DNA of 64,000 nt from Candidatus Ornithoclostridium excrementipullorum (GTDB lineage: Bacteria; Bacillota; Clostridia; Christensenellales; UBA3700). The stretch spans positions 15,380 to 79,379 of the forward strand of contig DVKK01000002.1 in NCBI GenBank assembly GCA_018716085.1. The letters are read 5' to 3'. The notes beneath the pieces are model-generated. The model had not been told where the DNA came from. It ran no database searches and was given only the letters and a program-made list of their open reading frames with translations. The translations under genes and the position numbers were made by a program. Of this stretch, positions 1-64,000 are shown one piece after another. Positions within the stretch are counted from its first letter, which is position 1, and each line of letters starts with the position of its first letter.

Positions 1-274
1 TGAAACTCGTGCCGTCCCCGACTCCGCCCGTGGAGTGTTTGTCCACCGTGCATTCCCCGTAACGCGACAGGTCGAGAGCGCGCCCGCTGCGTACCATGGC
101 GAGCGTGAGATCGGTCACCTCGCTCTCGGTCATCGAGTTGATCGCGATCGCCATGAGCATGGCGGAATTCTGATAATCGGCGAAGGTTTCCAATCCGTCG
201 ATCCAGAATCCTATCTCGTCCGCAGTAAGCCTTTCTCCGCGCCTCTTTTTCGCTATAAGATCCGTTATCCTCAA
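1..274 (-). CDS. pdp: Pyrimidine-nucleoside (thymidine) phosphorylase, N-terminal 91 codons only; the gene runs off the left edge
   Basis: Absent from the ORF track because there is no stop in the window. The reverse-strand reading from TTG (272-274), with GGGGGAGGG just upstream, gives LRITDLIAKKRRGERLTADEIGFWIDG..DYQNSAMLMAIAINSMTESEVTDLTLAMVRSGRALDLS..VDKHSTGGVGDGTS. This is the N-terminal helical domain and KHSTGGVGD loop typical of Pdp/DeoA. Confidence 0.8.
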   Translation of the reverse strand, partial: MRITDLIAKKRRGERLTADEIGFWIDGLETFADYQNSAMLMAIAINSMTESEVTDLTLAMVRSGRALDLSRYGECTVDKHSTGGVGDGTSF

Positions 275-303
275 GATCCCTCCCCCGCGGATAACGGAAC
301 GCG

Positions 304-636
304 TTATCTGCGTTTCTGCGCCATATCGCACAACCGCTCCACTTGTTCGGCTGTGCCCTGCTTGCCCTGTTTGCTTATCGCGTAATACAGATCCGCGTCG
401 GTCGTGACCTCCACGCGGGCGTATCCCATATCGGTCAGAGCTTTCTTCACGCTTTCGCGGAATGCGTTGATGGCGGACAGCGTGAACATGGGCTTCGTTA
501 TGAGCCCGACGGCTATCGCGTCTTTACCCGACGCGGAATAGCACCATTCCGTCACTTCCGGCAGGGACGAGATATAGAGATCGGTCTCGTCCAGGACCGC
601 CACCGTCTGTTGCTGCGCGTACATATCGATGTCCAT
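304..636 (-). CDS. Hypothetical protein (110 aa)
   Basis: C-terminal part of track ORF 304..993. The upstream 119 residues are Arg-rich and overlap rsfS out of frame, so I trimmed to the ATG at 634-636 (MDIDMYAQQQTVAVLDE...). No family recognised and the RBS is weak. Confidence 0.4.
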   Translation of the reverse strand: MDIDMYAQQQTVAVLDETDLYISSLPEVTEWCYSASGKDAIAVGLITKPMFTLSAINAFRESVKKALTDMGYARVEVTTDADLYYAISKQGKQGTAEQVERLCDMAQKRR

Positions 637-665
637 ACCCCGAATATGCCCCGCGCGGGTCCTTT

Positions 666-1022
666 TTATTCTCCTTCGCCGAAATGCGACACGTTGGTCC
701 CGTCGCCCCAGAGCTGTTCGAGCGAATAGGTCTTGCGCGTTTCTTCCTCGAATACGTGTACTATCACGCTGCCGTAATCGAGCACGACCCATTTGCCGCC
801 GCTTCTGCCTTCGGTGCGCAGTACGCGTACGCCGTATTCTTTCTCCATGATCTCTTCGAGATTTTCGGCGAGAGCCTTGACCTGAGTCGTGGATCTGCCG
901 CTCGCGAGCACGAAATAATCCGCGACTACCGTCAGCCCTTCCAACGAGATCACGGCGACGTCGATCGCTTTTTTGGAATCGAGCGTCTTGCAAATAAGTT
1001 CTTTGAGTTGTTCTGTCTGCAT
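666..1022 (-). CDS. rsfS: Ribosomal silencing factor RsfS (iojap-like)
   Basis: The 118 aa sequence MQTEQLKELICKTLDSKKAIDVAVISLEGLTVVADYFVLASGRSTTQVKALAENL...WVVLDYGSVIVHVF..E.R..Y.LE.LW is the characteristic RsfS pattern. It follows nadD/yqeK, as in other Firmicutes. Confidence 0.9.
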   Translation of the reverse strand: MQTEQLKELICKTLDSKKAIDVAVISLEGLTVVADYFVLASGRSTTQVKALAENLEEIMEKEYGVRVLRTEGRSGGKWVVLDYGSVIVHVFEEETRKTYSLEQLWGDGTNVSHFGEGE

Positions 1023-1039
1023 ATGTTCTCCGTTTTCGT

Positions 1040-2203
1040 TTATTCTTTACTTTCCGCCGTCGGGAGCACGCCGTAATAAGCCGCCGCGACTTCGGTCAAG
1101 GGATATATGTCCGCGCCCTTTGCGACGAGGTATCCGTACGACCTTGCCAGACAGGCGCGGAAACCTCTCTCGAAATCTTCTCTTATCATACGCCGCAATT
1201 CGGCCACTCCTTCGAAATCGCGCTTGTCTTCCAGCATATCGGCGCAGAAGATCAGCTTGTCCAAAGCGGTCATGTCCGGTTTGCCCGTACAGTGACACTC
1301 TATCGCGGCAAGCACTTCCGCGTCGTCTATCCCGTAGACCGTACGCGCGAGATAAGCGCCGTAGAACTGGTGTTCCACCTCGGTGCCTACGCTGTCCGGC
1401 GGCGAAGGAGAGGGATCGTGAGGCATACGGCATATCTTCTTTGCGCAATCGTGGAGCATCGCCGCCAGAAAGACCTTGTCGCGGTCAAGCCCCAATGCGC
1501 ATTCGAAGTCGAGTCCGAGAGCGCAGACGACGGTGCGTTTGATGTGTTCGTACGTCTTTTTCTCCACCTGCGAAGCCAGCTTGTCCGCAAGAGGAGCGTA
1601 CTCGCAGTACAGCCCCCTGTCCGCGATATACCGCGCCACCGACGGCGCGATCAGCGAATAATCGCGCATCTCCGCAAGATAGCGCGCCGCCGTGGACGAC
1701 ACTCCGTCCGGAGTGAATCCGTCGGCATGGATACGGGCTCCGCGCGAACGCCAATAGGCGAGCGCACGCGCAAATTCCCCGTCGCGATCCTTGCGCGGGA
1801 ACGCAAGTATCGGAGCGGCGGCGATCACCTTGTCGGGATCGCGCCATTTGTCCATATCTATAAGACTGTCGCCGCCTATGACGAACACGCAGTCGCCGTA
1901 CTTCTCCGTCAGTCGGGGCAGCATATCCTTGCTGTAATGCACTTCCCCGTCCTCGCCCTCGGACGTGTCCACGACCGTGTTCGGCAACTCCGCGGCGGCG
2001 AGCCTGAGCATCGCCTCTCTGTCGGAGAAATCGGCGGTGCAACGCTTGTGGGGCGGATTGCCCGACGGGACGAATACCACCCTGTCGCATCCCAGTTCCA
2101 ACGCCCTTGCCGCCATCTGTATATGCGCGTTGTGCGGAGGATCGAACGCGCCTCCGAGCAACGCCGTGCCGTGTAACGGTTTCATGTTTTTATTATATAT
2201 CAT
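1040..2203 (-). CDS. nadD: Fusion protein: nicotinate-nucleotide adenylyltransferase NadD (N-terminal) plus YqeK-type HD phosphohydrolase (C-terminal)
   Basis: 387 aa. The N-terminal half carries GGAFDPPHNAH (GxFxPxHxxH) and VSSTAARY (ISST) NadD motifs. The C-terminal half carries LHDCAK, the HD-domain histidines and HCTGKPDM (HTTG-like), typical of YqeK. One uninterrupted ORF. Confidence 0.85.
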   Translation of the reverse strand: MIYNKNMKPLHGTALLGGAFDPPHNAHIQMAARALELGCDRVVFVPSGNPPHKRCTADFSDREAMLRLAAAELPNTVVDTSEGEDGEVHYSKDMLPRLTEKYGDCVFVIGGDSLIDMDKWRDPDKVIAAAPILAFPRKDRDGEFARALAYWRSRGARIHADGFTPDGVSSTAARYLAEMRDYSLIAPSVARYIADRGLYCEYAPLADKLASQVEKKTYEHIKRTVVCALGLDFECALGLDRDKVFLAAMLHDCAKKICRMPHDPSPSPPDSVGTEVEHQFYGAYLARTVYGIDDAEVLAAIECHCTGKPDMTALDKLIFCADMLEDKRDFEGVAELRRMIREDFERGFRACLARSYGYLVAKGADIYPLTEVAAAYYGVLPTAESKE

Positions 2204-2273
2204 TCGCGCCGACTAATCAATAAAAAACTCCGACGGGAACTCCGACGCTCCGTTCCGCGCCGACGATTCCCGC

Positions 2274-2316
2274 AAAAAAACGCAAGGCGGAAAGAACTCA
2301 ACGCAGTTCTTCCGCC
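2274..2316 (-). terminator. Rho-independent terminator after the 90-aa ORF
   Basis: A GGCGGAAGAACT/AGTTCTTTCCGCC hairpin overlaps the stop codon and is followed by TTGCGTTTTTTT on the reverse strand. Confidence 0.5.
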
Positions 2317-2570
2317 AATACCCCGTAAACTTCGACCGCCTCTCTGATCTCCTTTTCGCGCCGACAGCATTCTCCGAACCGCCAGACCTTGGGATGTCTG
2401 GGCTCCGTCGCCGCTATCATCGCAACGTCGGCACGGTATCGCGGATCGTCCATTTCGCTCACGGCGATCTTCAACCGCATAAGGCGGTCGGAGATATCGT
2501 CGCTCTTGAACAGAAAGCCGAGGATCTCGTCGAGATCGGTCTTGCGCAGCTGCGCTTCCTCAAACGTCAT
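2298..2570 (-). CDS. Hypothetical small protein (90 aa)
   Basis: Track ORF with GGGAGG 5 nt upstream of the ATG and a hairpin plus T-run terminator overlapping its stop. No family recognised. Confidence 0.45.
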   Translation of the reverse strand: MTFEEAQLRKTDLDEILGFLFKSDDISDRLMRLKIAVSEMDDPRYRADVAMIAATEPRHPKVWRFGECCRREKEIREAVEVYGVLAEELR

Positions 2571-2667
2571 ATGCGCCTCCCTCGCCGCGCCCGACGCGCG
2601 GCGCTATCCGATTACAGCATATTGCGCGCGGGGCGAAATGTCAATACCGAAACGGAAAATTCCTCCC

Positions 2668-5337
2668 CTATCGGCGCAGATCGACCGAGAATTCGACCGT
2701 CGCGCTCTTCCCCGCAGACAATTTCACGGTCTTTTTCTCTCCCGACGGTCCGCATGACACGACAATAGTCTGATCGACGTCCGAACGCAGTTCCGCCTTT
2801 ACCCTGCCTTTTTCGGCGGACCACTCCAACCGCGTGAGTACGGCGCGCGAACGCAGCCTCAGGCCGCTTATGCTGCCTTCGTCGAAACCGCTCTGCGGCA
2901 GCGCGGGCAGCAACTCCGTTTCTCCCGGCGCGGAATAGACTAAACATTCGTTGATTATCCCGGTGTATCCTATCGCGAAATCGGTGCAATAGCCGCTGTT
3001 GGCGTTGGTATGATGATTGGTGAGCAGGGAATCGTACCAGATGTTGCTGTTCATCAGATCGGACAGCGCGTCGGTCACTATCTCCCTGTCGCCGAGCCTC
3101 GCGCCTATCAGCGCCCTGTGCACGAGCGCATGGCTTGCGTCGTTCTCGCTGACGCGGTTGGCTACCGCCTGCCTTGCGGCGGCTTCCAGCCCGGGATCGC
3201 TTTTGGTCATATCCAACGGCCAGACGCAGTACAGATGACTGAGATGCCTGTGCTCGTTGTTCTCGGCAAAGTCGTAGCACGCCCACTCCTTGATCGCTCC
3301 GCTGTTATCGTATATCAGCGGGGGCAGGTCTTCGGCGAGCGCCTGCCATTCCGGCTGCACGGCCTCTCCGATCGATCCCGCTATATCGACGAGCATCGCC
3401 ACGTTGCTTGCGCAGGCGGCTATATCGATAGCGGCGTTCGCCGCCGCGGGCGACGGATATCCCGACGGCGTGTTCTCGGGAGAATACGACGGGACTATGC
3501 AGTAGCTTTCGCCGTCCGAAAGCGAAGTCTTGCCCTCGGAATAATGTATGTATCCTTCGGGATCGGTGTAATATTCGGGCGTGAGAAGCTGTTCCCAGTA
3601 ATTGTACGACTTGATCAGCAGCGGATAGAGTATCTCGCTGCGCAGATCGAGATATCCGCGCGCCTTTATCGCCGCGATATCGGAGTCCGAAAGGTCTTCC
3701 TCTTCGGGCGACAGCACCGACCTCAGCTCGTCAAGATCGAATTCGTCCGTGACGGGTATGCGCATATCTCCGTAACACTGCAAAGTTTCGTACAGCGGAT
3801 AAAGCAGCCACGCCGCGCCGGCGTTCCAATATCTGAACGGATAGGGATAGGCGCTTTCGGTCATCAGCGCCATATCGCCGTCGCTGTTGACGGGCGCCTG
3901 TATCGCGTCGGAGTAACCGTGAGTGGCGAGCGCATTGTCCTCCCAGTCTGCGACCTGCCTCAATATAAAATTCACATACCCGACGGGAGCCGTGGATATG
4001 TTGCCGGTATTCATGGCGGAAACCTGCAGGTTGACGTTGGCGTCCATCGTATATTTCGAACCCCATTCCGACGCCCATTCGCCCGTCCACATACCGTACA
4101 GGCGGCTCGTGCTCGTACCCGAACAGCATATCTGCGCGTATCTTCCCGAATAGTACGCCCTCTCCGCCAAAGAAGCGTCGAGCGTGCCCGACATCATATT
4201 CTGCAGATTCGCCGCCGAAAGCTTCTCGTTGGGGATATCGTATCTTCCGCCGAGCGAAAACGATACGGAGTTGAATATAGGCGAATATATCGCAGTATGC
4301 GCGTCAAGAGCCGCGTCTATCCCGAAAGAATCTCCGTCGGCGTACTTCTCCGCGACGGCGCGGGTCTTATCGCGCAGAGAGCGTATGAGTCCTCCGTCCG
4401 TACCGATATCGTCCATGTCGTAAGTACGGTCCGACGCCGCGATCACGTACACGTTCTCCGCGTCCTTTATCTCGACGACGCCTTCGGAGTCCCCCGCGTA
4501 CTGAGTTTCGGCGGGAGCTTCGCGTTCCGTTCCCCTCTTCGAGCCTCCTTCCGCGACTATATAGCAGACGGTCGCGTAACCGCCGTCTTTGAGTTCGCTG
4601 TTCGCATACGACGGATACTTTGCGGCGAAAGTGAGGAACGAACCGTCGGCGTCCGCGCGTTTCGTATACCGCAGATCCGTTTCGCTGCCTCTGCCGAACT
4701 TCATCATTGCCGATATGTCGTCGTACGACAACGTCACGTCGACTTTCTCTCCTTTGTCGGAAGCGCTTATCTGCGTGATCGTCACGTCGTCCGCAAACGA
4801 AGTGAACGTTATCCTGTCCCACTGCCCTCCGTCGTCCGTATAGCGGGTCCCGACTACCGCCGTTTCGTAATCCGTATAACGCATATAGCCGCTCTCGCCG
4901 CCGCCTTCGCTCTTTATCCGAAGCACGCCTCCCGGATGGTAGCAGTAAACGTCGTCGTAAGACTGCGTATCGGTGATGTCACGCCCTTCGATTATGTTCC
5001 TGCGTACCTCTTCGAGCTGCGCCGACGTATCGGGATTGACCCTCGGATTGTCGTTCGGGAGTATAAAATGTATGTTTTGGAAAATTATCGTATCGTCGTA
5101 AGGCGATCCCGATATCACGGCGCCCTGACCGCCGTTGCCGGTCACCATACCCTCGCGCCAGCGGTTGGAGCCGTGGCTGTCCTCGCCGAGAGTGAAATAA
5201 GCGTTGGAAAACGACGACTTAGCGTCGATCTCGAATTGCGAACCGTTGTACGGCTTACAGCCCGCAAACGCGAGCGCCGCCGCTGCCAGCGCCAGTATCG
5301 CCGCCGTTATGTATGCAGCCCTTTTCTTTCTGAACAT
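2668..5337 (-). CDS. Glycoside hydrolase family 95-like lipoprotein (alpha-L-fucosidase/galactosidase type)
   Basis: 889 aa. Signal peptide with lipobox (LAFAG|C). The N-terminal GNGGQGAVISG..IIFQN block, a YTMDANVNLQ-type block and EHRHLSHLYCVWP resemble conserved GH95 segments. Confidence 0.75.
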   Translation of the reverse strand: MFRKKRAAYITAAILALAAAALAFAGCKPYNGSQFEIDAKSSFSNAYFTLGEDSHGSNRWREGMVTGNGGQGAVISGSPYDDTIIFQNIHFILPNDNPRVNPDTSAQLEEVRRNIIEGRDITDTQSYDDVYCYHPGGVLRIKSEGGGESGYMRYTDYETAVVGTRYTDDGGQWDRITFTSFADDVTITQISASDKGEKVDVTLSYDDISAMMKFGRGSETDLRYTKRADADGSFLTFAAKYPSYANSELKDGGYATVCYIVAEGGSKRGTEREAPAETQYAGDSEGVVEIKDAENVYVIAASDRTYDMDDIGTDGGLIRSLRDKTRAVAEKYADGDSFGIDAALDAHTAIYSPIFNSVSFSLGGRYDIPNEKLSAANLQNMMSGTLDASLAERAYYSGRYAQICCSGTSTSRLYGMWTGEWASEWGSKYTMDANVNLQVSAMNTGNISTAPVGYVNFILRQVADWEDNALATHGYSDAIQAPVNSDGDMALMTESAYPYPFRYWNAGAAWLLYPLYETLQCYGDMRIPVTDEFDLDELRSVLSPEEEDLSDSDIAAIKARGYLDLRSEILYPLLIKSYNYWEQLLTPEYYTDPEGYIHYSEGKTSLSDGESYCIVPSYSPENTPSGYPSPAAANAAIDIAACASNVAMLVDIAGSIGEAVQPEWQALAEDLPPLIYDNSGAIKEWACYDFAENNEHRHLSHLYCVWPLDMTKSDPGLEAAARQAVANRVSENDASHALVHRALIGARLGDREIVTDALSDLMNSNIWYDSLLTNHHTNANSGYCTDFAIGYTGIINECLVYSAPGETELLPALPQSGFDEGSISGLRLRSRAVLTRLEWSAEKGRVKAELRSDVDQTIVVSCGPSGEKKTVKLSAGKSATVEFSVDLRR

Positions 5338-5357
5338 AACTCCTCCCTGTCAAGATC

Positions 5358-5386
5358 ATGATAACATATACGCGCCCGCAGGTCAA
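5358..5386 (-). promoter_or_regulatory. Candidate sigma-A promoter of the GH95 gene
   Basis: The reverse strand reads TTGACC-17 nt-TATCAT. It lies very close to the RBS, giving a short leader. Confidence 0.4.
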
Positions 5387-5443
5387 TTCCGTTTATGTAC
5401 GGCTCAAACGCCGTTTTGTCAATAAAAAAATTCGGACGGCGGC

Positions 5444-5468
5444 AAAAAAGGCGCGCCGTCGGCACGCC
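5444..5468 (-). terminator. Rho-independent terminator after the DAHP synthase gene
   Basis: An 8-bp GC hairpin with one mismatch is followed by TTTTTT on the reverse strand. Confidence 0.45.
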
Positions 5469-5497
5469 TTTTCGAAACCGTATCGCTTTTTTGAAAT

Positions 5498-6526
5498 TCA
5501 GAGTTTGTCGGCGATATCGCGCAGCAGTCTTTCGGTCTTTTCCCATCCAAGACACGGGTCGGTGATGGACTTTCCGTAGACGTTGTCCGATGGCTTCTGC
5601 GCGCCGTCTTCTATGTAACTCTCTATGAGGAAGCCTTTTACGTAACGGCGCAGTCTTTCGCTGTGGCGTATGTTGTCCGTGACTTCCTTTGCGATCCTTA
5701 TCTGCTCGATGAATTTCTTCCCGCTGTTGCTGTGGTTGGTGTCGATGATGACGGCGGGGTTTTTCAGCCCCTGAGCCTCGTACATATCGGCAAAGCGCAT
5801 GAGATCCTCGTAATGGTAGTTGGGCACGTTGTTCCCGTAAACGTCGACGCTCCCGCGCAGAATGGCGTGGGCGTACGGATTGCCTTCCGTCCTCACCTGA
5901 CAGGTGCGGTACTTGAATTCGTTGGGTATCTGCGCCGCGTATATCGAATTGAGCGTGACGGGGAAACTGCCGTTCATGGGATTCTTTATACCGCACGGTA
6001 TATCCACTCCGCTCGCGACCAGTCTGTGCTGTTGGTCTTCGGACGAACGCGCGCCCACCGCGACGTACGTCAGAAGGTCGTCCAGATATACGTGGTTTTC
6101 GGGATAGAGCATCTCGTCCGCGGCGGACAGTCCGCTCTCGGAAATGGCGCGGATGTGCATCTTGCGCAGCGCTATTATCCCCGCCTGTATGTCGGTCTCC
6201 TCCTTATGCGGATCGGGGTTGTGCAGTATGCCCTTATATCCCTCTCCCTTGGTGCGAGGCTTATTGGTGTATATGCGCGGGATCACGAACAGCTTGTCCC
6301 TTACCTCTTCGGCAAGACGCGCAAGCCTCGATACGTAATCGCAGACCGCGGCCTCGTTGTCCGCGGAACACGGCCCGACGATCATTATCAGTCTGTCGTC
6401 TTCGCCGCGCAGGATGGCTTTTGCCTCCTCGTCGCGGCGCTCCTTTATCGCCGTTATCTGCGGCGTGACGGGTTCGAGCGCCTTGATCTCTTCGGAGCTC
6501 ATTATCTGTTTGACCTTGAAAAACAT
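5498..6526 (-). CDS. 3-deoxy-7-phosphoheptulonate (DAHP) synthase, class I
   Basis: Track ORF 5498..6697 trimmed to the ATG at 6524-6526 (MFFKVKQIMSSEEIK...). Contains DDRLIMIVGPCSADN, KPRT..GYKG and IDTNHSNS-type blocks of AroF/G/H-like enzymes. An alternative start lies at 6502. Confidence 0.85.
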   Translation of the reverse strand: MFFKVKQIMSSEEIKALEPVTPQITAIKERRDEEAKAILRGEDDRLIMIVGPCSADNEAAVCDYVSRLARLAEEVRDKLFVIPRIYTNKPRTKGEGYKGILHNPDPHKEETDIQAGIIALRKMHIRAISESGLSAADEMLYPENHVYLDDLLTYVAVGARSSEDQQHRLVASGVDIPCGIKNPMNGSFPVTLNSIYAAQIPNEFKYRTCQVRTEGNPYAHAILRGSVDVYGNNVPNYHYEDLMRFADMYEAQGLKNPAVIIDTNHSNSGKKFIEQIRIAKEVTDNIRHSERLRRYVKGFLIESYIEDGAQKPSDNVYGKSITDPCLGWEKTERLLRDIADKL

Positions 6527-9060
6527 CAGCCCTTTACCTCGTAACCCGCATCTTCGACCGCCTTTTTCAGCAACGCGGGGTCTATTTCCTTCTCCGCGGT
6601 CACGGTCGCGGTCTTTGCGTCTTTGTCCGCCTTGCAGTCGGTCACGCCGGGGATCGCCTTTATGGCGTCCGAAACGTGCTTCTCGCAGTGCGCGCACATC
6701 ATTCCTTCTACCTTAACGGTAAACGTCTTCATTTCGTCCTCCTTGACTTCGCACGGACAGGATACGGGGCCCTCTCCCGCGGGACATGCCGCCGCGCCCT
6801 CTCTCCCGCCGCCGTCTATTATATTATTTTTCTCTTTGTTTTTCAACCGTTTGGGCTTGAATGCGCTCAATCTCAGAGCGTTCAGCACCACGCTCACGGA
6901 CGAAAGGCTCATCGCCAGCGCCGCTATCATGGGATCGAGCAGAGGTCCGCCCAAAACGTAGACAGCGCCCGCGGCGAAAGGTATGCCCAATATGTTGTAG
7001 ATGAACGCCCAGAACAAATTCTCCTTTATGTTCCGAACGGTCGCCCTGCCAAGTTCCAGAGCGTATGCCGCTCCGCCTACGTCGCCGCCCACGAGCACTA
7101 CGTCCGCGCTCTCCACCGCTATGTCGCTGCCCTCGCCTATCGCTATCCCCACGTCCGCCTGAGTCAGAGCGGGAGCGTCGTTTATACCGTCGCCGACCAT
7201 CGCGACCTTTTTGCCCGAATCCATCAACGATCTGACCTTTTCGGCTTTGTCGCCGGGCAGGACCTCGCTTATCGCCTCGTCTATGCCCGCCTCCGACGCT
7301 ATCGCGCGGGCTGTTGCGGAATTGTCGCCCGTCAGCATCACGGTCTTTACGTTTTGCGAGTGCAGATCCGATATAAGCTCTTTGGCTCCCGACCTCAATC
7401 CGTCCGCGAGCGCGACCACTCCGACAGCCTTTCCGTCGTATGCCGCGGCGACTACGCTCGCGCCCATGGAGTACGCCTCGTCCAGAGCCTCTCGTATCGG
7501 CGCGACGTCCGCGCCCTCTTTTTCCAGAAAAGCCTGTTTGCCGCACAGCAGCACTTTGCCGTTCAGGACCGCCTTGACGCCGTATCCGCTCACGTTTTCC
7601 GCGCTTTCGGCTTCGATACGCGGCGCTCCCTGTTCGTCGGCGTGATCGGCAACGGCTTTTGCCAAAGGATGAGAGCTCTGCCTCTCCGCCGCCGCGATCA
7701 GCGACAGCAAAGACTTTTCGTCCCCGTCCGCGGCAAAGACCTTGCGCACTTTGGGGATGCCCTCCGTCACGGTACCCGTCTTGTCGAGCACCACCGTATC
7801 GATGTGCGCGCATCTTTCGAGCGCCTCGGCGTTTTTGTACAAAATGCCTATCTTCGCGCCCGCTCCGCTTCCCGTGATGATCGCGGTAGGAGTAGCCAAT
7901 CCCAACGCGCACGGACAGGCTATCGTCAGTACGGATACGAACACCTTTATCACGAACGCGCTGTCCTCGCCGCCCGCAGTCGCCCATATCACCGCCGCGA
8001 TCACCGCGATCGCCATGACGGACGGAACGAATATCTTGCTCACCTTGTCCGCGAGTCTGGCTATCGGAGCTTTACTGTTCTGTGCGTTCTCGACCAGTCT
8101 GATGATCTTGCTGAGCATCGTGTCGCCTCCGACGCCCGTCGCTCTGAATTTCAGCGTGCCGTCGCCGTTTACCGTGCCGCCGATGACTTTATCTCCCGGT
8201 CCCTTGTCCACGGGAAGGCTCTCTCCCGTCAGCATGCTCTCCTGCACGGCGCTCTCGCCTTCCTCGACTATGCCGTCGCAGCAAAAGCTCTCGCCCGCTC
8301 TCACCATGACAAGATCGCCCACGACGACGTCGGACGCGTCTATCCTGACGAACTCTCCGTTTCTCTCGACGTACGCCTCCTTGGGCGCAAGCATCGTGAG
8401 TTTGGAGATCGCCTCCCCCGTCCTTGCGAGAGCGCGGTGTTCGAGATATTTGCCCAACGATATAAGGGCCAGTATCACCGCTGCGGATTCGAAATACAGG
8501 TTGTGAACGGCGTGAGCGTCGCCGTTGCAGACGAGTACGAAACCGTAAACGCTGTACGCGAACGCCGCGGTAGTGCTGACCGCGACCAGAGAGTCCATGT
8601 TGGGATCAAGTCGGAACAGATTGCGGTATCCTCGGACGTAAATCTTCCAGCTCACCGCAAGCACGGGCACGCACAGCACTATCTGTACCAGAGCGAATAC
8701 GAACGGATTGCCGTCCGGCGATATGGCGTCGGGATACGGCACGCCTATCATCGGCAGCATTGCCCACAACAGCAAAGCCGCTCCCAACACTATCCTTATA
8801 ACGGCGAACACGAGATCGGTATCGACCTTGACTCCGACTTTGGACGGCTTGCCGAACTCGGCGCCGTAACCCGCCTTGGAGATCGCCGCAGCGAGCGCCT
8901 GCTCGTCGACTTTCTTTTCGTCATATTCGACTACGGCTTTACCGCTGGCGAAATTGACGTCCGCCCTTCTGACGCCGTCCAGTTTGAGCAGAGCCTTCTG
9001 ACAGCTTGCGCTGCAAACGACGCAGCTCATCCCCTTTATAGAAAAAATAACGCTTTTCAT
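6526..9060 (-). CDS. copA: Copper-translocating P1B-type ATPase with N-terminal and C-terminal heavy-metal-associated domains
   Basis: 844 aa. N-terminal HMA (GMSCVVCS), CPC in ACPCALGLATP, DKTGT, GDGINDAP, and a C-terminal 68-aa HMA domain (MKTFTVKVEGMMCAHCEKHV...). Confidence 0.9.
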   Translation of the reverse strand: MKSVIFSIKGMSCVVCSASCQKALLKLDGVRRADVNFASGKAVVEYDEKKVDEQALAAAISKAGYGAEFGKPSKVGVKVDTDLVFAVIRIVLGAALLLWAMLPMIGVPYPDAISPDGNPFVFALVQIVLCVPVLAVSWKIYVRGYRNLFRLDPNMDSLVAVSTTAAFAYSVYGFVLVCNGDAHAVHNLYFESAAVILALISLGKYLEHRALARTGEAISKLTMLAPKEAYVERNGEFVRIDASDVVVGDLVMVRAGESFCCDGIVEEGESAVQESMLTGESLPVDKGPGDKVIGGTVNGDGTLKFRATGVGGDTMLSKIIRLVENAQNSKAPIARLADKVSKIFVPSVMAIAVIAAVIWATAGGEDSAFVIKVFVSVLTIACPCALGLATPTAIITGSGAGAKIGILYKNAEALERCAHIDTVVLDKTGTVTEGIPKVRKVFAADGDEKSLLSLIAAAERQSSHPLAKAVADHADEQGAPRIEAESAENVSGYGVKAVLNGKVLLCGKQAFLEKEGADVAPIREALDEAYSMGASVVAAAYDGKAVGVVALADGLRSGAKELISDLHSQNVKTVMLTGDNSATARAIASEAGIDEAISEVLPGDKAEKVRSLMDSGKKVAMVGDGINDAPALTQADVGIAIGEGSDIAVESADVVLVGGDVGGAAYALELGRATVRNIKENLFWAFIYNILGIPFAAGAVYVLGGPLLDPMIAALAMSLSSVSVVLNALRLSAFKPKRLKNKEKNNIIDGGGREGAAACPAGEGPVSCPCEVKEDEMKTFTVKVEGMMCAHCEKHVSDAIKAIPGVTDCKADKDAKTATVTAEKEIDPALLKKAVEDAGYEVKG

Positions 9061-9116
9061 TGCCGTTCCTCGCCTGCCAGTTAATCCCTATCGATTTGGT
9101 AGACTTTCTTTCACAT

Positions 9117-9145
9117 ATGATACCATCTCACGCGGCGGTTGTCAA
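9117..9145 (-). promoter_or_regulatory. Candidate sigma-A promoter of copA
   Basis: The reverse strand reads TTGACA-17 nt-TATCAT, about 55 nt upstream of the copA ATG. Confidence 0.45.
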
Positions 9146-9294
9146 CGGTATCCCCAGGTTGACAGGTCGTATTATTCCGTATTCCTGCCCGAAGCAAACC
9201 GCAACGAAGGCTTTTTGCCCTAAACGCGACTTACCGTATGTCCCGAATTTTTGTCGGAATATCCGTCGGCGAAAAAATCTCTCCGCAAGGAACG

Positions 9295-9318
9295 AAAAAG
9301 GACGCCTCGCGGCGTCCC
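9295..9318 (-). terminator. Rho-independent terminator ending the 13-gene operon
   Basis: The reverse strand reads GGGACGCC-GCGA-GGCGTCC followed by TTTTTCGTT, 17 nt after the lipoprotein stop. Confidence 0.6.
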
Positions 9319-9335
9319 TTCTCGCTTTGTCATTT

Positions 9336-10640
9336 TCAGTCGAGCGAAGGCACCGCGATCGTTTCGTCGTCTTCGGGATATTCGATATCCATAACGATGT
9401 GCGTGCTGTCGAACACGTCGGCTTTGAGCACCAGAGTGGTGTCGACCGCATTGTTCTCGGTATAATACGGCATTATCACCTCGGTATAGAAGTCGATCTG
9501 TTCGAGCCTACCGTGTCTGTTGTTGTAATCGTAGGTATAACGCGCCGTGGTCATCGCGCCTATCGCGCTCCAATCATACGTTATGTCCTCGCCGTAATTG
9601 CTCCAATACGCGTTGCCTGCCGCAATATTGTCCGCTCTGGTCATGTGCAAACTGTCGTCGCGGTATGCGATCAGCTTGGTCTGCCAGTCCGCAAGCCACG
9701 CTTCGAGAGCGTCGAGATACGCGGGGATCGTCGTTCCCATAGCCGTCTGCCATCCCTCGGCGTCGTCCGCCGCGGGGATCTCGGGCGGCTGCGGATAATC
9801 CGCGGAAGGCTGTTCCTCGGGCAACGCGTAAACGGATCTGTACTGCGCCTGCATGACGTGCGTATATATCTTGTTCCCGTTGCTGAATCCGAGCAGGTCT
9901 TCGGAGGAGAAGCCGTCGTTCTTGACGCCGAAAGTTTCGAGCAGCGCCAGCCCGTCGGGTACTGACGCGGACTGTACGGTCTCGCCGTTGATACGGGTCT
10001 CGGTAACGCCGTTCTGCGTGCGTATCTCGGTGACGACCACGCCGTCTATCGCCGCCTTTACGGTCTGATATCTGTACTCGTTCGACTGAGATTCGGACGC
10101 CGCGGCTTCCAGTTCGGCAAGCTTTTCGGGATCGGAAAGCGCGTCGGTGAAATCCTCGTAGAAGTTTTCCCATACGGCGGGATACAGCGTATACTTGAAG
10201 TAGAAGTTATCCGAACCGTTCTGGACGTATTCGACCTCGGCATACTGATCGTACCAGCCGTTGCTCTCTCTGCCCAGCTCTTTCACGTTGCTCTGTCTTT
10301 CGGAATCTCTGCCGAACAGACCGTCGATGAAACTCTGATCTTCGTCGGCGAGAGCGTCCATCAGCGCGTTGTACATATTTTCGTACTGATCCCACCCCTT
10401 GGATTCGGAGGTGCCTCTCACCATCGCCGCGTTGAAATGTCTTTCGACCGTGAACGACGTCCTGAAATCGGCGCTGCCGAGATTTGCGTATATCTCGGAA
10501 TACTTATCGGCGAATTCCGTAACGCCTTCCTCGATCGACGCATAGAACTCCTCTTCGGTCTGGCTGCACGAAGCGAACGTGACCGCGAGTATGCATATCA
10601 TCACCGCTACGGCGGTTATCGCAATAAATCTCTTTTTCAT
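9336..10640 (-). CDS. Orphan lipoprotein, function unknown (last gene of the uronate operon)
   Basis: Track ORF 9336..10646. I prefer the ATG at 10638-10640 (MKKRFIAITAVAVMICILAVTFAS|C) because GGGGAGGA sits 7 nt upstream of it. Signal peptide and lipobox are present and the mature part is acidic. No family recognised. Confidence 0.7.
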   Translation of the reverse strand: MKKRFIAITAVAVMICILAVTFASCSQTEEEFYASIEEGVTEFADKYSEIYANLGSADFRTSFTVERHFNAAMVRGTSESKGWDQYENMYNALMDALADEDQSFIDGLFGRDSERQSNVKELGRESNGWYDQYAEVEYVQNGSDNFYFKYTLYPAVWENFYEDFTDALSDPEKLAELEAAASESQSNEYRYQTVKAAIDGVVVTEIRTQNGVTETRINGETVQSASVPDGLALLETFGVKNDGFSSEDLLGFSNGNKIYTHVMQAQYRSVYALPEEQPSADYPQPPEIPAADDAEGWQTAMGTTIPAYLDALEAWLADWQTKLIAYRDDSLHMTRADNIAAGNAYWSNYGEDITYDWSAIGAMTTARYTYDYNNRHGRLEQIDFYTEVIMPYYTENNAVDTTLVLKADVFDSTHIVMDIEYPEDDETIAVPSLD

Positions 10641-10642
10641 AT

Positions 10643-12265
10643 TCATTCCTCCCCGCCTATATGCACGGTCTCGGACGCCACGGCCTCCTTGACCTCGTTG
10701 ACTTCCTCCCCGTCGATCACGACTTTGCCGTCATCGGTGACGGGTACGGACTCGCCGTCCGCCTCTGCGGGGATACCGCCTTCGGCGGCGGATTTTTTCT
10801 CGTATTCCGCCTTTCTCTTATGCGCGAGCCTGACTTCGATCTCCGCCATCTTCTTGCCGGAGAGGTTGTAGAACAGCATCGGTACGATGGACACGAGGTT
10901 TGTTATCGCGGGTATGATCGTGAAGATCATGAATATGCCCATCTTGGTGAACTCGGTCTGCGCGGGCGTGTGGTCGTTGAGGAACGCCAGCGGCTGCGAG
11001 AACAGGAAGAACGCGAGCAGCCAGGACAGGAAATAATCCTTGAAGCCCGAAGACACCTTGCTGCGAAGGCTCATCAGCGAGAAAGTGATACCTTCCAGTC
11101 TTTCGCCCGTCTTGTCTTCCCAATAGTCGAGCGTATCGGTCGCCATAAGGTGCGGCACGACGTTGAGCACGCCGACCGGAAGCATCGCGAAGAACATCAG
11201 CGCCGCTATCAGGATGAAATTCGTACCGCCCATCAGATAGATGAAGAATATCAGCGCAAGCGCCGCGGAATGCCATATCGTCGCGAAAATGAACAGCTTC
11301 TTGGAATCCATCATGCGTTTGAGCTTGGGCGCGAACATCATACCGATCATGGACGCTATCGCTCCCGGAAGCGCAAACGCGATCTGCAGAGAGCCGTCGT
11401 TGTAGATATAAGCCACGACGTACATGATCGCCGCGCTCACCAGATTCCGGAAGAATGTCAGCAGGTTGGACAATATCAGCAGCAGGAACGGTTTGTTCTT
11501 GAACAGATATTTGAATCCTTCCAACAGGCTCGGCGTCGTTTCGGTAGGTTCGCATCTCTCCTTGACTCTCACACCGCCGAGCACCATGAACAGGGGGCCG
11601 AGTACGCCGATGACGATAGCGACCGCCATGTAGGTGTTGGTGTAGTCGTCGTTGCTTATCAACAGACCTATCGATATGAGCACGAGCGCGGACTGTTCGC
11701 CTATCGAGCCGAGGATACGGCTGACCGATATCATCTTGGATCTTTCGTCCATATTCGGCGAAGCGACCGCGGGGATACCGTCGAGCGGAACGCCCACTAT
11801 CGTACCCGTTATGTCATAGAGGATATACGTCACGTACATCCACGCTATCTTTCCTCCGCTGCTGAATCCGGTGACGGGCATGAACAGCAGTATCGTCACG
11901 ATAGCCCACGGTATCGCGCCGCCCACGAGGTACGGTCTCATTTTTCCCCAGCGGGTGCGCGTCTTATCGACTATCATACCCATGACGGGGTCGTTGAGTC
12001 CGTCGAATATCTTCGTGATGAGGAACATCACGCCGACGTCCGTCGCGGGTATACCCACGCATGCGGTATAGAAAAACAGAAGATAGCCCTGGACCAGACC
12101 CGTGACGGCGCTGCTTGCAAAACGGGCGAGCGCGAACAGTATGTAGTCCTTTTTGGTCAGGAACTTTTGGTTGATCAGCTTACTGTCTTCGGCGGCGGCG
12201 TTATCCGCTCCGCCTTCCGGCGTCAGCTGAGACAACTCTTGAGTGTTGTCGATCGTGTTTTCCAA
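10643..12265 (-). CDS. Glycoside-pentoside-hexuronide (GPH)/MFS cation symporter with an acidic C-terminal tail
   Basis: 540 aa with multiple transmembrane segments. The N-terminal pattern (KDYILFALARFASS..GLVQGYLLFFYT..D.VMGMIVDKTRTRWGKMRPY) is typical of MelB/YicJ/GusB-type GPH carriers. TTG start at 12263-12265 with GGGAGG 7 nt upstream. Confidence 0.85.
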   Translation of the reverse strand: MENTIDNTQELSQLTPEGGADNAAAEDSKLINQKFLTKKDYILFALARFASSAVTGLVQGYLLFFYTACVGIPATDVGVMFLITKIFDGLNDPVMGMIVDKTRTRWGKMRPYLVGGAIPWAIVTILLFMPVTGFSSGGKIAWMYVTYILYDITGTIVGVPLDGIPAVASPNMDERSKMISVSRILGSIGEQSALVLISIGLLISNDDYTNTYMAVAIVIGVLGPLFMVLGGVRVKERCEPTETTPSLLEGFKYLFKNKPFLLLILSNLLTFFRNLVSAAIMYVVAYIYNDGSLQIAFALPGAIASMIGMMFAPKLKRMMDSKKLFIFATIWHSAALALIFFIYLMGGTNFILIAALMFFAMLPVGVLNVVPHLMATDTLDYWEDKTGERLEGITFSLMSLRSKVSSGFKDYFLSWLLAFFLFSQPLAFLNDHTPAQTEFTKMGIFMIFTIIPAITNLVSIVPMLFYNLSGKKMAEIEVRLAHKRKAEYEKKSAAEGGIPAEADGESVPVTDDGKVVIDGEEVNEVKEAVASETVHIGGEE

Positions 12266-12318
12266 TTCATAACCTCCCGATCATCACATTCGTGATATCT
12301 GTATATAAATGACCGAAG

Positions 12319-14268
12319 TCATTTTTTCCTTGCGGTGAGCTGCTTTTCGAAGAACTTTCCGTCGGGATAGCTCATTACGAAAGCGCCCGTGCTGCTCCAT
12401 GCCTGCAACAGAGAGCCCTGTTTGTGGACCGGCGAGAAGAACTCTACCGGCGTGTAATTGCCCTGTTCGAGATTGTATTCGAACCATCTGGTCAGCGGAT
12501 ATACGTGATCCATGCCGTAAGCGAGCTTCGCATACGCGTATATGCACGACAGATAGGGCCAGTCTCCCCCGTTATGGTAGTAGTACGGCAACGACGACTT
12601 CTGCACTATATCGGTCGCCCTCTTATAGAAAGGATAGACGCACAGCGTGCCGAAATCCCCCGCTATCTGCTCTTTGTTTTTGTCTGATTCCAGATATTTC
12701 TCCATAGCGGAGAGCACGGATACGGCTCTCTCTTGCGAACACAGCCCGAACAGTATTACGGGGACGGTATCTATGGACAGATTGTCCTCGACGAAACCTT
12801 CGTCCTTGTAGTTGACGAACCAACCTTTTTCCTCGTCCCACAGCAGATCGTTGATCGCTTTTTTCACTTTGAGGTATCTCGAATAATACGCGTCGCCGCC
12901 GCCCGTTGCCGCGGCGTCGCACAGCTCCGCCATCGCAAACAGCGCGCGTGCGTACAGAGCTTCGTCGTATGTCACGTATTTGCCTCGGAACACGTTGTCG
13001 CACCAGTCGCGGCGGTTGAACTCTCCGCCCTTGACCAGCAGTCCCGTGCTATCCGTTTCTTCTCTCAGCCTGTCCAGGACGAGGCGGGCGGCTTCGATCA
13101 CCGTTCCGCAGGGGCATTCTTCGGTCAGAATGCTCTTGTCGCCCGTCTGCCTCACGTAATCGTACAGCATGATCACGAAAAACGACGGCGAATCGTAATG
13201 ATTGCCCCAATAGTTGCGGAAATTGAACTTGACCGCCGAAGGACATTCTCCTTTTTTGTTGATGCCGCACGCAAGCGTGACTATCTCGTTGCGTACGAGA
13301 TCGGGCCGCACGGGCAGCACCGACAGCACGGTCCAATAACCGTCGCGGTAATACGTACGCGCCGGAAACTGATAAACTATGCCCGCCAGAAAGCCCTTGA
13401 AACGGTTGAGCTCCTTGTAATTGGATAGGGAACAGTTGAGCAGCGACTTGTAGTAAGCCTGCGCGAAATCCTCCCCCTTGACCTCGGCGACCTTACTTCC
13501 CTCGGGGCATACGAGCGACGCGATATAGTCTTCCGCATTCTTCTTCGCGGCGTCGAAATTGCGAAAAGCTTCGTTGACGTCGCAGAAAGTATAGTCGTTG
13601 CGCGTACCCGCGCTGACTACGTAACGGAAAGTCTTCACCTCTCCTTCGTTCAGCCTAGCGCCGTATGAGAACTGATTGTGGAAGCCTCTCTCCGCCTCCA
13701 GAGCTCTCGCTCCTTCGCTTATGGCGAAGTCGAGATAGAAATCGCCCAACACGTCGCCGTGCAATATCCAATGCCCGTCCACATAGGTGAGCCCGTTCTT
13801 CTTGCTCTTTACGAAGCCCGCCAACACCGTCGCGATGGTCTTTGCGCTCAGACGGTTGGCAAGCAGCTGCTGAACGTAAGATTCGTAGTTTATACCGAAG
13901 TTGACGGTATTTTCGAACGATATCGGCTGCTTTGCCTCGACCTCGGTCTCTACGTAGATCGCGTTGCTCGTATCGTCGAGGAACTGCGTTATCGTGACGG
14001 AGCATTTGGCGTGATCTATACGGACGATCTGCCTTTTGCCTATCATGGATATCTTCGTGGGCTCGGAATAGTCCATCGGGATCCCGTCCACGGAATACAT
14101 CGAATAATAATTCGTGAACACGGAAAACTTGTTCATTACGGCATACTTGGAGATCGCTCCCCTGCCGTCGAACTGCGCGGTGATCCTGTTGTTGCTCACG
14201 TCGTAATACGCAGTGTCGGCAAGTCTGCCCTCGACGGCTATCGCTCCGTTTTCGAAATAACGCTTCAT
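12319..14268 (-). CDS. (alpha/alpha)6-barrel glycoside-hydrolase-like protein (GDE_C / GH63 / GH15-like fold), specificity unknown
   Basis: 649 aa. The C-terminal half has RDGYW, DSPSFF, RRDWCDN and YHNGGDWPYL blocks resembling amylo-alpha-1,6-glucosidase/GH63-type six-hairpin enzymes. The N-terminal ~280 aa probably form a beta-sandwich. Family assignment is from memory only. Confidence 0.55.
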   Translation of the reverse strand: MKRYFENGAIAVEGRLADTAYYDVSNNRITAQFDGRGAISKYAVMNKFSVFTNYYSMYSVDGIPMDYSEPTKISMIGKRQIVRIDHAKCSVTITQFLDDTSNAIYVETEVEAKQPISFENTVNFGINYESYVQQLLANRLSAKTIATVLAGFVKSKKNGLTYVDGHWILHGDVLGDFYLDFAISEGARALEAERGFHNQFSYGARLNEGEVKTFRYVVSAGTRNDYTFCDVNEAFRNFDAAKKNAEDYIASLVCPEGSKVAEVKGEDFAQAYYKSLLNCSLSNYKELNRFKGFLAGIVYQFPARTYYRDGYWTVLSVLPVRPDLVRNEIVTLACGINKKGECPSAVKFNFRNYWGNHYDSPSFFVIMLYDYVRQTGDKSILTEECPCGTVIEAARLVLDRLREETDSTGLLVKGGEFNRRDWCDNVFRGKYVTYDEALYARALFAMAELCDAAATGGGDAYYSRYLKVKKAINDLLWDEEKGWFVNYKDEGFVEDNLSIDTVPVILFGLCSQERAVSVLSAMEKYLESDKNKEQIAGDFGTLCVYPFYKRATDIVQKSSLPYYYHNGGDWPYLSCIYAYAKLAYGMDHVYPLTRWFEYNLEQGNYTPVEFFSPVHKQGSLLQAWSSTGAFVMSYPDGKFFEKQLTARKK

Positions 14269-15437
14269 GCCTTTTTCGCTCCGTCCTGTTTTTCTTCGGC
14301 TATCCTATTTTCGAGCTCTTCGATATACAGCTCCTCGTCGATGGGATAGACGACTTCCTTACCCGTCCAACCGGACAGGTGTATCGCGTTGGAGAAAGTG
14401 AGACCGTTCAGACCGTCCGCGTAAGGCGCGATGAGTTTGCTCTCTTTTCCGAGCACGACGTGCGAGAAATTGCGGATCACGTTGATGTGCTGCTGTTCGA
14501 TCGCGCCCTTGATCATATCGAAAAGACCGAGCTTGTACTTGTACGTCTTGTTCGGGATCTTACCCATGAATACCTTGTTCTCGGCGGAAAACTTCGGCTC
14601 GGGCGTAGCGTTCTCGACGAAAGTGAGCTTCATCGTTATATCGCTGTTTCCCTCTATTATGAGTTTGCCTCCGTCGCCCGTTATCTCAAGACGGTTGGTG
14701 CCCGGCGCGTCGTGAGTGGACGTAATGAAAACGCCTTCCGCGCCGCCTTCGAATTCGCAGACCGCGGTGACATCGTTTTCCACGTTTATCTTTCTTCCGA
14801 CAGTCTTGCATACGCTCCATACCCTCTTTACGGGTCTGCCCGCAAGCCATGTGAAAAGATCGAGCTGATGCGGATCCTGATTGATCAGCACTCCGCCGCC
14901 TTCTCCCGCCCAGGTGCCTCTCCATCCGCCCTGGTCGTAATACGCCTGCGGTCTGTACCAGTTGGTTATTATCCAGACGATACGTTTGAGCTGTCCCAAT
15001 CTTCCGGAGTCTATGATCTCCTTGGCCTTTACGTATACCTTGTTTGTGCGCTGATTGTACAGTATGCCGAATTTGAGTTCGGGCTTGGTCGCGCCGAATT
15101 CCGCCGCTTCGCGGACCGCCTTGGTATATACCCCCGCGGGCTTGTCGCACAGCACGTGCAGTCCCGCGGACAGAGCCTCCTTCGCTATTCCCGGATGCGC
15201 GTAATGCGGAGTGTCGATTATCACCGCGTCGATGAGCCCGCTCGCGAACATATCCGCGCGGTCGGAGAATACCTTTACGCCTTCGAGATTGCTCTCCGCC
15301 CACTTTCTGCGCCCCTCGTCGATATCGCACACCGCGGTGAGCACGCCGTTTTTGTCCATGCCCTTTTTGAGCCTTTTGGCGTAGTTGCTGCCCTGTTTGC
15401 CTATGCCGACTATTCCGTACCTTACCTTGTCCATCAC
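14265..15437 (-). CDS. Gfo/Idh/MocA family NAD(P)-dependent oxidoreductase (copy 1)
   Basis: 390 aa. Rossmann start YGIVGIGKQG, then EKP-type LCDKP and the NQRTN...WYRPQAYYD..WRGTW.GEGGG.LINQ.PHQLDL block. ATGA overlaps on both sides. Confidence 0.85.
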   Translation of the reverse strand: MMDKVRYGIVGIGKQGSNYAKRLKKGMDKNGVLTAVCDIDEGRRKWAESNLEGVKVFSDRADMFASGLIDAVIIDTPHYAHPGIAKEALSAGLHVLCDKPAGVYTKAVREAAEFGATKPELKFGILYNQRTNKVYVKAKEIIDSGRLGQLKRIVWIITNWYRPQAYYDQGGWRGTWAGEGGGVLINQDPHQLDLFTWLAGRPVKRVWSVCKTVGRKINVENDVTAVCEFEGGAEGVFITSTHDAPGTNRLEITGDGGKLIIEGNSDITMKLTFVENATPEPKFSAENKVFMGKIPNKTYKYKLGLFDMIKGAIEQQHINVIRNFSHVVLGKESKLIAPYADGLNGLTFSNAIHLSGWTGKEVVYPIDEELYIEELENRIAEEKQDGAKKA

Positions 15438-16381
15438 GCGTTCTCCTTTTCGACTTGTTCTATGATATCTTTAAGTCCGCGGTACTGCCAGGTGAAAATG
15501 TCCTTGCGCGAAACTTTCTGCATCGGAGCTATGCCCTTCGCCGCGTCTATGCGCTTGAATATCTTGTTCCAGCTGCCGACGTAAGGGAGCATCCACGTAA
15601 ACCATCCGAATACGTGGAACAGCACTTTGTGATCGGCGTATTTGCCCGTATGCGGTTCAAGCGTCATGAATCCGTCGTAATGTCTGTTGACGATAAGGTC
15701 GCGGAGCATCTCCTTGTAGCCGCCCAGGCCCAGACCGACGGGCACTTCCACCTTCTCGGGCGAGCAGTCCTTGATGTGGTAATAGACGACGTAATCTTTG
15801 AGCATCTGATACGCTTTGGGGGCGTTGACTCCGCATTGGATAAAGTTGGACGCGTCGTACGCCAGTTTGAACTGCGGATCGTTCATCTCCGTATAGAGTT
15901 GCAGACATCTCTCGGGCGTGTCCCCGTAGATCCTCTTTTCGTTTTCGTGAAGGAGTATCACGTCCGTTCCCTTTACCTTATCGAGGAAACCGCGCAGTTT
16001 TTTCACGACTTCGGGGAAATATTTTCCGTAATCCCCGCCCTGCTTGACTCTGAACGAAAACATCCTTATGTATTTGCAGTCCGTGAGCTTGCAGATCTTG
16101 ACCAGTTCTTCCAGTTTCGCAAGCTGCGCCTCGTACGCGGCGTCGTCGTACAGTCCTATCTTGCCGATCGGGGAGCCTATCGAAGAAAACTTTATCCCCG
16201 CGGCGTCCAGCCTGGGCTTTATGTTCGCCGCGAATTCCTCCGCCGTATAGTCGGCGATATTCTTGCCGTCCACCACACGGGGACACATATAGCTCTCGCC
16301 GAATTCTTTTATCAGCGCGATCTGATCGTCCAGTTTCGAGCTGACCTCGTCGTAAAATCCGGATATCTTTATTTCGGACAT
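15434..16381 (-). CDS. Sugar phosphate isomerase/epimerase (xylose-isomerase-like TIM barrel)
   Basis: Track ORF 15434..16390 (GTG) trimmed to the ATG at 16379-16381, which has GGAGAGGTGGAG upstream. The sequence shows the AP-endonuclease-2/xylose-isomerase-like pattern (..LLHENE.., ..YYHIKD.., ..LEPH..). Confidence 0.8.
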   Translation of the reverse strand: MSEIKISGFYDEVSSKLDDQIALIKEFGESYMCPRVVDGKNIADYTAEEFAANIKPRLDAAGIKFSSIGSPIGKIGLYDDAAYEAQLAKLEELVKICKLTDCKYIRMFSFRVKQGGDYGKYFPEVVKKLRGFLDKVKGTDVILLHENEKRIYGDTPERCLQLYTEMNDPQFKLAYDASNFIQCGVNAPKAYQMLKDYVVYYHIKDCSPEKVEVPVGLGLGGYKEMLRDLIVNRHYDGFMTLEPHTGKYADHKVLFHVFGWFTWMLPYVGSWNKIFKRIDAAKGIAPMQKVSRKDIFTWQYRGLKDIIEQVEKENA

Positions 16382-16399
16382 TTTCTCCACCTCTCCGCT

Positions 16400-17548
16400 T
16401 TATTTTCCGGTATGCCTACCGTTTGTTTCCTCTTCTATCTTCCCGCGCAGCATTGCCGAATACTCGGCTCCGTCGACGGGGAGAGCGACCTCGGCGCGCT
16501 TCCACGCCGACATATTCATCGCGTTGATCAGTTCGAGCGCGTATATCCCCTCTTCTCCGCGGGCTACCAGTACCGACGGATCGCGTCCGTTGACCGCCTC
16601 GGCGAAACGCTCCAACACCCTGCATTGCTGCCCGAAACGCCAGTCGTAAAGATAATTGCCTATCCCGTAGAATTTGCGTTCGGTACGGTATTTTTTATCC
16701 TCTTTGTTGCCGTAATCGCGCCGCGACCTGCCGTTTATCTCGCTCTCGTCCATGCGCAGCAGTTTCACGGTCATCGACTTTTTGTTCACCGTGAGGCTGC
16801 CCTTGGAACCTGCGATCTCGAGCCTGTTCACCCCCGGGATCTCGTGAGTGGACGCGCGGAACACACAGTCGAAATCTCCGTAATTCATGACGGCGGTGAC
16901 GTCGTTTTCGGTCGTGATGTTTCTGCCCTCGGTCCTGCTCCTGCACAGTACGGACCCGGGCATACCGAGTATCCACTGCAACAGATCGAGCTGATGCACG
17001 CATTGATTGATGAGCGTGCCTCCGCCCTCTCCCGACCAACTGGCGCGCCAATCGTTCATATCGTAGTAAAACTGCGATCGGTACCAATCGGTAACGGTAA
17101 AATCGGCTCGCTGTATTTTGCCCAATCTCCCGCTTCCGACGAGTTCTCGCGCATAGGCGTACATCGGATTGGTCCTTTGATTGTACATTATCGCAAAGAT
17201 CGCGTCGCTGTGTCTGCCGGCGACCTCGATAAGTCTTCTCGCGGCGTCGGCTTCCACGGCGATCGGCTTTTCGACCAGAACGTGTATCCCGTGTTCCAAG
17301 GCAAACGCGCATATCTCTTCGTGAGAATAATGCGGCGTTGCGACGACCACGGCCTCCGCCGCTCCGTCCTCTATCAGCTTGCGATAGTCGGAATATCCTT
17401 TTACTCCGTATTTCTCCGCGGCGGCGCGCGTCACGTTCGCGTCGAGGTCGCATACCGCCGTAAGCTCCGCGCCCTTTACCGCGCCGGAAGCGAGATTGTC
17501 GGCATGTCTGCCGCCCATTCTTCCTATGCCTATGACCGCCGTCTTCAT
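16400..17548 (-). CDS. Gfo/Idh/MocA family oxidoreductase (copy 2, paralogue of copy 1)
   Basis: Track ORF 16400..17701 trimmed to MKTAVIGIGRMGGRH (ATG 17546-17548, ATGA overlap with the upstream stop). It shares the NQRTN..WYRSQFYYD..WRASWSGEGGGTLINQCVHQLDL block with copy 1. Confidence 0.85.
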   Translation of the reverse strand: MKTAVIGIGRMGGRHADNLASGAVKGAELTAVCDLDANVTRAAAEKYGVKGYSDYRKLIEDGAAEAVVVATPHYSHEEICAFALEHGIHVLVEKPIAVEADAARRLIEVAGRHSDAIFAIMYNQRTNPMYAYARELVGSGRLGKIQRADFTVTDWYRSQFYYDMNDWRASWSGEGGGTLINQCVHQLDLLQWILGMPGSVLCRSRTEGRNITTENDVTAVMNYGDFDCVFRASTHEIPGVNRLEIAGSKGSLTVNKKSMTVKLLRMDESEINGRSRRDYGNKEDKKYRTERKFYGIGNYLYDWRFGQQCRVLERFAEAVNGRDPSVLVARGEEGIYALELINAMNMSAWKRAEVALPVDGAEYSAMLRGKIEEETNGRHTGK

Positions 17549-18192
17549 ATCTTCTCTCCGCCGCCGTGTCTGAACCTTATCGCAGACGCGACTATCGGGA
17601 TGTTGGTCGTCACGTTGGCGACCTCCCAATCGAGGAACCTCGTAAGCTGCTTGTATGTGTCCACCGTGAACACCGACAGCTTTACGCCGTGTTCCCTGCA
17701 CGCGGCGAGAAAATCGTCGCTTGCCTTATGCTTGTTTATATTCAGTCCCGCAAAGTGCGGGTTGCCCGTCTCTTCGAGTTTTTGTTTGATCTTCTCTACG
17801 TTCTTCGCCTTGTAAGGCAGTCCCTTGATCCTGTTGAGCCACGCCTGTCCGCAGGTCAGTTCGGCGCTGTCTTCCAACCGCACCGCACCTGTGAATATCA
17901 GACTGTCTTCCGCGCCGAGGCTTTGCGCGAGTTCGATGACTTCACGGACAAGTCCCCGCATTTTCAGATCGCAGTTGATCTTCATCCCCTTGTTTTTCAC
18001 GAGCATGAACGCCTCTGCGAGGGTTATTTTCCTGCGGTACAGGAACAACGAAGGCAAGTGGCTCAGGTACAGCACGCCTCCGCGCTTGTACACGTCCACT
18101 TCTATGGCGTCGGCATTGTATGCGCTCACGTTGTCGAAATACATGCGCGAGTTCCTGCCTGTCCCGAGTGCCCCTCCGTGCGCCGTTATCAT
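17545..18192 (-). CDS. Glycerophosphodiester phosphodiesterase (GDPD)-like protein
   Basis: 215 aa. The N-terminus MITAHGGALGTGRNS...AIEVDV fits the GDPD/PI-PLC-X-like AHRG..ENT...E.DV pattern. GGAGG RBS present. Confidence 0.6.
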   Translation of the reverse strand: MITAHGGALGTGRNSRMYFDNVSAYNADAIEVDVYKRGGVLYLSHLPSLFLYRRKITLAEAFMLVKNKGMKINCDLKMRGLVREVIELAQSLGAEDSLIFTGAVRLEDSAELTCGQAWLNRIKGLPYKAKNVEKIKQKLEETGNPHFAGLNINKHKASDDFLAACREHGVKLSVFTVDTYKQLTRFLDWEVANVTTNIPIVASAIRFRHGGGEKI

Positions 18193-18214
18193 TTTACCTC
18201 CGCAGCCGTAGCTC

Positions 18215-19492
18215 CTATCTCTCTATATCGGGTATCTCCGACATATCGACCTTTTCGCCTCCTCGGCGCCGCGACAGTTCCGCCGCGGTGACGATCCTGT
18301 GACTTTCCACCGTTTCCGATATCCAGGTGTACTGACCTTTCGGATCGAGCTCTCCTTTGAGCATATCGACGGTCGCCTTGGTGACACCCTCGTCGCCGCC
18401 GTAATGCCCCTTTATCACCGGTATGATATTGACTATTATCTTTTTCTTCTTTTTGTCGAACAGCCTAAGCTCTATCACGCTGCCGGTATCGTCAGCTATG
18501 AGTTCGCCTTTCGTGCCGCGTATCTCCGTATGGCGGTGATCCTTCTCGTTGAACGCATTGGCGGTCATCACTATGCGGACGCCGTTCTCCATCTCCATGT
18601 TGACGGTCTGGCAGTCCACGACGTCGTTGTCGCATCCGAACACGCAGCGCGACCAGAGTCTGCCGCGTTCGCCGTTCTTCAACGCGTCGATAACGTCGGC
18701 TTTCTTCGGACTGACGCTGAACGCGTACGTGCCCCACGGGAATTTGTTCTTCTTACAGCCTCTGCCTACGTACTGATAGGTGCATTCGTAGATGCACTCG
18801 TCTTTGTACTTGCAGTCGAAACAGCTGTCCGCCGCCCCTTCGGGAGCGTTGTCCGAGTTGAAGAAACTCAAACTGCCGTAAGACGACAGGCTCTTGCACT
18901 TCGCCCCTGCGAACCAATAGAGCAGATCCATATCGTGACAGCATTTTGCGAGCAGCATCGGGGACGTATCCTCTTCTCTGCGCCAGTTGCCCCTCACGTA
19001 ACTGTGGCAGAAGTGCCACCACGAGATATGTTCGTCGTGCTTTATCAGCTTTACGTCGCCCAGCACGCCGGAATCGAGCAATTCCTTTATCTTTCTGTAA
19101 TAGTTCGCGTAACGCAACACGTGGCATACCAGGACCTTCCTGTTGTGTTCGCGCGCGTATTTTTCTATTTCAAGACACTCCGCGATGTTCGGACTGACGG
19201 GTTTTTCGAGAAGCAGATCGTATCCGAGCCCGAGCGCTTTCATCGCGTGTCCGTAATGGTCCTTATCCTGCGTCGCTATGACCATTATGTCGGCGACTTT
19301 GCCCTGCGCGAAAAACGCGTCCTCGTCCGTGAAACAGGCTTTGTCGTCAAGCTTCCACGCAGACTTCACGTTGTCGATCTTCGCCTGATACTTGTCGCAG
19401 ACGGACGTTATCTTCACGTCCGGCATCGCGTTGAGATGTCCGCCGTAATTGCGGCCTCTCGAACCCAGACCTATCACCGCTACCGTGTACAT
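18215..19492 (-). CDS. Gfo/Idh/MocA family oxidoreductase (copy 3) with a cysteine-rich insertion
   Basis: 425 aa. Rossmann start VAVIGLGSRG, LLEKP, then an insert with C-x2-C-x5-C-x3-C plus four more Cys (residues ~224-294). Confidence 0.8.
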   Translation of the reverse strand: MYTVAVIGLGSRGRNYGGHLNAMPDVKITSVCDKYQAKIDNVKSAWKLDDKACFTDEDAFFAQGKVADIMVIATQDKDHYGHAMKALGLGYDLLLEKPVSPNIAECLEIEKYAREHNRKVLVCHVLRYANYYRKIKELLDSGVLGDVKLIKHDEHISWWHFCHSYVRGNWRREEDTSPMLLAKCCHDMDLLYWFAGAKCKSLSSYGSLSFFNSDNAPEGAADSCFDCKYKDECIYECTYQYVGRGCKKNKFPWGTYAFSVSPKKADVIDALKNGERGRLWSRCVFGCDNDVVDCQTVNMEMENGVRIVMTANAFNEKDHRHTEIRGTKGELIADDTGSVIELRLFDKKKKKIIVNIIPVIKGHYGGDEGVTKATVDMLKGELDPKGQYTWISETVESHRIVTAAELSRRRGGEKVDMSEIPDIER

Positions 19493-19502
19493 ACAGCCTC
19501 CG

Positions 19503-20336
19503 TCAAACTCCCGAATACGCCGAGAACCCGCCGTCGATCGGCACGACGATACCGGTCACGAAACCCGCCTTCGTGTCGTCGGTCAGCCACGTCAGCGTGC
19601 CGAGTATCTCTTCCGGTTCGCCGAAACGCCCCATCGGCGTGCTGGCGAGTATCTTCTTCGACCTCTCCGTGGGAGCCCCGTTCTCGTCGAAGAGCAGACC
19701 GTAATTCTGCTTGGTGACGAAAAATCCGGGAGCGATGGCGTTGACCCTGATGCCCTCTTTCGCAAAGTGGACCGCAAGCCATTCGGTGAAATTGCTCACC
19801 GACGCCTTGGCGCCGCTGTATGCGGGTATCCTGGTCAGAGGTCTGAACGCATTCATCGAAGAGACGTTTATTATATTGCCTCCTCTGCCGACCATATCTT
19901 TGGCAAAGACCTGAGTGGTCAGGAAGGTCGCAAGGAAGTTGAGTTTGAATACGAAATCCACCCCGTTTCCGTCGAGATCGAAAAAGCTCTTGACGTCGGG
20001 ATCCTTCATATCCGCTTCGCTGAAATAATCGTGACTGGTCGTTCCCTTGGGATTGTTGCCTCCCGCGCCGTTGATCAGTATGTCGGTATGTCCCAGCTCG
20101 GCATTGATCGAGCTCTTCGCCTTCTCCATGCTTTCCTTTTCCAGACAGTTGACGGCATACGCCTTCGCGACGCCCCCTTCCGCGACTATCTCGTCCGCGA
20201 CCTTCTGCGCCGCGGCGAGATTGAGATCGAGCACGGCAACCTTCGCTCCGAGCTTCGCATACTCTTTCGCCATCATGCTGCACAGGACTCCGCCCGCGCC
20301 GGTTATCACGACTACCTTGTCTTTGTAAACGTTCAT
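19503..20336 (-). CDS. Short-chain dehydrogenase/reductase, UxuB-like (fructuronate/D-mannonate oxidoreductase type)
   Basis: Track ORF trimmed to MNVYKDKVVVITGAGGVLC (GGGGAGGAG RBS). TGxxxGxG, NGAGGN and SDR catalytic-region pattern. It sits directly downstream of uxuA, as in Firmicute hexuronate clusters. Confidence 0.75.
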   Translation of the reverse strand: MNVYKDKVVVITGAGGVLCSMMAKEYAKLGAKVAVLDLNLAAAQKVADEIVAEGGVAKAYAVNCLEKESMEKAKSSINAELGHTDILINGAGGNNPKGTTSHDYFSEADMKDPDVKSFFDLDGNGVDFVFKLNFLATFLTTQVFAKDMVGRGGNIINVSSMNAFRPLTRIPAYSGAKASVSNFTEWLAVHFAKEGIRVNAIAPGFFVTKQNYGLLFDENGAPTERSKKILASTPMGRFGEPEEILGTLTWLTDDTKAGFVTGIVVPIDGGFSAYSGV

Positions 20337-20366
20337 TTTCTCCTCCCCGTGTTTATATCCACGCAA

Positions 20367-21431
20367 TTATACGGTTTTGACGTATTCGCCGCGGGCCTTG
20401 CCCACAGCCTCTATGATCCCGTCCAGATACATCGCGCCGAGCGCGCGGTCATACAGTCCGTATCCCGCTCTTCCCGTCTCGCCCCAGATCATTCTGCCGT
20501 GATCGGGTCTGACGTATCCGTCGAACTTTGCGTCGTAAAGCGCGCTTACTATCTCGTACATATCCAGACTTCCCCTGTCGGATATGTGTCCGCTCTCTTC
20601 GAAACAGCGGTCGCCCGTGATCTTCACGTTGCGCAGATGCGCGAACGCTATCCTGTCGCCGCATTTCCTTATCATTGCCGGCAGGTCGTTGGCGGGATCG
20701 ACTCCCAGCGAACCGGTGCAGAAAGTAACGCCGTTGGCGGGGCTGTCGACGATCGAGAACATCCGCTCGAAACTCGCCGCGCCGGTGATTATCCTCGGCA
20801 GACCGAATATGCCCCACGGCGGGTCGTCGGGGTGGATCGCCATCCTTACGCCGCACTCCTCAGCTACGGGCACGACTTCTTTGAGGAACGTCGCGAAATT
20901 CGCCCACAGTTTTTCCTCGTCAACGCCCGCGTATCTTCCGAGCAGTTCTTTGAGCCCGTCTTTGGTATAACTCTCGTCCCAGCCCGGCAGACTGAGTTCG
21001 CTTTTGAGCGGATCGAGCGACAACACCGTATCGCGGTCGTAAGCCAGGGCGTTGGATCCGTCGGCAAGCTGTTTGGAAAGGTCGCTGCGCAGCCAGTCGA
21101 ATACCGGCATGAAGTTGTAGCAAATGCACTTTACGCCCGCCTTGCCCAATCTTCTCACGTTTTCCTTGTAGTTGTCTATCAGCCTTTCCGCGTCGGGACC
21201 GCCGAGCTTGATCTCCTCGTGTACGGGCACGCTCTCGACCACTTCGAAAGCGAGTCCTTTCGCTTCGGCGAGCTTCTTGATCCTGCCTATGCTCTCCTCG
21301 CTCCACACCTCTCCGACGGGAGTGTCGTAGACGGCGGACACTATGCCCGTCATGCACGGGATCTGTCTTATGGCGTCGAGGGTCGTCTTGTCGTCCTCTC
21401 CGTACCATCTGAACGTCATCTTAAAAGCCAT
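20367..21431 (-). CDS. uxuA: Mannonate dehydratase
   Basis: 354 aa. The start [21 protein letters not shown] and overall pattern are characteristic of UxuA. Confidence 0.9.
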
Positions 21432-22802
21432 TTATTTCTCCTCCGTAAGCTCTGCGGCATTGCCGTAGCACAGTCTGTACGCGACTTCCGCCGCACGATC
21501 CTTATCTCCGCGGGCACGGTCGGCAAGCCAGTTGCAGACGATCTGTCTGTAATAGTCGTGGCGCGTGTACGACAGGAAACTGCGGCTGTCCGTCAGCATC
21601 CCGACGATCGAACAGATATGTCCGAGTTCTCCCACGGTATCCAAAGTCTCCCTCATTCCACGCTCGTGATCGCAGAACCACCAGCTTATCCCGATATGCA
21701 CTCTTCTGAACGCGCCCGCAAGCGTGGTCAGCGGATAATACGCCGTCGGATTGAGAGAATATATTATCGTTTCGGGCAGCGCGCCCGCATTGTTCATCGC
21801 GTCGAGCATGGCGCGTACGCTCGCGGTCGGTACCGGATCCGCCACACAGTCGAATCCGCCGTCCGCGCCTTTTTCGGCGAACATACGGGAGTTGCAGTTG
21901 CGCGCTACGGACAGGTGCAGCTGCATCACCATGCCTCGTTCGGCATATTCCCTCGCAAGGAACAGATATACCGCCCCTTTGAACGCGTCGACGTCCTCCG
22001 CGCTCACGCGCTTCCCGTTTATTATATCCGAATATATACGCGCCGCCGCCTCGTCGTCGGCTATCGCGGAAGGGAAACCTTCGACGCCCACGTCGGAGAA
22101 CTTACATCCCCGCGAAACGAACAGGTCCAACCTCGCGCGCACGGCGGCTTTGAAGCCGTCGAAAGTGTCTGCCGAAACTCCCGCTGCCGACGCCAGACGG
22201 GCGACGTACGCGGCATAATCGGGTTTGTCCGCCGAGACCAGTCTGTCCGTACGGAACGACGGGACCACCTTTATGCCGAACGACTTATCCGCGGCGATCA
22301 GATCGTGCCAGTGCAGGTCGTCGCAGGGATCGTCCGTGGTGGCGACGTATTTTACGCCCGCCGCTTCCATGAGTTTGCGCGGCGACATGGCGTTTTCGGC
22401 GATCGCGGCGTTGGCTTTGTCCCATATCCGATCCGCGGTCTCTCGGTTGAGAGGTTCGTCTATACCGAAGAAAAACCCGAGTTCGGACTGCACCCAATCC
22501 TTGATCGGATTGCCGAAAGCGTAACCTACCGTCTCCGCAAAAGCGCGGAAGCGGCTCTTCATGTCGGCGCTTCCCGTGACGAGCTCTTCGTCTACGCCGA
22601 AGCCTCTCTCCAATCTCCATTTATAGTGATCGCCGAGCAGCCATATCTCTCCGATATTGCCGAACGGCCTGTCCTCGTATATCTCCTCGGGAGAGAGGTG
22701 ACAGTGATAGTCTATGATCGGAAGATCCCTGACCTCGCGGTACAATTCCTCCGCCTCGGGACTGCGGATAAGGCGCACCGTTTTATCTCTGTACCCGACC
22801 AC
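21432..22802 (-). CDS. uxaC: Glucuronate isomerase
   Basis: 456 aa. LPIIDYHCHLSPEEIYED is the hallmark UxaC N-terminus. GTG start with GGAGGAG 6 nt upstream, located inside the 3' end of kdgK. Confidence 0.9.
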   Translation of the reverse strand: MVGYRDKTVRLIRSPEAEELYREVRDLPIIDYHCHLSPEEIYEDRPFGNIGEIWLLGDHYKWRLERGFGVDEELVTGSADMKSRFRAFAETVGYAFGNPIKDWVQSELGFFFGIDEPLNRETADRIWDKANAAIAENAMSPRKLMEAAGVKYVATTDDPCDDLHWHDLIAADKSFGIKVVPSFRTDRLVSADKPDYAAYVARLASAAGVSADTFDGFKAAVRARLDLFVSRGCKFSDVGVEGFPSAIADDEAAARIYSDIINGKRVSAEDVDAFKGAVYLFLAREYAERGMVMQLHLSVARNCNSRMFAEKGADGGFDCVADPVPTASVRAMLDAMNNAGALPETIIYSLNPTAYYPLTTLAGAFRRVHIGISWWFCDHERGMRETLDTVGELGHICSIVGMLTDSRSFLSYTRHDYYRQIVCNWLADRARGDKDRAAEVAYRLCYGNAAELTEEK

Positions 22803-23805
22803 TTCCGTCTCCTCCCATGAGTTTCTCGACTTCCGATGCCGAAACGGCGTTGAAATCGCCCTCTATCGTATGTTTGAGGCACGAAGCCGCGACCGCGAAT
22901 TCGAGCGCGTACCTCTCGCCTTTTCCGCTGCGCAGTCCGTGGATAAGTCCCGCTCCGAAGCTGTCGCCTCCGCCCACTCTGTCTATGATGCTGACGTCGT
23001 AACGTTTGCTTTCGTAGACCGCGTCCGCCGTCACGTACAGCGCCGACCAACCGTTGCGGTTGGCGCTGTAACTCTCGCGCAGAGTAAACGCCGCGCCTTT
23101 CAGTCGCGGGAACGCTTTCAGCAGCTTGCGTCCTATCTGAACGTATCCGTCTTTGGACAGACTTCCGTCCTTTATACTGCTGCCCTCGGCCTCGATCCCG
23201 AACACGTCTTTGCAGTCTTCCTCGTTGCTGATGAGCACGTCCACCTTTTTCACGAGCTCGCTCATCACTTCGCCCGCCTTTTGCTTGCTCCAGAGTTTTT
23301 TGCGGAAATTGAGATCGCACGACACGGTAACGCCGCGTCTTTCCGCCTCCGCGAGCAAAGCCGCGGTCATATCCGCCGCACGGTCGGATATCGCGGGCGT
23401 GATCCCCGTCCAATGGAACCAGTCCGCCCCTTCCATGACCGCCGCCGCGTCGTAGTCTTCGGGAGCGATCTCGCTTATCGCGCTGTGCGCGCGGTCATAT
23501 ATGACCTGTGACGGTCTTTGCGAAAATCCCTTTTCGCAGAAATAGATACCCATCCTGTCGCCGCCGCGTACGATCTTGCTCACTCCGACGCCGTAACCGC
23601 GCAGCGTGTTCACGCACGCGTCCGCCACGGGATTGAGGGGCAGTTTCGTGAAAAATTCGGCCTCGTCGCCAAGCTGCGCCAAAGATACAGCCACGTTCGC
23701 CTCTCCGCCTCCGTAAACGGCTTCGTAACAGTCTGTCTGAACTATGCGTTTGTACCCGGGCGGTTGGAGCCTCAGCATTATTTCTCCCGCAGTGAGTACG
23801 CTCAT
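22783..23805 (-). CDS. kdgK: 2-dehydro-3-deoxygluconokinase (PfkB family)
   Basis: Track ORF 22783..23946 trimmed to MSVLTAGEIMLRLQPPGY...GGGEANVAVSLAQLG (ATG 23803-23805, ATGA overlap with the eda stop). C-terminal DRVGGGDSF motif. Confidence 0.85.
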   Translation of the reverse strand: MSVLTAGEIMLRLQPPGYKRIVQTDCYEAVYGGGEANVAVSLAQLGDEAEFFTKLPLNPVADACVNTLRGYGVGVSKIVRGGDRMGIYFCEKGFSQRPSQVIYDRAHSAISEIAPEDYDAAAVMEGADWFHWTGITPAISDRAADMTAALLAEAERRGVTVSCDLNFRKKLWSKQKAGEVMSELVKKVDVLISNEEDCKDVFGIEAEGSSIKDGSLSKDGYVQIGRKLLKAFPRLKGAAFTLRESYSANRNGWSALYVTADAVYESKRYDVSIIDRVGGGDSFGAGLIHGLRSGKGERYALEFAVAASCLKHTIEGDFNAVSASEVEKLMGGDGSGRVQR

Positions 23806-24452
23806 GCTCTGCCTCCGTTCTTTATCGCGGCGATCTTCGCCGTCAGTTCGCGCGCGGTCTTTTCCACCGCGGCATAATCTCCGGTATTCGCTCCCTTGGT
23901 GAGGAAACTTCCCGCGCCGACCGCGAAAGCTCCCGCCTTGAACCAATCCCCCACATTATCGAGGTTGACTCCTCCGGTAGGCATTATCTCGAGTTGAGGC
24001 AGAGGACCTTTGAGCGCTTTCAGCCCCTTGGGCCCCGCTACGTCGCCGGGGAACAGTTTGACCACTCTCACGCCCAATTCGAGCGCCTTTACCGCCTCGG
24101 TAGGGCTGAACACTCCGGGAACGACGGCAACCGCATATCTGTTGCACAGTCTGACGGTCTCTTCCGACAAAGCGGGAGAAAACACGAACTGCGCGCCCGC
24201 AAGTATCGCCGCTCGCGCCGTTTCGGGGTCGAGCACGCTGCCCGCGCCTATTATCGCTCCGCTCGGGTAACGCTTCGTCAACTCCGCGATGAGTCTGTCT
24301 GCTCCGGGCACGGTAAACGTCACCTCGATAAGTCCGATCCCTCCGGCGATGCAGGCGTCGGCGGTAGCCAACGCTTTCTCGAAGCCGTCTCCTCTTATCA
24401 CGGCGACGACTCCCGTTTGCTTCATTGCGGCGTAAACTTGCTCTCTGTTCAT
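23802..24452 (-). CDS. eda: KDPG / KHG aldolase
   Basis: Track ORF 23802..24566 trimmed to MNREQVYAAMKQTGVVAVIRG (ATG 24450-24452). IEVTF, the GAG.V and KLFP lysine regions, and PTGGV are typical of Eda. Confidence 0.85.
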   Translation of the reverse strand: MNREQVYAAMKQTGVVAVIRGDGFEKALATADACIAGGIGLIEVTFTVPGADRLIAELTKRYPSGAIIGAGSVLDPETARAAILAGAQFVFSPALSEETVRLCNRYAVAVVPGVFSPTEAVKALELGVRVVKLFPGDVAGPKGLKALKGPLPQLEIMPTGGVNLDNVGDWFKAGAFAVGAGSFLTKGANTGDYAAVEKTARELTAKIAAIKNGGRA

Positions 24453-24510
24453 ATCTTTCCTTGTCTTCTCCCCGAACGCGCCGGAGGCGCATCCTTTCGT
24501 TGCCTTTCTT

Positions 24511-24539
24511 ATTATAAAATAGCGCGAGAAAAAATTCAA
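24511..24539 (-). promoter_or_regulatory. Candidate sigma-A promoter of the eda...lipoprotein operon
   Basis: The reverse strand reads TTGAAT-17 nt-TATAAT, about 55 nt upstream of the eda ATG. It is back-to-back with the araC-family promoter. Confidence 0.5.
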
Positions 24540-24559
24540 GTAATAAGATCCGAAAATTA

Positions 24560-24588
24560 TGGACAAAACGGTTGAGCTCTGCTATAAT
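24560..24588 (+). promoter_or_regulatory. Candidate sigma-A promoter of the AraC-family regulator
   Basis: TGGACA-17 nt-TATAAT, 20 nt upstream of the ATG at 24609. Confidence 0.45.
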
Positions 24589-24608
24589 CAAAGCGAACGG
24601 AGGAAATT

Positions 24609-25376
24609 ATGCCAATCATAAACTATATCGGAAAAAACATGAAGACGTACAACGTCTCGCGTCATCAGCACGATTATTGGGAGATCATCTATTGCACTAA
24701 CGGGGACGGCAGGATAGAGTTTTTCGACGGCAACGCGCCGATAGCGTATTCGCGCAACCAGATAGTCATCATCCCGCCGCATACTCTTCACTCCAACACG
24801 TCGGAATCGGGTTTCCGCAACATCTATCTTACGGTCGCCAACTGGACTCCGTCATTCAAAAAAGCGGTGCTTCTGTCCGACAATCCGCAGAAAGACATAT
24901 ACAATGTGCTCAACCTCTGTTACCGTTATTTCAACACGGACACGGGAAATCAGGCCAATATCATCATGTCTTTCACAGAGCTCATCATAAACATACTGTC
25001 CGCATTTGCGGGCACGAACAACTGCTCGCGGCACGTCGAGATAATCGCCTCGGCGATAGTGGAAAACTTCTCCGATCCGTCCTTTTCGCTCGAAGACGTG
25101 TATGCGGAATTCCCGCTGAGCAAGGACTATATACGCCGCCAGTTCATAAAGGAGAAGGGGATATCCCCGCTCCAATTCCTCAACGTGACGCGGATAGGCT
25201 TTGCCCAAAAGCTGTTGCTGAGCAAAAACGTGAACAATTATAAGATATACGAGATCGCGGAAATGTGCGGATTTTCGGATCAACTGTATTTCTCCCGCGT
25301 ATTCAAAAAGATCACGGGAGTCAGCCCGAAAGAATACACCTCCATCCCGAAGAGCGAAAAATACAACAGCGACTGA
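24609..25376 (+). CDS. AraC family transcriptional regulator (cupin sensor plus HTH)
   Basis: 255 aa. N-terminal cupin-like H.HDYWEIIY...IIPPHTLH. The C-terminal dual HTH with ..FSDQLYFSRVFKK.TG.SPKEY is the AraC signature. Divergent from the eda operon. Confidence 0.85.
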   Translation: MPIINYIGKNMKTYNVSRHQHDYWEIIYCTNGDGRIEFFDGNAPIAYSRNQIVIIPPHTLHSNTSESGFRNIYLTVANWTPSFKKAVLLSDNPQKDIYNVLNLCYRYFNTDTGNQANIIMSFTELIINILSAFAGTNNCSRHVEIIASAIVENFSDPSFSLEDVYAEFPLSKDYIRRQFIKEKGISPLQFLNVTRIGFAQKLLLSKNVNNYKIYEIAEMCGFSDQLYFSRVFKKITGVSPKEYTSIPKSEKYNSD

Positions 25377-25392
25377 GCCGCGTACTCAATGC

Positions 25393-25430
25393 AAAAAGAG
25401 CTCCCCGCAAGAGGGAGCTCCTTTATTTAT
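25393..25430. terminator. Bidirectional terminator between the convergent araC-family and LURP-one-like genes
   Basis: A GAGCTCCC/GGGAGCTC hairpin is flanked by an A-run and a T-rich run. Confidence 0.55.
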
Positions 25431-25435
25431 CGGAA

Positions 25436-25924
25436 CTACATATTTTCGTGATCGTAAATGTTGTCGACCGCGGTGACCAGCGCTACCAGAAACGCCGCGT
25501 CCCTGTCTTCGTACGCGGTAAGCGTGAACCCGTCGCGCAGCGTGACCAGATGCTGTTTTATCTCTCCGATAGGCTTGCCCGCCTTTATCACCTCGTATTC
25601 GCGGTTTATTATATCGCCCTTTACTTCCAGATCGCCGTCGGGACTCTCCACGGTAAATCTGTCCCCGAAAAATTTCAGCCTCCGCCTTACGAAAGCGACG
25701 ACGTTGCCCTGCGGATCGCGGATATAACATTTCCCGAAGAAGAGCGTGAACGCCTTGTTTATCACTACGTAAAGTTCTTTGCCGTCGAGCGTCTGCACGC
25801 TTTTCTTTCTGCCCCAGGACAAGACCTTGCCCTGCACCACAAAGCGCGGCTGCCCGTTTTCGTCCTTGACCTGCGAACTGCCCCTCAAAGAAAAGAAATT
25901 GTTCTTGAACACCAATCTTATCAT
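25436..25924 (-). CDS. LURP-one-related / DUF567 (tubby C-terminal-like) family protein
   Basis: 162 aa. The pattern FSLRGSS.V.DENG...F.V.GK..S...K..L.D..G.EL...N.K....... and the size fit the LOR/DUF567 family. Confidence 0.65.
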   Translation of the reverse strand: MIRLVFKNNFFSLRGSSQVKDENGQPRFVVQGKVLSWGRKKSVQTLDGKELYVVINKAFTLFFGKCYIRDPQGNVVAFVRRRLKFFGDRFTVESPDGDLEVKGDIINREYEVIKAGKPIGEIKQHLVTLRDGFTLTAYEDRDAAFLVALVTAVDNIYDHENM

Positions 25925-26076
25925 AAATTCCTCCTTCCGCCTACGGTCTATATATTATATCATGCTTTGCGCGTCAAAGCAATACGACCGCGATAATGAG
26001 ATCGGGGCTTATCCTCGCTTATAATATGCAGTAAAAGACCGCACCTGTTTCCGTTTTTCGCCCGCTCCGATACGGA

Positions 26077-26511
26077 TCAGGCATCTGTCAAAACCTGCTT
26101 TCTGTCCTCGAACAATACGGATACCCACTCGGGCGCACCGCACACTTCGTAATTCACGAGATCTTTCTGAACTATGCCCGCGCCTATGCCGAGTTTGAGT
26201 ATCTCTCCGTCCCCGAGATCGATATCCGCCGCGATCACGGGTCCGATATAACCTTCTCCGCCCGCTTTCATTTTCGAGTTGCGGAGCTGACGGACGAGAG
26301 CCGCCGCTTCCTCACGCGTCAGAGAAGCGGTATAGTCGGTCTCTCCTTCGGACAGATACAGCCTCGCCCCGCGCACGTCGTCCGCCGATACGCCGTCCGG
26401 CAGCTCTCTCCCGTCCGTCCACGTCGCGCTCCACACTATCATCGTGGCCGACAGCGCTATCACGACAACTGCCAGCGCCGAAACCGTTATCCAAAATACC
26501 CTTTTGCTCAT
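26077..26511 (-). CDS. Membrane-anchored hypothetical protein
   Basis: 144 aa with an N-terminal transmembrane helix (VFWITVSALAVVVIALSATMIVW). AGGAGGG RBS. No family recognised. Confidence 0.5.
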   Translation of the reverse strand: MSKRVFWITVSALAVVVIALSATMIVWSATWTDGRELPDGVSADDVRGARLYLSEGETDYTASLTREEAAALVRQLRNSKMKAGGEGYIGPVIAADIDLGDGEILKLGIGAGIVQKDLVNYEVCGAPEWVSVLFEDRKQVLTDA

Positions 26512-26593
26512 ATCTCCCTCCTTATACGGTTGTAAAAACTATGATTATCACGACTTTATTTTAGCACGCCCAAGCGGATATGTCAATACCGAT

Positions 26594-26617
26594 AAAAAAC
26601 GGAGCGTTTCCGCTCCG
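26594..26617 (-). terminator. Rho-independent terminator after the GH38 gene
   Basis: The reverse strand reads CGGAGCG-GAAA-CGCTCCG followed by TTTTTTATC. Confidence 0.6.
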
Positions 26618-26635
26618 TGATCGGCTGTCGCCGTT

Positions 26636-29578
26636 TCATATCTCGAAATAGAACGTCTTTATCTCGTACGGTGCGAATTTCAGCTTTGCCGAAGTCAGTT
26701 TTTCCGCGTTCTTTTCGAGCATATCCGTTTCGTAAACGGCTTTGTAAGAGAATCCCGCTTTCAGCACCGTTTCGGTCTCCTCGCCGTATCTCTCGTATAT
26801 ACGCGCCACCACGCCCTTGCCGTCGTGAGCGGGTTTGATCGTTTCGACTATCACCCCGTCGCCGTCACACCCTATGAGCGGCGGCAGATCGGGCGTAAAA
26901 TCGCACGATACGAGAGGTTCGTTGTACAGATACGCCTGTCTGACGATATCGCACTCGCGCCACGTTCCCATGTGGGGACGCAGGCAATATCCGAAAACGT
27001 GTTCACCGATATCGCATTCCGGATCGGGATGTTTGGGACTGCGCAGCAGATCGAGAGATATCAGACCGTCCTTTACGCGGTGACCGTACTTGCAGTCGTT
27101 GATCAACGCGACGCCGCGTTCGCCGTCGTCGGAATCCACATTGACGAATTTGTGCGCGCATATCTCGAACTGCGCCTTTTGCACCGGAGTCTCGTCCGCA
27201 GTATCCCTGTCGATGTTGCCGAACTGGATATCGCAATTTACCTTGCTTCCGAAAACGGACGGCCTGAATTCGGCGCGCAGCATCTTGTGATCTTCCTTCC
27301 AGTCGACTCCCGTCCTGAAATCTATCGCCGAGTCGCCGGCAGTTACGGTTATCTTCTGCACCGCCTGCGAATTTTTACCCAGCTCGTATTTCTGTTCCAT
27401 CACCGCCGTCGGACCGTCCACATATGAACGGCTGGCGACGAGTTTTGCGGGGTAAGTTCTGAGTTTACGGTAGTCTTCGCGGATATCCCATGCGTTGTAA
27501 TACAGCTTCGGATCGGTAAACACGGTCAGCCTGTTGAGATATTCTCCGCAATAGTCGAAGTTTTCGTCCTTGACGAAAGCGCTCTTTATGCTGCCGTCGG
27601 GGGCGAAAACGACTTTTATCTTATCGTTTTCTATAAAATCGCTGCCGCAAACAGGCGAGGCGTATTCCGCTTCTTCCGCGGCGGCGGCGGAATACGGTGC
27701 CGCGCAGACTTTACGCCAGCCTTCGTCGGTGCGGACGTATTCTTCCCTCTCGAAGGGAGACGCGTTCACGTACGACGGCGAGCCGTCTTTTTTCACCGCG
27801 GTGAGCAGTTTCGCACGCATATCGCGAAGCTTGCCTCTCAATACGTCGAACCTCTCGTTTGCTTCGTCGTAGATACGCTTTATCGAACTCCCCGGTATTA
27901 TGTCGTGGAACTGATACAGCAATATCTCCTTCCATATCGCGTCCGTCGCGGACGGATCGTATTTCGATCCTTTGAGCATCGCGAGCGCCTCAAGCCATTC
28001 GACTTCGTGCAATTCGCGTTCCGCCATTCTGTTGTTCAGTTTGATCTTAGCCTGAGACGTATACGTACCCTGATGTTTCTCGAGGTACAGCTCGCCTCTC
28101 CACACGGGCAGGGACGCGGCCTTTTGCGCAAGTTTATCGAAAAAGCTCTGCGCGGACGCATTGACCACTTTCGGCAGTCCGTTTTCGTCCCTCTCGCGCT
28201 TTATCATTTCCAAAGGGGCTTCACCGGGGCCACCGCCTCCGTCGCCTATACCGTAGACCAACAGTCCCTCTTTCGCCCCATCGTCGTTGCCCTGTTCCGA
28301 CTTGACTAGCGCAAGCGGCGTCGCCGACGAATTGTATGTTCCCTGCGGAGCCATATGCGCAAGTATTTCGGTCCCGTCTATTCCCTTCCAGACGAAAGAC
28401 TTGTACGGAAATTTATTGTGATTGTTCCACGTCAGTTTGATCGTCATGAAATAGTCTTTGCCGCACTTTTTGAATATCTGCGGAAGACTTGCAGGATAGC
28501 CGAACACGTCCGGCAACCATACCGTACGGGACGATCTTCCGAATTCTCTCAGAAAAAACTCTTCTCCGTAAAGAAACTGGCGTATGATACTTTCTCCGCC
28601 GGGCAGATTGCAGTCGTTTTCCGTCCACATAGCGCCCTGAGGCTCTATCCTTCCGTCCGCGACGGCGCGTCTGAACCTTTCGTAAAGATCGGGATATCCC
28701 GTCTTGATCCATTCCATAAGCTGCGCCTGAGACGCGCCGAACACGTAATCGGGATATTTGGCGATGTTCGTCAGCGCCGTGGCGTATGTACGCGCCCCCT
28801 TCCTCTTGGTCTCCCGTATCGGCCACAGCCACCCGAGGTCTATGTGCGCGTGTCCTATCGCTGTATATTCCGCCGCGTCTTCCGCCGTCGGAGAAGACGC
28901 CGCCGCTCCGAGCAGCTTACGCGCCATTGCGATATCTCCCCGTCTGTATTGCAACCACGCTCCGTCGAGAGCCGTCTCTATCTCTCCCGCTCTCTCGGCG
29001 CTAAGGGCTTTGTTTTTTCCGAACGTGAGCAAAAGAGCGAACAGTTGGAGATAGTCGTAATAAAGTCCGCGCATATCGTCGTCCACGGACACAAGCTCGG
29101 CGGTTTTGAGCCGAGCCTTGCAGCCCTTCTTGTTGCGCTTGCCGTTGAAACCGCAGTCCACTAGAAGACTTACCTTTTCGCCTCCCTCGGCGCAGGCGTA
29201 CAGATCGACCGTCTGTTTGCCCGGGGCAGGCTGGACCATGTCCACCGCGTCTTTGACCTGAGTTATGCCCACGACGGGTCTGCCGTCTATATACACGAGC
29301 CCCTCGCCCTGTATATCTATCCTTGCGGCTATCTTCCTGCCTTTCGCCGATTCGGGGACTACGCCTTCGAAAGAGAACCATGCGCAGTCGAAATCGCTGC
29401 CCCATGCGTCCCCCTTTTTGAAACATTCGAATTTTTTCCCGTCCAGCGAAGCGAACGCTATCGGCTCCCGCGACAGCAACGCTTTTGCGGACAGTTCCGC
29501 CACTTTCGTATAGACCTTATTTCTTATCCCGAAAAGTCTTGCGACATGAACGGGATGCAACGCTGTCTTCTCTATCAT
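26636..29578 (-). CDS. GH38 alpha-mannosidase (cytoplasmic, MngB-like)
   Basis: 980 aa. IGHAHIDLGWLWP.RET.RK is the GH38 N-terminal catalytic signature, and DVFGY, QFHDI.PGSSI and later GH38 C-domain blocks are present. No signal peptide. Confidence 0.9.
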   Translation of the reverse strand: MIEKTALHPVHVARLFGIRNKVYTKVAELSAKALLSREPIAFASLDGKKFECFKKGDAWGSDFDCAWFSFEGVVPESAKGRKIAARIDIQGEGLVYIDGRPVVGITQVKDAVDMVQPAPGKQTVDLYACAEGGEKVSLLVDCGFNGKRNKKGCKARLKTAELVSVDDDMRGLYYDYLQLFALLLTFGKNKALSAERAGEIETALDGAWLQYRRGDIAMARKLLGAAASSPTAEDAAEYTAIGHAHIDLGWLWPIRETKRKGARTYATALTNIAKYPDYVFGASQAQLMEWIKTGYPDLYERFRRAVADGRIEPQGAMWTENDCNLPGGESIIRQFLYGEEFFLREFGRSSRTVWLPDVFGYPASLPQIFKKCGKDYFMTIKLTWNNHNKFPYKSFVWKGIDGTEILAHMAPQGTYNSSATPLALVKSEQGNDDGAKEGLLVYGIGDGGGGPGEAPLEMIKRERDENGLPKVVNASAQSFFDKLAQKAASLPVWRGELYLEKHQGTYTSQAKIKLNNRMAERELHEVEWLEALAMLKGSKYDPSATDAIWKEILLYQFHDIIPGSSIKRIYDEANERFDVLRGKLRDMRAKLLTAVKKDGSPSYVNASPFEREEYVRTDEGWRKVCAAPYSAAAAEEAEYASPVCGSDFIENDKIKVVFAPDGSIKSAFVKDENFDYCGEYLNRLTVFTDPKLYYNAWDIREDYRKLRTYPAKLVASRSYVDGPTAVMEQKYELGKNSQAVQKITVTAGDSAIDFRTGVDWKEDHKMLRAEFRPSVFGSKVNCDIQFGNIDRDTADETPVQKAQFEICAHKFVNVDSDDGERGVALINDCKYGHRVKDGLISLDLLRSPKHPDPECDIGEHVFGYCLRPHMGTWRECDIVRQAYLYNEPLVSCDFTPDLPPLIGCDGDGVIVETIKPAHDGKGVVARIYERYGEETETVLKAGFSYKAVYETDMLEKNAEKLTSAKLKFAPYEIKTFYFEI

Positions 29579-29613
29579 TTTCCACCTTGTATATAGATAT
29601 ACGGTTTTTTATG

Positions 29614-29643
29614 ATTATATAACGCCGACGGTCCGGGTGTCAA
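29614..29643 (-). promoter_or_regulatory. Candidate sigma-A promoter of the GH38 gene
   Basis: The reverse strand reads TTGACA-18 nt-TATAAT (or 16 nt-TATATA). Confidence 0.4.
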
Positions 29644-29710
29644 CACGCTCCGCAGGCGCTTCCCGTCATTACTCGCACCGTTTCGTCCATATTTTAGCGT
29701 TTGCGTGGAG

Positions 29711-29739
29711 TTGACACGCCCTGCGGGCTCGTTTATAAT
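29711..29739 (+). promoter_or_regulatory. Candidate sigma-A promoter of lipoprotein gene 29784..30803
   Basis: Perfect consensus: TTGACA-17 nt-TATAAT. Confidence 0.55.
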
Positions 29740-29783
29740 AAAGTCGTGAACGAAAACAGGGCTTTTTGCCCGAGGGGTTTATT

Positions 29784-30803
29784 ATGAAATCGAATACAGT
29801 CAAAAAACTGCTCGCCGCGATGTGCCTTACGGTGATCGTTGCGACGACCTGCGCGCTGTTCGTATCGTGCGTGGATCCGAAAGAAGTAAATATGTTCGAA
29901 GGTATTCCCAACGAACTCGAAGATTCGGAAGTCGCTCCCGACTCCGTCGTCGCCGCTACGGCGCACGTCTCCGTGACGGACATAGTCGAAGACGCCTCCA
30001 TGACGACGGGACAAAAGATCGCCGCGATAATGTCCGCGACCGAACAGAACGAGATCACCGCCGAGAGGTTCAACTACTTCCAATACAAGGTGGGCTCGAC
30101 CGATCTGGGCAGCAACCACGGCACTCTTATCTATCAAAGACTGCGCAAACAGAATCAGGAATGCAAGGACGACACCACTTTCAAGCTCGCGGTCAATCAC
30201 AACTTCGACGCCGTCGCGATCAACTTCGTTCAGGACGCGATGATCCGTCTGGTGTACGACAATAAGATCTACCGCATCGAAGGCGACGTGGCGAATCTCG
30301 ATTACGACGAAGACAGCGGACTCGTCTACATGACCGACAACACCGGATGGAGCAAAGGCAAAAATTTCGGCGACTACGAAAGCGTTTCGAGCAGCCAGAA
30401 CCTTGATGAAACCAAAAAGACCTGCGCGAATTGGAGCTGTGAAAATATCGTAAGCGAAGAAAACGCTTCGATAGAGAGAAAGACGACCGATTCGGGCGAC
30501 GCATATTACGAACTCACCTTCTCCGTCGATCTGACCGTCGCCAACGCCGATCCGGATACGATATCGAGATTGGAGAACGATAACGGCGCAAGCGGTATGT
30601 CGCTCGGAAAGCTCGAAGTGAGAGCCGAGGTCTGGGAATGCGGCCTTATGAAGTTTTACGAAACTTCCGAGACTTGGACGGGCAGGATCGTGCTCTATTC
30701 CGGCTCCGCGGATACTCACTCCTACACGTGGTATTCCTACACCGAAAGGGATAACGACATGAGCGGCAGCGTGGCGATCCTCAACACCTTGCTCGCGGAC
30801 TGA
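29784..30803 (+). CDS. Orphan lipoprotein, function unknown
   Basis: Track ORF 29766..30803 trimmed to MKSNTVKKLLAAMCLTVIVATTCALFVS|C (lipobox). A consensus promoter lies upstream and a strong terminator downstream. No family recognised. Confidence 0.7.
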   Translation: MKSNTVKKLLAAMCLTVIVATTCALFVSCVDPKEVNMFEGIPNELEDSEVAPDSVVAATAHVSVTDIVEDASMTTGQKIAAIMSATEQNEITAERFNYFQYKVGSTDLGSNHGTLIYQRLRKQNQECKDDTTFKLAVNHNFDAVAINFVQDAMIRLVYDNKIYRIEGDVANLDYDEDSGLVYMTDNTGWSKGKNFGDYESVSSSQNLDETKKTCANWSCENIVSEENASIERKTTDSGDAYYELTFSVDLTVANADPDTISRLENDNGASGMSLGKLEVRAEVWECGLMKFYETSETWTGRIVLYSGSADTHSYTWYSYTERDNDMSGSVAILNTLLAD

Positions 30804-30826
30804 CGGTAACCGACAGACACGCAAAA

Positions 30827-30852
30827 GCGGACTCGAGCGAGTCCGCTTTTTT
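30827..30852 (+). terminator. Rho-independent terminator after lipoprotein gene 29784..30803
   Basis: A GCGGACT..AGTCCGC hairpin is followed by TTTTTT. Confidence 0.6.
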
Positions 30853-30905
30853 ATGCGAAGTTACAAGCGGCTGCGTTTTTGGTCATCGCACCGTTAGTTG
30901 CGCGG

Positions 30906-31514
30906 TCAATCGGGATACGCGGTCTCCGACCGTATCGAAATACCCGCGGGATCGATATCCGAACAATGGAAACACTCCGCGCAAAACGCACCCTTACTTT
31001 CGGATATTATATTCAGTCCGATGACAAATTCGATCTTTACCGACTCGACCTCGGAATATCTCCAATCGTTCCATATCCTGCGAGGGATATCGAAAGCCAC
31101 GCTCAAAGAGCACATTTCCTATTCCAAACCAAAGCCGTTGGCATATAGCTTTTCTTCCATCGTGTAAGACGAGCCTGCAAAGGAAATTTCATATACGACC
31201 GTACCTTCTCCCGAAAGATCCGAGTTCCCTTCAATGCCGTCCAACCCATACCGATCCCGATCCCATCTCAGAACGATATAATCGGTAAAACAAGATTTAA
31301 ACGCCCCCGGATCTATCTCCGCCTCCAAGGTAACGCGCAGGGCGTCTCCTTGACCGCTGCAAGTCAGGACGAGATCCTTCAGTCCCGCAACGTCGCCTAT
31401 CAAAGCAGGATCCTTGCCGTCTTACGACAGTTCCGCCCCGCATCCGAATAACAACGCCGACGTCAACAAGAGCAGCGATATTACCGCTGCCGAAAACCGT
31501 ATCTTCTTTCTCAT
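30906..31514 (-). pseudogene. Lipoprotein gene interrupted by two in-frame stop codons
   Basis: ATG at 31512-31514 opens MRKKIRFSAAVISLLLLTSALLFG|CGAELS, followed by TAA (31422-31424). The same frame continues as track ORF 31119..31403, then TAG (31119-31121), then track ORF 30906..31115, which is also in the same frame. Confidence 0.45.
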
Positions 31515-31631
31515 AATACCCGCCCCTATATTCTTATTTGATTTAATTGTATCATATCGAACAAAAAAACGCAACCGGCGATAAAAAAGAAAACGCGGAT
31601 CGCCGCGTTTTCGATAAAAGGATTTTTGCTC

Positions 31632-33533
31632 TTATTTCAGGTCGTCGAGCCATGCGTCGGGGCAGGCGTCGGACGGCATACGCCAATCGCCGCGGGGCGA
31701 GAGCGCCACGCTGCCCACCTTCGGCCCGTCGGGCGTACAGCTGCGTTTGAACTGCTGCGCAAAAAAGCGGCGATAGAATTTTTCCAATCCGGAGAGCAGT
31801 TCCTTATCTCCGTAAACGCCGCCGAACGCGATCTTGGCAAGGCGCAGGACTTTGCGCGGACGGAAGCCGCGGCGTACCGTATAATAGAGGAAAAAGTCGT
31901 TGAGATCGTACGACCCGACTATCTCTTCGGTCTTCTGGACTATCCTGCCGTTTTCGGCGGGTATCAGTTCGGGACTGATGGGCGTGTCGAGGATGTCGCG
32001 CAGCGCCTTTGCGGCGTCTTCGCTGCCGCACGTATCGGCATAGTACGCGACGAGATATCTGACGAGCGTCTTCGGCACGGAAGTATTGACGCAGTACATC
32101 GACATATGGTCTCCGTTGTATGTGGACCAACCGAGCGCGGCTTCGGACAGATCTCCCGTTCCGACGACCAATCCTCCGCACATATTGGCTATGTCCATGA
32201 GGACCTGCGTGCGCTCTCTCGCCTGAGCGTTTTCGTAAGCGACGTCGGTCACGTCGATCGGGTGCCCTATATCGCGCAGGTGCACCTTCACCGCCTCTCC
32301 TATCGGCACCTCTCTGAAATCGGTCCCCAGACCTTTCGCAAGCAATTCCGCATTGTTCCTGGTACGGGATGTGGTGCCGAAACAGGGCATGGTGACGGCA
32401 AGCACGTCGGAAGGCGACAACCCCGCCATGCGCGCCGCTTTGACAGTGACCGCCAGAGCGAGCGCGCTGTCGAGTCCGCCGGACAGACCTACCACGGCTT
32501 TTTTCGTGCCCGTGTGGATTATACGCTTTGCGAGTCCTCCCGCCTGTATATCGAAGATCAATTTACAACGCTTGTCCCTGCCCTCTTTGTCGGCAGGCAC
32601 GAAAGGCGTGGGCGACACATTGCGGGTAAGCTGCGTGTCCTCTGTTTTACAATCGAAATATATCTTCCTCGCGCTATCGCAGGCGTGGAAAGTGCTTTGT
32701 CTGCGGCGTTCCCTGTCGAGCATGAACACGTCTATTTCGGCGATCGCGGCTCCGTTTCCGAAAGGCTCGCTCTCGGCGAGCACCGTCGAATCCTCGGCGA
32801 TCATATCGTGTCCGGCAAATACCACGTCCGTGGTACTCTCTCCCATTCCCGCGTCCGCATATATATATCCGCACAGATTTTTGCCGCTCGCCGCCCTGAC
32901 GAGCAGCCTGCGGTATTCCGCCTTTCCTATCAGCTCGTTGCTGGCGGAAGGATTGCATACGATCGTCGCGCCGGCGGCGCACAGACTTTCGGCGGGAGAG
33001 CCGGGGACCCACATATCCTCGCATATCTCCACTCCGAAAGCGAACTGAGGCATTTTTTCGCATACGAATACCAGATCCGTACCGACAGGCACTCCGACGC
33101 CGCCCAATTCCGTTTCATCGGTATCGAGATCGCGTGCGGAAACGAAATGGCGAGCCTCGTAAAATTCGCCGTAATTCGGTATCTCGGTCTTGGGCACTAC
33201 GCCGAGTATCCCTCCGCTCTTCAATACGGCGGCGCAGTTGTAAAGCTTTCCGCTTATGACGAGCGGCACGCCGACTACCGTCGCGCAGTCGCAGTTCGCG
33301 GTCGCCTCGGCAAGCGAAAGCAACCCCTCTTCCGCCGCGCATATCAGCGTATCCTGCGTAAACAGATCCGCCGCGGTATAGCCCGTGACGGCAAGCTCGG
33401 GAAACACTATGAGTTTGCAGCCTTTCGCGGCATACTCTTTCACGAGCCGCGCCATTTCGCGTACATTGAATTTCACGTCCGCGACTCTCACGGAAGGCGT
33501 GATCGCCGCTGTTTTTACGAATCCGTCTTTCAT
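31632..33533 (-). CDS. nadE: Glutamine-dependent NAD+ synthetase (CN-hydrolase plus NAD synthetase domains)
   Basis: Track ORF trimmed to MKDGFVKTAAITPSVRVADV (ATG 33531-33533). N-terminal nitrilase-like domain (FPEL..TGY, ..CED.W). C-terminal SGGLDS PP-loop. Confidence 0.9.
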   Translation of the reverse strand: MKDGFVKTAAITPSVRVADVKFNVREMARLVKEYAAKGCKLIVFPELAVTGYTAADLFTQDTLICAAEEGLLSLAEATANCDCATVVGVPLVISGKLYNCAAVLKSGGILGVVPKTEIPNYGEFYEARHFVSARDLDTDETELGGVGVPVGTDLVFVCEKMPQFAFGVEICEDMWVPGSPAESLCAAGATIVCNPSASNELIGKAEYRRLLVRAASGKNLCGYIYADAGMGESTTDVVFAGHDMIAEDSTVLAESEPFGNGAAIAEIDVFMLDRERRRQSTFHACDSARKIYFDCKTEDTQLTRNVSPTPFVPADKEGRDKRCKLIFDIQAGGLAKRIIHTGTKKAVVGLSGGLDSALALAVTVKAARMAGLSPSDVLAVTMPCFGTTSRTRNNAELLAKGLGTDFREVPIGEAVKVHLRDIGHPIDVTDVAYENAQARERTQVLMDIANMCGGLVVGTGDLSEAALGWSTYNGDHMSMYCVNTSVPKTLVRYLVAYYADTCGSEDAAKALRDILDTPISPELIPAENGRIVQKTEEIVGSYDLNDFFLYYTVRRGFRPRKVLRLAKIAFGGVYGDKELLSGLEKFYRRFFAQQFKRSCTPDGPKVGSVALSPRGDWRMPSDACPDAWLDDLK

Positions 33534-33698
33534 ATATGCTCCCCGCCGCCTTACGGGCGGCAAACGATTGCTTTTTGCCAAGCTATATTGTAATATATAT
33601 TATCGGCGTAGATGCGGACAAACAGTCGCGCCGCGCCGTACCGCACGGTAATATTGTATTTTATTTGGCGAAACTTGTCAATAAACGTAGGTGGGCAA

Positions 33699-35429
33699 AT
33701 GCGCAAATTGAGCGGATACCTGAAAAACTACAAACTCAATCTGACCCTCGGTCCTCTCGCGAAACTGACCGAAGCGGTCTTTGAGCTTATAGTTCCTCTC
33801 GTGATGTCCGATATCATCGACAACGGAATAGACGGAGACGGCGGCGTGGAGTATATCCTCTCTCACGGCGCGATAATGGTCGCGCTGGGCGTACTGGGGC
33901 TTTGCTGCGCGCTGACCTGCCAATATCTTGCAGCCAAATGCTCGCAGGGATTCGGCACCGAACTGCGCAACGATCTGTTCAGACATATAAATTCGCTCTC
34001 CTTCAAGGAATTGGACAGGTTCGGCACACCGTCTATCGTCAACCGCCTCTCCGCGGACGTCAATCAACTGCAATATATGGTCGCAATGCTGATAAGGCTC
34101 GTCATTCGCGCTCCGTTCCTGGTGATAGGCGCCGCCGTAATGGCAATGACGATCAATCTCAAGCTGTCGCTCGTGTTCATCGCCGCGACGCCCCTGATAG
34201 CCGTCGTGCTGTATTTCATAATGTCGCGAAGCGTACCGAGATACAAGACCGTACAGAAAAAGCTGGACGTCGTGTCGCTCGTCACCCGCGAAAATCTGTC
34301 GGGCGTCCGCGTAGTACGCGCTTTTGCAGAACAGGAATACGAAAAGGATCGGTTTGATAAAGCCGCCGACGATCTGACCAAAAACGCCGTCGTCGTCGGA
34401 CGTATCTCCGCCCTGCTCAATCCCGCCACGTTCGTCATCATCAACGCCGCGATACTGGCGATCCTGTGGTTCGGCGGAGGGCTGGTCTACGAAGGCGAGA
34501 TGACGCAGGGCGAAGTGTTCGCCTTCGTCAATTACATGACACAGATATCGCTGGCGCTCGTAGTGCTGGCGCAGTTGGTGGTCACGATCACCAAAGCCCT
34601 CGCCTCCGCGTCGCGCGTAAAGGAACTGCTGGAAACTCAGCCGTCCGTGACAGACGAAGGAAACGAATACGTACAAGCCGACGACAACGCGCCCGCGGTC
34701 GTTTTCGACAACGTATCGTTCGGCTACAACGACGGCAAATATACTCTCAAAGGTCTGTCCGTCGCGATCCCGAAAGGGGCGTCCGTAGGCGTCATAGGCG
34801 GTACCGGCAGCGGCAAATCGACCTTGGTAAATCTGTTGGGCAGATTCTACGACGTATCCGAAGGAAGCGTGTCGCTTTTCGGCACCGACGTGCGCAAATA
34901 TCCGCTCAAACAGCTGAGAAGTCTTGTCGCGTACGTACCGCAGAACACGATGCTGTTCGCTGGGACCGTGCGCTCCAACCTGCAGATGGGCGGACGCAAC
35001 GCCGACGACGAAACTCTGTGGAGATGTCTGGAAACGGCGCAGGCGGCGCAGTTCGTGCGCGAAAAACCCGACGGTCTGGACAGCGAAGTCGTACAGGGAG
35101 GCAGGAATTTTTCGGGCGGACAGCGACAGAGGCTTGCGGTCGCCAGGGCGCTCGCGGCAGGGCCGTCGATACTCGTGCTGGACGACTCGTCGAGCGCGCT
35201 CGACTTTGCCACCGACTACGCGATGCGCAAAGCGATCAACGAAACAAAGGGCGACGCTACGCTGTTTATAGTATCGCAGCGCGCAACGTCGATAAAAGAC
35301 TGCGACGTGGTGATCGTACTCGACGAAGGCTCCGTCGAGGGCATAGGCAAACACGACGAACTGTTGAAAACGTGCGACGTGTATCGCGAAATCTATTATT
35401 CGCAGACCGACGGAGGTACGAAGGAATGA
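33699..35429 (+). CDS. ABC exporter half-transporter (TMD-NBD), subunit carrying the degenerate ATP site
   Basis: Track ORF trimmed to MRKLSGYLKNYK (ATG 33699, AGGTGGG RBS). Walker A GGTGSGKST and signature FSGGQRQR are canonical. Walker B is ILVLDDSSS (Asp replaces the catalytic Glu) and the H-loop is SQR instead of AHR. Confidence 0.9.
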   Translation: MRKLSGYLKNYKLNLTLGPLAKLTEAVFELIVPLVMSDIIDNGIDGDGGVEYILSHGAIMVALGVLGLCCALTCQYLAAKCSQGFGTELRNDLFRHINSLSFKELDRFGTPSIVNRLSADVNQLQYMVAMLIRLVIRAPFLVIGAAVMAMTINLKLSLVFIAATPLIAVVLYFIMSRSVPRYKTVQKKLDVVSLVTRENLSGVRVVRAFAEQEYEKDRFDKAADDLTKNAVVVGRISALLNPATFVIINAAILAILWFGGGLVYEGEMTQGEVFAFVNYMTQISLALVVLAQLVVTITKALASASRVKELLETQPSVTDEGNEYVQADDNAPAVVFDNVSFGYNDGKYTLKGLSVAIPKGASVGVIGGTGSGKSTLVNLLGRFYDVSEGSVSLFGTDVRKYPLKQLRSLVAYVPQNTMLFAGTVRSNLQMGGRNADDETLWRCLETAQAAQFVREKPDGLDSEVVQGGRNFSGGQRQRLAVARALAAGPSILVLDDSSSALDFATDYAMRKAINETKGDATLFIVSQRATSIKDCDVVIVLDEGSVEGIGKHDELLKTCDVYREIYYSQTDGGTKE

Positions 35430-37168
35430 AAGACAATCTCGCCGTACTCAAACGTCTCATGCGCTACATCGCGCCGCACAAAGGATACGTAGCCCTGGCT
35501 GCGGTATCGGCGGTGATGTCGGTCGCCGCCACTCTCGCCGCGCCGGTGTTCATAGGCGACGCGATAGACCATATAATCGAAAAAGGGCTCGTGGAATTCG
35601 ACACCGTGGCGGTATTTATGATACTGCTCGGAGTGACGATAGCCGTCGGCGCGATCTTCCAGTGGACGCTGTCCCTTGCCACCAACAAACTCGCTTTCAT
35701 CGCCGTCAACGAAATGCGCAAGGAGCTGTTCGGACATATAAGCAGACTGCCTCTTTCCTATATCGATTCGCACCCGCACGGCGATCTGATCACCCGCATG
35801 GGCAACGACATCGAACAGATATCCAACGGTATCTTGCAGGGCTTCTCTCAACTGTTGACGGGAGCGTTCACCATCGTAGGTACTTTGGGGATAATGTTCG
35901 CGATACATTGGGCGGTCGCTCTCGTAGTCGTGGTTATAACGCCGCTCTCTTTCTTTGTCGCGACTTTCATCGCCAAACATTCCAATTCGATGTTCCGCAA
36001 ACAGTCGAACGCTCAAGGCAAACTGGGCGGATACAGCGAAGAAATGCTCGAAGGACAGCGCATAGTCGCGGCTTTCGGTTACGAAGACGAAGCGCAGAAG
36101 AAATTCGAAGAGATAGACTCCGTACTGTACAAATACGGAGTGAAATCGCAATTTTACAGCTCGCTGAGCAATCCGTGCACACGCTTCGTCAACAATCTCG
36201 TATACGCCGCCGTAGGCATCGTAGGCGCGCTGATCGCAGTGCTCGAAGGTTCGATGAGCCCCGGCGTACTGTCCACTTTCCTCATATACGCCAATCAATA
36301 CACCAAGCCCTTTAACGAGATCACGGGAGTCATCACGGAACTGCAAACGGCCGTCGCCTGCGCAAGACGGGTGTTCACGGTCCTGGACGAGCCCGAAGAA
36401 AGTTCCGACGATCTGCTGCCCGAGATCGGCGAGTGCCTGGGGACCGTGGAATTCGACAACGTGAGTTTCGGCTACTCTCCCGACAGGATACTGCTGCAAA
36501 ATATCAACGTACGCGCCGACAAAGGCAAACGTATCGCCATCGTAGGGCCCACGGGATGCGGCAAGACCACTATGATCAATCTGATAATGCGCTATTACGA
36601 CGTCACTTCGGGCGAGATACGAGTGTCGGGCAAGCCCGTCAAAGAAGTCAAACGCGACTCTCTGCGCGAACAGTTCGGCATGGTATTGCAAGACACCTGG
36701 CTGTTCGAGGGTACGGTGCGCGACAATATAGCGTACGGACGGCGCGACGCGACCGAAGAAGAGATCGTCGCCGCGGCGAAGTCCGCAAACGCAGACGGAT
36801 TCATATCCAAACTTGCCGACGGCTACGATACCGTGATAACAGAGAGCGGCGGCAATCTGTCCCAGGGACAGCGCCAGTTGCTGTGCATAGCGCGCATCAT
36901 GCTGACCCGTCCGCCGATGCTGATACTCGACGAAGCGACTTCCAACATCGACACGCGCACGGAAATGAAGATACAGAGGGCTTTTGCCGAGATGATGAAA
37001 GGCAGGACCAGCTTTATAATCGCGCACCGTCTGTCGACGATCCGGGACGCCGATCTGATACTGGTGATGCGCGACGGCAATATAGTCGAACAGGGCACGC
37101 ACGACTCCCTGCTCGCCGCCGGCGGCTTCTACTCCGAGCTGTACGAAAGCCAGTTCCGAAAAGTCTGA
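35426..37168 (+). CDS. ABC exporter half-transporter (TMD-NBD), subunit carrying the consensus ATP site
   Basis: Internal ATG of track ORF 34466..37168, forming an ATGA overlap with the upstream stop: MKDNLAVLKRLMRYIAPHKG. Walker A GPTGCGKTT, Walker B LILDEATS and H-loop IAHRLST are canonical. The signature is degenerate (LSQGQ). Confidence 0.9.
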   Translation: MKDNLAVLKRLMRYIAPHKGYVALAAVSAVMSVAATLAAPVFIGDAIDHIIEKGLVEFDTVAVFMILLGVTIAVGAIFQWTLSLATNKLAFIAVNEMRKELFGHISRLPLSYIDSHPHGDLITRMGNDIEQISNGILQGFSQLLTGAFTIVGTLGIMFAIHWAVALVVVVITPLSFFVATFIAKHSNSMFRKQSNAQGKLGGYSEEMLEGQRIVAAFGYEDEAQKKFEEIDSVLYKYGVKSQFYSSLSNPCTRFVNNLVYAAVGIVGALIAVLEGSMSPGVLSTFLIYANQYTKPFNEITGVITELQTAVACARRVFTVLDEPEESSDDLLPEIGECLGTVEFDNVSFGYSPDRILLQNINVRADKGKRIAIVGPTGCGKTTMINLIMRYYDVTSGEIRVSGKPVKEVKRDSLREQFGMVLQDTWLFEGTVRDNIAYGRRDATEEEIVAAAKSANADGFISKLADGYDTVITESGGNLSQGQRQLLCIARIMLTRPPMLILDEATSNIDTRTEMKIQRAFAEMMKGRTSFIIAHRLSTIRDADLILVMRDGNIVEQGTHDSLLAAGGFYSELYESQFRKV

Positions 37169-37244
37169 CGCCAAGCCTAATCGGTAACGCTCCGCAACTC
37201 TGTTTTGTTAAAGTGTTGCGCTTGAAAGTATAATTCACCGCAAG

Positions 37245-37278
37245 AAAAAGACCGCGCCTGACGGCGCGGTCGATTTTT
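37245..37278. terminator. Bidirectional terminator between the convergent ABC exporter and ilvN genes
   Basis: GACCGCGCC-TGAC-GGCGCGGTC is flanked by AAAAA and ATTTTT. Confidence 0.6.
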
Positions 37279-37286
37279 CGTTAAGA

Positions 37287-37784
37287 TCAGACCCCTCTGT
37301 CCAACGCGGTGATACCCGTGCGGCAGACGTTCTTGACGCGCAGGTCGCGGTCCTTGTCGCGCAGTGCGGTGAGCGCTGCCACGAAATTGTCTATCTTTCT
37401 GCTTGTACCCGTCAGCTCCAATATCATCGACTTAGACGTGATGTCGAGTATCAGCGCGCCGTATTCGTCGGCAAGCTGTACGATCGAATTGTCGAACGCG
37501 CCGTCGGTAACGACTTTTACGAGCAGCAGTTCACGGCATACGCTCTCCTCTTCTTTGAGCGCGGTAACGTTTATCGTCTCTTCCAGTTTGGACGTCTGTT
37601 TGACTATCTGGTCGAGAGTATTTTCGTCGCCCTGCGCCGTTATGGTGATGCGCGATATCTTGGGGTCGTCGGTCGTCGCGACGGAGAGAGAGTCTATGTT
37701 GAATCCTCTTCTGCCGAACAAGCCGCACACCCTCGCAAGCACGCTGGGATTGTTGTAGACCACTACGGACACGATATGTTTCAT
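37287..37784 (-). CDS. ilvN: Acetolactate synthase small (regulatory) subunit, ACT domain; no large subunit nearby
   Basis: Track ORF trimmed to MKHIVSVVVYNNPSVLARVCGLFGRRGFNIDSLSVATTDDP.ISRITI (the IlvH/IlvN ACT signature), plus an ALS_ss_C-like tail. Confidence 0.8.
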   Translation of the reverse strand: MKHIVSVVVYNNPSVLARVCGLFGRRGFNIDSLSVATTDDPKISRITITAQGDENTLDQIVKQTSKLEETINVTALKEEESVCRELLLVKVVTDGAFDNSIVQLADEYGALILDITSKSMILELTGTSRKIDNFVAALTALRDKDRDLRVKNVCRTGITALDRGV

Positions 37785-37815
37785 GTTGCACCTTCCGCTG
37801 TTATTCTTACAACAC

Positions 37816-37844
37816 ATTATACACTCTCGAAGCGAGATACGCAA
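37816..37844 (-). promoter_or_regulatory. Candidate sigma-A promoter of ilvN
   Basis: The reverse strand reads TTGCGT-17 nt-TATAAT with a TG extension (gTGTATAAT). Confidence 0.45.
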
Positions 37845-37939
37845 GAGTTTGCGCCGCTTAGTGTCCGCTCTTTCCGATCGCGGCGCACCCGTATTCGGCT
37901 CACAGATCGCTGCGAGCGTTCGGCTCCGTCACATGCAAA

Positions 37940-38605
37940 TCAAAAATATTTGGAAAGCAGTCTTTTCAACTCGTCCTTCTCGTCGGTGAGCGCCGCGGCG
38001 CGCTTGCGCATCTTCTTTTCTTCCACGGCTTCGCGCAGTTTTTCTCCGACTGCCCTCATCCTCTCGTCGTCGAGAGGCTCTATTCCCGTATACGGCAAAA
38101 ATTCCTCTTCTTCCTTCGGAGCGGGCTCGCTATGAGGCAGCTCTTCCCGCACGTCTGCCGCCGCGCGCGCCACGTCGCCGCGAGTCGTTTGAGGCAGAGT
38201 TTTTGCCAGCACTACTGATCCGTCGCATTTTTCCGCATAGGAACTTTCGCTTTCCCCTCCTATGAACACCTTTTTGCCGGCTTTGCGTATCGCGGCAAGC
38301 ATTGGCTGACAGTCGACCTCGGCGCACACCACGAATATGCCTTCGACGGAAGGATTCGTATAGGCTACGGTCACCGCGTCGATGACCTGTCTGATGTCGA
38401 CGCGCGTCTTTTTACGGTTGTGCAAAGGCAGCGCGACTTCGGCGTTATTGGCTTTGATATAGGGATTGAGATCGCCGTTCTTTTTGGCGTTGTAACCGTA
38501 AAATTTTACGTAGTCGAAACGGGCTTGCAGTTGTCTTTCCGCCTCTTCGAGCGCTATGGCGCTCACTTTTGCGGCGCCCAGATCTATCAATGCGGCACAG
38601 TTCAT
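37940..38605 (-). CDS. NYN/LabA-like (DUF88) domain protein with a charged C-terminal tail
   Basis: 221 aa. The layout IDLGAAK...FYGYNAK.......IKANNAEV..P..N.KK.RVD......D......NP.V.GIFVV..D.D..P....IRKAGKKV fits LabA-like NYN domains. Confidence 0.65.
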   Translation of the reverse strand: MNCAALIDLGAAKVSAIALEEAERQLQARFDYVKFYGYNAKKNGDLNPYIKANNAEVALPLHNRKKTRVDIRQVIDAVTVAYTNPSVEGIFVVCAEVDCQPMLAAIRKAGKKVFIGGESESSYAEKCDGSVVLAKTLPQTTRGDVARAAADVREELPHSEPAPKEEEEFLPYTGIEPLDDERMRAVGEKLREAVEEKKMRKRAAALTDEKDELKRLLSKYF

Positions 38606-38655
38606 TCCTCTCCTTTGATCGAAATCGTTCGTGCCTTACGCCGTTCGGTCTTGTT

Positions 38656-39471
38656 TTACCGCCCGGCTGTTTCTCTCTTGTGAAAAAACAGATATTGCTG
38701 CGCCACTCCCGCAAGACCGCCGTAGATCGACGTGAGCTGCCTGCGTATCTTTGCGTTCGCAGCCGACTCTCCCGCGATATCCGCATAAACCTTTCGGATC
38801 CACGTATCCACGGGAAAGACGTCGAACTTGCGGTATGCGAACAGCAATATGCAATCCGCTACCTTCGGTCCCACTCCTTTCAGAGAGCACAGATACTTGT
38901 TGGCGCTGTCCGAATCCATGGCGCAAGGCGCTTCGAGATCGAATCCGTCAGCTACCCTCTTCGCGGTATCGGCGAGATATTCGGCTCTGTATCCGGCGCC
39001 CAAAGACGCGTAAAACGCCGCCGACCTGTCCGCCATAGCCTCCGCAGTCGGAAAGGCGCGGTATCCGCCCATATCCTCGCCCAACGCGTCGCACAGTCTT
39101 CCTATTATGCCCTTTATCCGAGGGATATGGTTGTTGGCGGAGATGATGAAACTTATCAGAGTTTCGTAATGCTGCTGCCGCAGTATCCTTATCCCCTTGC
39201 CGTATTCCACCGCCTCGTCCATAAAGGGCTTGCCTTTCAAAGCCGCGCGTATCGCTCCGTAATCGGTGTCCAGATCGAAATAAGCGCGGAAGTAGTCCGG
39301 ATCGTCCGAAATTATCCTTGCCTCTGCGTCCGTCTGGATGACACGGCATCTCCTGTCGCCGGAATAGACCGTATAGCCTCCGTCCTCATAATAGTAACGG
39401 AACACCTGTCCGCAGTCCAGTATCTGTCTAATGTCGAACTCATCCCTCGAAACAATTATATCATCGCTCAT
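38656..39471 (-). CDS. HhH-GPD DNA glycosylase (8-oxoguanine DNA glycosylase / AlkA-like)
   Basis: Track ORF trimmed to MSDDIIVSRDEFDIRQILDCGQVFRY (Ogg-like N-terminus). LKGVGPKVADCILLFAY...FPVDTWI is the HhH-GPD motif with the catalytic Lys/Asp context. Confidence 0.75.
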   Translation of the reverse strand: MSDDIIVSRDEFDIRQILDCGQVFRYYYEDGGYTVYSGDRRCRVIQTDAEARIISDDPDYFRAYFDLDTDYGAIRAALKGKPFMDEAVEYGKGIRILRQQHYETLISFIISANNHIPRIKGIIGRLCDALGEDMGGYRAFPTAEAMADRSAAFYASLGAGYRAEYLADTAKRVADGFDLEAPCAMDSDSANKYLCSLKGVGPKVADCILLFAYRKFDVFPVDTWIRKVYADIAGESAANAKIRRQLTSIYGGLAGVAQQYLFFHKRETAGR

Positions 39472-39574
39472 ACCTACGATCTCCGCCGATAACGTCTTTT
39501 CGGCACGAATTATAGCATATTTCGTCGAACAACGCAACCGAGGCGGAGCGCTCCGACAAAATAGCTCATTGATG

Positions 39575-39603
39575 TTGAAAATGCGCGCGCGTTATGTTAT
39601 AAT
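39575..39603 (+). promoter_or_regulatory. Candidate sigma-A promoter of lacZ (GH2)
   Basis: TTGAAA-17 nt-TATAAT, about 45 nt upstream of the ATG. Confidence 0.5.
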
Positions 39604-39646
39604 TATTAAAATGGCAAATCGGCGCAAACGCCGCAAGGAGAGAATT

Positions 39647-42600
39647 ATGAACAATCCGAACACTCTTTCGACCTACAACATCAATTCCGTCAAACGCTAC
39701 GCTTCGGGGTTCCCGCTGGACGCAAAGGGCGCTCCGACCGCTGTCTGCCTCGACGGTATGTGGAAATTCAAGTTCGTTCCCACCGTCAAGCAGATACCGC
39801 ACGGATACGAAGCGGAAGGCGCGTCCCTGTCCGGTTTCGGCGAGATCAAAGTTCCGTCGGAATGGCAGATCGAAGGCTTTGACAAACCGATATACACCAA
39901 CTATATATACCCCTACGCTCTCGCGCAGTTCAACGTGCTTGCCATACCGCACGTAAAAGATCGCAAGAACAGCGCCGGCTGCTACGTGACCGAATTCGAA
40001 TACGACGGCTCGGACAAAGACGTATTCCTGCGTTTCGAGGGCATCAACAGCTGCGGCAACATATACGTCAACGGCAAATTCGTCGGTTACTCGGAAGACA
40101 CTTTCAGCCCTCAGGAATACAATATCACTTCCCTTGTCCGCAAGGGCAGGAACAAGCTCGCCGTCACCGTGTACAGATACTGCACGGGCAGCTATCTCGA
40201 AGATCAGGATATGTGGCGTCTGTCGGGTATTTTCCGCAGCGTATGGCTGATCCTCAAACCGCACGTCGAGATCGCGGACGCGTTCGCTCTGTCCAAGCTG
40301 TCGGACGACTATTCGAACGCGCGCTTTTCGCTTACGGTAACGCTCGCGTCGCGGCTCTCCGCTCCGGCGGCGCGCCGGATAAAGGCTATCCTCTCGAAAG
40401 ACGGTAAGACGGTCGCGGAGATGACCTCTTCCGCCGAAGTGCCCGCAGGCGGCAGCGTAGACGTAGCGTTCGAATCAGAAGTCAAAGACGTCGCTCTTTG
40501 GTCCGACGAATTCCCCAACCTCTACCGTGTGGAGATCGAGCTGTCCGACAACGACGGCATTGCCGACAGGCGTGCCTTCGACTTCGGATTCCGCGAAGTC
40601 AGGATACAGGGCATGAAAGACGGCAGAGGACCTTTCATACTGCTCAACGGCAAGCCGATCAAGATATACGGCGTCAACCGCCACGAGTTCCACCCCGACT
40701 ACGGTCATGCGGTGCCGCGCGATCTGATAGAGAAAGATCTGCTGTTGTGCAAAGCCAACAACATCACCGCGGTGCGCAACTCGCATTATCCCAACTGCGA
40801 CGCTTTCTACGAACTGTGCGACAAACTGGGCATCCTCGTCATGGCGGAGACCAATCTGGAAACTCACGGCCTTGCGATGTTCATACCCAAGAGCAGCAAA
40901 AAATGGGTGAAACAATGCGTTTACCGCGCGATGAATATGGTCGAGCGGCTCAAAAACCACCCCTGCATAATCAGCTGGTCGCTGGGCAACGAGGCGGGCT
41001 TCGGCAAGGACTTCGCGGTCATGCGCGAAGAAATCCTCAAACGCGATACGTCCCGCTTTATCCATTACGAACCCGATCAGTCCGGCAAAGTCGGAGACGT
41101 ACTCAGCGAAATGTATTCGCACGTCGAAAAAATGCCCGTCATCGGCGAGAACAGACCCATGCGCCACTGCTATGCGCTGTGGGCGCCCATCGGCAACAAA
41201 TATACCCCCGAGATGTACCGCGATCTGCCGTTCATCCAATGCGAATACGCGCACTGCATGGGCAACAGTCTCGGCAATTTCAGCGACTATTGGGATATGT
41301 TCCGCAAATACGACAGACTTGCGGGCGGCTTTATATGGGACTTCGCCGACCAGGCGATCCACCGCAAGATAGACGGCAAAGACGCCTGGCTGTACGGCGG
41401 CGACTTCGGCGACAAGCCGAACGCGGGCAGATTCGCGTTCAACGGCATCGTACGCGGCGACCGTTCGCCCAATCCGGCGTTGTTCGAAGTCAAACATCAG
41501 TACGCAAAAGCGGGCTTCGAATACAAAGACGGCAAACTGTACGTCACCAACAGACACAACTTCACCGATCTCAACGCTTTCGCGTTCGAAACGGATATTT
41601 CCGCCGAGGGCAAAGTTCTCGCTTCCGCAAAGGCTAAGATCGACTGCGCTCCCGGACAGACGGTGCTCTGCCCCGTGCCCGAAGCCGCTCTTCCCGAAAA
41701 TAAGGAAGTCGTGCTCAACGTGCGCATGATCACGGTAAAAGACGAACCGTTCGCTCCCGCCGGACACATAGCGGCAAGCGATCAGTTTGTGATAAAGGGA
41801 TTCGACTTCTCCGCTCCCGAAGCGGTCAAAGGCGCGTCGCTTGCTACTTTCGACGACGGGTATACGGTCACCGCCGGCGGCACCGTTTACACGCTTTCGA
41901 AGAGCGGTCTGATCGTCTCCGCAAAAAAAGACGGCAAGGAAATGCTTTCCGCTCCGCTGTCGCCCAACTTCACTCGCGCGGCGATAGACAACGACGCCCT
42001 GCCGCAGGTCCCGTCGATAATCTCGACGATCTTTATGGGCAAAGGCAAATTCAGACGCGCGCAGAAACGTTTGCACGCGACGCGCGTAAACGTACGCGAA
42101 AAAGACGGGACCGTGATCGCCGACGTCGCATGGTCGATGCCGCACGTCAAGAGGATATCCACCCGTTACGTATTCGGCGGCGACGGCACGTTGGACGTTT
42201 CGATGACGGTCGCCCCCTCGTGCAGCATGGAGCGCTACGGCTTCACATGGAAGCTCGCGAAAGGTATAGACGGCGTGACCCTGTACGGCAAGGGTCCGCA
42301 CGAAAATTACTGCGACAGAGCCACCGGCGCCATGCTCGGGATATGGAAAGGTTCCGCCGAAGAGATGATACACGACTATCATTATCCGCAGGAAAACGGC
42401 AACCGCACCGGCATAAGATACGCTTCCGTCGGCAGCGATCGCAAGATCACTCTGCGCGCGGTCGACAAACCGTTCGAGATGACCGTACATCCCTACACCT
42501 GCGAAATGCTGGAAAACGCGCAGCACTCCTATGAGCTCGGCAGAGAGGACTCTCTCACCGTATGCGTGGACGGCAAACAGCGCGGCGTGGGCGGCGATAC

Positions 42601-42685
42601 GCCCGCCATGGCTTGCACCAAACCGCAATACGATATCCTGCCCGGCAAAGAGTATTCTCTGCGCTTTACGTTGAAATTCGACTGA
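39647..42685 (+). CDS. lacZ: GH2 beta-galactosidase (LacZ-type, ~1012 aa)
   Basis: Track ORF trimmed to MNNPNTLSTY (AAGGAGAG RBS). VNRHEFHPD, NAVRNSHYPN, WSLGNEAG (acid/base) and CEYAHCMGNS (nucleophile) blocks, plus the C-terminal small-chain domain. Confidence 0.9.
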   Translation: MNNPNTLSTYNINSVKRYASGFPLDAKGAPTAVCLDGMWKFKFVPTVKQIPHGYEAEGASLSGFGEIKVPSEWQIEGFDKPIYTNYIYPYALAQFNVLAIPHVKDRKNSAGCYVTEFEYDGSDKDVFLRFEGINSCGNIYVNGKFVGYSEDTFSPQEYNITSLVRKGRNKLAVTVYRYCTGSYLEDQDMWRLSGIFRSVWLILKPHVEIADAFALSKLSDDYSNARFSLTVTLASRLSAPAARRIKAILSKDGKTVAEMTSSAEVPAGGSVDVAFESEVKDVALWSDEFPNLYRVEIELSDNDGIADRRAFDFGFREVRIQGMKDGRGPFILLNGKPIKIYGVNRHEFHPDYGHAVPRDLIEKDLLLCKANNITAVRNSHYPNCDAFYELCDKLGILVMAETNLETHGLAMFIPKSSKKWVKQCVYRAMNMVERLKNHPCIISWSLGNEAGFGKDFAVMREEILKRDTSRFIHYEPDQSGKVGDVLSEMYSHVEKMPVIGENRPMRHCYALWAPIGNKYTPEMYRDLPFIQCEYAHCMGNSLGNFSDYWDMFRKYDRLAGGFIWDFADQAIHRKIDGKDAWLYGGDFGDKPNAGRFAFNGIVRGDRSPNPALFEVKHQYAKAGFEYKDGKLYVTNRHNFTDLNAFAFETDISAEGKVLASAKAKIDCAPGQTVLCPVPEAALPENKEVVLNVRMITVKDEPFAPAGHIAASDQFVIKGFDFSAPEAVKGASLATFDDGYTVTAGGTVYTLSKSGLIVSAKKDGKEMLSAPLSPNFTRAAIDNDALPQVPSIISTIFMGKGKFRRAQKRLHATRVNVREKDGTVIADVAWSMPHVKRISTRYVFGGDGTLDVSMTVAPSCSMERYGFTWKLAKGIDGVTLYGKGPHENYCDRATGAMLGIWKGSAEEMIHDYHYPQENGNRTGIRYASVGSDRKITLRAVDKPFEMTVHPYTCEMLENAQHSYELGREDSLTVCVDGKQRGVGGDTPAMACTKPQYDILPGKEYSLRFTLKFD

Positions 42686-42700
42686 CGGTCGCGTTAAAAA

Positions 42701-42728
42701 AGCGGCGGATTCGATCCGCCGCTTTTTT
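42701..42728 (+). terminator. Rho-independent terminator after lacZ
   Basis: AGCGGCGGAT-TCG-ATCCGCCGCT is followed by TTTTTT. Confidence 0.65.
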
Positions 42729-42763
42729 CATACCGCCGAACTTTTCCGATATCGGAAAACGGT

Positions 42764-42794
42764 AAAAAAATACCGCGCACGTCACCGTGCGCGG
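42764..42794 (-). terminator. Rho-independent terminator after rpmA
   Basis: The reverse strand reads CCGCGCAC-GGTGAC-GTGCGCGG followed by TATTTTTTT. Confidence 0.6.
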
Positions 42795-42811
42795 AAATCG
42801 TTCTTTGAGCG

Positions 42812-43093
42812 TTACTCCGCCTTTGCGTAAACGCTTACCTGCTTCTTGTCCTTGCCCTTGCGCTCGAACTTGACCACACCGTCGATCAAAGCGAAGAGGG
42901 TATCGTCTCCGCCCTTACCTACGTTGTTGCCTTCGTGGAACTTGGAGCCTCTCTGTCTGACGAGAATGCTGCCGGCGGTGACGAACTGTCCGTCCGTCCT
43001 CTTCACGCCGAGACGCTTCGCCTCGGAGTCTCTGCCGTTGCGGGTAGAGCCGCCGCCTTTCTTGTGAGCAAAAAGCTGTATATTGATAAACAT
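42812..43093 (-). CDS. rpmA: 50S ribosomal protein L27 with N-terminal propeptide
   Basis: MFINIQLFA|[23 protein letters not shown]... is the L27 signature, preceded by a 9-residue Firmicute-type extension. Confidence 0.95.
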
Positions 43094-43094
43094 C

Positions 43095-43421
43095 TTATTT
43101 TACCTCCAATTCGATAAAATCGGAATAGCCTTGGTTGAGATCCGCCACGCCGAGGAGCATCGTTTCCAAAACCGTGTCGCAGTCGTGCCTCGTCTTGCCG
43201 TCCAGATCATCGGGAAGAGACATCTTCAGATATCCGTCCTCTCCGACCTTGTAATCCAGTCTGACTCCGACCACTTGCAGCAACCCGAGCGCCGCAGTCT
43301 GGACTATCGACGAGAGCGCCGCGCATACTATGTCTTCGCCCTCTTCTCCGTACCCGGTGTGACCCGTGCACTCTACCGAAACTATCCTGTTGTTGCGCCT
43401 TACGACGACAACGTGTGTCAT
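43095..43421 (-). CDS. prp: Ribosomal-processing cysteine protease Prp
   Basis: 108 aa lying between rplU and rpmA. The [18 protein letters not shown] block carries the His/Cys dyad typical of Prp (YsxB). Confidence 0.85.
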
Positions 43422-43726
43422 TACGCCTTGATCTCGGCGATCTTGAGCGCGGTATAGGGCTGTCTGTGTCCCTGACGCTTGCGCTCATTCTTCTTCGCCT
43501 TGTACTTGAAGACGACGATCTTCTTCGCCTTGTCCTGCGCGACTACTTCCGCAACGACGGTCGCCTTGGCAGCTTCCGCGCCGGTAACGACGCTGCCGTT
43601 GTCGCAGAGCATCACGACCGCGAGTTCGACCTTGTCGCCGACGTTGGCGTCCAGCTTCTCGACCTTGATGATACGGTCCTTCTCGGCCTTATACTGCTTT
43701 CCGCCGCTCGTAACGATTGCGTACAT
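43421..43726 (-). CDS. rplU: 50S ribosomal protein L21
   Basis: Track ORF trimmed to MYAIVTSGGKQYKAEKD (ATG 43724-43726, GAGGAGG RBS). C-terminal KKNERKRQGHRQPYT.LKI is the L21 signature. Confidence 0.95.
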   Translation of the reverse strand: MYAIVTSGGKQYKAEKDRIIKVEKLDANVGDKVELAVVMLCDNGSVVTGAEAAKATVVAEVVAQDKAKKIVVFKYKAKKNERKRQGHRQPYTALKIAEIKA

Positions 43727-43801
43727 TCTGTTTACCTCCTCTGTCCAGTCTCGCTGTCGGGGTGTTTGCATTGCAAAACTTGGACCCTTTCCATGCGGCT
43801 C
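43727..43801 (-). ncRNA. Structured 5' leader of rplU (possible L21-leader-type ribosomal autoregulatory element)
   Basis: About 75 nt lie between the predicted TSS and the rplU ATG. This stretch contains nested inverted repeats (GGTCCA..TGGAC, TTGCAATGCAA). The position matches the Firmicute L21 leader, but I could not verify the conserved structure by eye. Confidence 0.3.
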
Positions 43802-43808
43802 GCGATAT

Positions 43809-43837
43809 ATATTATCATAACGCGCGATAAGTGTCAA
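43809..43837 (-). promoter_or_regulatory. Candidate sigma-A promoter of the rplU-prp-rpmA operon
   Basis: The reverse strand reads TTGACA-17 nt-TAATAT. Confidence 0.55.
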
Positions 43838-43937
43838 ACAAAATTTCGATATTTTGATCGGGATCGACGGGCGAAACGCTTCCGTTTTCCGCTTTTCGCC
43901 CCGTTCGGCTCAAAAATCCGCGGTCTGCCCTGTTCCG

Positions 43938-45773
43938 CTATTCCTTATCGGGGGCGTGATAGAACGCGTAGACGGCTTCCGCCGCGGGTCTGGTCATTCC
44001 CGGAACACAGGCGAGCTGTTCGACGTCGGCGTTTCGGATATTGTCGATCGTGCCGAAGTGTTTGAACAGGACGCCGACGCGTTTTTTCCCTACCCCGGGC
44101 ACGGACAAAAGTTCGCTCACGGTCTGCGACTTCTTCCGCAGCTGACGGTGGAAGGTGATCGCAAAACGGTGCGCCTCGTCCCTTATACGCTGCAACAGTT
44201 TGAGCGCATAGCTGTTGCGGGGCAGGATCACCGGCTCGCTTTTACCGGGCAGGAAGACCTCCTCCTCCCGCTTGGCGAGACTGATGAACGGGATATCCGT
44301 CACGCCGAGATCCGCCACGATCTCCATGACGGACGACAGCTGTCCCTTGCCTCCGTCTATGACGATAAGATCGGGCCGCGCGCCCAGACTTTCGTCCTTC
44401 GACCCGTTTTTCAACTCGGTCAATCTACGGGTAAGCGTCTCTTGAAGACAGGCGAAGTCGTCGTTGCCCGCAACGGTCTTTATCCTGAATTTACGGTAGG
44501 CGGCCTTGTCGGGTTCGCCTCCCGTGAACACTACCATCGACGCGACCTTGTTGGTGCCGCTTATGTGCGATATGTCGTAACATTCCATACGCTGAGGCAG
44601 TCTTTCCAGTTTGAGAAATTCCGCCAGCTGTATGACCGCTCCGACGGTCATGTTGTCCTGCCTCTCTTTCAGCGAAAGCGACTTCTCGAGATAATCGCGC
44701 GCGTTGGACGCCGCCATGTCGGCAAGCTGTCTGCGCACTCCCTGCCTGGGCTCGATGACGTTCAGCTTTTTGCCGAACTTCTCGGAAAGATACTCCTGCA
44801 GGACGTCCTGATCCTCTATCGGCGACGAGACTACCACCTCGTCGGGAGCAATCGCGTCCGAATCGTAAAATCTCATTATGAAATTGGACAGGGTTATCCC
44901 CTCGTTCAATCCGTAATCGTTGACGACGAATTTGTCGCCTCCGACCATCTTTCCCGCTCGGACGAACAACACCGCCACGACGGTATTGAGCCCGTTGCTC
45001 TCGATCGCGAACACGTCGAGATCGAAGTCCTTGGGCAGCGCGCCGACCTGACGGCGCACGAGTTTATCCAATACGGCGAGCTTTTGCTTGTAGGTCAGCG
45101 CGAGCTCGTATTCCTCCGCCTCGGCGGCGGCGGTCATTTTCTCGGTAAGTATACCCGCGACTTTTTTGTCGTTGCCGGACAGGAACGAGATCACCTCTTT
45201 TATGATCTCGCCGTACTCCTCGTCCGATATCTTTCCTGCGCAAGGCGCGTGACAGCGACCTATGTGATAATTCAGGCACGGCCTGTGATTGGCGCTCACA
45301 TTATCGAGATCGAGTTTGCACTCCCGCAGACAGAACGCGCTGTTGATAAGATCGGTTATCTCCTTGGCGTTGATCCCTATCATATACGGTCCGAAATATT
45401 TGGAGCCGTCGTTCTTCAATCTGCGCACGACTTCGACGCGGGGAAACTTCGTCTTCAAATTTATCTTGACGAAAGGATAATTCTTGTCGTCTTTTAAGAG
45501 TATGTTGTACGGCGGCTTGTGCTTTTTTATGAGATTGTTCTCGAGTACGAGAGCTTCGACTTCGTTGCGGGTGATGATATACTTGATATCGTCCACCTTC
45601 TGCACAAGCCTCAGCACCTTTTCCGTACGGTTGGCTTTGTTGCCGAAATACTGATGCACGCGCTTGAACAGATCGCGCGCCTTGCCGACGTACAGTATCT
45701 GTCCGCTCGCTCCGTACATGATATAAACGCCGCTGCTGTGCGGCAGATCTTTGAGTATCGCGGCAATGTCCAT
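43938..45773 (-). CDS. uvrC: Excinuclease ABC subunit C
   Basis: Track ORF trimmed to MDIAAILKDLPHSSGVYIMY...ILYVGKA (GIY-YIG). A UVR domain, an endonuclease domain and a C-terminal (HhH)2 are present. Confidence 0.95.
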   Translation of the reverse strand: MDIAAILKDLPHSSGVYIMYGASGQILYVGKARDLFKRVHQYFGNKANRTEKVLRLVQKVDDIKYIITRNEVEALVLENNLIKKHKPPYNILLKDDKNYPFVKINLKTKFPRVEVVRRLKNDGSKYFGPYMIGINAKEITDLINSAFCLRECKLDLDNVSANHRPCLNYHIGRCHAPCAGKISDEEYGEIIKEVISFLSGNDKKVAGILTEKMTAAAEAEEYELALTYKQKLAVLDKLVRRQVGALPKDFDLDVFAIESNGLNTVVAVLFVRAGKMVGGDKFVVNDYGLNEGITLSNFIMRFYDSDAIAPDEVVVSSPIEDQDVLQEYLSEKFGKKLNVIEPRQGVRRQLADMAASNARDYLEKSLSLKERQDNMTVGAVIQLAEFLKLERLPQRMECYDISHISGTNKVASMVVFTGGEPDKAAYRKFRIKTVAGNDDFACLQETLTRRLTELKNGSKDESLGARPDLIVIDGGKGQLSSVMEIVADLGVTDIPFISLAKREEEVFLPGKSEPVILPRNSYALKLLQRIRDEAHRFAITFHRQLRKKSQTVSELLSVPGVGKKRVGVLFKHFGTIDNIRNADVEQLACVPGMTRPAAEAVYAFYHAPDKE

Positions 45774-45831
45774 ACACGAAGATGATAGCACAACGCCGCG
45801 GCTTTTGCAACCGCGGCGCACGCCGCGCGCG

Positions 45832-46188
45832 TTACTTTCTGCGCCTGGTCACCTGCCGCGCGCCCGTCATCATGACGTCCGCGACGTAAGGATTGGAGAT
45901 CGCGTACAACGTCAGCCTTCCCGCCTTGCGGCAAGTCACTATGCCCGCGTCTTTGAGCAGGCGCAGCTGATGCGAAACTGTGCTCTGTTCGGTAGACAGC
46001 AGAAAGCAAAGATCCGCAACGCAAAGTTCTTTCATGGACAGCGCGGACAATATTTTCAGTCGTGTGCCGTCCGAAAACACTCCGAAGAACCTGGCTATGT
46101 CTTCGAGAGCGTAGTGCGGCGGCAGAGAATCGATTATGCTGCGTTCCTGCCTCTCGTCCACCGTGAGGCATCCTCTGTAAAACGCCAT
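45832..46188 (-). CDS. ArsR/SmtB family metalloregulatory transcriptional repressor
   Basis: 118 aa. FGVFSDGTRLKILSALSMKELCVADLCFLLSTEQSTVSHQLRLLKDAGIV is the winged-helix ArsR signature, with Cys residues in the alpha3 region. Confidence 0.85.
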   Translation of the reverse strand: MAFYRGCLTVDERQERSIIDSLPPHYALEDIARFFGVFSDGTRLKILSALSMKELCVADLCFLLSTEQSTVSHQLRLLKDAGIVTCRKAGRLTLYAISNPYVADVMMTGARQVTRRRK

Positions 46189-46290
46189 ATTTCCTCCTGC
46201 ATACGCAACGGTATATGAGCATATTATATAGCGACCGGCGGCGCGTAAAACCGCTTATATTGTCAAAATAACACTGATAGGGAGGAAAAT

Positions 46291-46467
46291 ATGAACTCCA
46301 ACTTCGTACTTCTGCTTTTGCTGGCGATGTCGAACAACGGCAACAACGAGCCTAATTCGTGCGATCCGCTCTCTCTGATATTGTGCTGCCTTTCGTTCGC
46401 CAACTGCCTCGGATGCCGCGCAGCCGAAATAGGTCGCAACATCTGCCCCGGAGCCTCCGACAACTGA
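46291..46467 (+). CDS. Unannotated cysteine-rich small protein (58 aa, 6 Cys) with a hydrophobic N-terminus
   Basis: Below the 60-aa track cutoff. ATG at 46291 is preceded by TAGGGAGGAAAAT (GGAGG, 5-nt spacer). Translation: MNSNFVLLLLLAMSNNGNNEPNSCDPLSLILCCLSFANCLGCRAAEIGRNICPGASDN. It is followed 19 nt later by a 30-nt perfect palindrome hairpin. Confidence 0.5.
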   Translation: MNSNFVLLLLLAMSNNGNNEPNSCDPLSLILCCLSFANCLGCRAAEIGRNICPGASDN

Positions 46468-46485
46468 TCGTCGGATCTCCGAGTC

Positions 46486-46528
46486 GCAACGCCGCCGTGA
46501 TCACGGCGGCGTTGCATTGTATTGTTAT
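46486..46528 (+). terminator. 30-nt perfect palindrome hairpin after the 58-aa Cys-rich ORF (probable terminator)
   Basis: GCAACGCCGCCGTGA|TCACGGCGGCGTTGC (46486-46515) is followed by the moderately T-rich ATTGTATTGTTAT. Confidence 0.45.
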
Positions 46529-46828
46529 CGACGGACTCTGTCGTATTGCCTCACCGTCGGCGAGCGGTCTTGCGGACGTACCTCGGCACTCTGACGATAA
46601 ACGCGACGGCGACGGGCTGCACAGCAAGTGTAAAAACGGATAATTCCGCGATCGGCATTGAAAATCACCGGGCACTCCGCGACAAACTGCGTAACAAGTA
46701 TTAAAACGGCTCTCTCCTTACATTCGAACCGCTCTTTGCGAAATATGCGCGACGCCTCTGCCTCTCAACAAATACCGCCGCTTACGCGCCGCATCTCCGT
46801 TTGTATCGCTCACGCATGACAAACATTG

Positions 46829-46857
46829 AAAAAGACCGCCGAAGCGGTCTCCTTTTT
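46829..46857 (-). terminator. Rho-independent terminator after the 45-aa Cys-rich ORF (bidirectional in form)
   Basis: The reverse strand reads AGACCGC-TTCG-GCGGTCT followed by TTTTTC. On the plus strand the same hairpin is followed by CCTTTTT. Confidence 0.6.
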
Positions 46858-46865
46858 CGTTTGCG

Positions 46866-47003
46866 TCAGGCGTACCAGCCGCAGGGGTTTATATAGTAGG
46901 GTCTGCAAAATCTGCATCTGCAACTTCTCGTCGAATTGTTGCAACACAACGGGCTGTCGCAGGGCAGTATGCAGGCTCTTGCGAATCCGAAACCGAAAAA
47001 CAT
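46866..47003 (-). CDS. Unannotated cysteine-rich micro-protein (45 aa, 8 Cys)
   Basis: Below the track cutoff. The reverse strand reads AAAGGAGGTCGATAAG-ATG (perfect RBS, 8-nt spacer), then MFFGFGFARACILPCDSPLCCNNSTRSCRCRFCRPYYINPCGWYA, then TGA. A hairpin plus T-run terminator follows 9 nt later. Confidence 0.55.
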   Translation of the reverse strand: MFFGFGFARACILPCDSPLCCNNSTRSCRCRFCRPYYINPCGWYA

Positions 47004-47151
47004 CTTATCGACCTCCTTTGCGTACGCTGATACAGTTTATGACACGGAAATCGTTTTTGCCACAGCGCAGGATGCGGCTGCCTACGTTCGCACGCCTTGC
47101 TATCTTGCGTACCCCCGATGCCGCTGCCGCCCGGCAAACGCGTCGGAAGTT

Positions 47152-47185
47152 AAAACCGATAGCGGCGCAAGATGATCGCGCCGCT
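47152..47185 (-). terminator. Probable terminator after spoIVA
   Basis: An AGCGGCGC/GCGCCGCT hairpin is followed on the reverse strand by ATCGGTTTTAAC, about 75 nt after the spoIVA stop. Confidence 0.5.
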
Positions 47186-47258
47186 ATTAATATCAATTAT
47201 TTTTAATTATTATCAATTTGTATTATATATCAAAGCTGCACATTTGCGCTTCTTGGGC

Positions 47259-48737
47259 TTACAACAGGATACACAAGACGCCCCCTCTTCCCTCGTTTAC
47301 GATACGAGTCACGGTCCTGCGAAGTTTCGCCCTCGCTTCTTCCGGCATGGACGTCAGTTTCCCCGTCAATCCGTCCTTGGCGAGCACATTGAGGGATTTG
47401 CCCAACATATTGGTCTGCCATATCCCGTCCGTATCGTCGCCGAACGTATCCAGCCAATCCCTGACCATATTTTCGTCCTGCGCTTCCGTGCCGAGGATGG
47501 GATTGACCTCCGTTTCCACGTCTACTTTCATGATGTGATACGAAGGAGCGCTGGCTCGCATCCTTATGCCGAAGCGCGAACCTTTTTTGACGATCTCGGG
47601 TCGCTCGAAGTCCATATCGTCCAGGGTCGGCGCCGTCACGCCGTATCCGAAAGCGTCTGCCTCTTCCATGGCGGACGCTATTTTGTCATAGCGCCGTTTT
47701 GCTTCGCTCATCTCTTTTATCGCGCCCACGAGCTCGAACTCGTCCTTGATATCGACGCCGCACTGTCTGGAAAGCACTTCGTAGAAAAGCCCCTGTCTGG
47801 GCTGAACGTCAAGAGTTATCTTACCCTTGCCGAAGTCCACGTCTATGCCGGCAAGTTTCTCTATGTAGTCGTCTTCGTCGAATATCGGAGTGCATTTCCC
47901 GTAATCGGACATCACGTGCGCCCTGCGGGCAAACTCCGTCACTTTGGCGATCACGTCCGCGATGACTTCGTCGTCCTCGGGCAAAGCGCGCAGCCACGAA
48001 GGAAGTTTCGCCGCTATTTTTTCCACGGGGAATTGTCCGAGTACGGATTTGAGTATCGCAACGAGCGCGTCCTGATCCATATTCGCCACGTTCTGAACCA
48101 CCACCGGAGCGCCGTATTCTTCACGCATCGCGGCGGCGAGCTTTTTCGTTTCTCCGTCCTTTTCGTGCCTCGTATTGAGTACGATCACATACGGCTTTCC
48201 GAGCTGCGCAAGCTCTTTTGCCACGCTTCTCTCGGCGTCTTCGTATTCCGCGCGTTTCGCCCCCGTAACGCTTCCGTCGCTCGTCACAAGCACGCCGATC
48301 GTGGAATGATCGCGGATCACTTTCTGCGTTCCGAGCTTCGCCGCCTCGTCGAAAGGCATCTTTTCCTCGCTCCAGGGGGTGTCCACAAGGCGCTGTTCGC
48401 CGTTCTCGTTTTCGTCGACGGCGGACGGGATCATATATCCCACGCAGTCTATCAGACGCACGTTGACGTCGAGGCCTTCGCCCATGGTTATCCTTTCGCC
48501 TCCGTCCGGTACGAATTTGGGCTGAGTTGTCATGACCGTCTTACCGTCGGCAGACTGCGGAAGTTCGTCGATCACGCGCCTGCGACGGTGTTCGTCCTTG
48601 ATATTGTCGAGCACCGCAAGCTCGACGAATTTTTTTATAAAGGTCGACTTGCCCGTTCTCACGGGACCGACCACCCCTATATAGATATCTCCCTGAGTTC
48701 TCTCTGCGATATCGCGGTACAAATCGAATTGCTGCAT
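47259..48737 (-). CDS. spoIVA: Stage IV sporulation protein A (spore coat morphogenetic ATPase)
   Basis: 492 aa. MQQFDLYRDIAERTQGDIYIGVVGPVRTGKSTFIKKF is the SpoIVA N-terminus and Walker A. The conserved extreme C-terminus ...GGVLCILL is also present. Confidence 0.9.
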   Translation of the reverse strand: MQQFDLYRDIAERTQGDIYIGVVGPVRTGKSTFIKKFVELAVLDNIKDEHRRRRVIDELPQSADGKTVMTTQPKFVPDGGERITMGEGLDVNVRLIDCVGYMIPSAVDENENGEQRLVDTPWSEEKMPFDEAAKLGTQKVIRDHSTIGVLVTSDGSVTGAKRAEYEDAERSVAKELAQLGKPYVIVLNTRHEKDGETKKLAAAMREEYGAPVVVQNVANMDQDALVAILKSVLGQFPVEKIAAKLPSWLRALPEDDEVIADVIAKVTEFARRAHVMSDYGKCTPIFDEDDYIEKLAGIDVDFGKGKITLDVQPRQGLFYEVLSRQCGVDIKDEFELVGAIKEMSEAKRRYDKIASAMEEADAFGYGVTAPTLDDMDFERPEIVKKGSRFGIRMRASAPSYHIMKVDVETEVNPILGTEAQDENMVRDWLDTFGDDTDGIWQTNMLGKSLNVLAKDGLTGKLTSMPEEARAKLRRTVTRIVNEGRGGVLCILL

Positions 48738-48975
48738 AAAATTCCTCCACGGCTTTGTTCGATATATGATATTCGCCGCCGCCGCGTTTATGCCTTATCC
48801 TCTTTTCCTTTACCAAAGACCTTTGCCGCAACCGGACTTTCGACGCGGCATCGCTTTCCGCATATATAGCTTGAAATAAGTTTGCACCGCCGATCAACCC
48901 ATTCTAAAAACCGTAAACCCGTAAATAACGTTGATTTTTGCTACCGTTTGTGATATTTTCTATATGAGGTGTCTT

Positions 48976-49608
48976 ATGAGTAAGTTTTTTGACTTTTGCG
49001 ATAAACACAAAAAAATTCTCTTTTTTGTGTTTGTTGTGATTTGGGTAATCGTATTGCTACTGCCTGATTTTGCAAACGACAATGACTCTCCATTTTTATT
49101 CAGCGTATTTGAACGCGCACATAGTACTGTGACACATCAAAACGCTTTCGAAAATTCCGATCCGGAAATACTCGGGGCAATAGACGATGCAAATCAATTT
49201 GATTTGCCTTTTGCTGTTTCTTCATGCGTGTGCGTCGTTCTTCTTCTCGTAAGCTTAATAGCAAGCACGATAATGTTCATATTGCACCGCACTCCTTTCT
49301 TTATCGTTCCGCTTCTTTTTTCCCTGCTTAGTATGTTGTTGAGTGCTCCACAAGCGGTTGTGTCTGCCGATATAATGTCTTTTGACATATCGTTCAAACT
49401 TAATTCAGCCTTTTATATACTGCTTATCATCTTCTTCCTCTACATCGTCTATCTCCTCCTACGCCGTTACTACGCCCCCGTCAAGGCTCGCATACAGGCT
49501 TCCCGCGCCGAGCGTCAAGCCAACCGCAAGCCGACCAAGGACGAGCGGATAGCGGAGTTAGAGCGCAAGGTCGCCGAGCTGGAGAGCAAGGGCAAGGACG
49601 AGCAATAG
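48976..49608 (+). CDS. Hypothetical multi-pass membrane protein with a charged coiled-coil tail
   Basis: Track ORF trimmed to MSKFFDFCDKHKK (GAGGTG RBS). It has 4-5 hydrophobic segments and the tail ...RAERQANRKPTKDERIAELERKVAELESKGKDEQ. The region is visibly AT-rich. Confidence 0.55.
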   Translation: MSKFFDFCDKHKKILFFVFVVIWVIVLLLPDFANDNDSPFLFSVFERAHSTVTHQNAFENSDPEILGAIDDANQFDLPFAVSSCVCVVLLLVSLIASTIMFILHRTPFFIVPLLFSLLSMLLSAPQAVVSADIMSFDISFKLNSAFYILLIIFFLYIVYLLLRRYYAPVKARIQASRAERQANRKPTKDERIAELERKVAELESKGKDEQ

Positions 49609-49660
49609 GTATTGCAAACGGATCGCGTTTTGCTATTCCTCCCCGAAAGCGTATGAAAAA

Positions 49661-49686
49661 AGCACCCCGCATGAGGTGCTTTTTTG
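49661..49686 (+). terminator. Probable terminator after the membrane-protein gene 48976..49608
   Basis: A 6-bp AGCACC/GGTGCT hairpin is followed by TTTTT. The stem is weak. Confidence 0.4.
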
Positions 49687-50043
49687 ATGATCACAATAAT
49701 ATTTGATAGGTTTCGGCTGAACTAGGCATATCCGATGACAGAACTTCGGTTCGCACTATTATCGGCACGCCGAACAAAATATGACCGCGGAATATCGGAG
49801 CGGCTACTCTCGGACTTCTCAACGGTCGTATACCGCGCTTTTTGCTCTTGCGATCGCCGCCGTATCGCAGAGAGCAGACATATCCATCAAATTCCGACTA
49901 CCGTACGACGACGCGGAAATACCGCCGGGTCTTGCAAGCGATCGGCAGACCTCTGCTCGCAGCTGCTTGACGGCAGACGAATGCGGCATCGTAGATGCTC
50001 TGCCTTGCAAACGGCTGTTTCCCTGTGGTCGCGCGGACAATAT

Positions 50044-50295
50044 TTATCCTTTCAGCCCGTTCTCCTGCCTCTGCATATTCTCCACGACCACGTCGTAGAT
50101 ATCGCCCACGGAAGAGCAATATTCCAACACCTTCCACGGCGTATCGGTATGGTAGTGGATCTTTATCAGTTCGTCGTCGCCGACGACGAGCAGGCAGTCG
50201 CCCTTGATATTGCGCTCGATATGCTCCTTGATCTCGTCGGCTTCGAGCCCCTCACCGTCGATGAGGAGCTGCGTATCAAAAGTGTATTCGGTCAT
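50044..50295 (-). CDS. Stand-alone FakA/YloV middle-domain-like small protein (83 aa)
   Basis: GGAGAG RBS 6 nt upstream. ...GDCLLVVGDDELIKIHYHTDTPWKVLEYCSSVGDIYDVVVENMQRQ matches the conserved GDSL.VVGD..L.KVHVHTN.PG.VL......G.L..IKIENMREQ block found between the Dak2 and DegV-like domains of YloV/FakA. Confidence 0.55.
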   Translation of the reverse strand: MTEYTFDTQLLIDGEGLEADEIKEHIERNIKGDCLLVVGDDELIKIHYHTDTPWKVLEYCSSVGDIYDVVVENMQRQENGLKG

Positions 50296-50321
50296 ATGTT
50301 TCTCTCCGCAGAATGGTTTTA

Positions 50322-51776
50322 TCAGAGTTCGGAACCGTTGGCTTTTCCGGCTTCAAGACTGTGTTCGTATCTCTTGACGCTGCAACCGATATCCTTATTG
50401 GATGCGGCGTTGCTGTATTTGTCGATATCCACGACGCTGCGCTGTTCGTGGTGCAGACTCAACGCGCCGTTCAGACAGCCGCCTTCGCAAGCCATGCCTT
50501 CGAAAAAGTTTTCGGCGGCTCTGCCGAGTCTGAGTTTGAGCAGATTTATCTTACACTCTTCCAATCCGCTCATGGATACCGGTTTCACGTTGTCGACGCC
50601 CATGGATTTGGCGACGTTGACGACGCCCTGCGTGATACCGCCCGACTTTGCGAATATCCTGCCGTAATAAGACGCGTCGTCCACGGGGCAGTCTTTCATT
50701 GCGGCGAGGTCCAATTCGCGCGCGTCGAAAAACGCCTGCAATTCCTCAAACGAAAGCACGCTGTCGATGCCGCCCTTTGTCTTGGGCAGGCGATACTCCA
50801 GCTTTTTGCTCGTGCACGGACCTATGAACACGCACTTCGCAAGCGGATCCTCGCGCTTGATGATGAAAGCGGTCTCGACCATCGGCGACACCGACGACGA
50901 AACGTATTTGACCAGGTCCGGAAAGTTTTTCTCTATGAACATCACGAACGACGGGCAGCACGACGTAGTGAGCACGCCTCTTTCCTTAAGCTCTTTCGCC
51001 TCGTGATACAGGGTGACGTCCGCGCCCATTGCCGCTTCCGCGATGTCGTAGAATCCGAGCTTTTTTATCGCTGTGGCGATCTTGGGCAGAGGTATCCCGC
51101 GGAACTGGCTCGCGATAGACGGAGCGATCACGGCGTATACGTGGTATTTGGTATTGTTCTCGGACTTTTTGAGTATGTCCAACACGTCCATGACGAACGA
51201 TTTGTCTACTATCGCGCCGAACGGGCACTGATATACGCACGCTCCGCACGCCACGCATTTGTCGTTGTCGATGACAGCCTTCTTGTTTTCGTCCATCTTG
51301 ATCGCGCCGACTTTGCAGCTGCGCACGCACGGTCTGCGCTGTTCGATTATCGCGCTGTACGGACACGCCTTGGCGCATCTGCCGCATTCCACGCACTTTT
51401 CCTTGTCGATCACGGGCTTGTTGTCCACGATCGTGATGGCGTTTTTGGGACACGCCTCCTTGCACTTGTGCACGATACAGCCGCGGCAGGCAGGCGTTAT
51501 GTACATGCCTTCGATAGGACACGCGTCGCACGCCGCGTCGATCACTTCGACGCTGTTGGGATTGGTCTTGTCGCCGCCGAGAGCCATCTTGATGCGCTCC
51601 TGCACGATCGCGCGCTCCTTGTAGATACAGCAGCGCATAGTGGGCTTGGGCCCCGGAGATATCTGCTTGGGGATATCGAGGTAAATATTGCTCATATCCC
51701 CCTTGTCCGCCGCCTTGATGACCTCGCGGAGCACCTCGTATTTGAGTTCCTGTACCTTTGTATCGAACAATTTCAT
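50322..51776 (-). CDS. [FeFe]-hydrogenase-like protein with an N-terminal multi-[4Fe-4S] region
   Basis: 484 aa. Several CxxCxxCxxxCP ferredoxin motifs. H-cluster motifs are L1 TTSCCPSF, L2 IGPCTSKKLE (GPC rather than the usual MPC) and L3 EGMACEGGCLNG. Confidence 0.85.
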   Translation of the reverse strand: MKLFDTKVQELKYEVLREVIKAADKGDMSNIYLDIPKQISPGPKPTMRCCIYKERAIVQERIKMALGGDKTNPNSVEVIDAACDACPIEGMYITPACRGCIVHKCKEACPKNAITIVDNKPVIDKEKCVECGRCAKACPYSAIIEQRRPCVRSCKVGAIKMDENKKAVIDNDKCVACGACVYQCPFGAIVDKSFVMDVLDILKKSENNTKYHVYAVIAPSIASQFRGIPLPKIATAIKKLGFYDIAEAAMGADVTLYHEAKELKERGVLTTSCCPSFVMFIEKNFPDLVKYVSSSVSPMVETAFIIKREDPLAKCVFIGPCTSKKLEYRLPKTKGGIDSVLSFEELQAFFDARELDLAAMKDCPVDDASYYGRIFAKSGGITQGVVNVAKSMGVDNVKPVSMSGLEECKINLLKLRLGRAAENFFEGMACEGGCLNGALSLHHEQRSVVDIDKYSNAASNKDIGCSVKRYEHSLEAGKANGSEL

Positions 51777-52318
51777 CTCTTAACGACCTCTTTCTCTATA
51801 AGGCTGCCGTCCGAGAGATCTTTGAGCCGGACTTCGCCGTTTTCAATGATTATGTAACTGTGAGCCGTCCCCTCTTTGGGAAGCGACACCGAGCCGGGAT
51901 TGGCTATCACGACTCCGTTCTGTCTTATGACGAAGCCGGTATGGAAATGCCCGTACAACAACACGTCCCCCGCGTTTTTTGGCATGCTGTCCTTGTTGAA
52001 CACGTGCCCGTGCGTAAGGGTCATCTTGACGCCGTCGGCATACAGCTGCGCCATATCTGCGAACTCGAACGGCGCGACCATCGCGTCGACTTCGCTGTCG
52101 CAGTTGCCCTTGACGACTATAAGCCTTTCCTTGACGGTATCGAGCAGTTTCGCCACTTCGAGCGGCGCGTATTCTTCGGGAAGAGGATTGCGCGGACCGT
52201 GATAGAACACGTCGCCCAAAAGCGCCATCTCGTCCGCATTTTCGTTCCCGAATGCCTCGATCAGGCGGCGCGTCCAATACGCCGACCCGTGAATATCCGA
52301 AGCTACGAGCAGTTTCAT
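51773..52318 (-). CDS. YfcE/MJ0936-type metallophosphoesterase (phosphodiesterase)
   Basis: Track ORF trimmed to MKLLVASDIHGS (ATG 52316-52318, ATGA overlaps on both ends). The DIHG, GD..YHGPRN, GNCD and GH.H motifs are present. Confidence 0.8.
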   Translation of the reverse strand: MKLLVASDIHGSAYWTRRLIEAFGNENADEMALLGDVFYHGPRNPLPEEYAPLEVAKLLDTVKERLIVVKGNCDSEVDAMVAPFEFADMAQLYADGVKMTLTHGHVFNKDSMPKNAGDVLLYGHFHTGFVIRQNGVVIANPGSVSLPKEGTAHSYIIIENGEVRLKDLSDGSLIEKEVVKR

Positions 52319-53583
52319 TCTTTTTCCTCCGCAAGCTTGCTCATGCAGGCGAGCTTGACGCTGGCGATCAGTATCTCGATAGCCGCAGGCAGATCGCTCT
52401 CGCTCGTGAAAGTGGGCGCGATACGCAGATTGCGATCCGCGTCGTCTTTGCCGTACGGATAGGTAGCTCCCGCGGACGTGATCGTAAGACCCGCCGCCTT
52501 GCACAGCCTTCCTACCTCCTTTGCACAGCCTCCGAGTACGTCAAGGCTGATGAAGTAGCCTCCGCGCGGTTCCGTCCAGGACGCGATGTCGCAGTCGTCG
52601 CCGAAGTTCTGAGCCAAAGCGTCGATGATCGCTTTGAACTTGGGAGCGATGATCTCCCTCTGCCTGTCCATTATCTCTTTGATGTGATCGACGGAACGCA
52701 GGAACACGTAATGTCTGTACTGATTGACCTTGTCGTATCCGATCGTCTGGAAAGTGATGTGCGAAAGCGCCTCTTTGAGATTCTTCTCGCTCATGCCCAT
52801 GCAGGCGACTCCCGCGCCCGCGAGCGTTATCTTGGACGTGGAAGCGAACTCGAATATCCTGTCCTCGTTGCCCGCTTTTTTTGCGATCGTCATGATATTG
52901 GCGAGCTTGGCGGGGGTATCCGTAAGATCGTGCACGCAGTACGCGTTATCCCAGAAGATACGGAAATCTTTCGCCGCGGCGGGCATTGTCGCAAGCCTCG
53001 TCACCACTTCGTCGGAGTATGTGATACCCGTAGGATTGGAGTATTTGGGCACGCACCAGATACCTTTTACCGAAGGATCGTTCGCGACGTAATTTTCCAC
53101 CAGATCCATGTTGGGGCCGTCTTCGTTCATCGGGATGTTGATCATCTCGATCCCGAAATGTTCGGTGATCCCGAAATGTCTGTCGTATCCCGGCACGGGA
53201 CAGAGAAACTTTATAGCGGATCTGTTCCAGGGTTCGCAGCCGTCGAAACCGAATTGCATACCTCTCTGCACCGTGTCGTACATGAGATTGAGAGAGCTGT
53301 TGCCTCCGACAAAGACCTCGGACGGTTCGAGACCGAGTATCTGCGCGAAAAGCGCCCTCATCTCGGGTATGCCTTCCAGACCGCCGTAATTGAGCGACGA
53401 TTTGGGGAAATCTTCCGCCATCGGCGCGTCGAGCATCCCGAAAGCGAGCTTGGCCTGTTCGAAGCATGGCTTGCCTCTGGCGATATCGACTTTATAGCCT
53501 TTCGCCGCGATCTCTTCGTACTCTCTGCGCTGTGCTGCGAGCAGCGTATCGAGCTGCTCCTTGGTCAATTCTGCGTACTTCAT
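52315..53583 (-). CDS. PLP-dependent aminotransferase (class I/II fold, Asp-aminotransferase-like PF12897 type)
   Basis: 422 aa. VDIARGKPCFEQAKL, CPVPGYDRHF and VPKYSNPTG (the PLP-lysine region) resemble this family. Confidence 0.8.
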   Translation of the reverse strand: MKYAELTKEQLDTLLAAQRREYEEIAAKGYKVDIARGKPCFEQAKLAFGMLDAPMAEDFPKSSLNYGGLEGIPEMRALFAQILGLEPSEVFVGGNSSLNLMYDTVQRGMQFGFDGCEPWNRSAIKFLCPVPGYDRHFGITEHFGIEMINIPMNEDGPNMDLVENYVANDPSVKGIWCVPKYSNPTGITYSDEVVTRLATMPAAAKDFRIFWDNAYCVHDLTDTPAKLANIMTIAKKAGNEDRIFEFASTSKITLAGAGVACMGMSEKNLKEALSHITFQTIGYDKVNQYRHYVFLRSVDHIKEIMDRQREIIAPKFKAIIDALAQNFGDDCDIASWTEPRGGYFISLDVLGGCAKEVGRLCKAAGLTITSAGATYPYGKDDADRNLRIAPTFTSESDLPAAIEILIASVKLACMSKLAEEKE

Positions 53584-53641
53584 ATATTACCTCTCCATAC
53601 GGAAACTTTTATCTTTTTTCCGCGCCCGTGTTCGTCGGGCG

Positions 53642-54970
53642 TCAATCGGCGAATTCGTCCCTGCGGTTGCGGAACACGAGCCTTATCGGTGTTCCCTTGA
53701 ACTCGAACGCCCTGCGCAACGCGTTCTCGAGATATCTGCGGTAGCTGAAATGCGCCAACTTCTCGTCGTTGACGAAAAACACGAACGTCGGCGGGCATAC
53801 CGAATTCTGGGTCACGTAAAGCACTTTGAGCCGTCTGCCGTTGACCGACGGCGGCTCGACCGCTATGACCGCGTCGCGCACGATATCGTTGAGCACGCTC
53901 GTGGGGATACGTCTGCTCGCCTGGGCATAGACTTCTTTTGCCGCGTCGAGCAGCTTGTCCACTCTCTGTCCCGTCTTGGCGGAAACGTACACCGTAGTGA
54001 AATAGTCCATGAATTTGAGTTTGGACGCAAGCTCCTTGTCATAAGCCGACGAAGTATGGGTATCCTTTTCGACCGCGTCCCATTTGTTCATGACTATCAC
54101 GGACGGCTTGCCCTGATCGTGGACGTAGCCGCATATCTTGATATCCTGTTCGGTCACTCCCTCTTCGGCATCGATGACGATCAGCACGACGTCCGCGCGG
54201 CGCACCGCCGCGAGAGCACGCAGCACGCTGTATTGCTCCACGCCCTTTTCCACGCTGGCTTTCTTCCTTATACCCGCGGTATCGATGAGATTGTACCGCT
54301 CGCCCTTCCTCTCGAACGGAGTATCTATGGCGTCGCGCGTGGTGCCCGCTATGCCGCTGACGATCACCCTGTCGTATCCCAGTATCTTGTTGGTCAGCGA
54401 GGACTTGCCCGCGTTCGGTTTGCCGACAACGGCTATATCGAGAGTTCCGTTGTCGCCGTCGTCTTCGTCCGCGGCGGGAAGATGCGCGGTCACTTCGTCG
54501 AGAAGATCGCCCAGTCCCTTGCTCTGTTCGGCGGACACCGCGACGGGTTCGCCCATACCGAGTTCGTAGAAATCGAAAGTTTTGTCTATCTCGTTGTTGT
54601 CCAGCTTGTTGACGGCGAGAACGACGGGCTTGCCGCTCTTGCGAAGAAACACCGCTACTTCGCGGTCGTTGGACGTAATGCCCGCCCTGCCGTCCGTAAC
54701 GAATACGATGCAGTCCGCTATGTCCACGGCGATCGACGCCTGCTCGCGTATGTGCGAGAACATCTCGTCGTCGCTCTTCACGTCCAGCCCTCCCGTGTCT
54801 ATCAACGTGAAAGCCTTTCCGCACCATTCCGTATCGCAATAGAGCCTGTCGCGGGTAACGCCCTCCACGTCCTCCACGATCGAAAGACGCTTGCCGACAA
54901 GCTTGTTGAACAGAGTGGATTTGCCCACGTTGGGTCTGCCGACCACTGCCACGAGCGGTTTGTAAGCCAT
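53642..54970 (-). CDS. der: Ribosome-associated GTPase Der (EngA), double GTPase domain
   Basis: 442 aa. VAVVGRPNVGKSTLFN and a second IAVVGKPNAGKSSL G1 motif, followed by a KH-like C-terminus. Confidence 0.95.
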   Translation of the reverse strand: MAYKPLVAVVGRPNVGKSTLFNKLVGKRLSIVEDVEGVTRDRLYCDTEWCGKAFTLIDTGGLDVKSDDEMFSHIREQASIAVDIADCIVFVTDGRAGITSNDREVAVFLRKSGKPVVLAVNKLDNNEIDKTFDFYELGMGEPVAVSAEQSKGLGDLLDEVTAHLPAADEDDGDNGTLDIAVVGKPNAGKSSLTNKILGYDRVIVSGIAGTTRDAIDTPFERKGERYNLIDTAGIRKKASVEKGVEQYSVLRALAAVRRADVVLIVIDAEEGVTEQDIKICGYVHDQGKPSVIVMNKWDAVEKDTHTSSAYDKELASKLKFMDYFTTVYVSAKTGQRVDKLLDAAKEVYAQASRRIPTSVLNDIVRDAVIAVEPPSVNGRRLKVLYVTQNSVCPPTFVFFVNDEKLAHFSYRRYLENALRRAFEFKGTPIRLVFRNRRDEFAD

Positions 54971-54990
54971 ATGCCCTCCTCAGCAACGCA

Positions 54991-55019
54991 ATTATACATT
55001 ATTCCTCGCGCAAAGTAAA
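54991..55019 (-). promoter_or_regulatory. Candidate sigma-A promoter of der
   Basis: The reverse strand reads TTTACT-17 nt-TATAAT, directly downstream of a terminator hairpin. Confidence 0.45.
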
Positions 55020-55055
55020 GCATTAAACGACATATTGCGCGCGTCCGCACGCATA

Positions 55056-55080
55056 AGAAAACGGAGCGCTTTTGCGCTCC
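55056..55080 (-). terminator. Rho-independent terminator upstream of the der promoter
   Basis: The reverse strand reads GGAGCGC-AAAA-GCGCTCC followed by GTTTTCTTAT. Confidence 0.55.
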
Positions 55081-55125
55081 GCTCCGCATATTTCTCATCG
55101 GTCCGGGCATCTGCCGACCGCGCCG

Positions 55126-55728
55126 TCAATATCCCAACGCTCTTCTCATACCCGATCTGTCGCGTGAGAAAACTTCCTCTCCCGCCGATCTGCTCAGTCC
55201 TGCGCCGATAGTGCTCTCCGCCCGCGATATTGAGTTAAGGCAGTCCCTGAGCGCCGCGAAAAACGCGGCGAAAATAAGATAATACGCCGCTCTCGCGCCG
55301 AACGCCGTAAAGCGCAGAAAACCCGATCCGAGGACGAAAACCGAATACGTATCGGCAAGAAAACCGCCCACGATCACCTGTCCCACGACTTCTGCTCCGC
55401 TGTCGGAAAAGATGAGCGCCGTAAAACAGGACAGCGCCAGCGCCCCGGCGAGCGCATACGGATAAGCCGCCTGTCCCGCCAATACGAATATACAGCAAAT
55501 TGCGCCCGCGCCCGCGGCTTTGCACGCTCCGCGCGCACTTCCGAAAGCGTATGCGCCTATCGCGCAAGCCGACGCGTAAGGCATACTGAACGCCTTCACC
55601 GGCAGACACAACGCGACGGCAAGCGCTGCCGCCGCCGCAAAGCGTGCGTCGCAGACTCCTCCCGCGAGACCCCGCATCGCCCCGTAACACAGATATACGG
55701 TAAGTAAAAAAACGGCGGCATACTCCAT
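55126..55728 (-). CDS. Hypothetical Ala/Gly-rich integral membrane protein
   Basis: Track ORF 55126..55767 begins at a TTG, and the first ATG is at 55726-55728 (MEYAAVFLLTVYL...). The sequence is hydrophobic throughout and a terminator hairpin follows. No RBS and no family recognised, so it could be a spurious GC-rich frame. Confidence 0.4.
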   Translation of the reverse strand: MEYAAVFLLTVYLCYGAMRGLAGGVCDARFAAAAALAVALCLPVKAFSMPYASACAIGAYAFGSARGACKAAGAGAICCIFVLAGQAAYPYALAGALALSCFTALIFSDSGAEVVGQVIVGGFLADTYSVFVLGSGFLRFTAFGARAAYYLIFAAFFAALRDCLNSISRAESTIGAGLSRSAGEEVFSRDRSGMRRALGY

Positions 55729-55768
55729 AGAAGTAGTATGCCGCGGAAAGCATTTCTTATGTCGCAAA

Positions 55769-57007
55769 CTATATCCGGTCGTCGCTTTCGAACGATCCTA
55801 TCGCGGTCCTTTCGGGCTGTTTCAGCGCGTGCATTGCAGACGCGTCGTCGTGTATCAGTTTGCAGAACCCGGGCAGCGCGGTCTTGTCGTAAAACTTGCG
55901 CTGGTTGTAAAGATATTCCTGTTTGAGCATATTGTTGTTGAGAAAACTCAGTACCGAAGTGACGAGCTGTTCGTCCTTGCCGCCGCGCAGCGCCATCTGC
56001 GTCGACACAAGGTATTCGGCATTGTCGCTTTCGGACTGATTTATCGGTTTTATCAACACGCACGGGATATTTTTTACGCACGCTTCATAAACGGTGACTA
56101 TCGTCGGCGCGGTGACCAGCACGTCCGTGATATCGTATATCTTCCACATATCGGTCACGTTTTCCACCACGTAGATGTTCTTGTTGAGTCCGCGGGCTTT
56201 GACGTACGATCGGATAAAGCGCAGTATCGTATCGCTTCCTCCCGTCAGCACGACGAGGTTGAGCCTGTCGCTGTAATCCGCGAGCGCGGCGAATGCGTCT
56301 TTGAGGGTGGCTACTCCGTATCTGCCGCCGTCGAGAGTGACCGTGGGCACGGAGCGGTCTATACCCATGGCTTCGGCGACCTCGTCGCCGTCGTATTCGA
56401 GTATGCGAGCGCTGTCGAACGGCATGCCTACGACTCTGACCTTAGCGTCGGGGACTTTGTTGGCGAGAAGTTCGCTCCTCACGTTTTCGTTCTGAACGAA
56501 ATATCCGTCCGACTGATAGTTGATAAACGCCTTGTTCAGCGCGTAATCGGTGACCACCGCGTATATCCCGCAAGTCGCCCCGAGGCGCTGTTTTGCTTCT
56601 ATCGCCTTGTTGTGCGCCTTGGGCGTAAAACACAACACGACGTCGGGATCGAATCTCGCCAGGATATTGTCCACTTTACGGAATCTCTGCCGCATACGCG
56701 CCGCCGCAGAGTCGGGATTCTGCGCTTTCGGCTTGTACGGTTCCACGGTCTTGTTTATCTTTTTGGGAAGCAGTTTCGCCCTCACCGCAGTCACCAAACG
56801 ATTGAGCCACGGGGCAACTCTCGCGGACGCGATGTAAAGTCTGCGCGTGAACTGCGCCGAAAAAGCGTTGCAGTATCTGTCCTCGTCCACTGCGATCACT
56901 TCGCAGTCGGGATGGTCCCTCCGCATACGCCCCGCGAGATCCAGCGCTACGGTGTCGTTGAATCCCTTGGCGTAAAGTATGACGATCGTCTTTTTCGTTT
57001 CGCTCAT
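55769..57007 (-). CDS. Glycosyltransferase, MGDG-synthase/UgtP-like (GT28-type)
   Basis: Track ORF trimmed to MSETKKTIVILYAKG (ATG 57005-57007). The size, the N-terminal MGDG-synthase-like region and the C-terminal ..VLTGGSD....VTAPTIVTVYEA.....P.VLIKPINQSESDNAEYL resemble diacylglycerol glycosyltransferases. Confidence 0.6.
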   Translation of the reverse strand: MSETKKTIVILYAKGFNDTVALDLAGRMRRDHPDCEVIAVDEDRYCNAFSAQFTRRLYIASARVAPWLNRLVTAVRAKLLPKKINKTVEPYKPKAQNPDSAAARMRQRFRKVDNILARFDPDVVLCFTPKAHNKAIEAKQRLGATCGIYAVVTDYALNKAFINYQSDGYFVQNENVRSELLANKVPDAKVRVVGMPFDSARILEYDGDEVAEAMGIDRSVPTVTLDGGRYGVATLKDAFAALADYSDRLNLVVLTGGSDTILRFIRSYVKARGLNKNIYVVENVTDMWKIYDITDVLVTAPTIVTVYEACVKNIPCVLIKPINQSESDNAEYLVSTQMALRGGKDEQLVTSVLSFLNNNMLKQEYLYNQRKFYDKTALPGFCKLIHDDASAMHALKQPERTAIGSFESDDRI

Positions 57008-57026
57008 ATATCGCTCCCCGCCCAAG

Positions 57027-58268
57027 TCAGGCGTTTTTCTTCTTTCTGCGGAGGATATCCCACTCCTCCAATGCGAACGGCACCGCGATCCGCAGTCTTT
57101 GCTGCACCAGCTTCGCATCCTTTACGCGCTCGCCCCGCGAGTCGTACATCTCCGTCACGACAAAAGTCCTGCCGTCGGCATCTCCGGCGGAGAGGACTTC
57201 CAGTTCGTCCCCCTCGGAGAAAGCGTTGCGCTGTTCGACGTCCGCGTATCCCCGCGACGCGTCGTATCCTTTGACAGCGGCGACGAAGTCGTATCCGCCC
57301 TCGGTCTGCGAAGCGTCCGAGCTGATCTTCGCGCGGTCGGATCCGAAATAGAATCCTGTGGTGTACGCCCTGTGCGCGGTCTTGTCCGCTTCGGCAAGCA
57401 CGTGCGCGGGAAGTTCGCCTTCGGGATCCGCGATATACGCGTCCAGCGCGCGGCGGTATGCCGAAACCACGCTTGCCACGTAATACTGCGACTTCATGCG
57501 TCCCTCTATCTTGAACGAGGCTACGCCCGCTTCCGCAAGTTCGCCCAGATGTCCGAGCATACAGAGATCGCCGCTGTTCATTATGTAAGTGCCGCGTCCG
57601 TCCTCGTATATCGGATAACGCTCTCCTTTGCGGTTGACCTCCGTCAGTTCGTATTCCCAACGGCAGGGCTGGGCGCAGTTGCCGCGATTGGCGCTTCTGC
57701 CGCTCAAAGCCGCGCTCAACAGACATCTGCCGCTGTACGACACGCACATCGCCCCGTGTACGAACGCCTCTATCTCGGCGGCTCCGTCGAGATACTCGTA
57801 TATTTCCCTTATGTCGCAAAGAGGCGTTTCCCTTGCCAGCACGATCCTTTTCGCCCCGAGAGAAGCCCAGAACTTTGCGGCGTATTTGTTGGTCACGTTC
57901 GCCTGAGTCGAAATGTGAACGTCCATATCGGGAGCGTATTTCCTGCACGCTTCGAACACGCCCGGATCGGTGACTATCGCAGCGTCGGCTCCGCATTCGT
58001 TGAGAAAACGCAGATATTCGCGCAGCTCGGGAAAATCGTCGTTGACAGCGAATACGTTGACCGCGACGTACAGTTTCCTGCCCGCGGAGTGCGCGTATTT
58101 CACCGCCTCCGGCATTTCCTTTTCGCCGAAATTGGCAGCCGCCGCCCTCAGACCGAAAGCGCTGCCTCCGACGTAAACGGCGTCCGCGCCGAAATGCAGC
58201 GCCGTCTTCAGCTTCGCCATATCGCCCGCGGGAGCGAGCAGTTCGGGCCGTATCACAGCTTGCGGCAT
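57027..58268 (-). CDS. Peptidase U32 family protein (TrhP/YrrO-like, tRNA/rRNA hydroxylation type)
   Basis: 413 aa. PELLAPAGD....A...GADAVY.GG..FGLR is the U32 N-terminus, and E.F.HGAMC.SYSGRC the conserved Cys block. Confidence 0.85.
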   Translation of the reverse strand: MPQAVIRPELLAPAGDMAKLKTALHFGADAVYVGGSAFGLRAAAANFGEKEMPEAVKYAHSAGRKLYVAVNVFAVNDDFPELREYLRFLNECGADAAIVTDPGVFEACRKYAPDMDVHISTQANVTNKYAAKFWASLGAKRIVLARETPLCDIREIYEYLDGAAEIEAFVHGAMCVSYSGRCLLSAALSGRSANRGNCAQPCRWEYELTEVNRKGERYPIYEDGRGTYIMNSGDLCMLGHLGELAEAGVASFKIEGRMKSQYYVASVVSAYRRALDAYIADPEGELPAHVLAEADKTAHRAYTTGFYFGSDRAKISSDASQTEGGYDFVAAVKGYDASRGYADVEQRNAFSEGDELEVLSAGDADGRTFVVTEMYDSRGERVKDAKLVQQRLRIAVPFALEEWDILRRKKKNA

Positions 58269-58846
58269 ACGGCAACTCCGTCGCCCACGTCGTATATCTT
58301 CGAATCGAACAGCGCGGGATCGGATATCTTCGCGACAAAGGCGCGCATATTGTTCACTATCGTCCTGTGCTTATGCGGAGGATAAGCGCCTCCTTCCACA
58401 AGCCCGAGATAATTGACGTCGTCGGCAAAAATTATCCCGCCCGTGTCGATAGCATCATATATAAGATCCAGATAGCGCGAATACGCGCTCTTCGCCGCGT
58501 CTATGAACACGAAATCGTATACGTACTTTTCGGCAAGCCGCGGAAGCACTTCCTCCGCAGCCCCGGAATACGCGTGGATCCTGCTCTCTTCGGGTCTGCC
58601 GCTCCACAGTTTGCGCGCTATATCCAGCCTTGCGGGATCCCTTTCCACGGTGTCCACTTCCGCCCCCGTGACCGCAGCAAGACACAGCGCCGAATATCCG
58701 ACCGCGGTGCCTATCTCCAATACGCGCTTCCTCGGACGTTCCGACGCCGCCGACAGCAGCATCGTGAGCGCCGACGGCGCGATGATGTCGTAGCCGAACT
58801 CCGACCTCAGCGCTTCCGCGCTCGGATCGGGCAAAAATTCAGGCAT
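58253..58846 (-). CDS. Class I SAM-dependent O-methyltransferase (YrrM/TrmR-like)
   Basis: 197 aa. VLEIGTAVGYSALCLA (motif I) and FVFIDAAK fit the catechol-O-methyltransferase-like family. It lies immediately upstream of a U32 gene, as in the B. subtilis yrrMNO cluster. Confidence 0.75.
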   Translation of the reverse strand: MPEFLPDPSAEALRSEFGYDIIAPSALTMLLSAASERPRKRVLEIGTAVGYSALCLAAVTGAEVDTVERDPARLDIARKLWSGRPEESRIHAYSGAAEEVLPRLAEKYVYDFVFIDAAKSAYSRYLDLIYDAIDTGGIIFADDVNYLGLVEGGAYPPHKHRTIVNNMRAFVAKISDPALFDSKIYDVGDGVAVCRKL

Positions 58847-60506
58847 TGTCCACCTCTGTGATGATCGGCAGTATCATGGGTTTCTGCCTGAGCTTATTGG
58901 ATACGTATCTGGACAGCTGTCGGCGTATGGAGGCTTTCAGTTTGCCCCTGTCGCCCGCGCCCTTGTAATCGATCTTGGCGACCTCCTCCGATACGATATC
59001 CTTGAGCGGGTCGAGGAAATCCTCGCCTATCTGCATACCTCGGGAGATTATCTCGGGAGCGGCGAGCAGCGACTTGCTTTCCAGTCCCATCGTCACGAGC
59101 ACGATGAGCATTCCGTCCCTGCTGAGCTGCTGTCTGTCCTGCAACACGAGATCGCCCACGTCGTAAAGTCCGTCTACGTACACGTTGCCGGCGCTGACGC
59201 TGCCTTTACGGACCAACGCCCTCTGTTTGAGTTCGAACACCGCGCCTATCTCCGGTATGGCGATGTTGGACTGAGGTATCCCCATCCTCACGGCAAGTTC
59301 TTCGTGCTGTTTGAGGTGCCTGTATTCGCCGTGCACGGGTATGAAAAACTGAGGACGTATCAGCTTCAACATCAATTTCAGTTCCTCTTTGCAGGCGTGT
59401 CCGGACACGTGCAGCGCTTCGAGCGATCCGTACATGACGCGCGCGCCTCTGCGGTACAGATTGTTGATGACGGTATAGATGAGTTTCTCGTTGCCGGGGA
59501 TGGGCGAAGACGATATGACTATCAGATCCTTGGACCCTATCGACACCTTGTCGTCGCCGCTCGCCATGCGCGTCAGCGCGCTCATCGGCTCTCCCTGCGA
59601 ACCGGTCGTGATTATGCACAGCTCGCCGGGAGCGTAACGGCGTATGTCCTCTATGTCCACGATCGTGCCGTCGTCGGCGCTCATTATACCGAGTTTGACC
59701 GCGATCGCGCTTATGTTCTTCATGCTTCTGCCGTTGAACGCGACTTTACGCCCGTATTTCTGGCATATGTTGATTATCTGCTGTATCCTGTTGACGTTGG
59801 ACGCGAAAGTGGCGATTATTATGCGGCTGTCGCGGTTGCTCTCCACGATTCTCTCTATCGTCGCGCCGACTTTCTGTTCCGACATGGTATATCCGTCGCG
59901 TTCGATATTGGTCGACTCTCCGAGCATGAGTCGGACCCCTTCGTCGCCTATCTGCGCCAGACGGGGCAGGTCTATGCTCTCTCCGTCTATCGGCGTGTAA
60001 TCGACCTTGAAGTCGCCGGTAAAGAACACCACTCCCACCGGCGTGCGCACCGCTACCGCATACGCGCCCGAAATACTGTGCGTGACCTTGACGAATTCCA
60101 CCTCGAAGCAGCCTATGCTTCGCGTTTCCCCGCCCTTGACGGCGATCAGTTTGGGCGAAGTTATCCCGTGTTCCTTGAACTTGTTCTTGACAAGGGCAAG
60201 CGTGAGATCGCTGCCGTATATCTTTACGCTGTCCAGCCTGTCCTTGACCAGATAGGGAACTCCCCCTATGTGATCTTCGTGCCCGTGTGTGAGCACTATA
60301 CCCTTGATCTTGTCCGCATTCTCGTCGACGTATGTGAAATCCGGCGTTATCAGATCCACGCCGGGAGTGTCGTACGTAGCGAACATACAGCCGCAGTCCA
60401 CGATAAGCACGTTGTCGCCGTATTCTATCGCGGTCATGTTTTTGCCTATCTCCCCCACTCCTCCGAGAAACACGACTTTCAGCTGTTTGTTGAATCTTCT
60501 CGACAT
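58839..60506 (-). CDS. rnj: Ribonuclease J
   Basis: 555 aa. LKVVFLGGVGEIGKNM, HGHEDHIGG (metallo-beta-lactamase), beta-CASP and C-terminal domain pattern. Confidence 0.9.
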   Translation of the reverse strand: MSRRFNKQLKVVFLGGVGEIGKNMTAIEYGDNVLIVDCGCMFATYDTPGVDLITPDFTYVDENADKIKGIVLTHGHEDHIGGVPYLVKDRLDSVKIYGSDLTLALVKNKFKEHGITSPKLIAVKGGETRSIGCFEVEFVKVTHSISGAYAVAVRTPVGVVFFTGDFKVDYTPIDGESIDLPRLAQIGDEGVRLMLGESTNIERDGYTMSEQKVGATIERIVESNRDSRIIIATFASNVNRIQQIINICQKYGRKVAFNGRSMKNISAIAVKLGIMSADDGTIVDIEDIRRYAPGELCIITTGSQGEPMSALTRMASGDDKVSIGSKDLIVISSSPIPGNEKLIYTVINNLYRRGARVMYGSLEALHVSGHACKEELKLMLKLIRPQFFIPVHGEYRHLKQHEELAVRMGIPQSNIAIPEIGAVFELKQRALVRKGSVSAGNVYVDGLYDVGDLVLQDRQQLSRDGMLIVLVTMGLESKSLLAAPEIISRGMQIGEDFLDPLKDIVSEEVAKIDYKGAGDRGKLKASIRRQLSRYVSNKLRQKPMILPIITEVDNA

Positions 60507-60558
60507 TTATCCTCCGCTTTGCGCACTTTTCGCAATCGAACGTTATTATACAAAATAC

Positions 60559-60587
60559 ATTATATAGAATATAAAGCAAAAAGTCAA
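60559..60587 (-). promoter_or_regulatory. Candidate sigma-A promoter of rnj
   Basis: The reverse strand reads TTGACT-17 nt-TATAAT. Confidence 0.5.
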
Positions 60588-60611
60588 TTTTAATACGCCC
60601 ATGTCGGAAGG

Positions 60612-60654
60612 TCCGAAATAAGCGTAAAAGCCGCCCGTAAGGCGACTTTTACGC
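60612..60654 (-). terminator. Probable terminator after the nucleotidyltransferase gene
   Basis: A 14-bp GCGTAAAAG.CGCC/GGCG.CTTTTACGC stem with one mismatch is followed by TTATTTCGG. Confidence 0.45.
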
Positions 60655-60672
60655 ATACCCGAACAAAGGTTT

Positions 60673-61398
60673 TCAGCGCAGTCCGAACGCGAGGGAACCT
60701 CCTGCGGCAAGCGCACGCGCGCCGTATTCCCTGCACTCCGCATAGGATTCGAGAGTGCCTATATCCGACCAGTAACAAGAAGTCCGATATGCCTTCATCT
60801 TCCCGACGAGCCGCGGGAACAGATCTTTCGCGAAGTCGTATTTCACGCCTTCGGGCACGAGGTCCATCACGCCCTGACCTATGCAGTATATCCCCATGCT
60901 GACCAGATCGGAATCGCTTTTTTGCGGTTTTTCTTCAAAACGCGTTATCGTTCCGTCGCCGCCCAAATGCACCACGCCGAAGCGGCTGACGTCTTTTACG
61001 CGCCTTACGGCAACCGTCACGGGAGCGCCGCCCGAGGCATGGACTCTTGCGAATTCGCCGTAATCTATATCGGTAAAAGTGTCCGCGCTCGCGACCACGA
61101 AGTCGCCGTCGAAAAACCCCGAAGCGGCTTTTACTCCGCCCGCGGTGCCGAGCGGCTCGTCCTCGTAAAAATAGGTGATATTCGCCCCCCATTTTGCGCC
61201 GTCGCCGAAATAATCGGTTATCGCCCGCGGCTTGTAACACAGCGTCACGGCGATATCGGTTATCCCTCCGCGTACGAGATTGCGCACGGTGTATTCCATG
61301 ACCGGCATACCGCAAAGTTCGACCATGGGCTTGGGCAGTTTGTCGGTCAGAGGCCGCAGTCTGGAACCTCTTCCTCCCGCTAATACCACAGCTTTCAT
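60673..61398 (-). CDS. Sugar-1-phosphate nucleotidyltransferase (NTP_transferase family)
   Basis: 241 aa. MKAVVLAGGRGSRLRPLTDKLPKPMV is the nucleotidyltransferase signature. Sugar specificity cannot be told from sequence alone. Confidence 0.8.
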   Translation of the reverse strand: MKAVVLAGGRGSRLRPLTDKLPKPMVELCGMPVMEYTVRNLVRGGITDIAVTLCYKPRAITDYFGDGAKWGANITYFYEDEPLGTAGGVKAASGFFDGDFVVASADTFTDIDYGEFARVHASGGAPVTVAVRRVKDVSRFGVVHLGGDGTITRFEEKPQKSDSDLVSMGIYCIGQGVMDLVPEGVKYDFAKDLFPRLVGKMKAYRTSCYWSDIGTLESYAECREYGARALAAGGSLAFGLR

Positions 61399-61469
61399 TT
61401 CATATCCTCCGAAGCGGAGATAGTGTGAGTGCGAATACGTTAAAATATTCGCAACGCACTCTAAAACTG

Positions 61470-61498
61470 TTGATAAAACGACCGGATTGGAGTATAAT
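61470..61498 (+). promoter_or_regulatory. Candidate sigma-A promoter of serC-serA
   Basis: TTGATA-17 nt-TATAAT, about 30 nt upstream of the serC ATG. Confidence 0.5.
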
Positions 61499-61527
61499 TG
61501 TTTTAATCATCTATTCAGGAGTTGTAT

Positions 61528-62607
61528 ATGAGAGTTTACAATTTTTCGGCAGGTCCTTCGATGCTTCCTCTCGAAGTGCTCGAAGAGGCGCAAAAGAGCT
61601 TCCTCGATTACAACGGCAGCGGCATGAGCGTGGCGGAAATGAGCCACCGCTCCAAGTGGTACGACGCCATTCACATGGAATGTCTTTCTCTTATCAGGGA
61701 ATTGATGAACGTCCCCGACAACTACAAGATACTGCTCGTTCAGGGCGGCGCTTCGCAACAGTTCGACGCGATCCCCCTCAACCTTCTTACGAAAACGGGC
61801 AGAGCCGACTACGTGGTCACCGGCAACTTCGCCAAAAAGGCTTACAAGGCGGCGCTTCAATTCGGCGATATCCATCTGGCGGGCTCTTCCGAAGACAAGA
61901 CCTATACGTATATTCCCAAAGAACTCGATCTGCGCGACGACACGGACTATCTGTACATAACCCAGAACAACACGATCTTCGGCACGCGTTACACCTCGCT
62001 TCCCGTTCCCAAAAGCGGCGTATTGGTGTCCGACGTGTCGTCCAACATCCTCTCCGAGGTCATGGACGTAAGCAAATACGGCGTGATGTATGCGGGCGCT
62101 CAGAAGAACGTCGCTCCCGCAGGCGTGACGATAGTCATCGTCCGCGAGGACCTCATCGGCGACGGCATGAAAGGCTGCCCGACTATGCTCAAATGGAAAA
62201 CTCAGGCGGACGCCGACAGCCTCTACAATACTCCCCCGTGCTTCGCTATATATATGGCTATGCTCAATATGCGTCACCTCAAAAAGATGGGCGGCGTGAG
62301 CGAGATCCAGAAGATAAACGAATACAAGGCGGGACTGCTGTACGACTTCATCGACAACAGCAAATTGTACAAAAACTACGTTGTTCGCGAAGACCGCTCG
62401 ATGATGAACGTACCGTTCGTGACCGGCGACAAGGATCTTGACGCACAGTTCGTCAAGGAGGCGGAACAGAACGGACTCGTATCCATCAAGGGTCACAAGC
62501 TCGTCGGCGGCATGAGAGCTTCCATCTACAACGCAATGCCCGTCGAAGGCGTAAAGAAACTCATCGAGTTCATGAAGAAGTTCGAACTCGAACACAGCGC
62601 GAACTGA
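61528..62607 (+). CDS. serC: Phosphoserine aminotransferase
   Basis: The track ORF (TTG at 61522) is better started at ATG 61528, with AGGAG 6 nt upstream. YNFSAGPSMLP.EVL..A......Y.GSGMSV.EMSHRS is the SerC N-terminus. Confidence 0.9.
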   Translation: MRVYNFSAGPSMLPLEVLEEAQKSFLDYNGSGMSVAEMSHRSKWYDAIHMECLSLIRELMNVPDNYKILLVQGGASQQFDAIPLNLLTKTGRADYVVTGNFAKKAYKAALQFGDIHLAGSSEDKTYTYIPKELDLRDDTDYLYITQNNTIFGTRYTSLPVPKSGVLVSDVSSNILSEVMDVSKYGVMYAGAQKNVAPAGVTIVIVREDLIGDGMKGCPTMLKWKTQADADSLYNTPPCFAIYMAMLNMRHLKKMGGVSEIQKINEYKAGLLYDFIDNSKLYKNYVVREDRSMMNVPFVTGDKDLDAQFVKEAEQNGLVSIKGHKLVGGMRASIYNAMPVEGVKKLIEFMKKFELEHSAN

Positions 62608-62617
62608 CGGAGGAAAT

Positions 62618-63778
62618 ATGTACGATATACTCAAACTCAACGAAATAAGCCCCAAGGTCACGGGCGTGCTCGGCACGGACGACTACCGCGTTTCCGCAGA
62701 ATGCGAAATGCCCGACGCGATCATACTGCGCAGCTTCAATATGCACGACTACAAAGTCGCGCCCAGCGTAAAAGCAGTCGCCCGCGCGGGAGCGGGAGTC
62801 AACAACATACCGATAGACAAGATGACCGAAAACGGTATCTGCGTATTCAACACCCCGGGCGCGAACGCCAACGCGGTCAAAGAACTCGTGATCTGCTGTC
62901 TGATAATGGGCGGACGCAAGCTCGTACAAGGCATCAACTGGGTACAGTCGCTCAAAGGCGACGACGTCGACAAACAGGTCGAAAAGGGCAAGAAAGCGTT
63001 CATCGGCTGCGAGATCGAAGGAAAGACCCTGGGCGTAGTCGGACTGGGCGCGATCGGCAGACTGGTCGCCAACGCCGCGGTCGAACTCGGTATGCACGTG
63101 CTCGGATACGATCCTTACCTGAGCGTTGACGGCGCTCTTCTGCTGGACAAACACATCGAGCATATCACCGACGTGACGGAGCTGTTCGCCAAGAGCGATT
63201 TCATCACGCTGCACGTCCCCGCCACTCCCCAGACCAAGAATATGGTCAACGCGGAGAGCATCGATTCGATGAAAAACGGCGTCGTCATCGTGAACTGCGC
63301 GAGGGGCGAACTCGTCAACAACGCAGACGTAGTCGAAGCGGTCAAGAGCGGCAAAGTCGGCAGATACGTGACTGATCTGCCCAAAGCCGAACTGCTCGGA
63401 TACGATAACATCATCACCCTGCCTCATTTGGGCGCTTCCACGCCGGAGGCGGAAGACAACTGCGCGGTCATGGCGGCAAAACAGCTCAAAGACTATCTCG
63501 AAAACGGCAACGTCGTGAACAGCGTAAACTTCCCGTCCGCGAAAGCTCCGAGAAATACGCCCTGCCGCATAGCGATCCTTCACAGGAACGTCGCCAACAT
63601 GATAGCCACGGCTACGTCTTTCGTCGCGGAGGCGGGCATCAACATCAACAATCTCGTTTCGGCTTCGCGCGGAGAAGTAGGCTATATGCTGCTGGATATC
63701 GACGCGAAGATAGACGAAGGCACCGTCGCGCGCATGAGAGCGCAGGACGGCTTCATTTCCGTGAGAGTCTTCGACTGA
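62618..63778 (+). CDS. serA: D-3-phosphoglycerate dehydrogenase with C-terminal ACT domain
   Basis: 386 aa. GVVGLGAIGRLVA (NAD fold), the 2-hydroxyacid dehydrogenase catalytic blocks (NCARG, ..HLGAST.EA) and an ACT-like tail. It follows serC. Confidence 0.9.
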   Translation: MYDILKLNEISPKVTGVLGTDDYRVSAECEMPDAIILRSFNMHDYKVAPSVKAVARAGAGVNNIPIDKMTENGICVFNTPGANANAVKELVICCLIMGGRKLVQGINWVQSLKGDDVDKQVEKGKKAFIGCEIEGKTLGVVGLGAIGRLVANAAVELGMHVLGYDPYLSVDGALLLDKHIEHITDVTELFAKSDFITLHVPATPQTKNMVNAESIDSMKNGVVIVNCARGELVNNADVVEAVKSGKVGRYVTDLPKAELLGYDNIITLPHLGASTPEAEDNCAVMAAKQLKDYLENGNVVNSVNFPSAKAPRNTPCRIAILHRNVANMIATATSFVAEAGININNLVSASRGEVGYMLLDIDAKIDEGTVARMRAQDGFISVRVFD

Positions 63779-63797
63779 CAACCATACGATCAAAAAA

Positions 63798-63824
63798 GAT
63801 CCCCTCGGAGGGGGTCTTTTTTTT
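63798..63824 (+). terminator. Rho-independent terminator after serA
   Basis: A GATCCCCTC/GAGGGGGTC hairpin is followed by TTTTTTTT. Confidence 0.6.
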
Positions 63825-64000
63825 GGCTTTCCGCATAAATCGCAAGACCGCAGGAACGCATTCTCGTCAGCTTTTCGGTATGATCGCACATAAATACAGA
63901 GAGAAACCGTATCGGCGCGAAGTACCCTTCGGGTCTTTGGGCGTAGAACGGATCATTAATTTCTTGCCGCGCGGCACATATGCAGGCGCCGTCGCATTTC

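Follow-up and report, generated by a model that had tools for sequence, protein, structure and literature searches.

A probable AraC-controlled operon for catabolism of a glucuronic-acid conjugate by an uncultured member of the Christensenellales from the gut

An operon that encodes a complete route for the degradation of glucuronate, together with a transporter and no classical enzyme that frees glucuronate from its conjugates, raises the question of how the glucuronate that feeds the route is obtained. Such an operon lies in the window analysed here, a stretch of 64,000 nucleotides (GC about 55%) from Candidatus Ornithoclostridium excrementipullorum (assembly GCA_018716085.1, contig DVKK01000002.1). 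The original prediction held that a glucuronic-acid glycoside is imported and its glucuronate released by a non-classical mechanism, and this reading is supported by homology to the P2B11 enzymes Oxido1 and Iso1, by the conservation of site residues, and by the occurrence of the same redox module beside uronate genes in unrelated lineages. In this uncultured gut member of the Christensenellales, the locus is likely to be an operon under AraC control that breaks down a glucuronic-acid conjugate, release by oxidation and subsequent elimination being followed by textbook catabolism.

Layout and control of the operon

The operon consists of 13 tightly packed minus-strand coding sequences at 9336-24452 (Table 1), all of which are present as originally placed, with the start of Eda corrected to 24452, and whose predicted families are upheld by Pfam and NCBIfam profiles. 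When RBS-supported starts are used, the junctions in transcription order, beginning with the kdgK/eda overlap, measure -4, -20, 0, +30, +10, +22, -4, +9, -4, -4, +53 and -4 nt. The predicted extremes (a 20-nt overlap and a 53-nt gap) and the abutment of uxaC and uxuA are recovered by these values, and the GGAGGAG ribosome binding site and GTG start of uxaC do lie within kdgK. The earlier list of ATGA-type overlaps stands as regards the 4-nt overlaps themselves; it errs at TIM/Gfo1, where the overlap is really GTGA or TGATG, and it omits the GPH/lipoprotein junction, which also overlaps by 4 nt.

The single consensus promoter that had been predicted is conserved in 12 related genomes, in which the spacer varies but neither the -35 (CTTGAA) nor the extended -10 (TATTTTATAATA) does. 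The predicted clean terminator, a stable hairpin followed by a U-run, is likewise confirmed, and folding of the operon's internal gaps reveals no structure comparable to it. From the overlapping genes, the one footprinted promoter and the one strong terminator we infer, at the level of sequence, a single transcription unit. The divergent araC gene occupies the same position at every full-operon locus (57-90% identity), and the box CGTTTTGTCCATAATTT, whose core TTTTGTCCATAA is invariant in 12 genomes and which also overlaps the -35 (TGGACA) of the araC promoter (TGGACA-17-TATAAT, 24560-24588, plus strand), is a candidate AraC operator. A second copy of the box, with 2 mismatches, occurs at 29679-29695.

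Table 1. Coordinates of the operon genes and control elements in the window
Feature	Position	Strand	Basis or remarks
AraC-family regulator	24609..25376	+	N-terminal cupin/AraC_binding, C-terminal HTH_18 (Pfam); divergent from operon
Candidate AraC operator box CGTTTTGTCCATAATTT	24554..24570	-	14 nt upstream of -35 hexamer
Operon promoter TTGAAT-17-TATAAT	24511..24539	-	Hexamer match and conservation
Eda, KDPG/KHG aldolase, 216 aa	23802..24452	-	Pfam Aldolase, 153.6 bits
KdgK, PfkB-family 2-dehydro-3-deoxygluconokinase, 340 aa	22783..23805	-	Pfam PfkB
UxaC, glucuronate isomerase, 456 aa, GTG start inside kdgK	21432..22802	-	NCBIfam equivalog
UxuA, mannonate dehydratase, 354 aa	20367..21431	-	TIGR00695, 398 bits (cut-off 199)
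UxuB, SDR-type D-mannonate oxidoreductase (fructuronate reductase)	19503..20336	-	NCBIfam PRK08277
Gfo3, Gfo/Idh/MocA oxidoreductase, 425 aa, Cys-rich insert	18215..19492	-	Pfam
Mini-GDPD, phosphodiesterase-like, 215 aa, no signal peptide	17545..18192	-	Conserved residues, AF2, Foldseek
Gfo2, second P2B11-Oxido1-type glycoside (glucuronide) 3-dehydrogenase, 382 aa	16400..17548	-	8TDI, E = 1.6e-73
TIM barrel, xylose-isomerase-like, Iso1 homologue	15434..16390	-	42.6% identity to P2B11 Iso1, E = 1e-60
Gfo1, Gfo/Idh/MocA, 390 aa, closest Oxido1 homologue	14265..15437	-	8TDI match, E = 1.6e-98, full length
AA6, N-terminal beta-sandwich and (alpha/alpha)6 barrel, 649 aa	12319..14268	-	Pfam GDE_C, 32.6 bits
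GPH-family cation symporter, 540 aa, TTG start	10643..12265	-	TIGR00792, 275.8 bits (cut-off 231)
Lipoprotein, 436 aa, lipobox FASC	9336..10646	-	Translationally coupled to GPH gene, 4-nt overlap
Intrinsic terminator	9295..9318	-	GGGACGCC-GCGA-GGCGUCC then UUUUUCGUU; -27.4 kcal/mol, z = -5.28

The glucuronate pathway and the redox core

In the hexuronate route, UxaC produces fructuronate, UxuB mannonate, UxuA KDG, KdgK KDPG, and Eda pyruvate and glyceraldehyde-3-phosphate. That eda-kdgK-uxaC-uxuA-uxuB encode this route in full is borne out, because the five enzymes pass or closely match curated models: the cut-offs are passed by UxaC (496 bits, cut-off 387), UxuA, SDR-type UxuB (418 bits, cut-off 281) and Eda (NCBIfam PRK06552, 265.7 bits, cut-off 238), and KdgK scores best (505 bits) against a fusion model of KHG/KDPG aldolase and sugar kinase, on its kinase half, and reaches 241 bits against the KDG/KDGal kinase model. 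Eda is found in all full-operon loci; UxaC is also kept in every full operon, which indicates an aldouronate intermediate. The operon contains no GH2, GH88, GH105 or polysaccharide lyase gene by Pfam and NCBIfam profiles, as had been predicted. The sole GH2 of the window is of LacZ type (39431-42685).

A system with which the distal genes can be compared is P2B11, a cluster of four enzymes for the cleavage of glucuronides (Iso1-Oxido1-Oxido2-Iso2) found on a Collinsella-like human gut fosmid (Nasseri et al., 10.1101/2024.03.25.586180; Nature 2024). P2B11 cuts alpha- and beta-glucuronides at similar rates via a 3-keto intermediate, in the order oxidation, elimination and hydration; Oxido1 and at least one Iso suffice for cleavage in vitro, and 6-phospho-, 6-sulfo- and sulfoquinovosides are cut slowly as a side activity (10.1101/2024.03.25.586180). 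The reference sequences used here are those in the supplement of that study, and the reference structure is that of Oxido1 (PDB 8TDI, 'P2B11 Glucuronide-3-dehydrogenase'; bioRxiv 10.1101/2024.03.25.586180). Gfo1 is 44.8% identical to Oxido1 over its full length (E = 1e-109) and Gfo2 37.3% identical, with scores of 333 and 251 bits, respectively, against glucuronide-3-dehydrogenase; N147, W179, R181, Y185, N205 and H209 do not vary among 35 orthologues of Gfo1, and the six published Oxido1 active-site residues are invariant in 44 orthologues of Gfo2. The TIM barrel, which conserves H148/E149/E151, D179, H205/D208 and E245/H247 and has the 3-dehydroshikimate dehydratase AsbF as its closest match among solved structures, is presumed on sequence grounds to be a metal-dependent 3-keto-glucuronide 1,2-lyase. 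Since identity to characterised proteins is only 37-45%, substrate specificity could differ, and since neither Pfam nor comparison with the P2B11 sequences finds an Iso2 or DUF1080 hydratase homologue in the window, the hydration step has no assigned enzyme.

The window resembles P2B11 in its two Oxido1-type dehydrogenases (45% and 37%) with identical active-site residues, its Iso1-type barrel (43%), its cytoplasmic, Gram-positive setting, and its expected chemistry of C3 oxidation, 1,2-elimination, hydration and re-reduction. It differs in class (Clostridia, Christensenellales), in gene order (Gfo2-TIM-Gfo1 as opposed to Iso1-Oxi1-Oxi2-Iso2), in having no Iso2 and no true Oxido2 orthologue, in adding Gfo3, one GDPD-like and one GH94-like enzyme and a lipoprotein, and in placing the module under regulatory control in one operon with a GPH carrier and the complete Ashwell pathway, whereas no transporter or regulator was reported near P2B11 (10.1101/2024.03.25.586180). 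The AL/BT 3-keto-glycoside pathway of Alistipes and Bacteroides (BT2156-2159; 10.1101/2024.03.25.586180) also proceeds by stepwise oxidation, elimination and hydration with a Gfo/Idh/MocA dehydrogenase and a TIM-barrel lyase, but it is periplasmic and glucoside-active, uses a DUF1080 lyase/hydratase, and has low similarity to the window (34-60 bits for the BT_2158/BT_2159 models, cut-offs 650-750). The original description of the front end as uncharacterised fails for three of the eight distal genes, which belong to the oxidation-elimination pathway of 2024, and holds for four others; the earlier proviso that homology or neighbourhood searches might show the gene set to be a known pathway is borne out for the redox core and not for the set as a whole.

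Uptake, accessory enzymes and gene neighbourhoods

The GPH symporter, the only transporter in the operon, falls below the YagG, MelB and glucuronide-transporter equivalog cut-offs of NCBIfam. In E. coli, GPH-family glucuronide uptake by uidRABC (gus) is followed by the Ashwell route (uxaC, uxuAB, kdgK, eda) through fructuronate, mannonate, KDG and KDPG; the window has a GPH-type carrier that would feed the same route, but it lacks a GH2 beta-glucuronidase in the operon, has an SDR-type UxuB, unites uptake, cleavage and pathway in one operon, and has an AraC-type rather than a TetR/GntR-type regulator. The lipoprotein, for which Pfam and NCBIfam give no match, is not the orphan it was first taken for, because it belongs to a small, fast-evolving family (22 representative clusters among 1.84 billion proteins) with homologues in about 25 related loci, in each case downstream of the GPH gene.

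Gfo3, the GDPD-like protein, AA6 and the lipoprotein are conserved, yet they are not required for simple glucuronide cleavage. Gfo3, whose family comprises 5933 unnamed homologues, is only 25% identical to Oxido1, and it carries substitutions at three of the six Oxido1 site positions (N147V, R181F, N205A), which are invariant in 37 orthologues. The mini-GDPD scores slightly below the Pfam GDPD cut-off (22.4 bits against 23.6); its invariant H5, R13, E31, D33, H45, N73, D75 and K77 correspond to the GDPD catalytic and metal set, and the best Foldseek matches of its AF2 model (pLDDT 96) are GDPDs (TM 0.71-0.78). In most relatives its gene is preceded by those of a 147-aa protein (DUF147) and a PHP metallohydrolase, both lost from the window's clade, and its most constant partner is AA6 (47 of 70 loci); the position of the GDPD gene in this conserved triad, with AA6 as partner, implies a substrate that probably goes beyond a simple glucuronide. 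By analogy only, the acc operon of Agrobacterium, in which the GDPD-type phosphodiesterase AccF and the phosphatase AccG degrade sugar-phosphodiester opines, also places a GDPD-family enzyme in a sugar-catabolic operon with a dedicated importer and resembles the window's relatives in having a metallo-hydrolase beside it, although the partner in those relatives is of PHP/CehA-McbA type, with the 147-aa protein, and not an IMPase.

AA6 matches Pfam GH94 marginally (28 bits, cut-off 27), and the top Foldseek matches of its AF2 model (pLDDT 87.9) are GH94 phosphorylases (TM 0.71-0.75), which share its beta-sandwich and (alpha/alpha)6 barrel. This family includes cellobiose, chitobiose and cellobionic-acid phosphorylases, the last with an acidic sugar in the +1 subsite. 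The YRD and (R)DWxD motifs align, and D424 (RRDWCDN) is placed on the catalytic Asp492 of chitobiose phosphorylase, although identity is 11-16% and the matched GH94 chains, at ~800 residues, exceed AA6 in length by about 150; AA6 may be a GH94-like glycoside hydrolase or phosphorylase.

The full order AraC, Eda, KdgK, UxaC, UxuA, UxuB, Gfo3, (DUF147, PHP), GDPD, Gfo2, TIM, Gfo1, AA6, GPH was found in 27 of 70 species-representative genomes, with 5 further operons broken by contig ends, and it persists in the Christensenellales species genomes (n = 27) to about 50-65% amino-acid identity. Locus L096, on a contig of 35% GC, has Eda, KdgK, UxaC, UxuA, UxuB, Gfo2, TIM, Gfo1 and an Iso2-like gene, and UxaC often lies directly downstream of Collinsella-type P2B11 clusters; UxaC, UxuA and UxuB accompany the redox module in three distinct lineages. 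In some relatives GDPD, AA6 and Gfo3 stand beside inositol genes, without uronate genes: at L031, Gfo3-DUF147-PHP-GDPD-TIM-AA6-MFS is immediately preceded by IolB, IolD, IolA and IolG. The full operon at L079 has IolA and a true IolG (463 bits, cut-off 355) as immediate neighbours, and iol genes lie near GDPD-like genes at L026, L038, L039 and L048.

Alternative explanations and the proposed route

These neighbours, and the fact that inositol 2-dehydrogenase is the best NCBIfam match of Gfo1, Gfo2 and Gfo3, would fit an inositol or inositol-glycoside module with inositol dehydrogenases and an IolE/IolI-type barrel, the uronate genes being merely co-operonic. Such a module is quite improbable, because Gfo1-3 reach only 69-119 bits against the IolG model (cut-off 355), Gfo1 and Gfo2 fit glucuronide-3-dehydrogenase far better with all site residues kept, the barrel matches IolI only at E = 0.19, no iolB, iolD or iolA gene is present in the window, and UxaC, retained in all full operons, suggests an aldouronate intermediate. 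It is even less probable that the eight distal genes form a transcription unit of their own that merely adjoins that of the five pathway genes: the 10-nt gap at uxuB/Gfo3 and weak internal promoter-like matches could be read in this way, but such matches are not in excess (11 in the region versus 9.0 +/- 3.1 in shuffled sequence), the junctions are short and free of hairpins, and the order of the genes persists across widely diverged genomes.

The fold of AA6, its conserved acid residue, the acidic sugar accepted within GH94 and its constant link to the GDPD-like gene are compatible with release of glucuronate by AA6 itself, as a new glucuronidase of classical type or a phosphorylase, Gfo and TIM acting on the aglycone or another sugar. 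This is improbable, since AA6 also occurs at L031-type and L053-L069-type loci without any uronate genes, L096 couples the uronate pathway to Gfo2-TIM-Gfo1 without AA6, and Gfo1, Gfo2 and TIM are specifically homologous to a glucuronide-cleaving system. There is a similarly small chance that the redox module serves another 6-anionic glycoside (for example a sulfoquinovoside, a 6-phospho- or 6-sulfo-glucoside, or a sugar with a 6-phosphodiester), with the uronate genes handling free hexuronates taken up separately; the slow side activity of P2B11, the embedded phosphodiesterase and the PHP metallohydrolase of the relatives speak for it, while the tie to UxaC, UxuA and UxuB in three lineages, the lack of sulfoglycolysis genes in the window and the single transporter of the operon speak against it.

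If the operon does serve a glucuronic-acid conjugate, the GPH symporter would bring in a small anionic glycoside, perhaps aided by the coupled lipoprotein. To judge by fold and conserved residues, AA6, as hydrolase or phosphorylase, may then cleave off one more glycosyl residue, and the mini-GDPD a phosphodiester-linked group. By homology to the characterised system, the NAD+-bound dehydrogenases Gfo1 and Gfo2 would oxidise C3 of the glucuronide, the metal-dependent barrel would eliminate the aglycone across C1-C2, the enone would be hydrated, and the NADH form of the dehydrogenase would reduce 3-keto-glucuronate to glucuronate, so that either anomer could be cleaved without a Koshland glycosidase. 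The glucuronate would finally pass through the established UxaC-UxuB-UxuA-KdgK-Eda route. Because inositol-catabolism genes adjoin the module in several relatives, the natural substrate is probably a decorated glucuronide, which possibly carries phosphate or inositol. The oxidise-then-eliminate mechanism was already described in 2024 and is not new here; what is new is its context, in which transporter, regulator and the entire UxaC-UxuB-UxuA-KdgK-Eda route accompany the redox module in an order that recurs in 27 Christensenellales genomes.

Probable redox cleavage and hexuronate catabolism in one operon

The 13 genes of the operon probably form a regulated unit for the uptake, cleavage and catabolism of a glucuronide, in which glucuronate is freed by an oxidation-elimination of the kind described for the gut fosmid P2B11. 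The original prediction treated the eight genes distal to the hexuronate pathway as an uncharacterised group, and this description still applies to those encoding the 649-aa (alpha/alpha)6 protein AA6, the GDPD-like protein, the Gfo/Idh/MocA oxidoreductase Gfo3 and the lipoprotein; it no longer applies to the other two Gfo/Idh/MocA oxidoreductases, Gfo1 and Gfo2, or to the xylose-isomerase-like TIM-barrel protein (TIM), all of which match the P2B11 enzymes reported in 2024. In a sequence search of the PDB, Gfo1 aligns over its full length with chain 8TDI, “P2B11 Glucuronide-3-dehydrogenase” (E = 1.6e-98), and Gfo2 matches the same chain with E = 1.6e-73.

The 8TDI structure was reported by Nasseri et al. 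(bioRxiv 10.1101/2024.03.25.586180; published in Nature, 2024), whose thioglycoside screen of a human gut fosmid library yielded P2B11, a fosmid of Collinsella-like Gram-positive source carrying Iso1-Oxido1-Oxido2-Iso2. The mechanism described there proceeds by oxidation at C3, 1,2-elimination by a TIM-barrel lyase, hydration and re-reduction; alpha- and beta-glucuronides are cut at similar rates, Mn2+ and Co2+ are stimulatory, NAD stays bound, Oxido1 and one or more of the Iso proteins are required, Oxido1 together with one Iso is sufficient according to the supplement, and the sugar pocket named by the authors consists of N147, W179, R181, Y185, N205 and H209 (bioRxiv 10.1101/2024.03.25.586180). 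When the four P2B11 proteins, as given in the supplement, were compared with the window, Oxido1 was matched by Gfo1 (44.8% identity, E = 1e-109), Gfo2 (37.3%, E = 6e-84) and, more distantly, Gfo3 (25%, E = 9e-11), Oxido2 by Gfo2 (33%, E = 7e-27), and Iso1 by the TIM-barrel protein (42.6%, E = 1e-60). The six pocket residues and the lysine of the EKP motif are invariant in 35 Gfo1 and 44 Gfo2 orthologues, and both proteins are accordingly Oxido1-type dehydrogenases with the published active site. The TIM-barrel protein retains the metal-binding H/E/D residues and would provide the one Iso-type lyase. Single-sequence and profile searches of the PDB detected no lyase of the 2024 study for this protein, the closest solved structure being AsbF, a Mn-dependent dehydratase of a 3-keto ring acid, so its assignment as a lyase rests on the Iso1 sequence of the supplement. 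No second lyase or hydratase was found, either as an Iso2 homologue (blastp and tblastn of the window) or as a DUF1080 domain in the operon proteins. The operon differs from the P2B11 system in lacking Iso2, in having two Oxido1-type paralogues, and in its host, which belongs to the class Clostridia (Christensenellales) whereas that of P2B11 is Collinsella-like. Judged by these homologies, its redox cleavage step is likely to be of the P2B11 type. It differs also from the classical uidA/GH2 operon, in which a GH2 beta-glucuronidase stands beside the GPH carrier: as predicted, a GH2 domain is present in none of the 13 proteins (Pfam), and none of the GH38, GH95-type and LacZ-type GH2 enzymes encoded elsewhere in the window is a GUS-type glucuronidase.

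The steps that follow release, from UxaC on, are established biochemistry. The Ashwell route leads from glucuronate through fructuronate, mannonate, KDG and KDPG to pyruvate and GAP, and the complete set of enzymes attributed to the promoter-proximal genes was recovered, all five passing or closely matching curated models: UxaC (496 bits, cut-off 387), the SDR-type D-mannonate oxidoreductase UxuB as fructuronate reductase (418 bits, cut-off 281), UxuA (398 bits, cut-off 199), the PfkB-family KDG kinase KdgK (505 bits to the kinase portion of a model for fused KDPG aldolase and kinase) and the KDPG aldolase Eda (266 bits, cut-off 238), which was found in every full operon among the related loci.

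Operon layout, regulation and conservation

Both the listing of reading frames with their translations and a codon-usage score trained on the window select the same 13 successive minus-strand frames, as predicted. With starts chosen by ribosome-binding site, the 12 junctions measure, in the direction of transcription, -4, -20, 0, +30, +10, +22, -4, +9, -4, -4, +53 and -4 nt. The GTG start of uxaC lies within kdgK behind GGAGGAG, and uxaC and uxuA abut, as had been described; the overlaps listed in the original prediction are likewise present, with the 4-nt overlap of the GPH and lipoprotein genes to be added to them. Long antisense frames over the operon (at most 1123 aa) have low codon-usage scores and are by-products of composition; choosing the longest ORF in related GC-rich loci yields similar frames, for example “X329”, which runs antisense to a PfkB gene.

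The predicted promoter, TTGAAT-17-TATAAT, was recovered both by a promoter scan and by direct reading. When the araC-eda intergenic regions of 12 related genomes are aligned, CTTGAA and TATTTTATAATA show no variation and the spacer and 5' UTR diverge freely; this fixation of the hexamer regions amid variable sequence strengthens the promoter call. A box immediately upstream of the promoter, TTTTGTCCATAA, is invariant in the same alignment. A second copy of the box with two mismatches, CGTTTCGTCCATATTTT, for which the chance expectation is 0.09, lies 16 nt upstream of a TTGACA-17-TATAAT promoter sequence that precedes a gene for a second lipoprotein, and the two sites may, from this resemblance, belong to one AraC regulon. 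The second lipoprotein has no similarity to that of the operon. An Rfam scan of the whole window matched no family, and hence no leader or riboswitch.

That the operon is split into separate transcription units is a less likely reading. Folding of the two largest internal gaps found no structure comparable to the terminator, and promoter-like matches within the operon region are not commoner than in shuffled sequence. The terminator itself was confirmed as a hairpin of -27.4 kcal/mol (z = -5.3) followed by a U-run. Directly beyond it, the gene for a heavy-metal ATPase has its own promoter-like site, TTGACA-17-TATCAT with a TG extension, which is near consensus, and its position after the operon is kept in the closest relatives.

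Features of the window and their positions
Feature	Position	Strand	Remark
GH95 fucosidase-type enzyme	2668-5337	-	cytoplasmic-looking
P-type heavy-metal ATPase	6526-9060	-	C-terminal HMA domains; directly downstream of operon terminator
Promoter-like site of heavy-metal ATPase	9145-9117		
Operon terminator	9295-9318		
Operon, 13 genes	9336-24452	-	
Gfo1	14265-15437	-	
Antisense frame	15455-17815	+	rejected
Gfo2	16400-17548	-	
Gfo3/GDPD-like gap	18193-18214		22 nt
Antisense frame	19449-22820	+	rejected
Operon promoter	24539-24511	-	
LURP-one-related (LOR, PF04525) protein	25436-25924	-	between araC and GH38
144-aa protein without family	26077-26511	-	between araC and GH38
GH38 alpha-mannosidase	26636-29578	-	cytoplasmic-looking; beside araC also in the related loci L002, L003, L006
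Second box copy	29679-29695	+	
Promoter sequence of second lipoprotein	~29712-29740		
Second lipoprotein	29784-30803	+	339 aa; lipobox LFVSC; no Pfam family; divergent from GH38 gene
LacZ-type GH2	39431-42685	+	cytoplasmic-looking
SpoIVA	47259-48737	-	
[FeFe]-hydrogenase large subunit	50322-51776	-	

The presence of SpoIVA and of an [FeFe]-hydrogenase suggests a spore-forming, hydrogen-producing anaerobic host, in agreement with the placement in Christensenellales. A scan of one genome per species with an alignment of the GDPD-like family gave 70 loci, all from uncultured Christensenellales/Clostridia MAGs whose records point to gut or faecal origin (chicken, mouse, goat and termite, for example). 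The entire order AraC, Eda, KdgK, UxaC, UxuA, UxuB, Gfo3, GDPD, Gfo2, TIM, Gfo1, AA6, GPH is found in 27 of them, to which the window proteins map at 50-90% identity, and five further loci are truncated by contig ends. A second survey, a metagenome scan with the TIM/Iso1 alignment, returned many Collinsella-type Iso1-Oxido1-Oxido2-Iso2 clusters, several with UxaC immediately downstream, and one simpler operon (contig L096: Eda, KdgK, UxaC, UxuA, UxuB, Gfo2, TIM, Gfo1, Iso2-like) with 35% GC as against about 55% in the window. The redox module therefore appears to be tied to hexuronate catabolism in three or more lineages, and this association supports the view that its product is glucuronate.

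Accessory proteins and the natural substrate

We infer roles for AA6, the GDPD-like enzyme, Gfo3, the GPH carrier and the lipoprotein. The cytoplasmic GDPD-like protein has 215 residues and scores 22.4 bits against PF03009, below the gathering cut-off of 23.6 and over its C-terminal 53 residues only. The residues H5, R13, E31, D33, H45, N73, D75 and K77 vary little or not at all across 37 sequences, giving the catalytic His/Arg/His and the metal-binding Glu/Asp set of GDPDs on a TIM-barrel fold, and the best Foldseek matches of its model (pLDDT 96) are GDPDs (TM 0.71-0.78); by sequence and predicted structure it would be a compact yet complete GDPD. In 62 of the 70 genomes the gene directly before it encodes a protein with a PHP domain, of the CehA/McbA metallohydrolase type (172 bits), and 59 of these genomes also have a 147-aa protein without Pfam family (DUF147); the pair thus separates Gfo3 from the GDPD-like gene in 59-62 genomes. 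It is missing from the window and from the four relatives closest to it (L001, L002, L003 and L006), where only the short Gfo3/GDPD-like gap occupies its place (compare 8611-10004 of contig L079); this clade seems to have lost the pair recently. Elsewhere the DUF147-PHP-GDPD triad is accompanied by MFS_2 carriers, a GH20 enzyme or a PfkB kinase. A reduced variant in genomes of Stercoripulliclostridium type (7251-13693 of contig L071, also L053-L069), flanked by very large surface proteins, comprises a GH20 hexosaminidase, a 149-aa protein and PHP, GDPD-like, Gfo2-like and AA6 genes, without the TIM-barrel lyase, the transporter or the uronate genes.

Gfo3 belongs to a large unnamed clostridial family. 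Three of the six pocket residues of Oxido1 are replaced in it (by V, F and A), and the replacements are themselves invariant; its homologues at 42-46% identity occur in unrelated contexts (for example among housekeeping genes, or with a molybdopterin oxidoreductase and a sugar ABC transporter) that gave no clue to function. With 185 bits, the GPH protein stays below the cut-off of 528 for the glucuronide-transporter equivalog. The lipoprotein had been called an orphan, which is not the case, lipoproteins with a homologous C-terminal region following the GPH gene in about 25 loci; its family is small, with 22 representative clusters in a set of 1.84 billion proteins.

AA6 is the most constant partner of the triad (47 of 70 loci). 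Its model (pLDDT 88) predicts a beta-sandwich with an (alpha/alpha)6 barrel, for which the nearest structures are GH94 phosphorylases (TM 0.71-0.75), followed by GH116, GH63 and GDE. Pfam gives GH94 at 28.0 bits (cut-off 27) and GDE_C at 32.6 bits (cut-off 21), and a profile search matches chitobiose phosphorylase (E = 1e-6), aligning R308 with R349, the invariant RRDWCDN with RADWND, and D424 with the catalytic Asp492. AA6 may be a hydrolase or a phosphorylase. The possibility that it is the real glucuronidase of the operon draws on its fold and conserved acid residue and is less likely, AA6 occurring also at loci that have no uronate genes, and contig L096 joining the uronate pathway to Gfo2-TIM-Gfo1 in the absence of AA6.

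One locus lacking uronate genes is found on contig L031 (79-7159), where IolB-IolD-IolA-IolG lead directly into Gfo3-DUF147-PHP-GDPD-TIM-AA6-MFS-lipoprotein, with neither Gfo1 and Gfo2 nor any uronate gene; in L079 (1-1338) the full operon is directly adjoined by IolA and a true IolG, and iol genes lie near GDPD-like genes also in L026, L038, L039 and L048. These neighbourhoods favour the view that the distal genes are an inositol module, which is again less likely: iol genes adjoin the module in some relatives only, tblastn with the L031 proteins found no IolB, IolD, IolA or IolG orthologue in the window, and the Gfo proteins fall under the cut-off of the IolG model, so that the window holds no Bacillus-type iol operon. 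The Thermotoga-type anaerobic route from inositol to uronate terminates in tagaturonate and requires UxaB and UxaA. These two families are matched by none of the 13 proteins, and the conservation of UxaC points to glucuronate and not to a tagaturonate-ending inositol route. Another 6-anionic glycoside as substrate would accommodate the slow action of the P2B11 enzymes on such compounds and the phosphodiesterase within the module; this too is less likely, given the recurring association with hexuronate genes, the absence of sulfoglycolysis genes from the window and the single transporter of the operon.

For the preferred reading, cleavage of a glucuronide, the extra enzymes, which occur also where uronate genes are absent, suggest a more decorated natural substrate, one that bears both a phosphodiester and an additional glycosyl residue. 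The recurring iol neighbourhood makes an inositol-phosphate-linked glucuronide one candidate, for example the head groups of plant glycosyl-inositol-phosphoryl-ceramides, though an improbable one. There is a slim chance that the ancestral operon, meaning the uronate pathway, Gfo3, DUF147-PHP-GDPD, Gfo2-TIM-Gfo1, the GH94-like enzyme, GPH and the lipoprotein, often next to iol genes, is dedicated to the breakdown of glycosyl-glucuronosyl-inositol(-phosphate) head groups, which derive from plant and fungal glycosyl-inositol-phosphoryl-ceramides or similar inositol-phosphate glycans. In that event the outer sugar would be taken off by the (alpha/alpha)6 enzyme, the phosphodiester and subsequently the phosphate by the GDPD and PHP enzymes, the alpha-GlcA-(1->2)-inositol bond would fall to the 3-keto redox module, a bond for which we know of no described glycosidase, and the released glucuronate and inositol would feed the adjacent pathways; a GPH carrier working with a dedicated lipoprotein would then be a related novelty. 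A literature search for degradation of glycosyl-inositol-phosphoryl-ceramides by gut bacteria gave no result beyond the 2024 paper.

A proposed physiological setting for the oxidative route

Bacterial release of aglycones from glucuronides of drugs, hormones, bile pigments and plants is usually ascribed to GUS enzymes of family GH2, which are also the targets of inhibitors. The GUS-independent oxidative route was not shown in vitro until 2024, from a fosmid on which the authors found no transporter or regulator nearby and no downstream pathway is reported (bioRxiv 10.1101/2024.03.25.586180). The chemistry and the core enzymes of the redox module are therefore already known; what is new, and is described here for the first time as far as the literature searched shows, is the module within a complete operon with a carrier, a regulator, the downstream pathway and four conserved extra genes, a literature search for this combination of genes in a characterised pathway having returned nothing beyond the 2024 paper. 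The operon gives the oxidative route a physiological setting, as a unit conserved in many species of the gut order Christensenellales, and it is a candidate inducer system for tracing the natural substrate. The mini-GDPD with its PHP and 147-aa partners, the GH94-like protein and Gfo3 suggest that an unrecognised class of decorated glucuronides serves as a gut nutrient.
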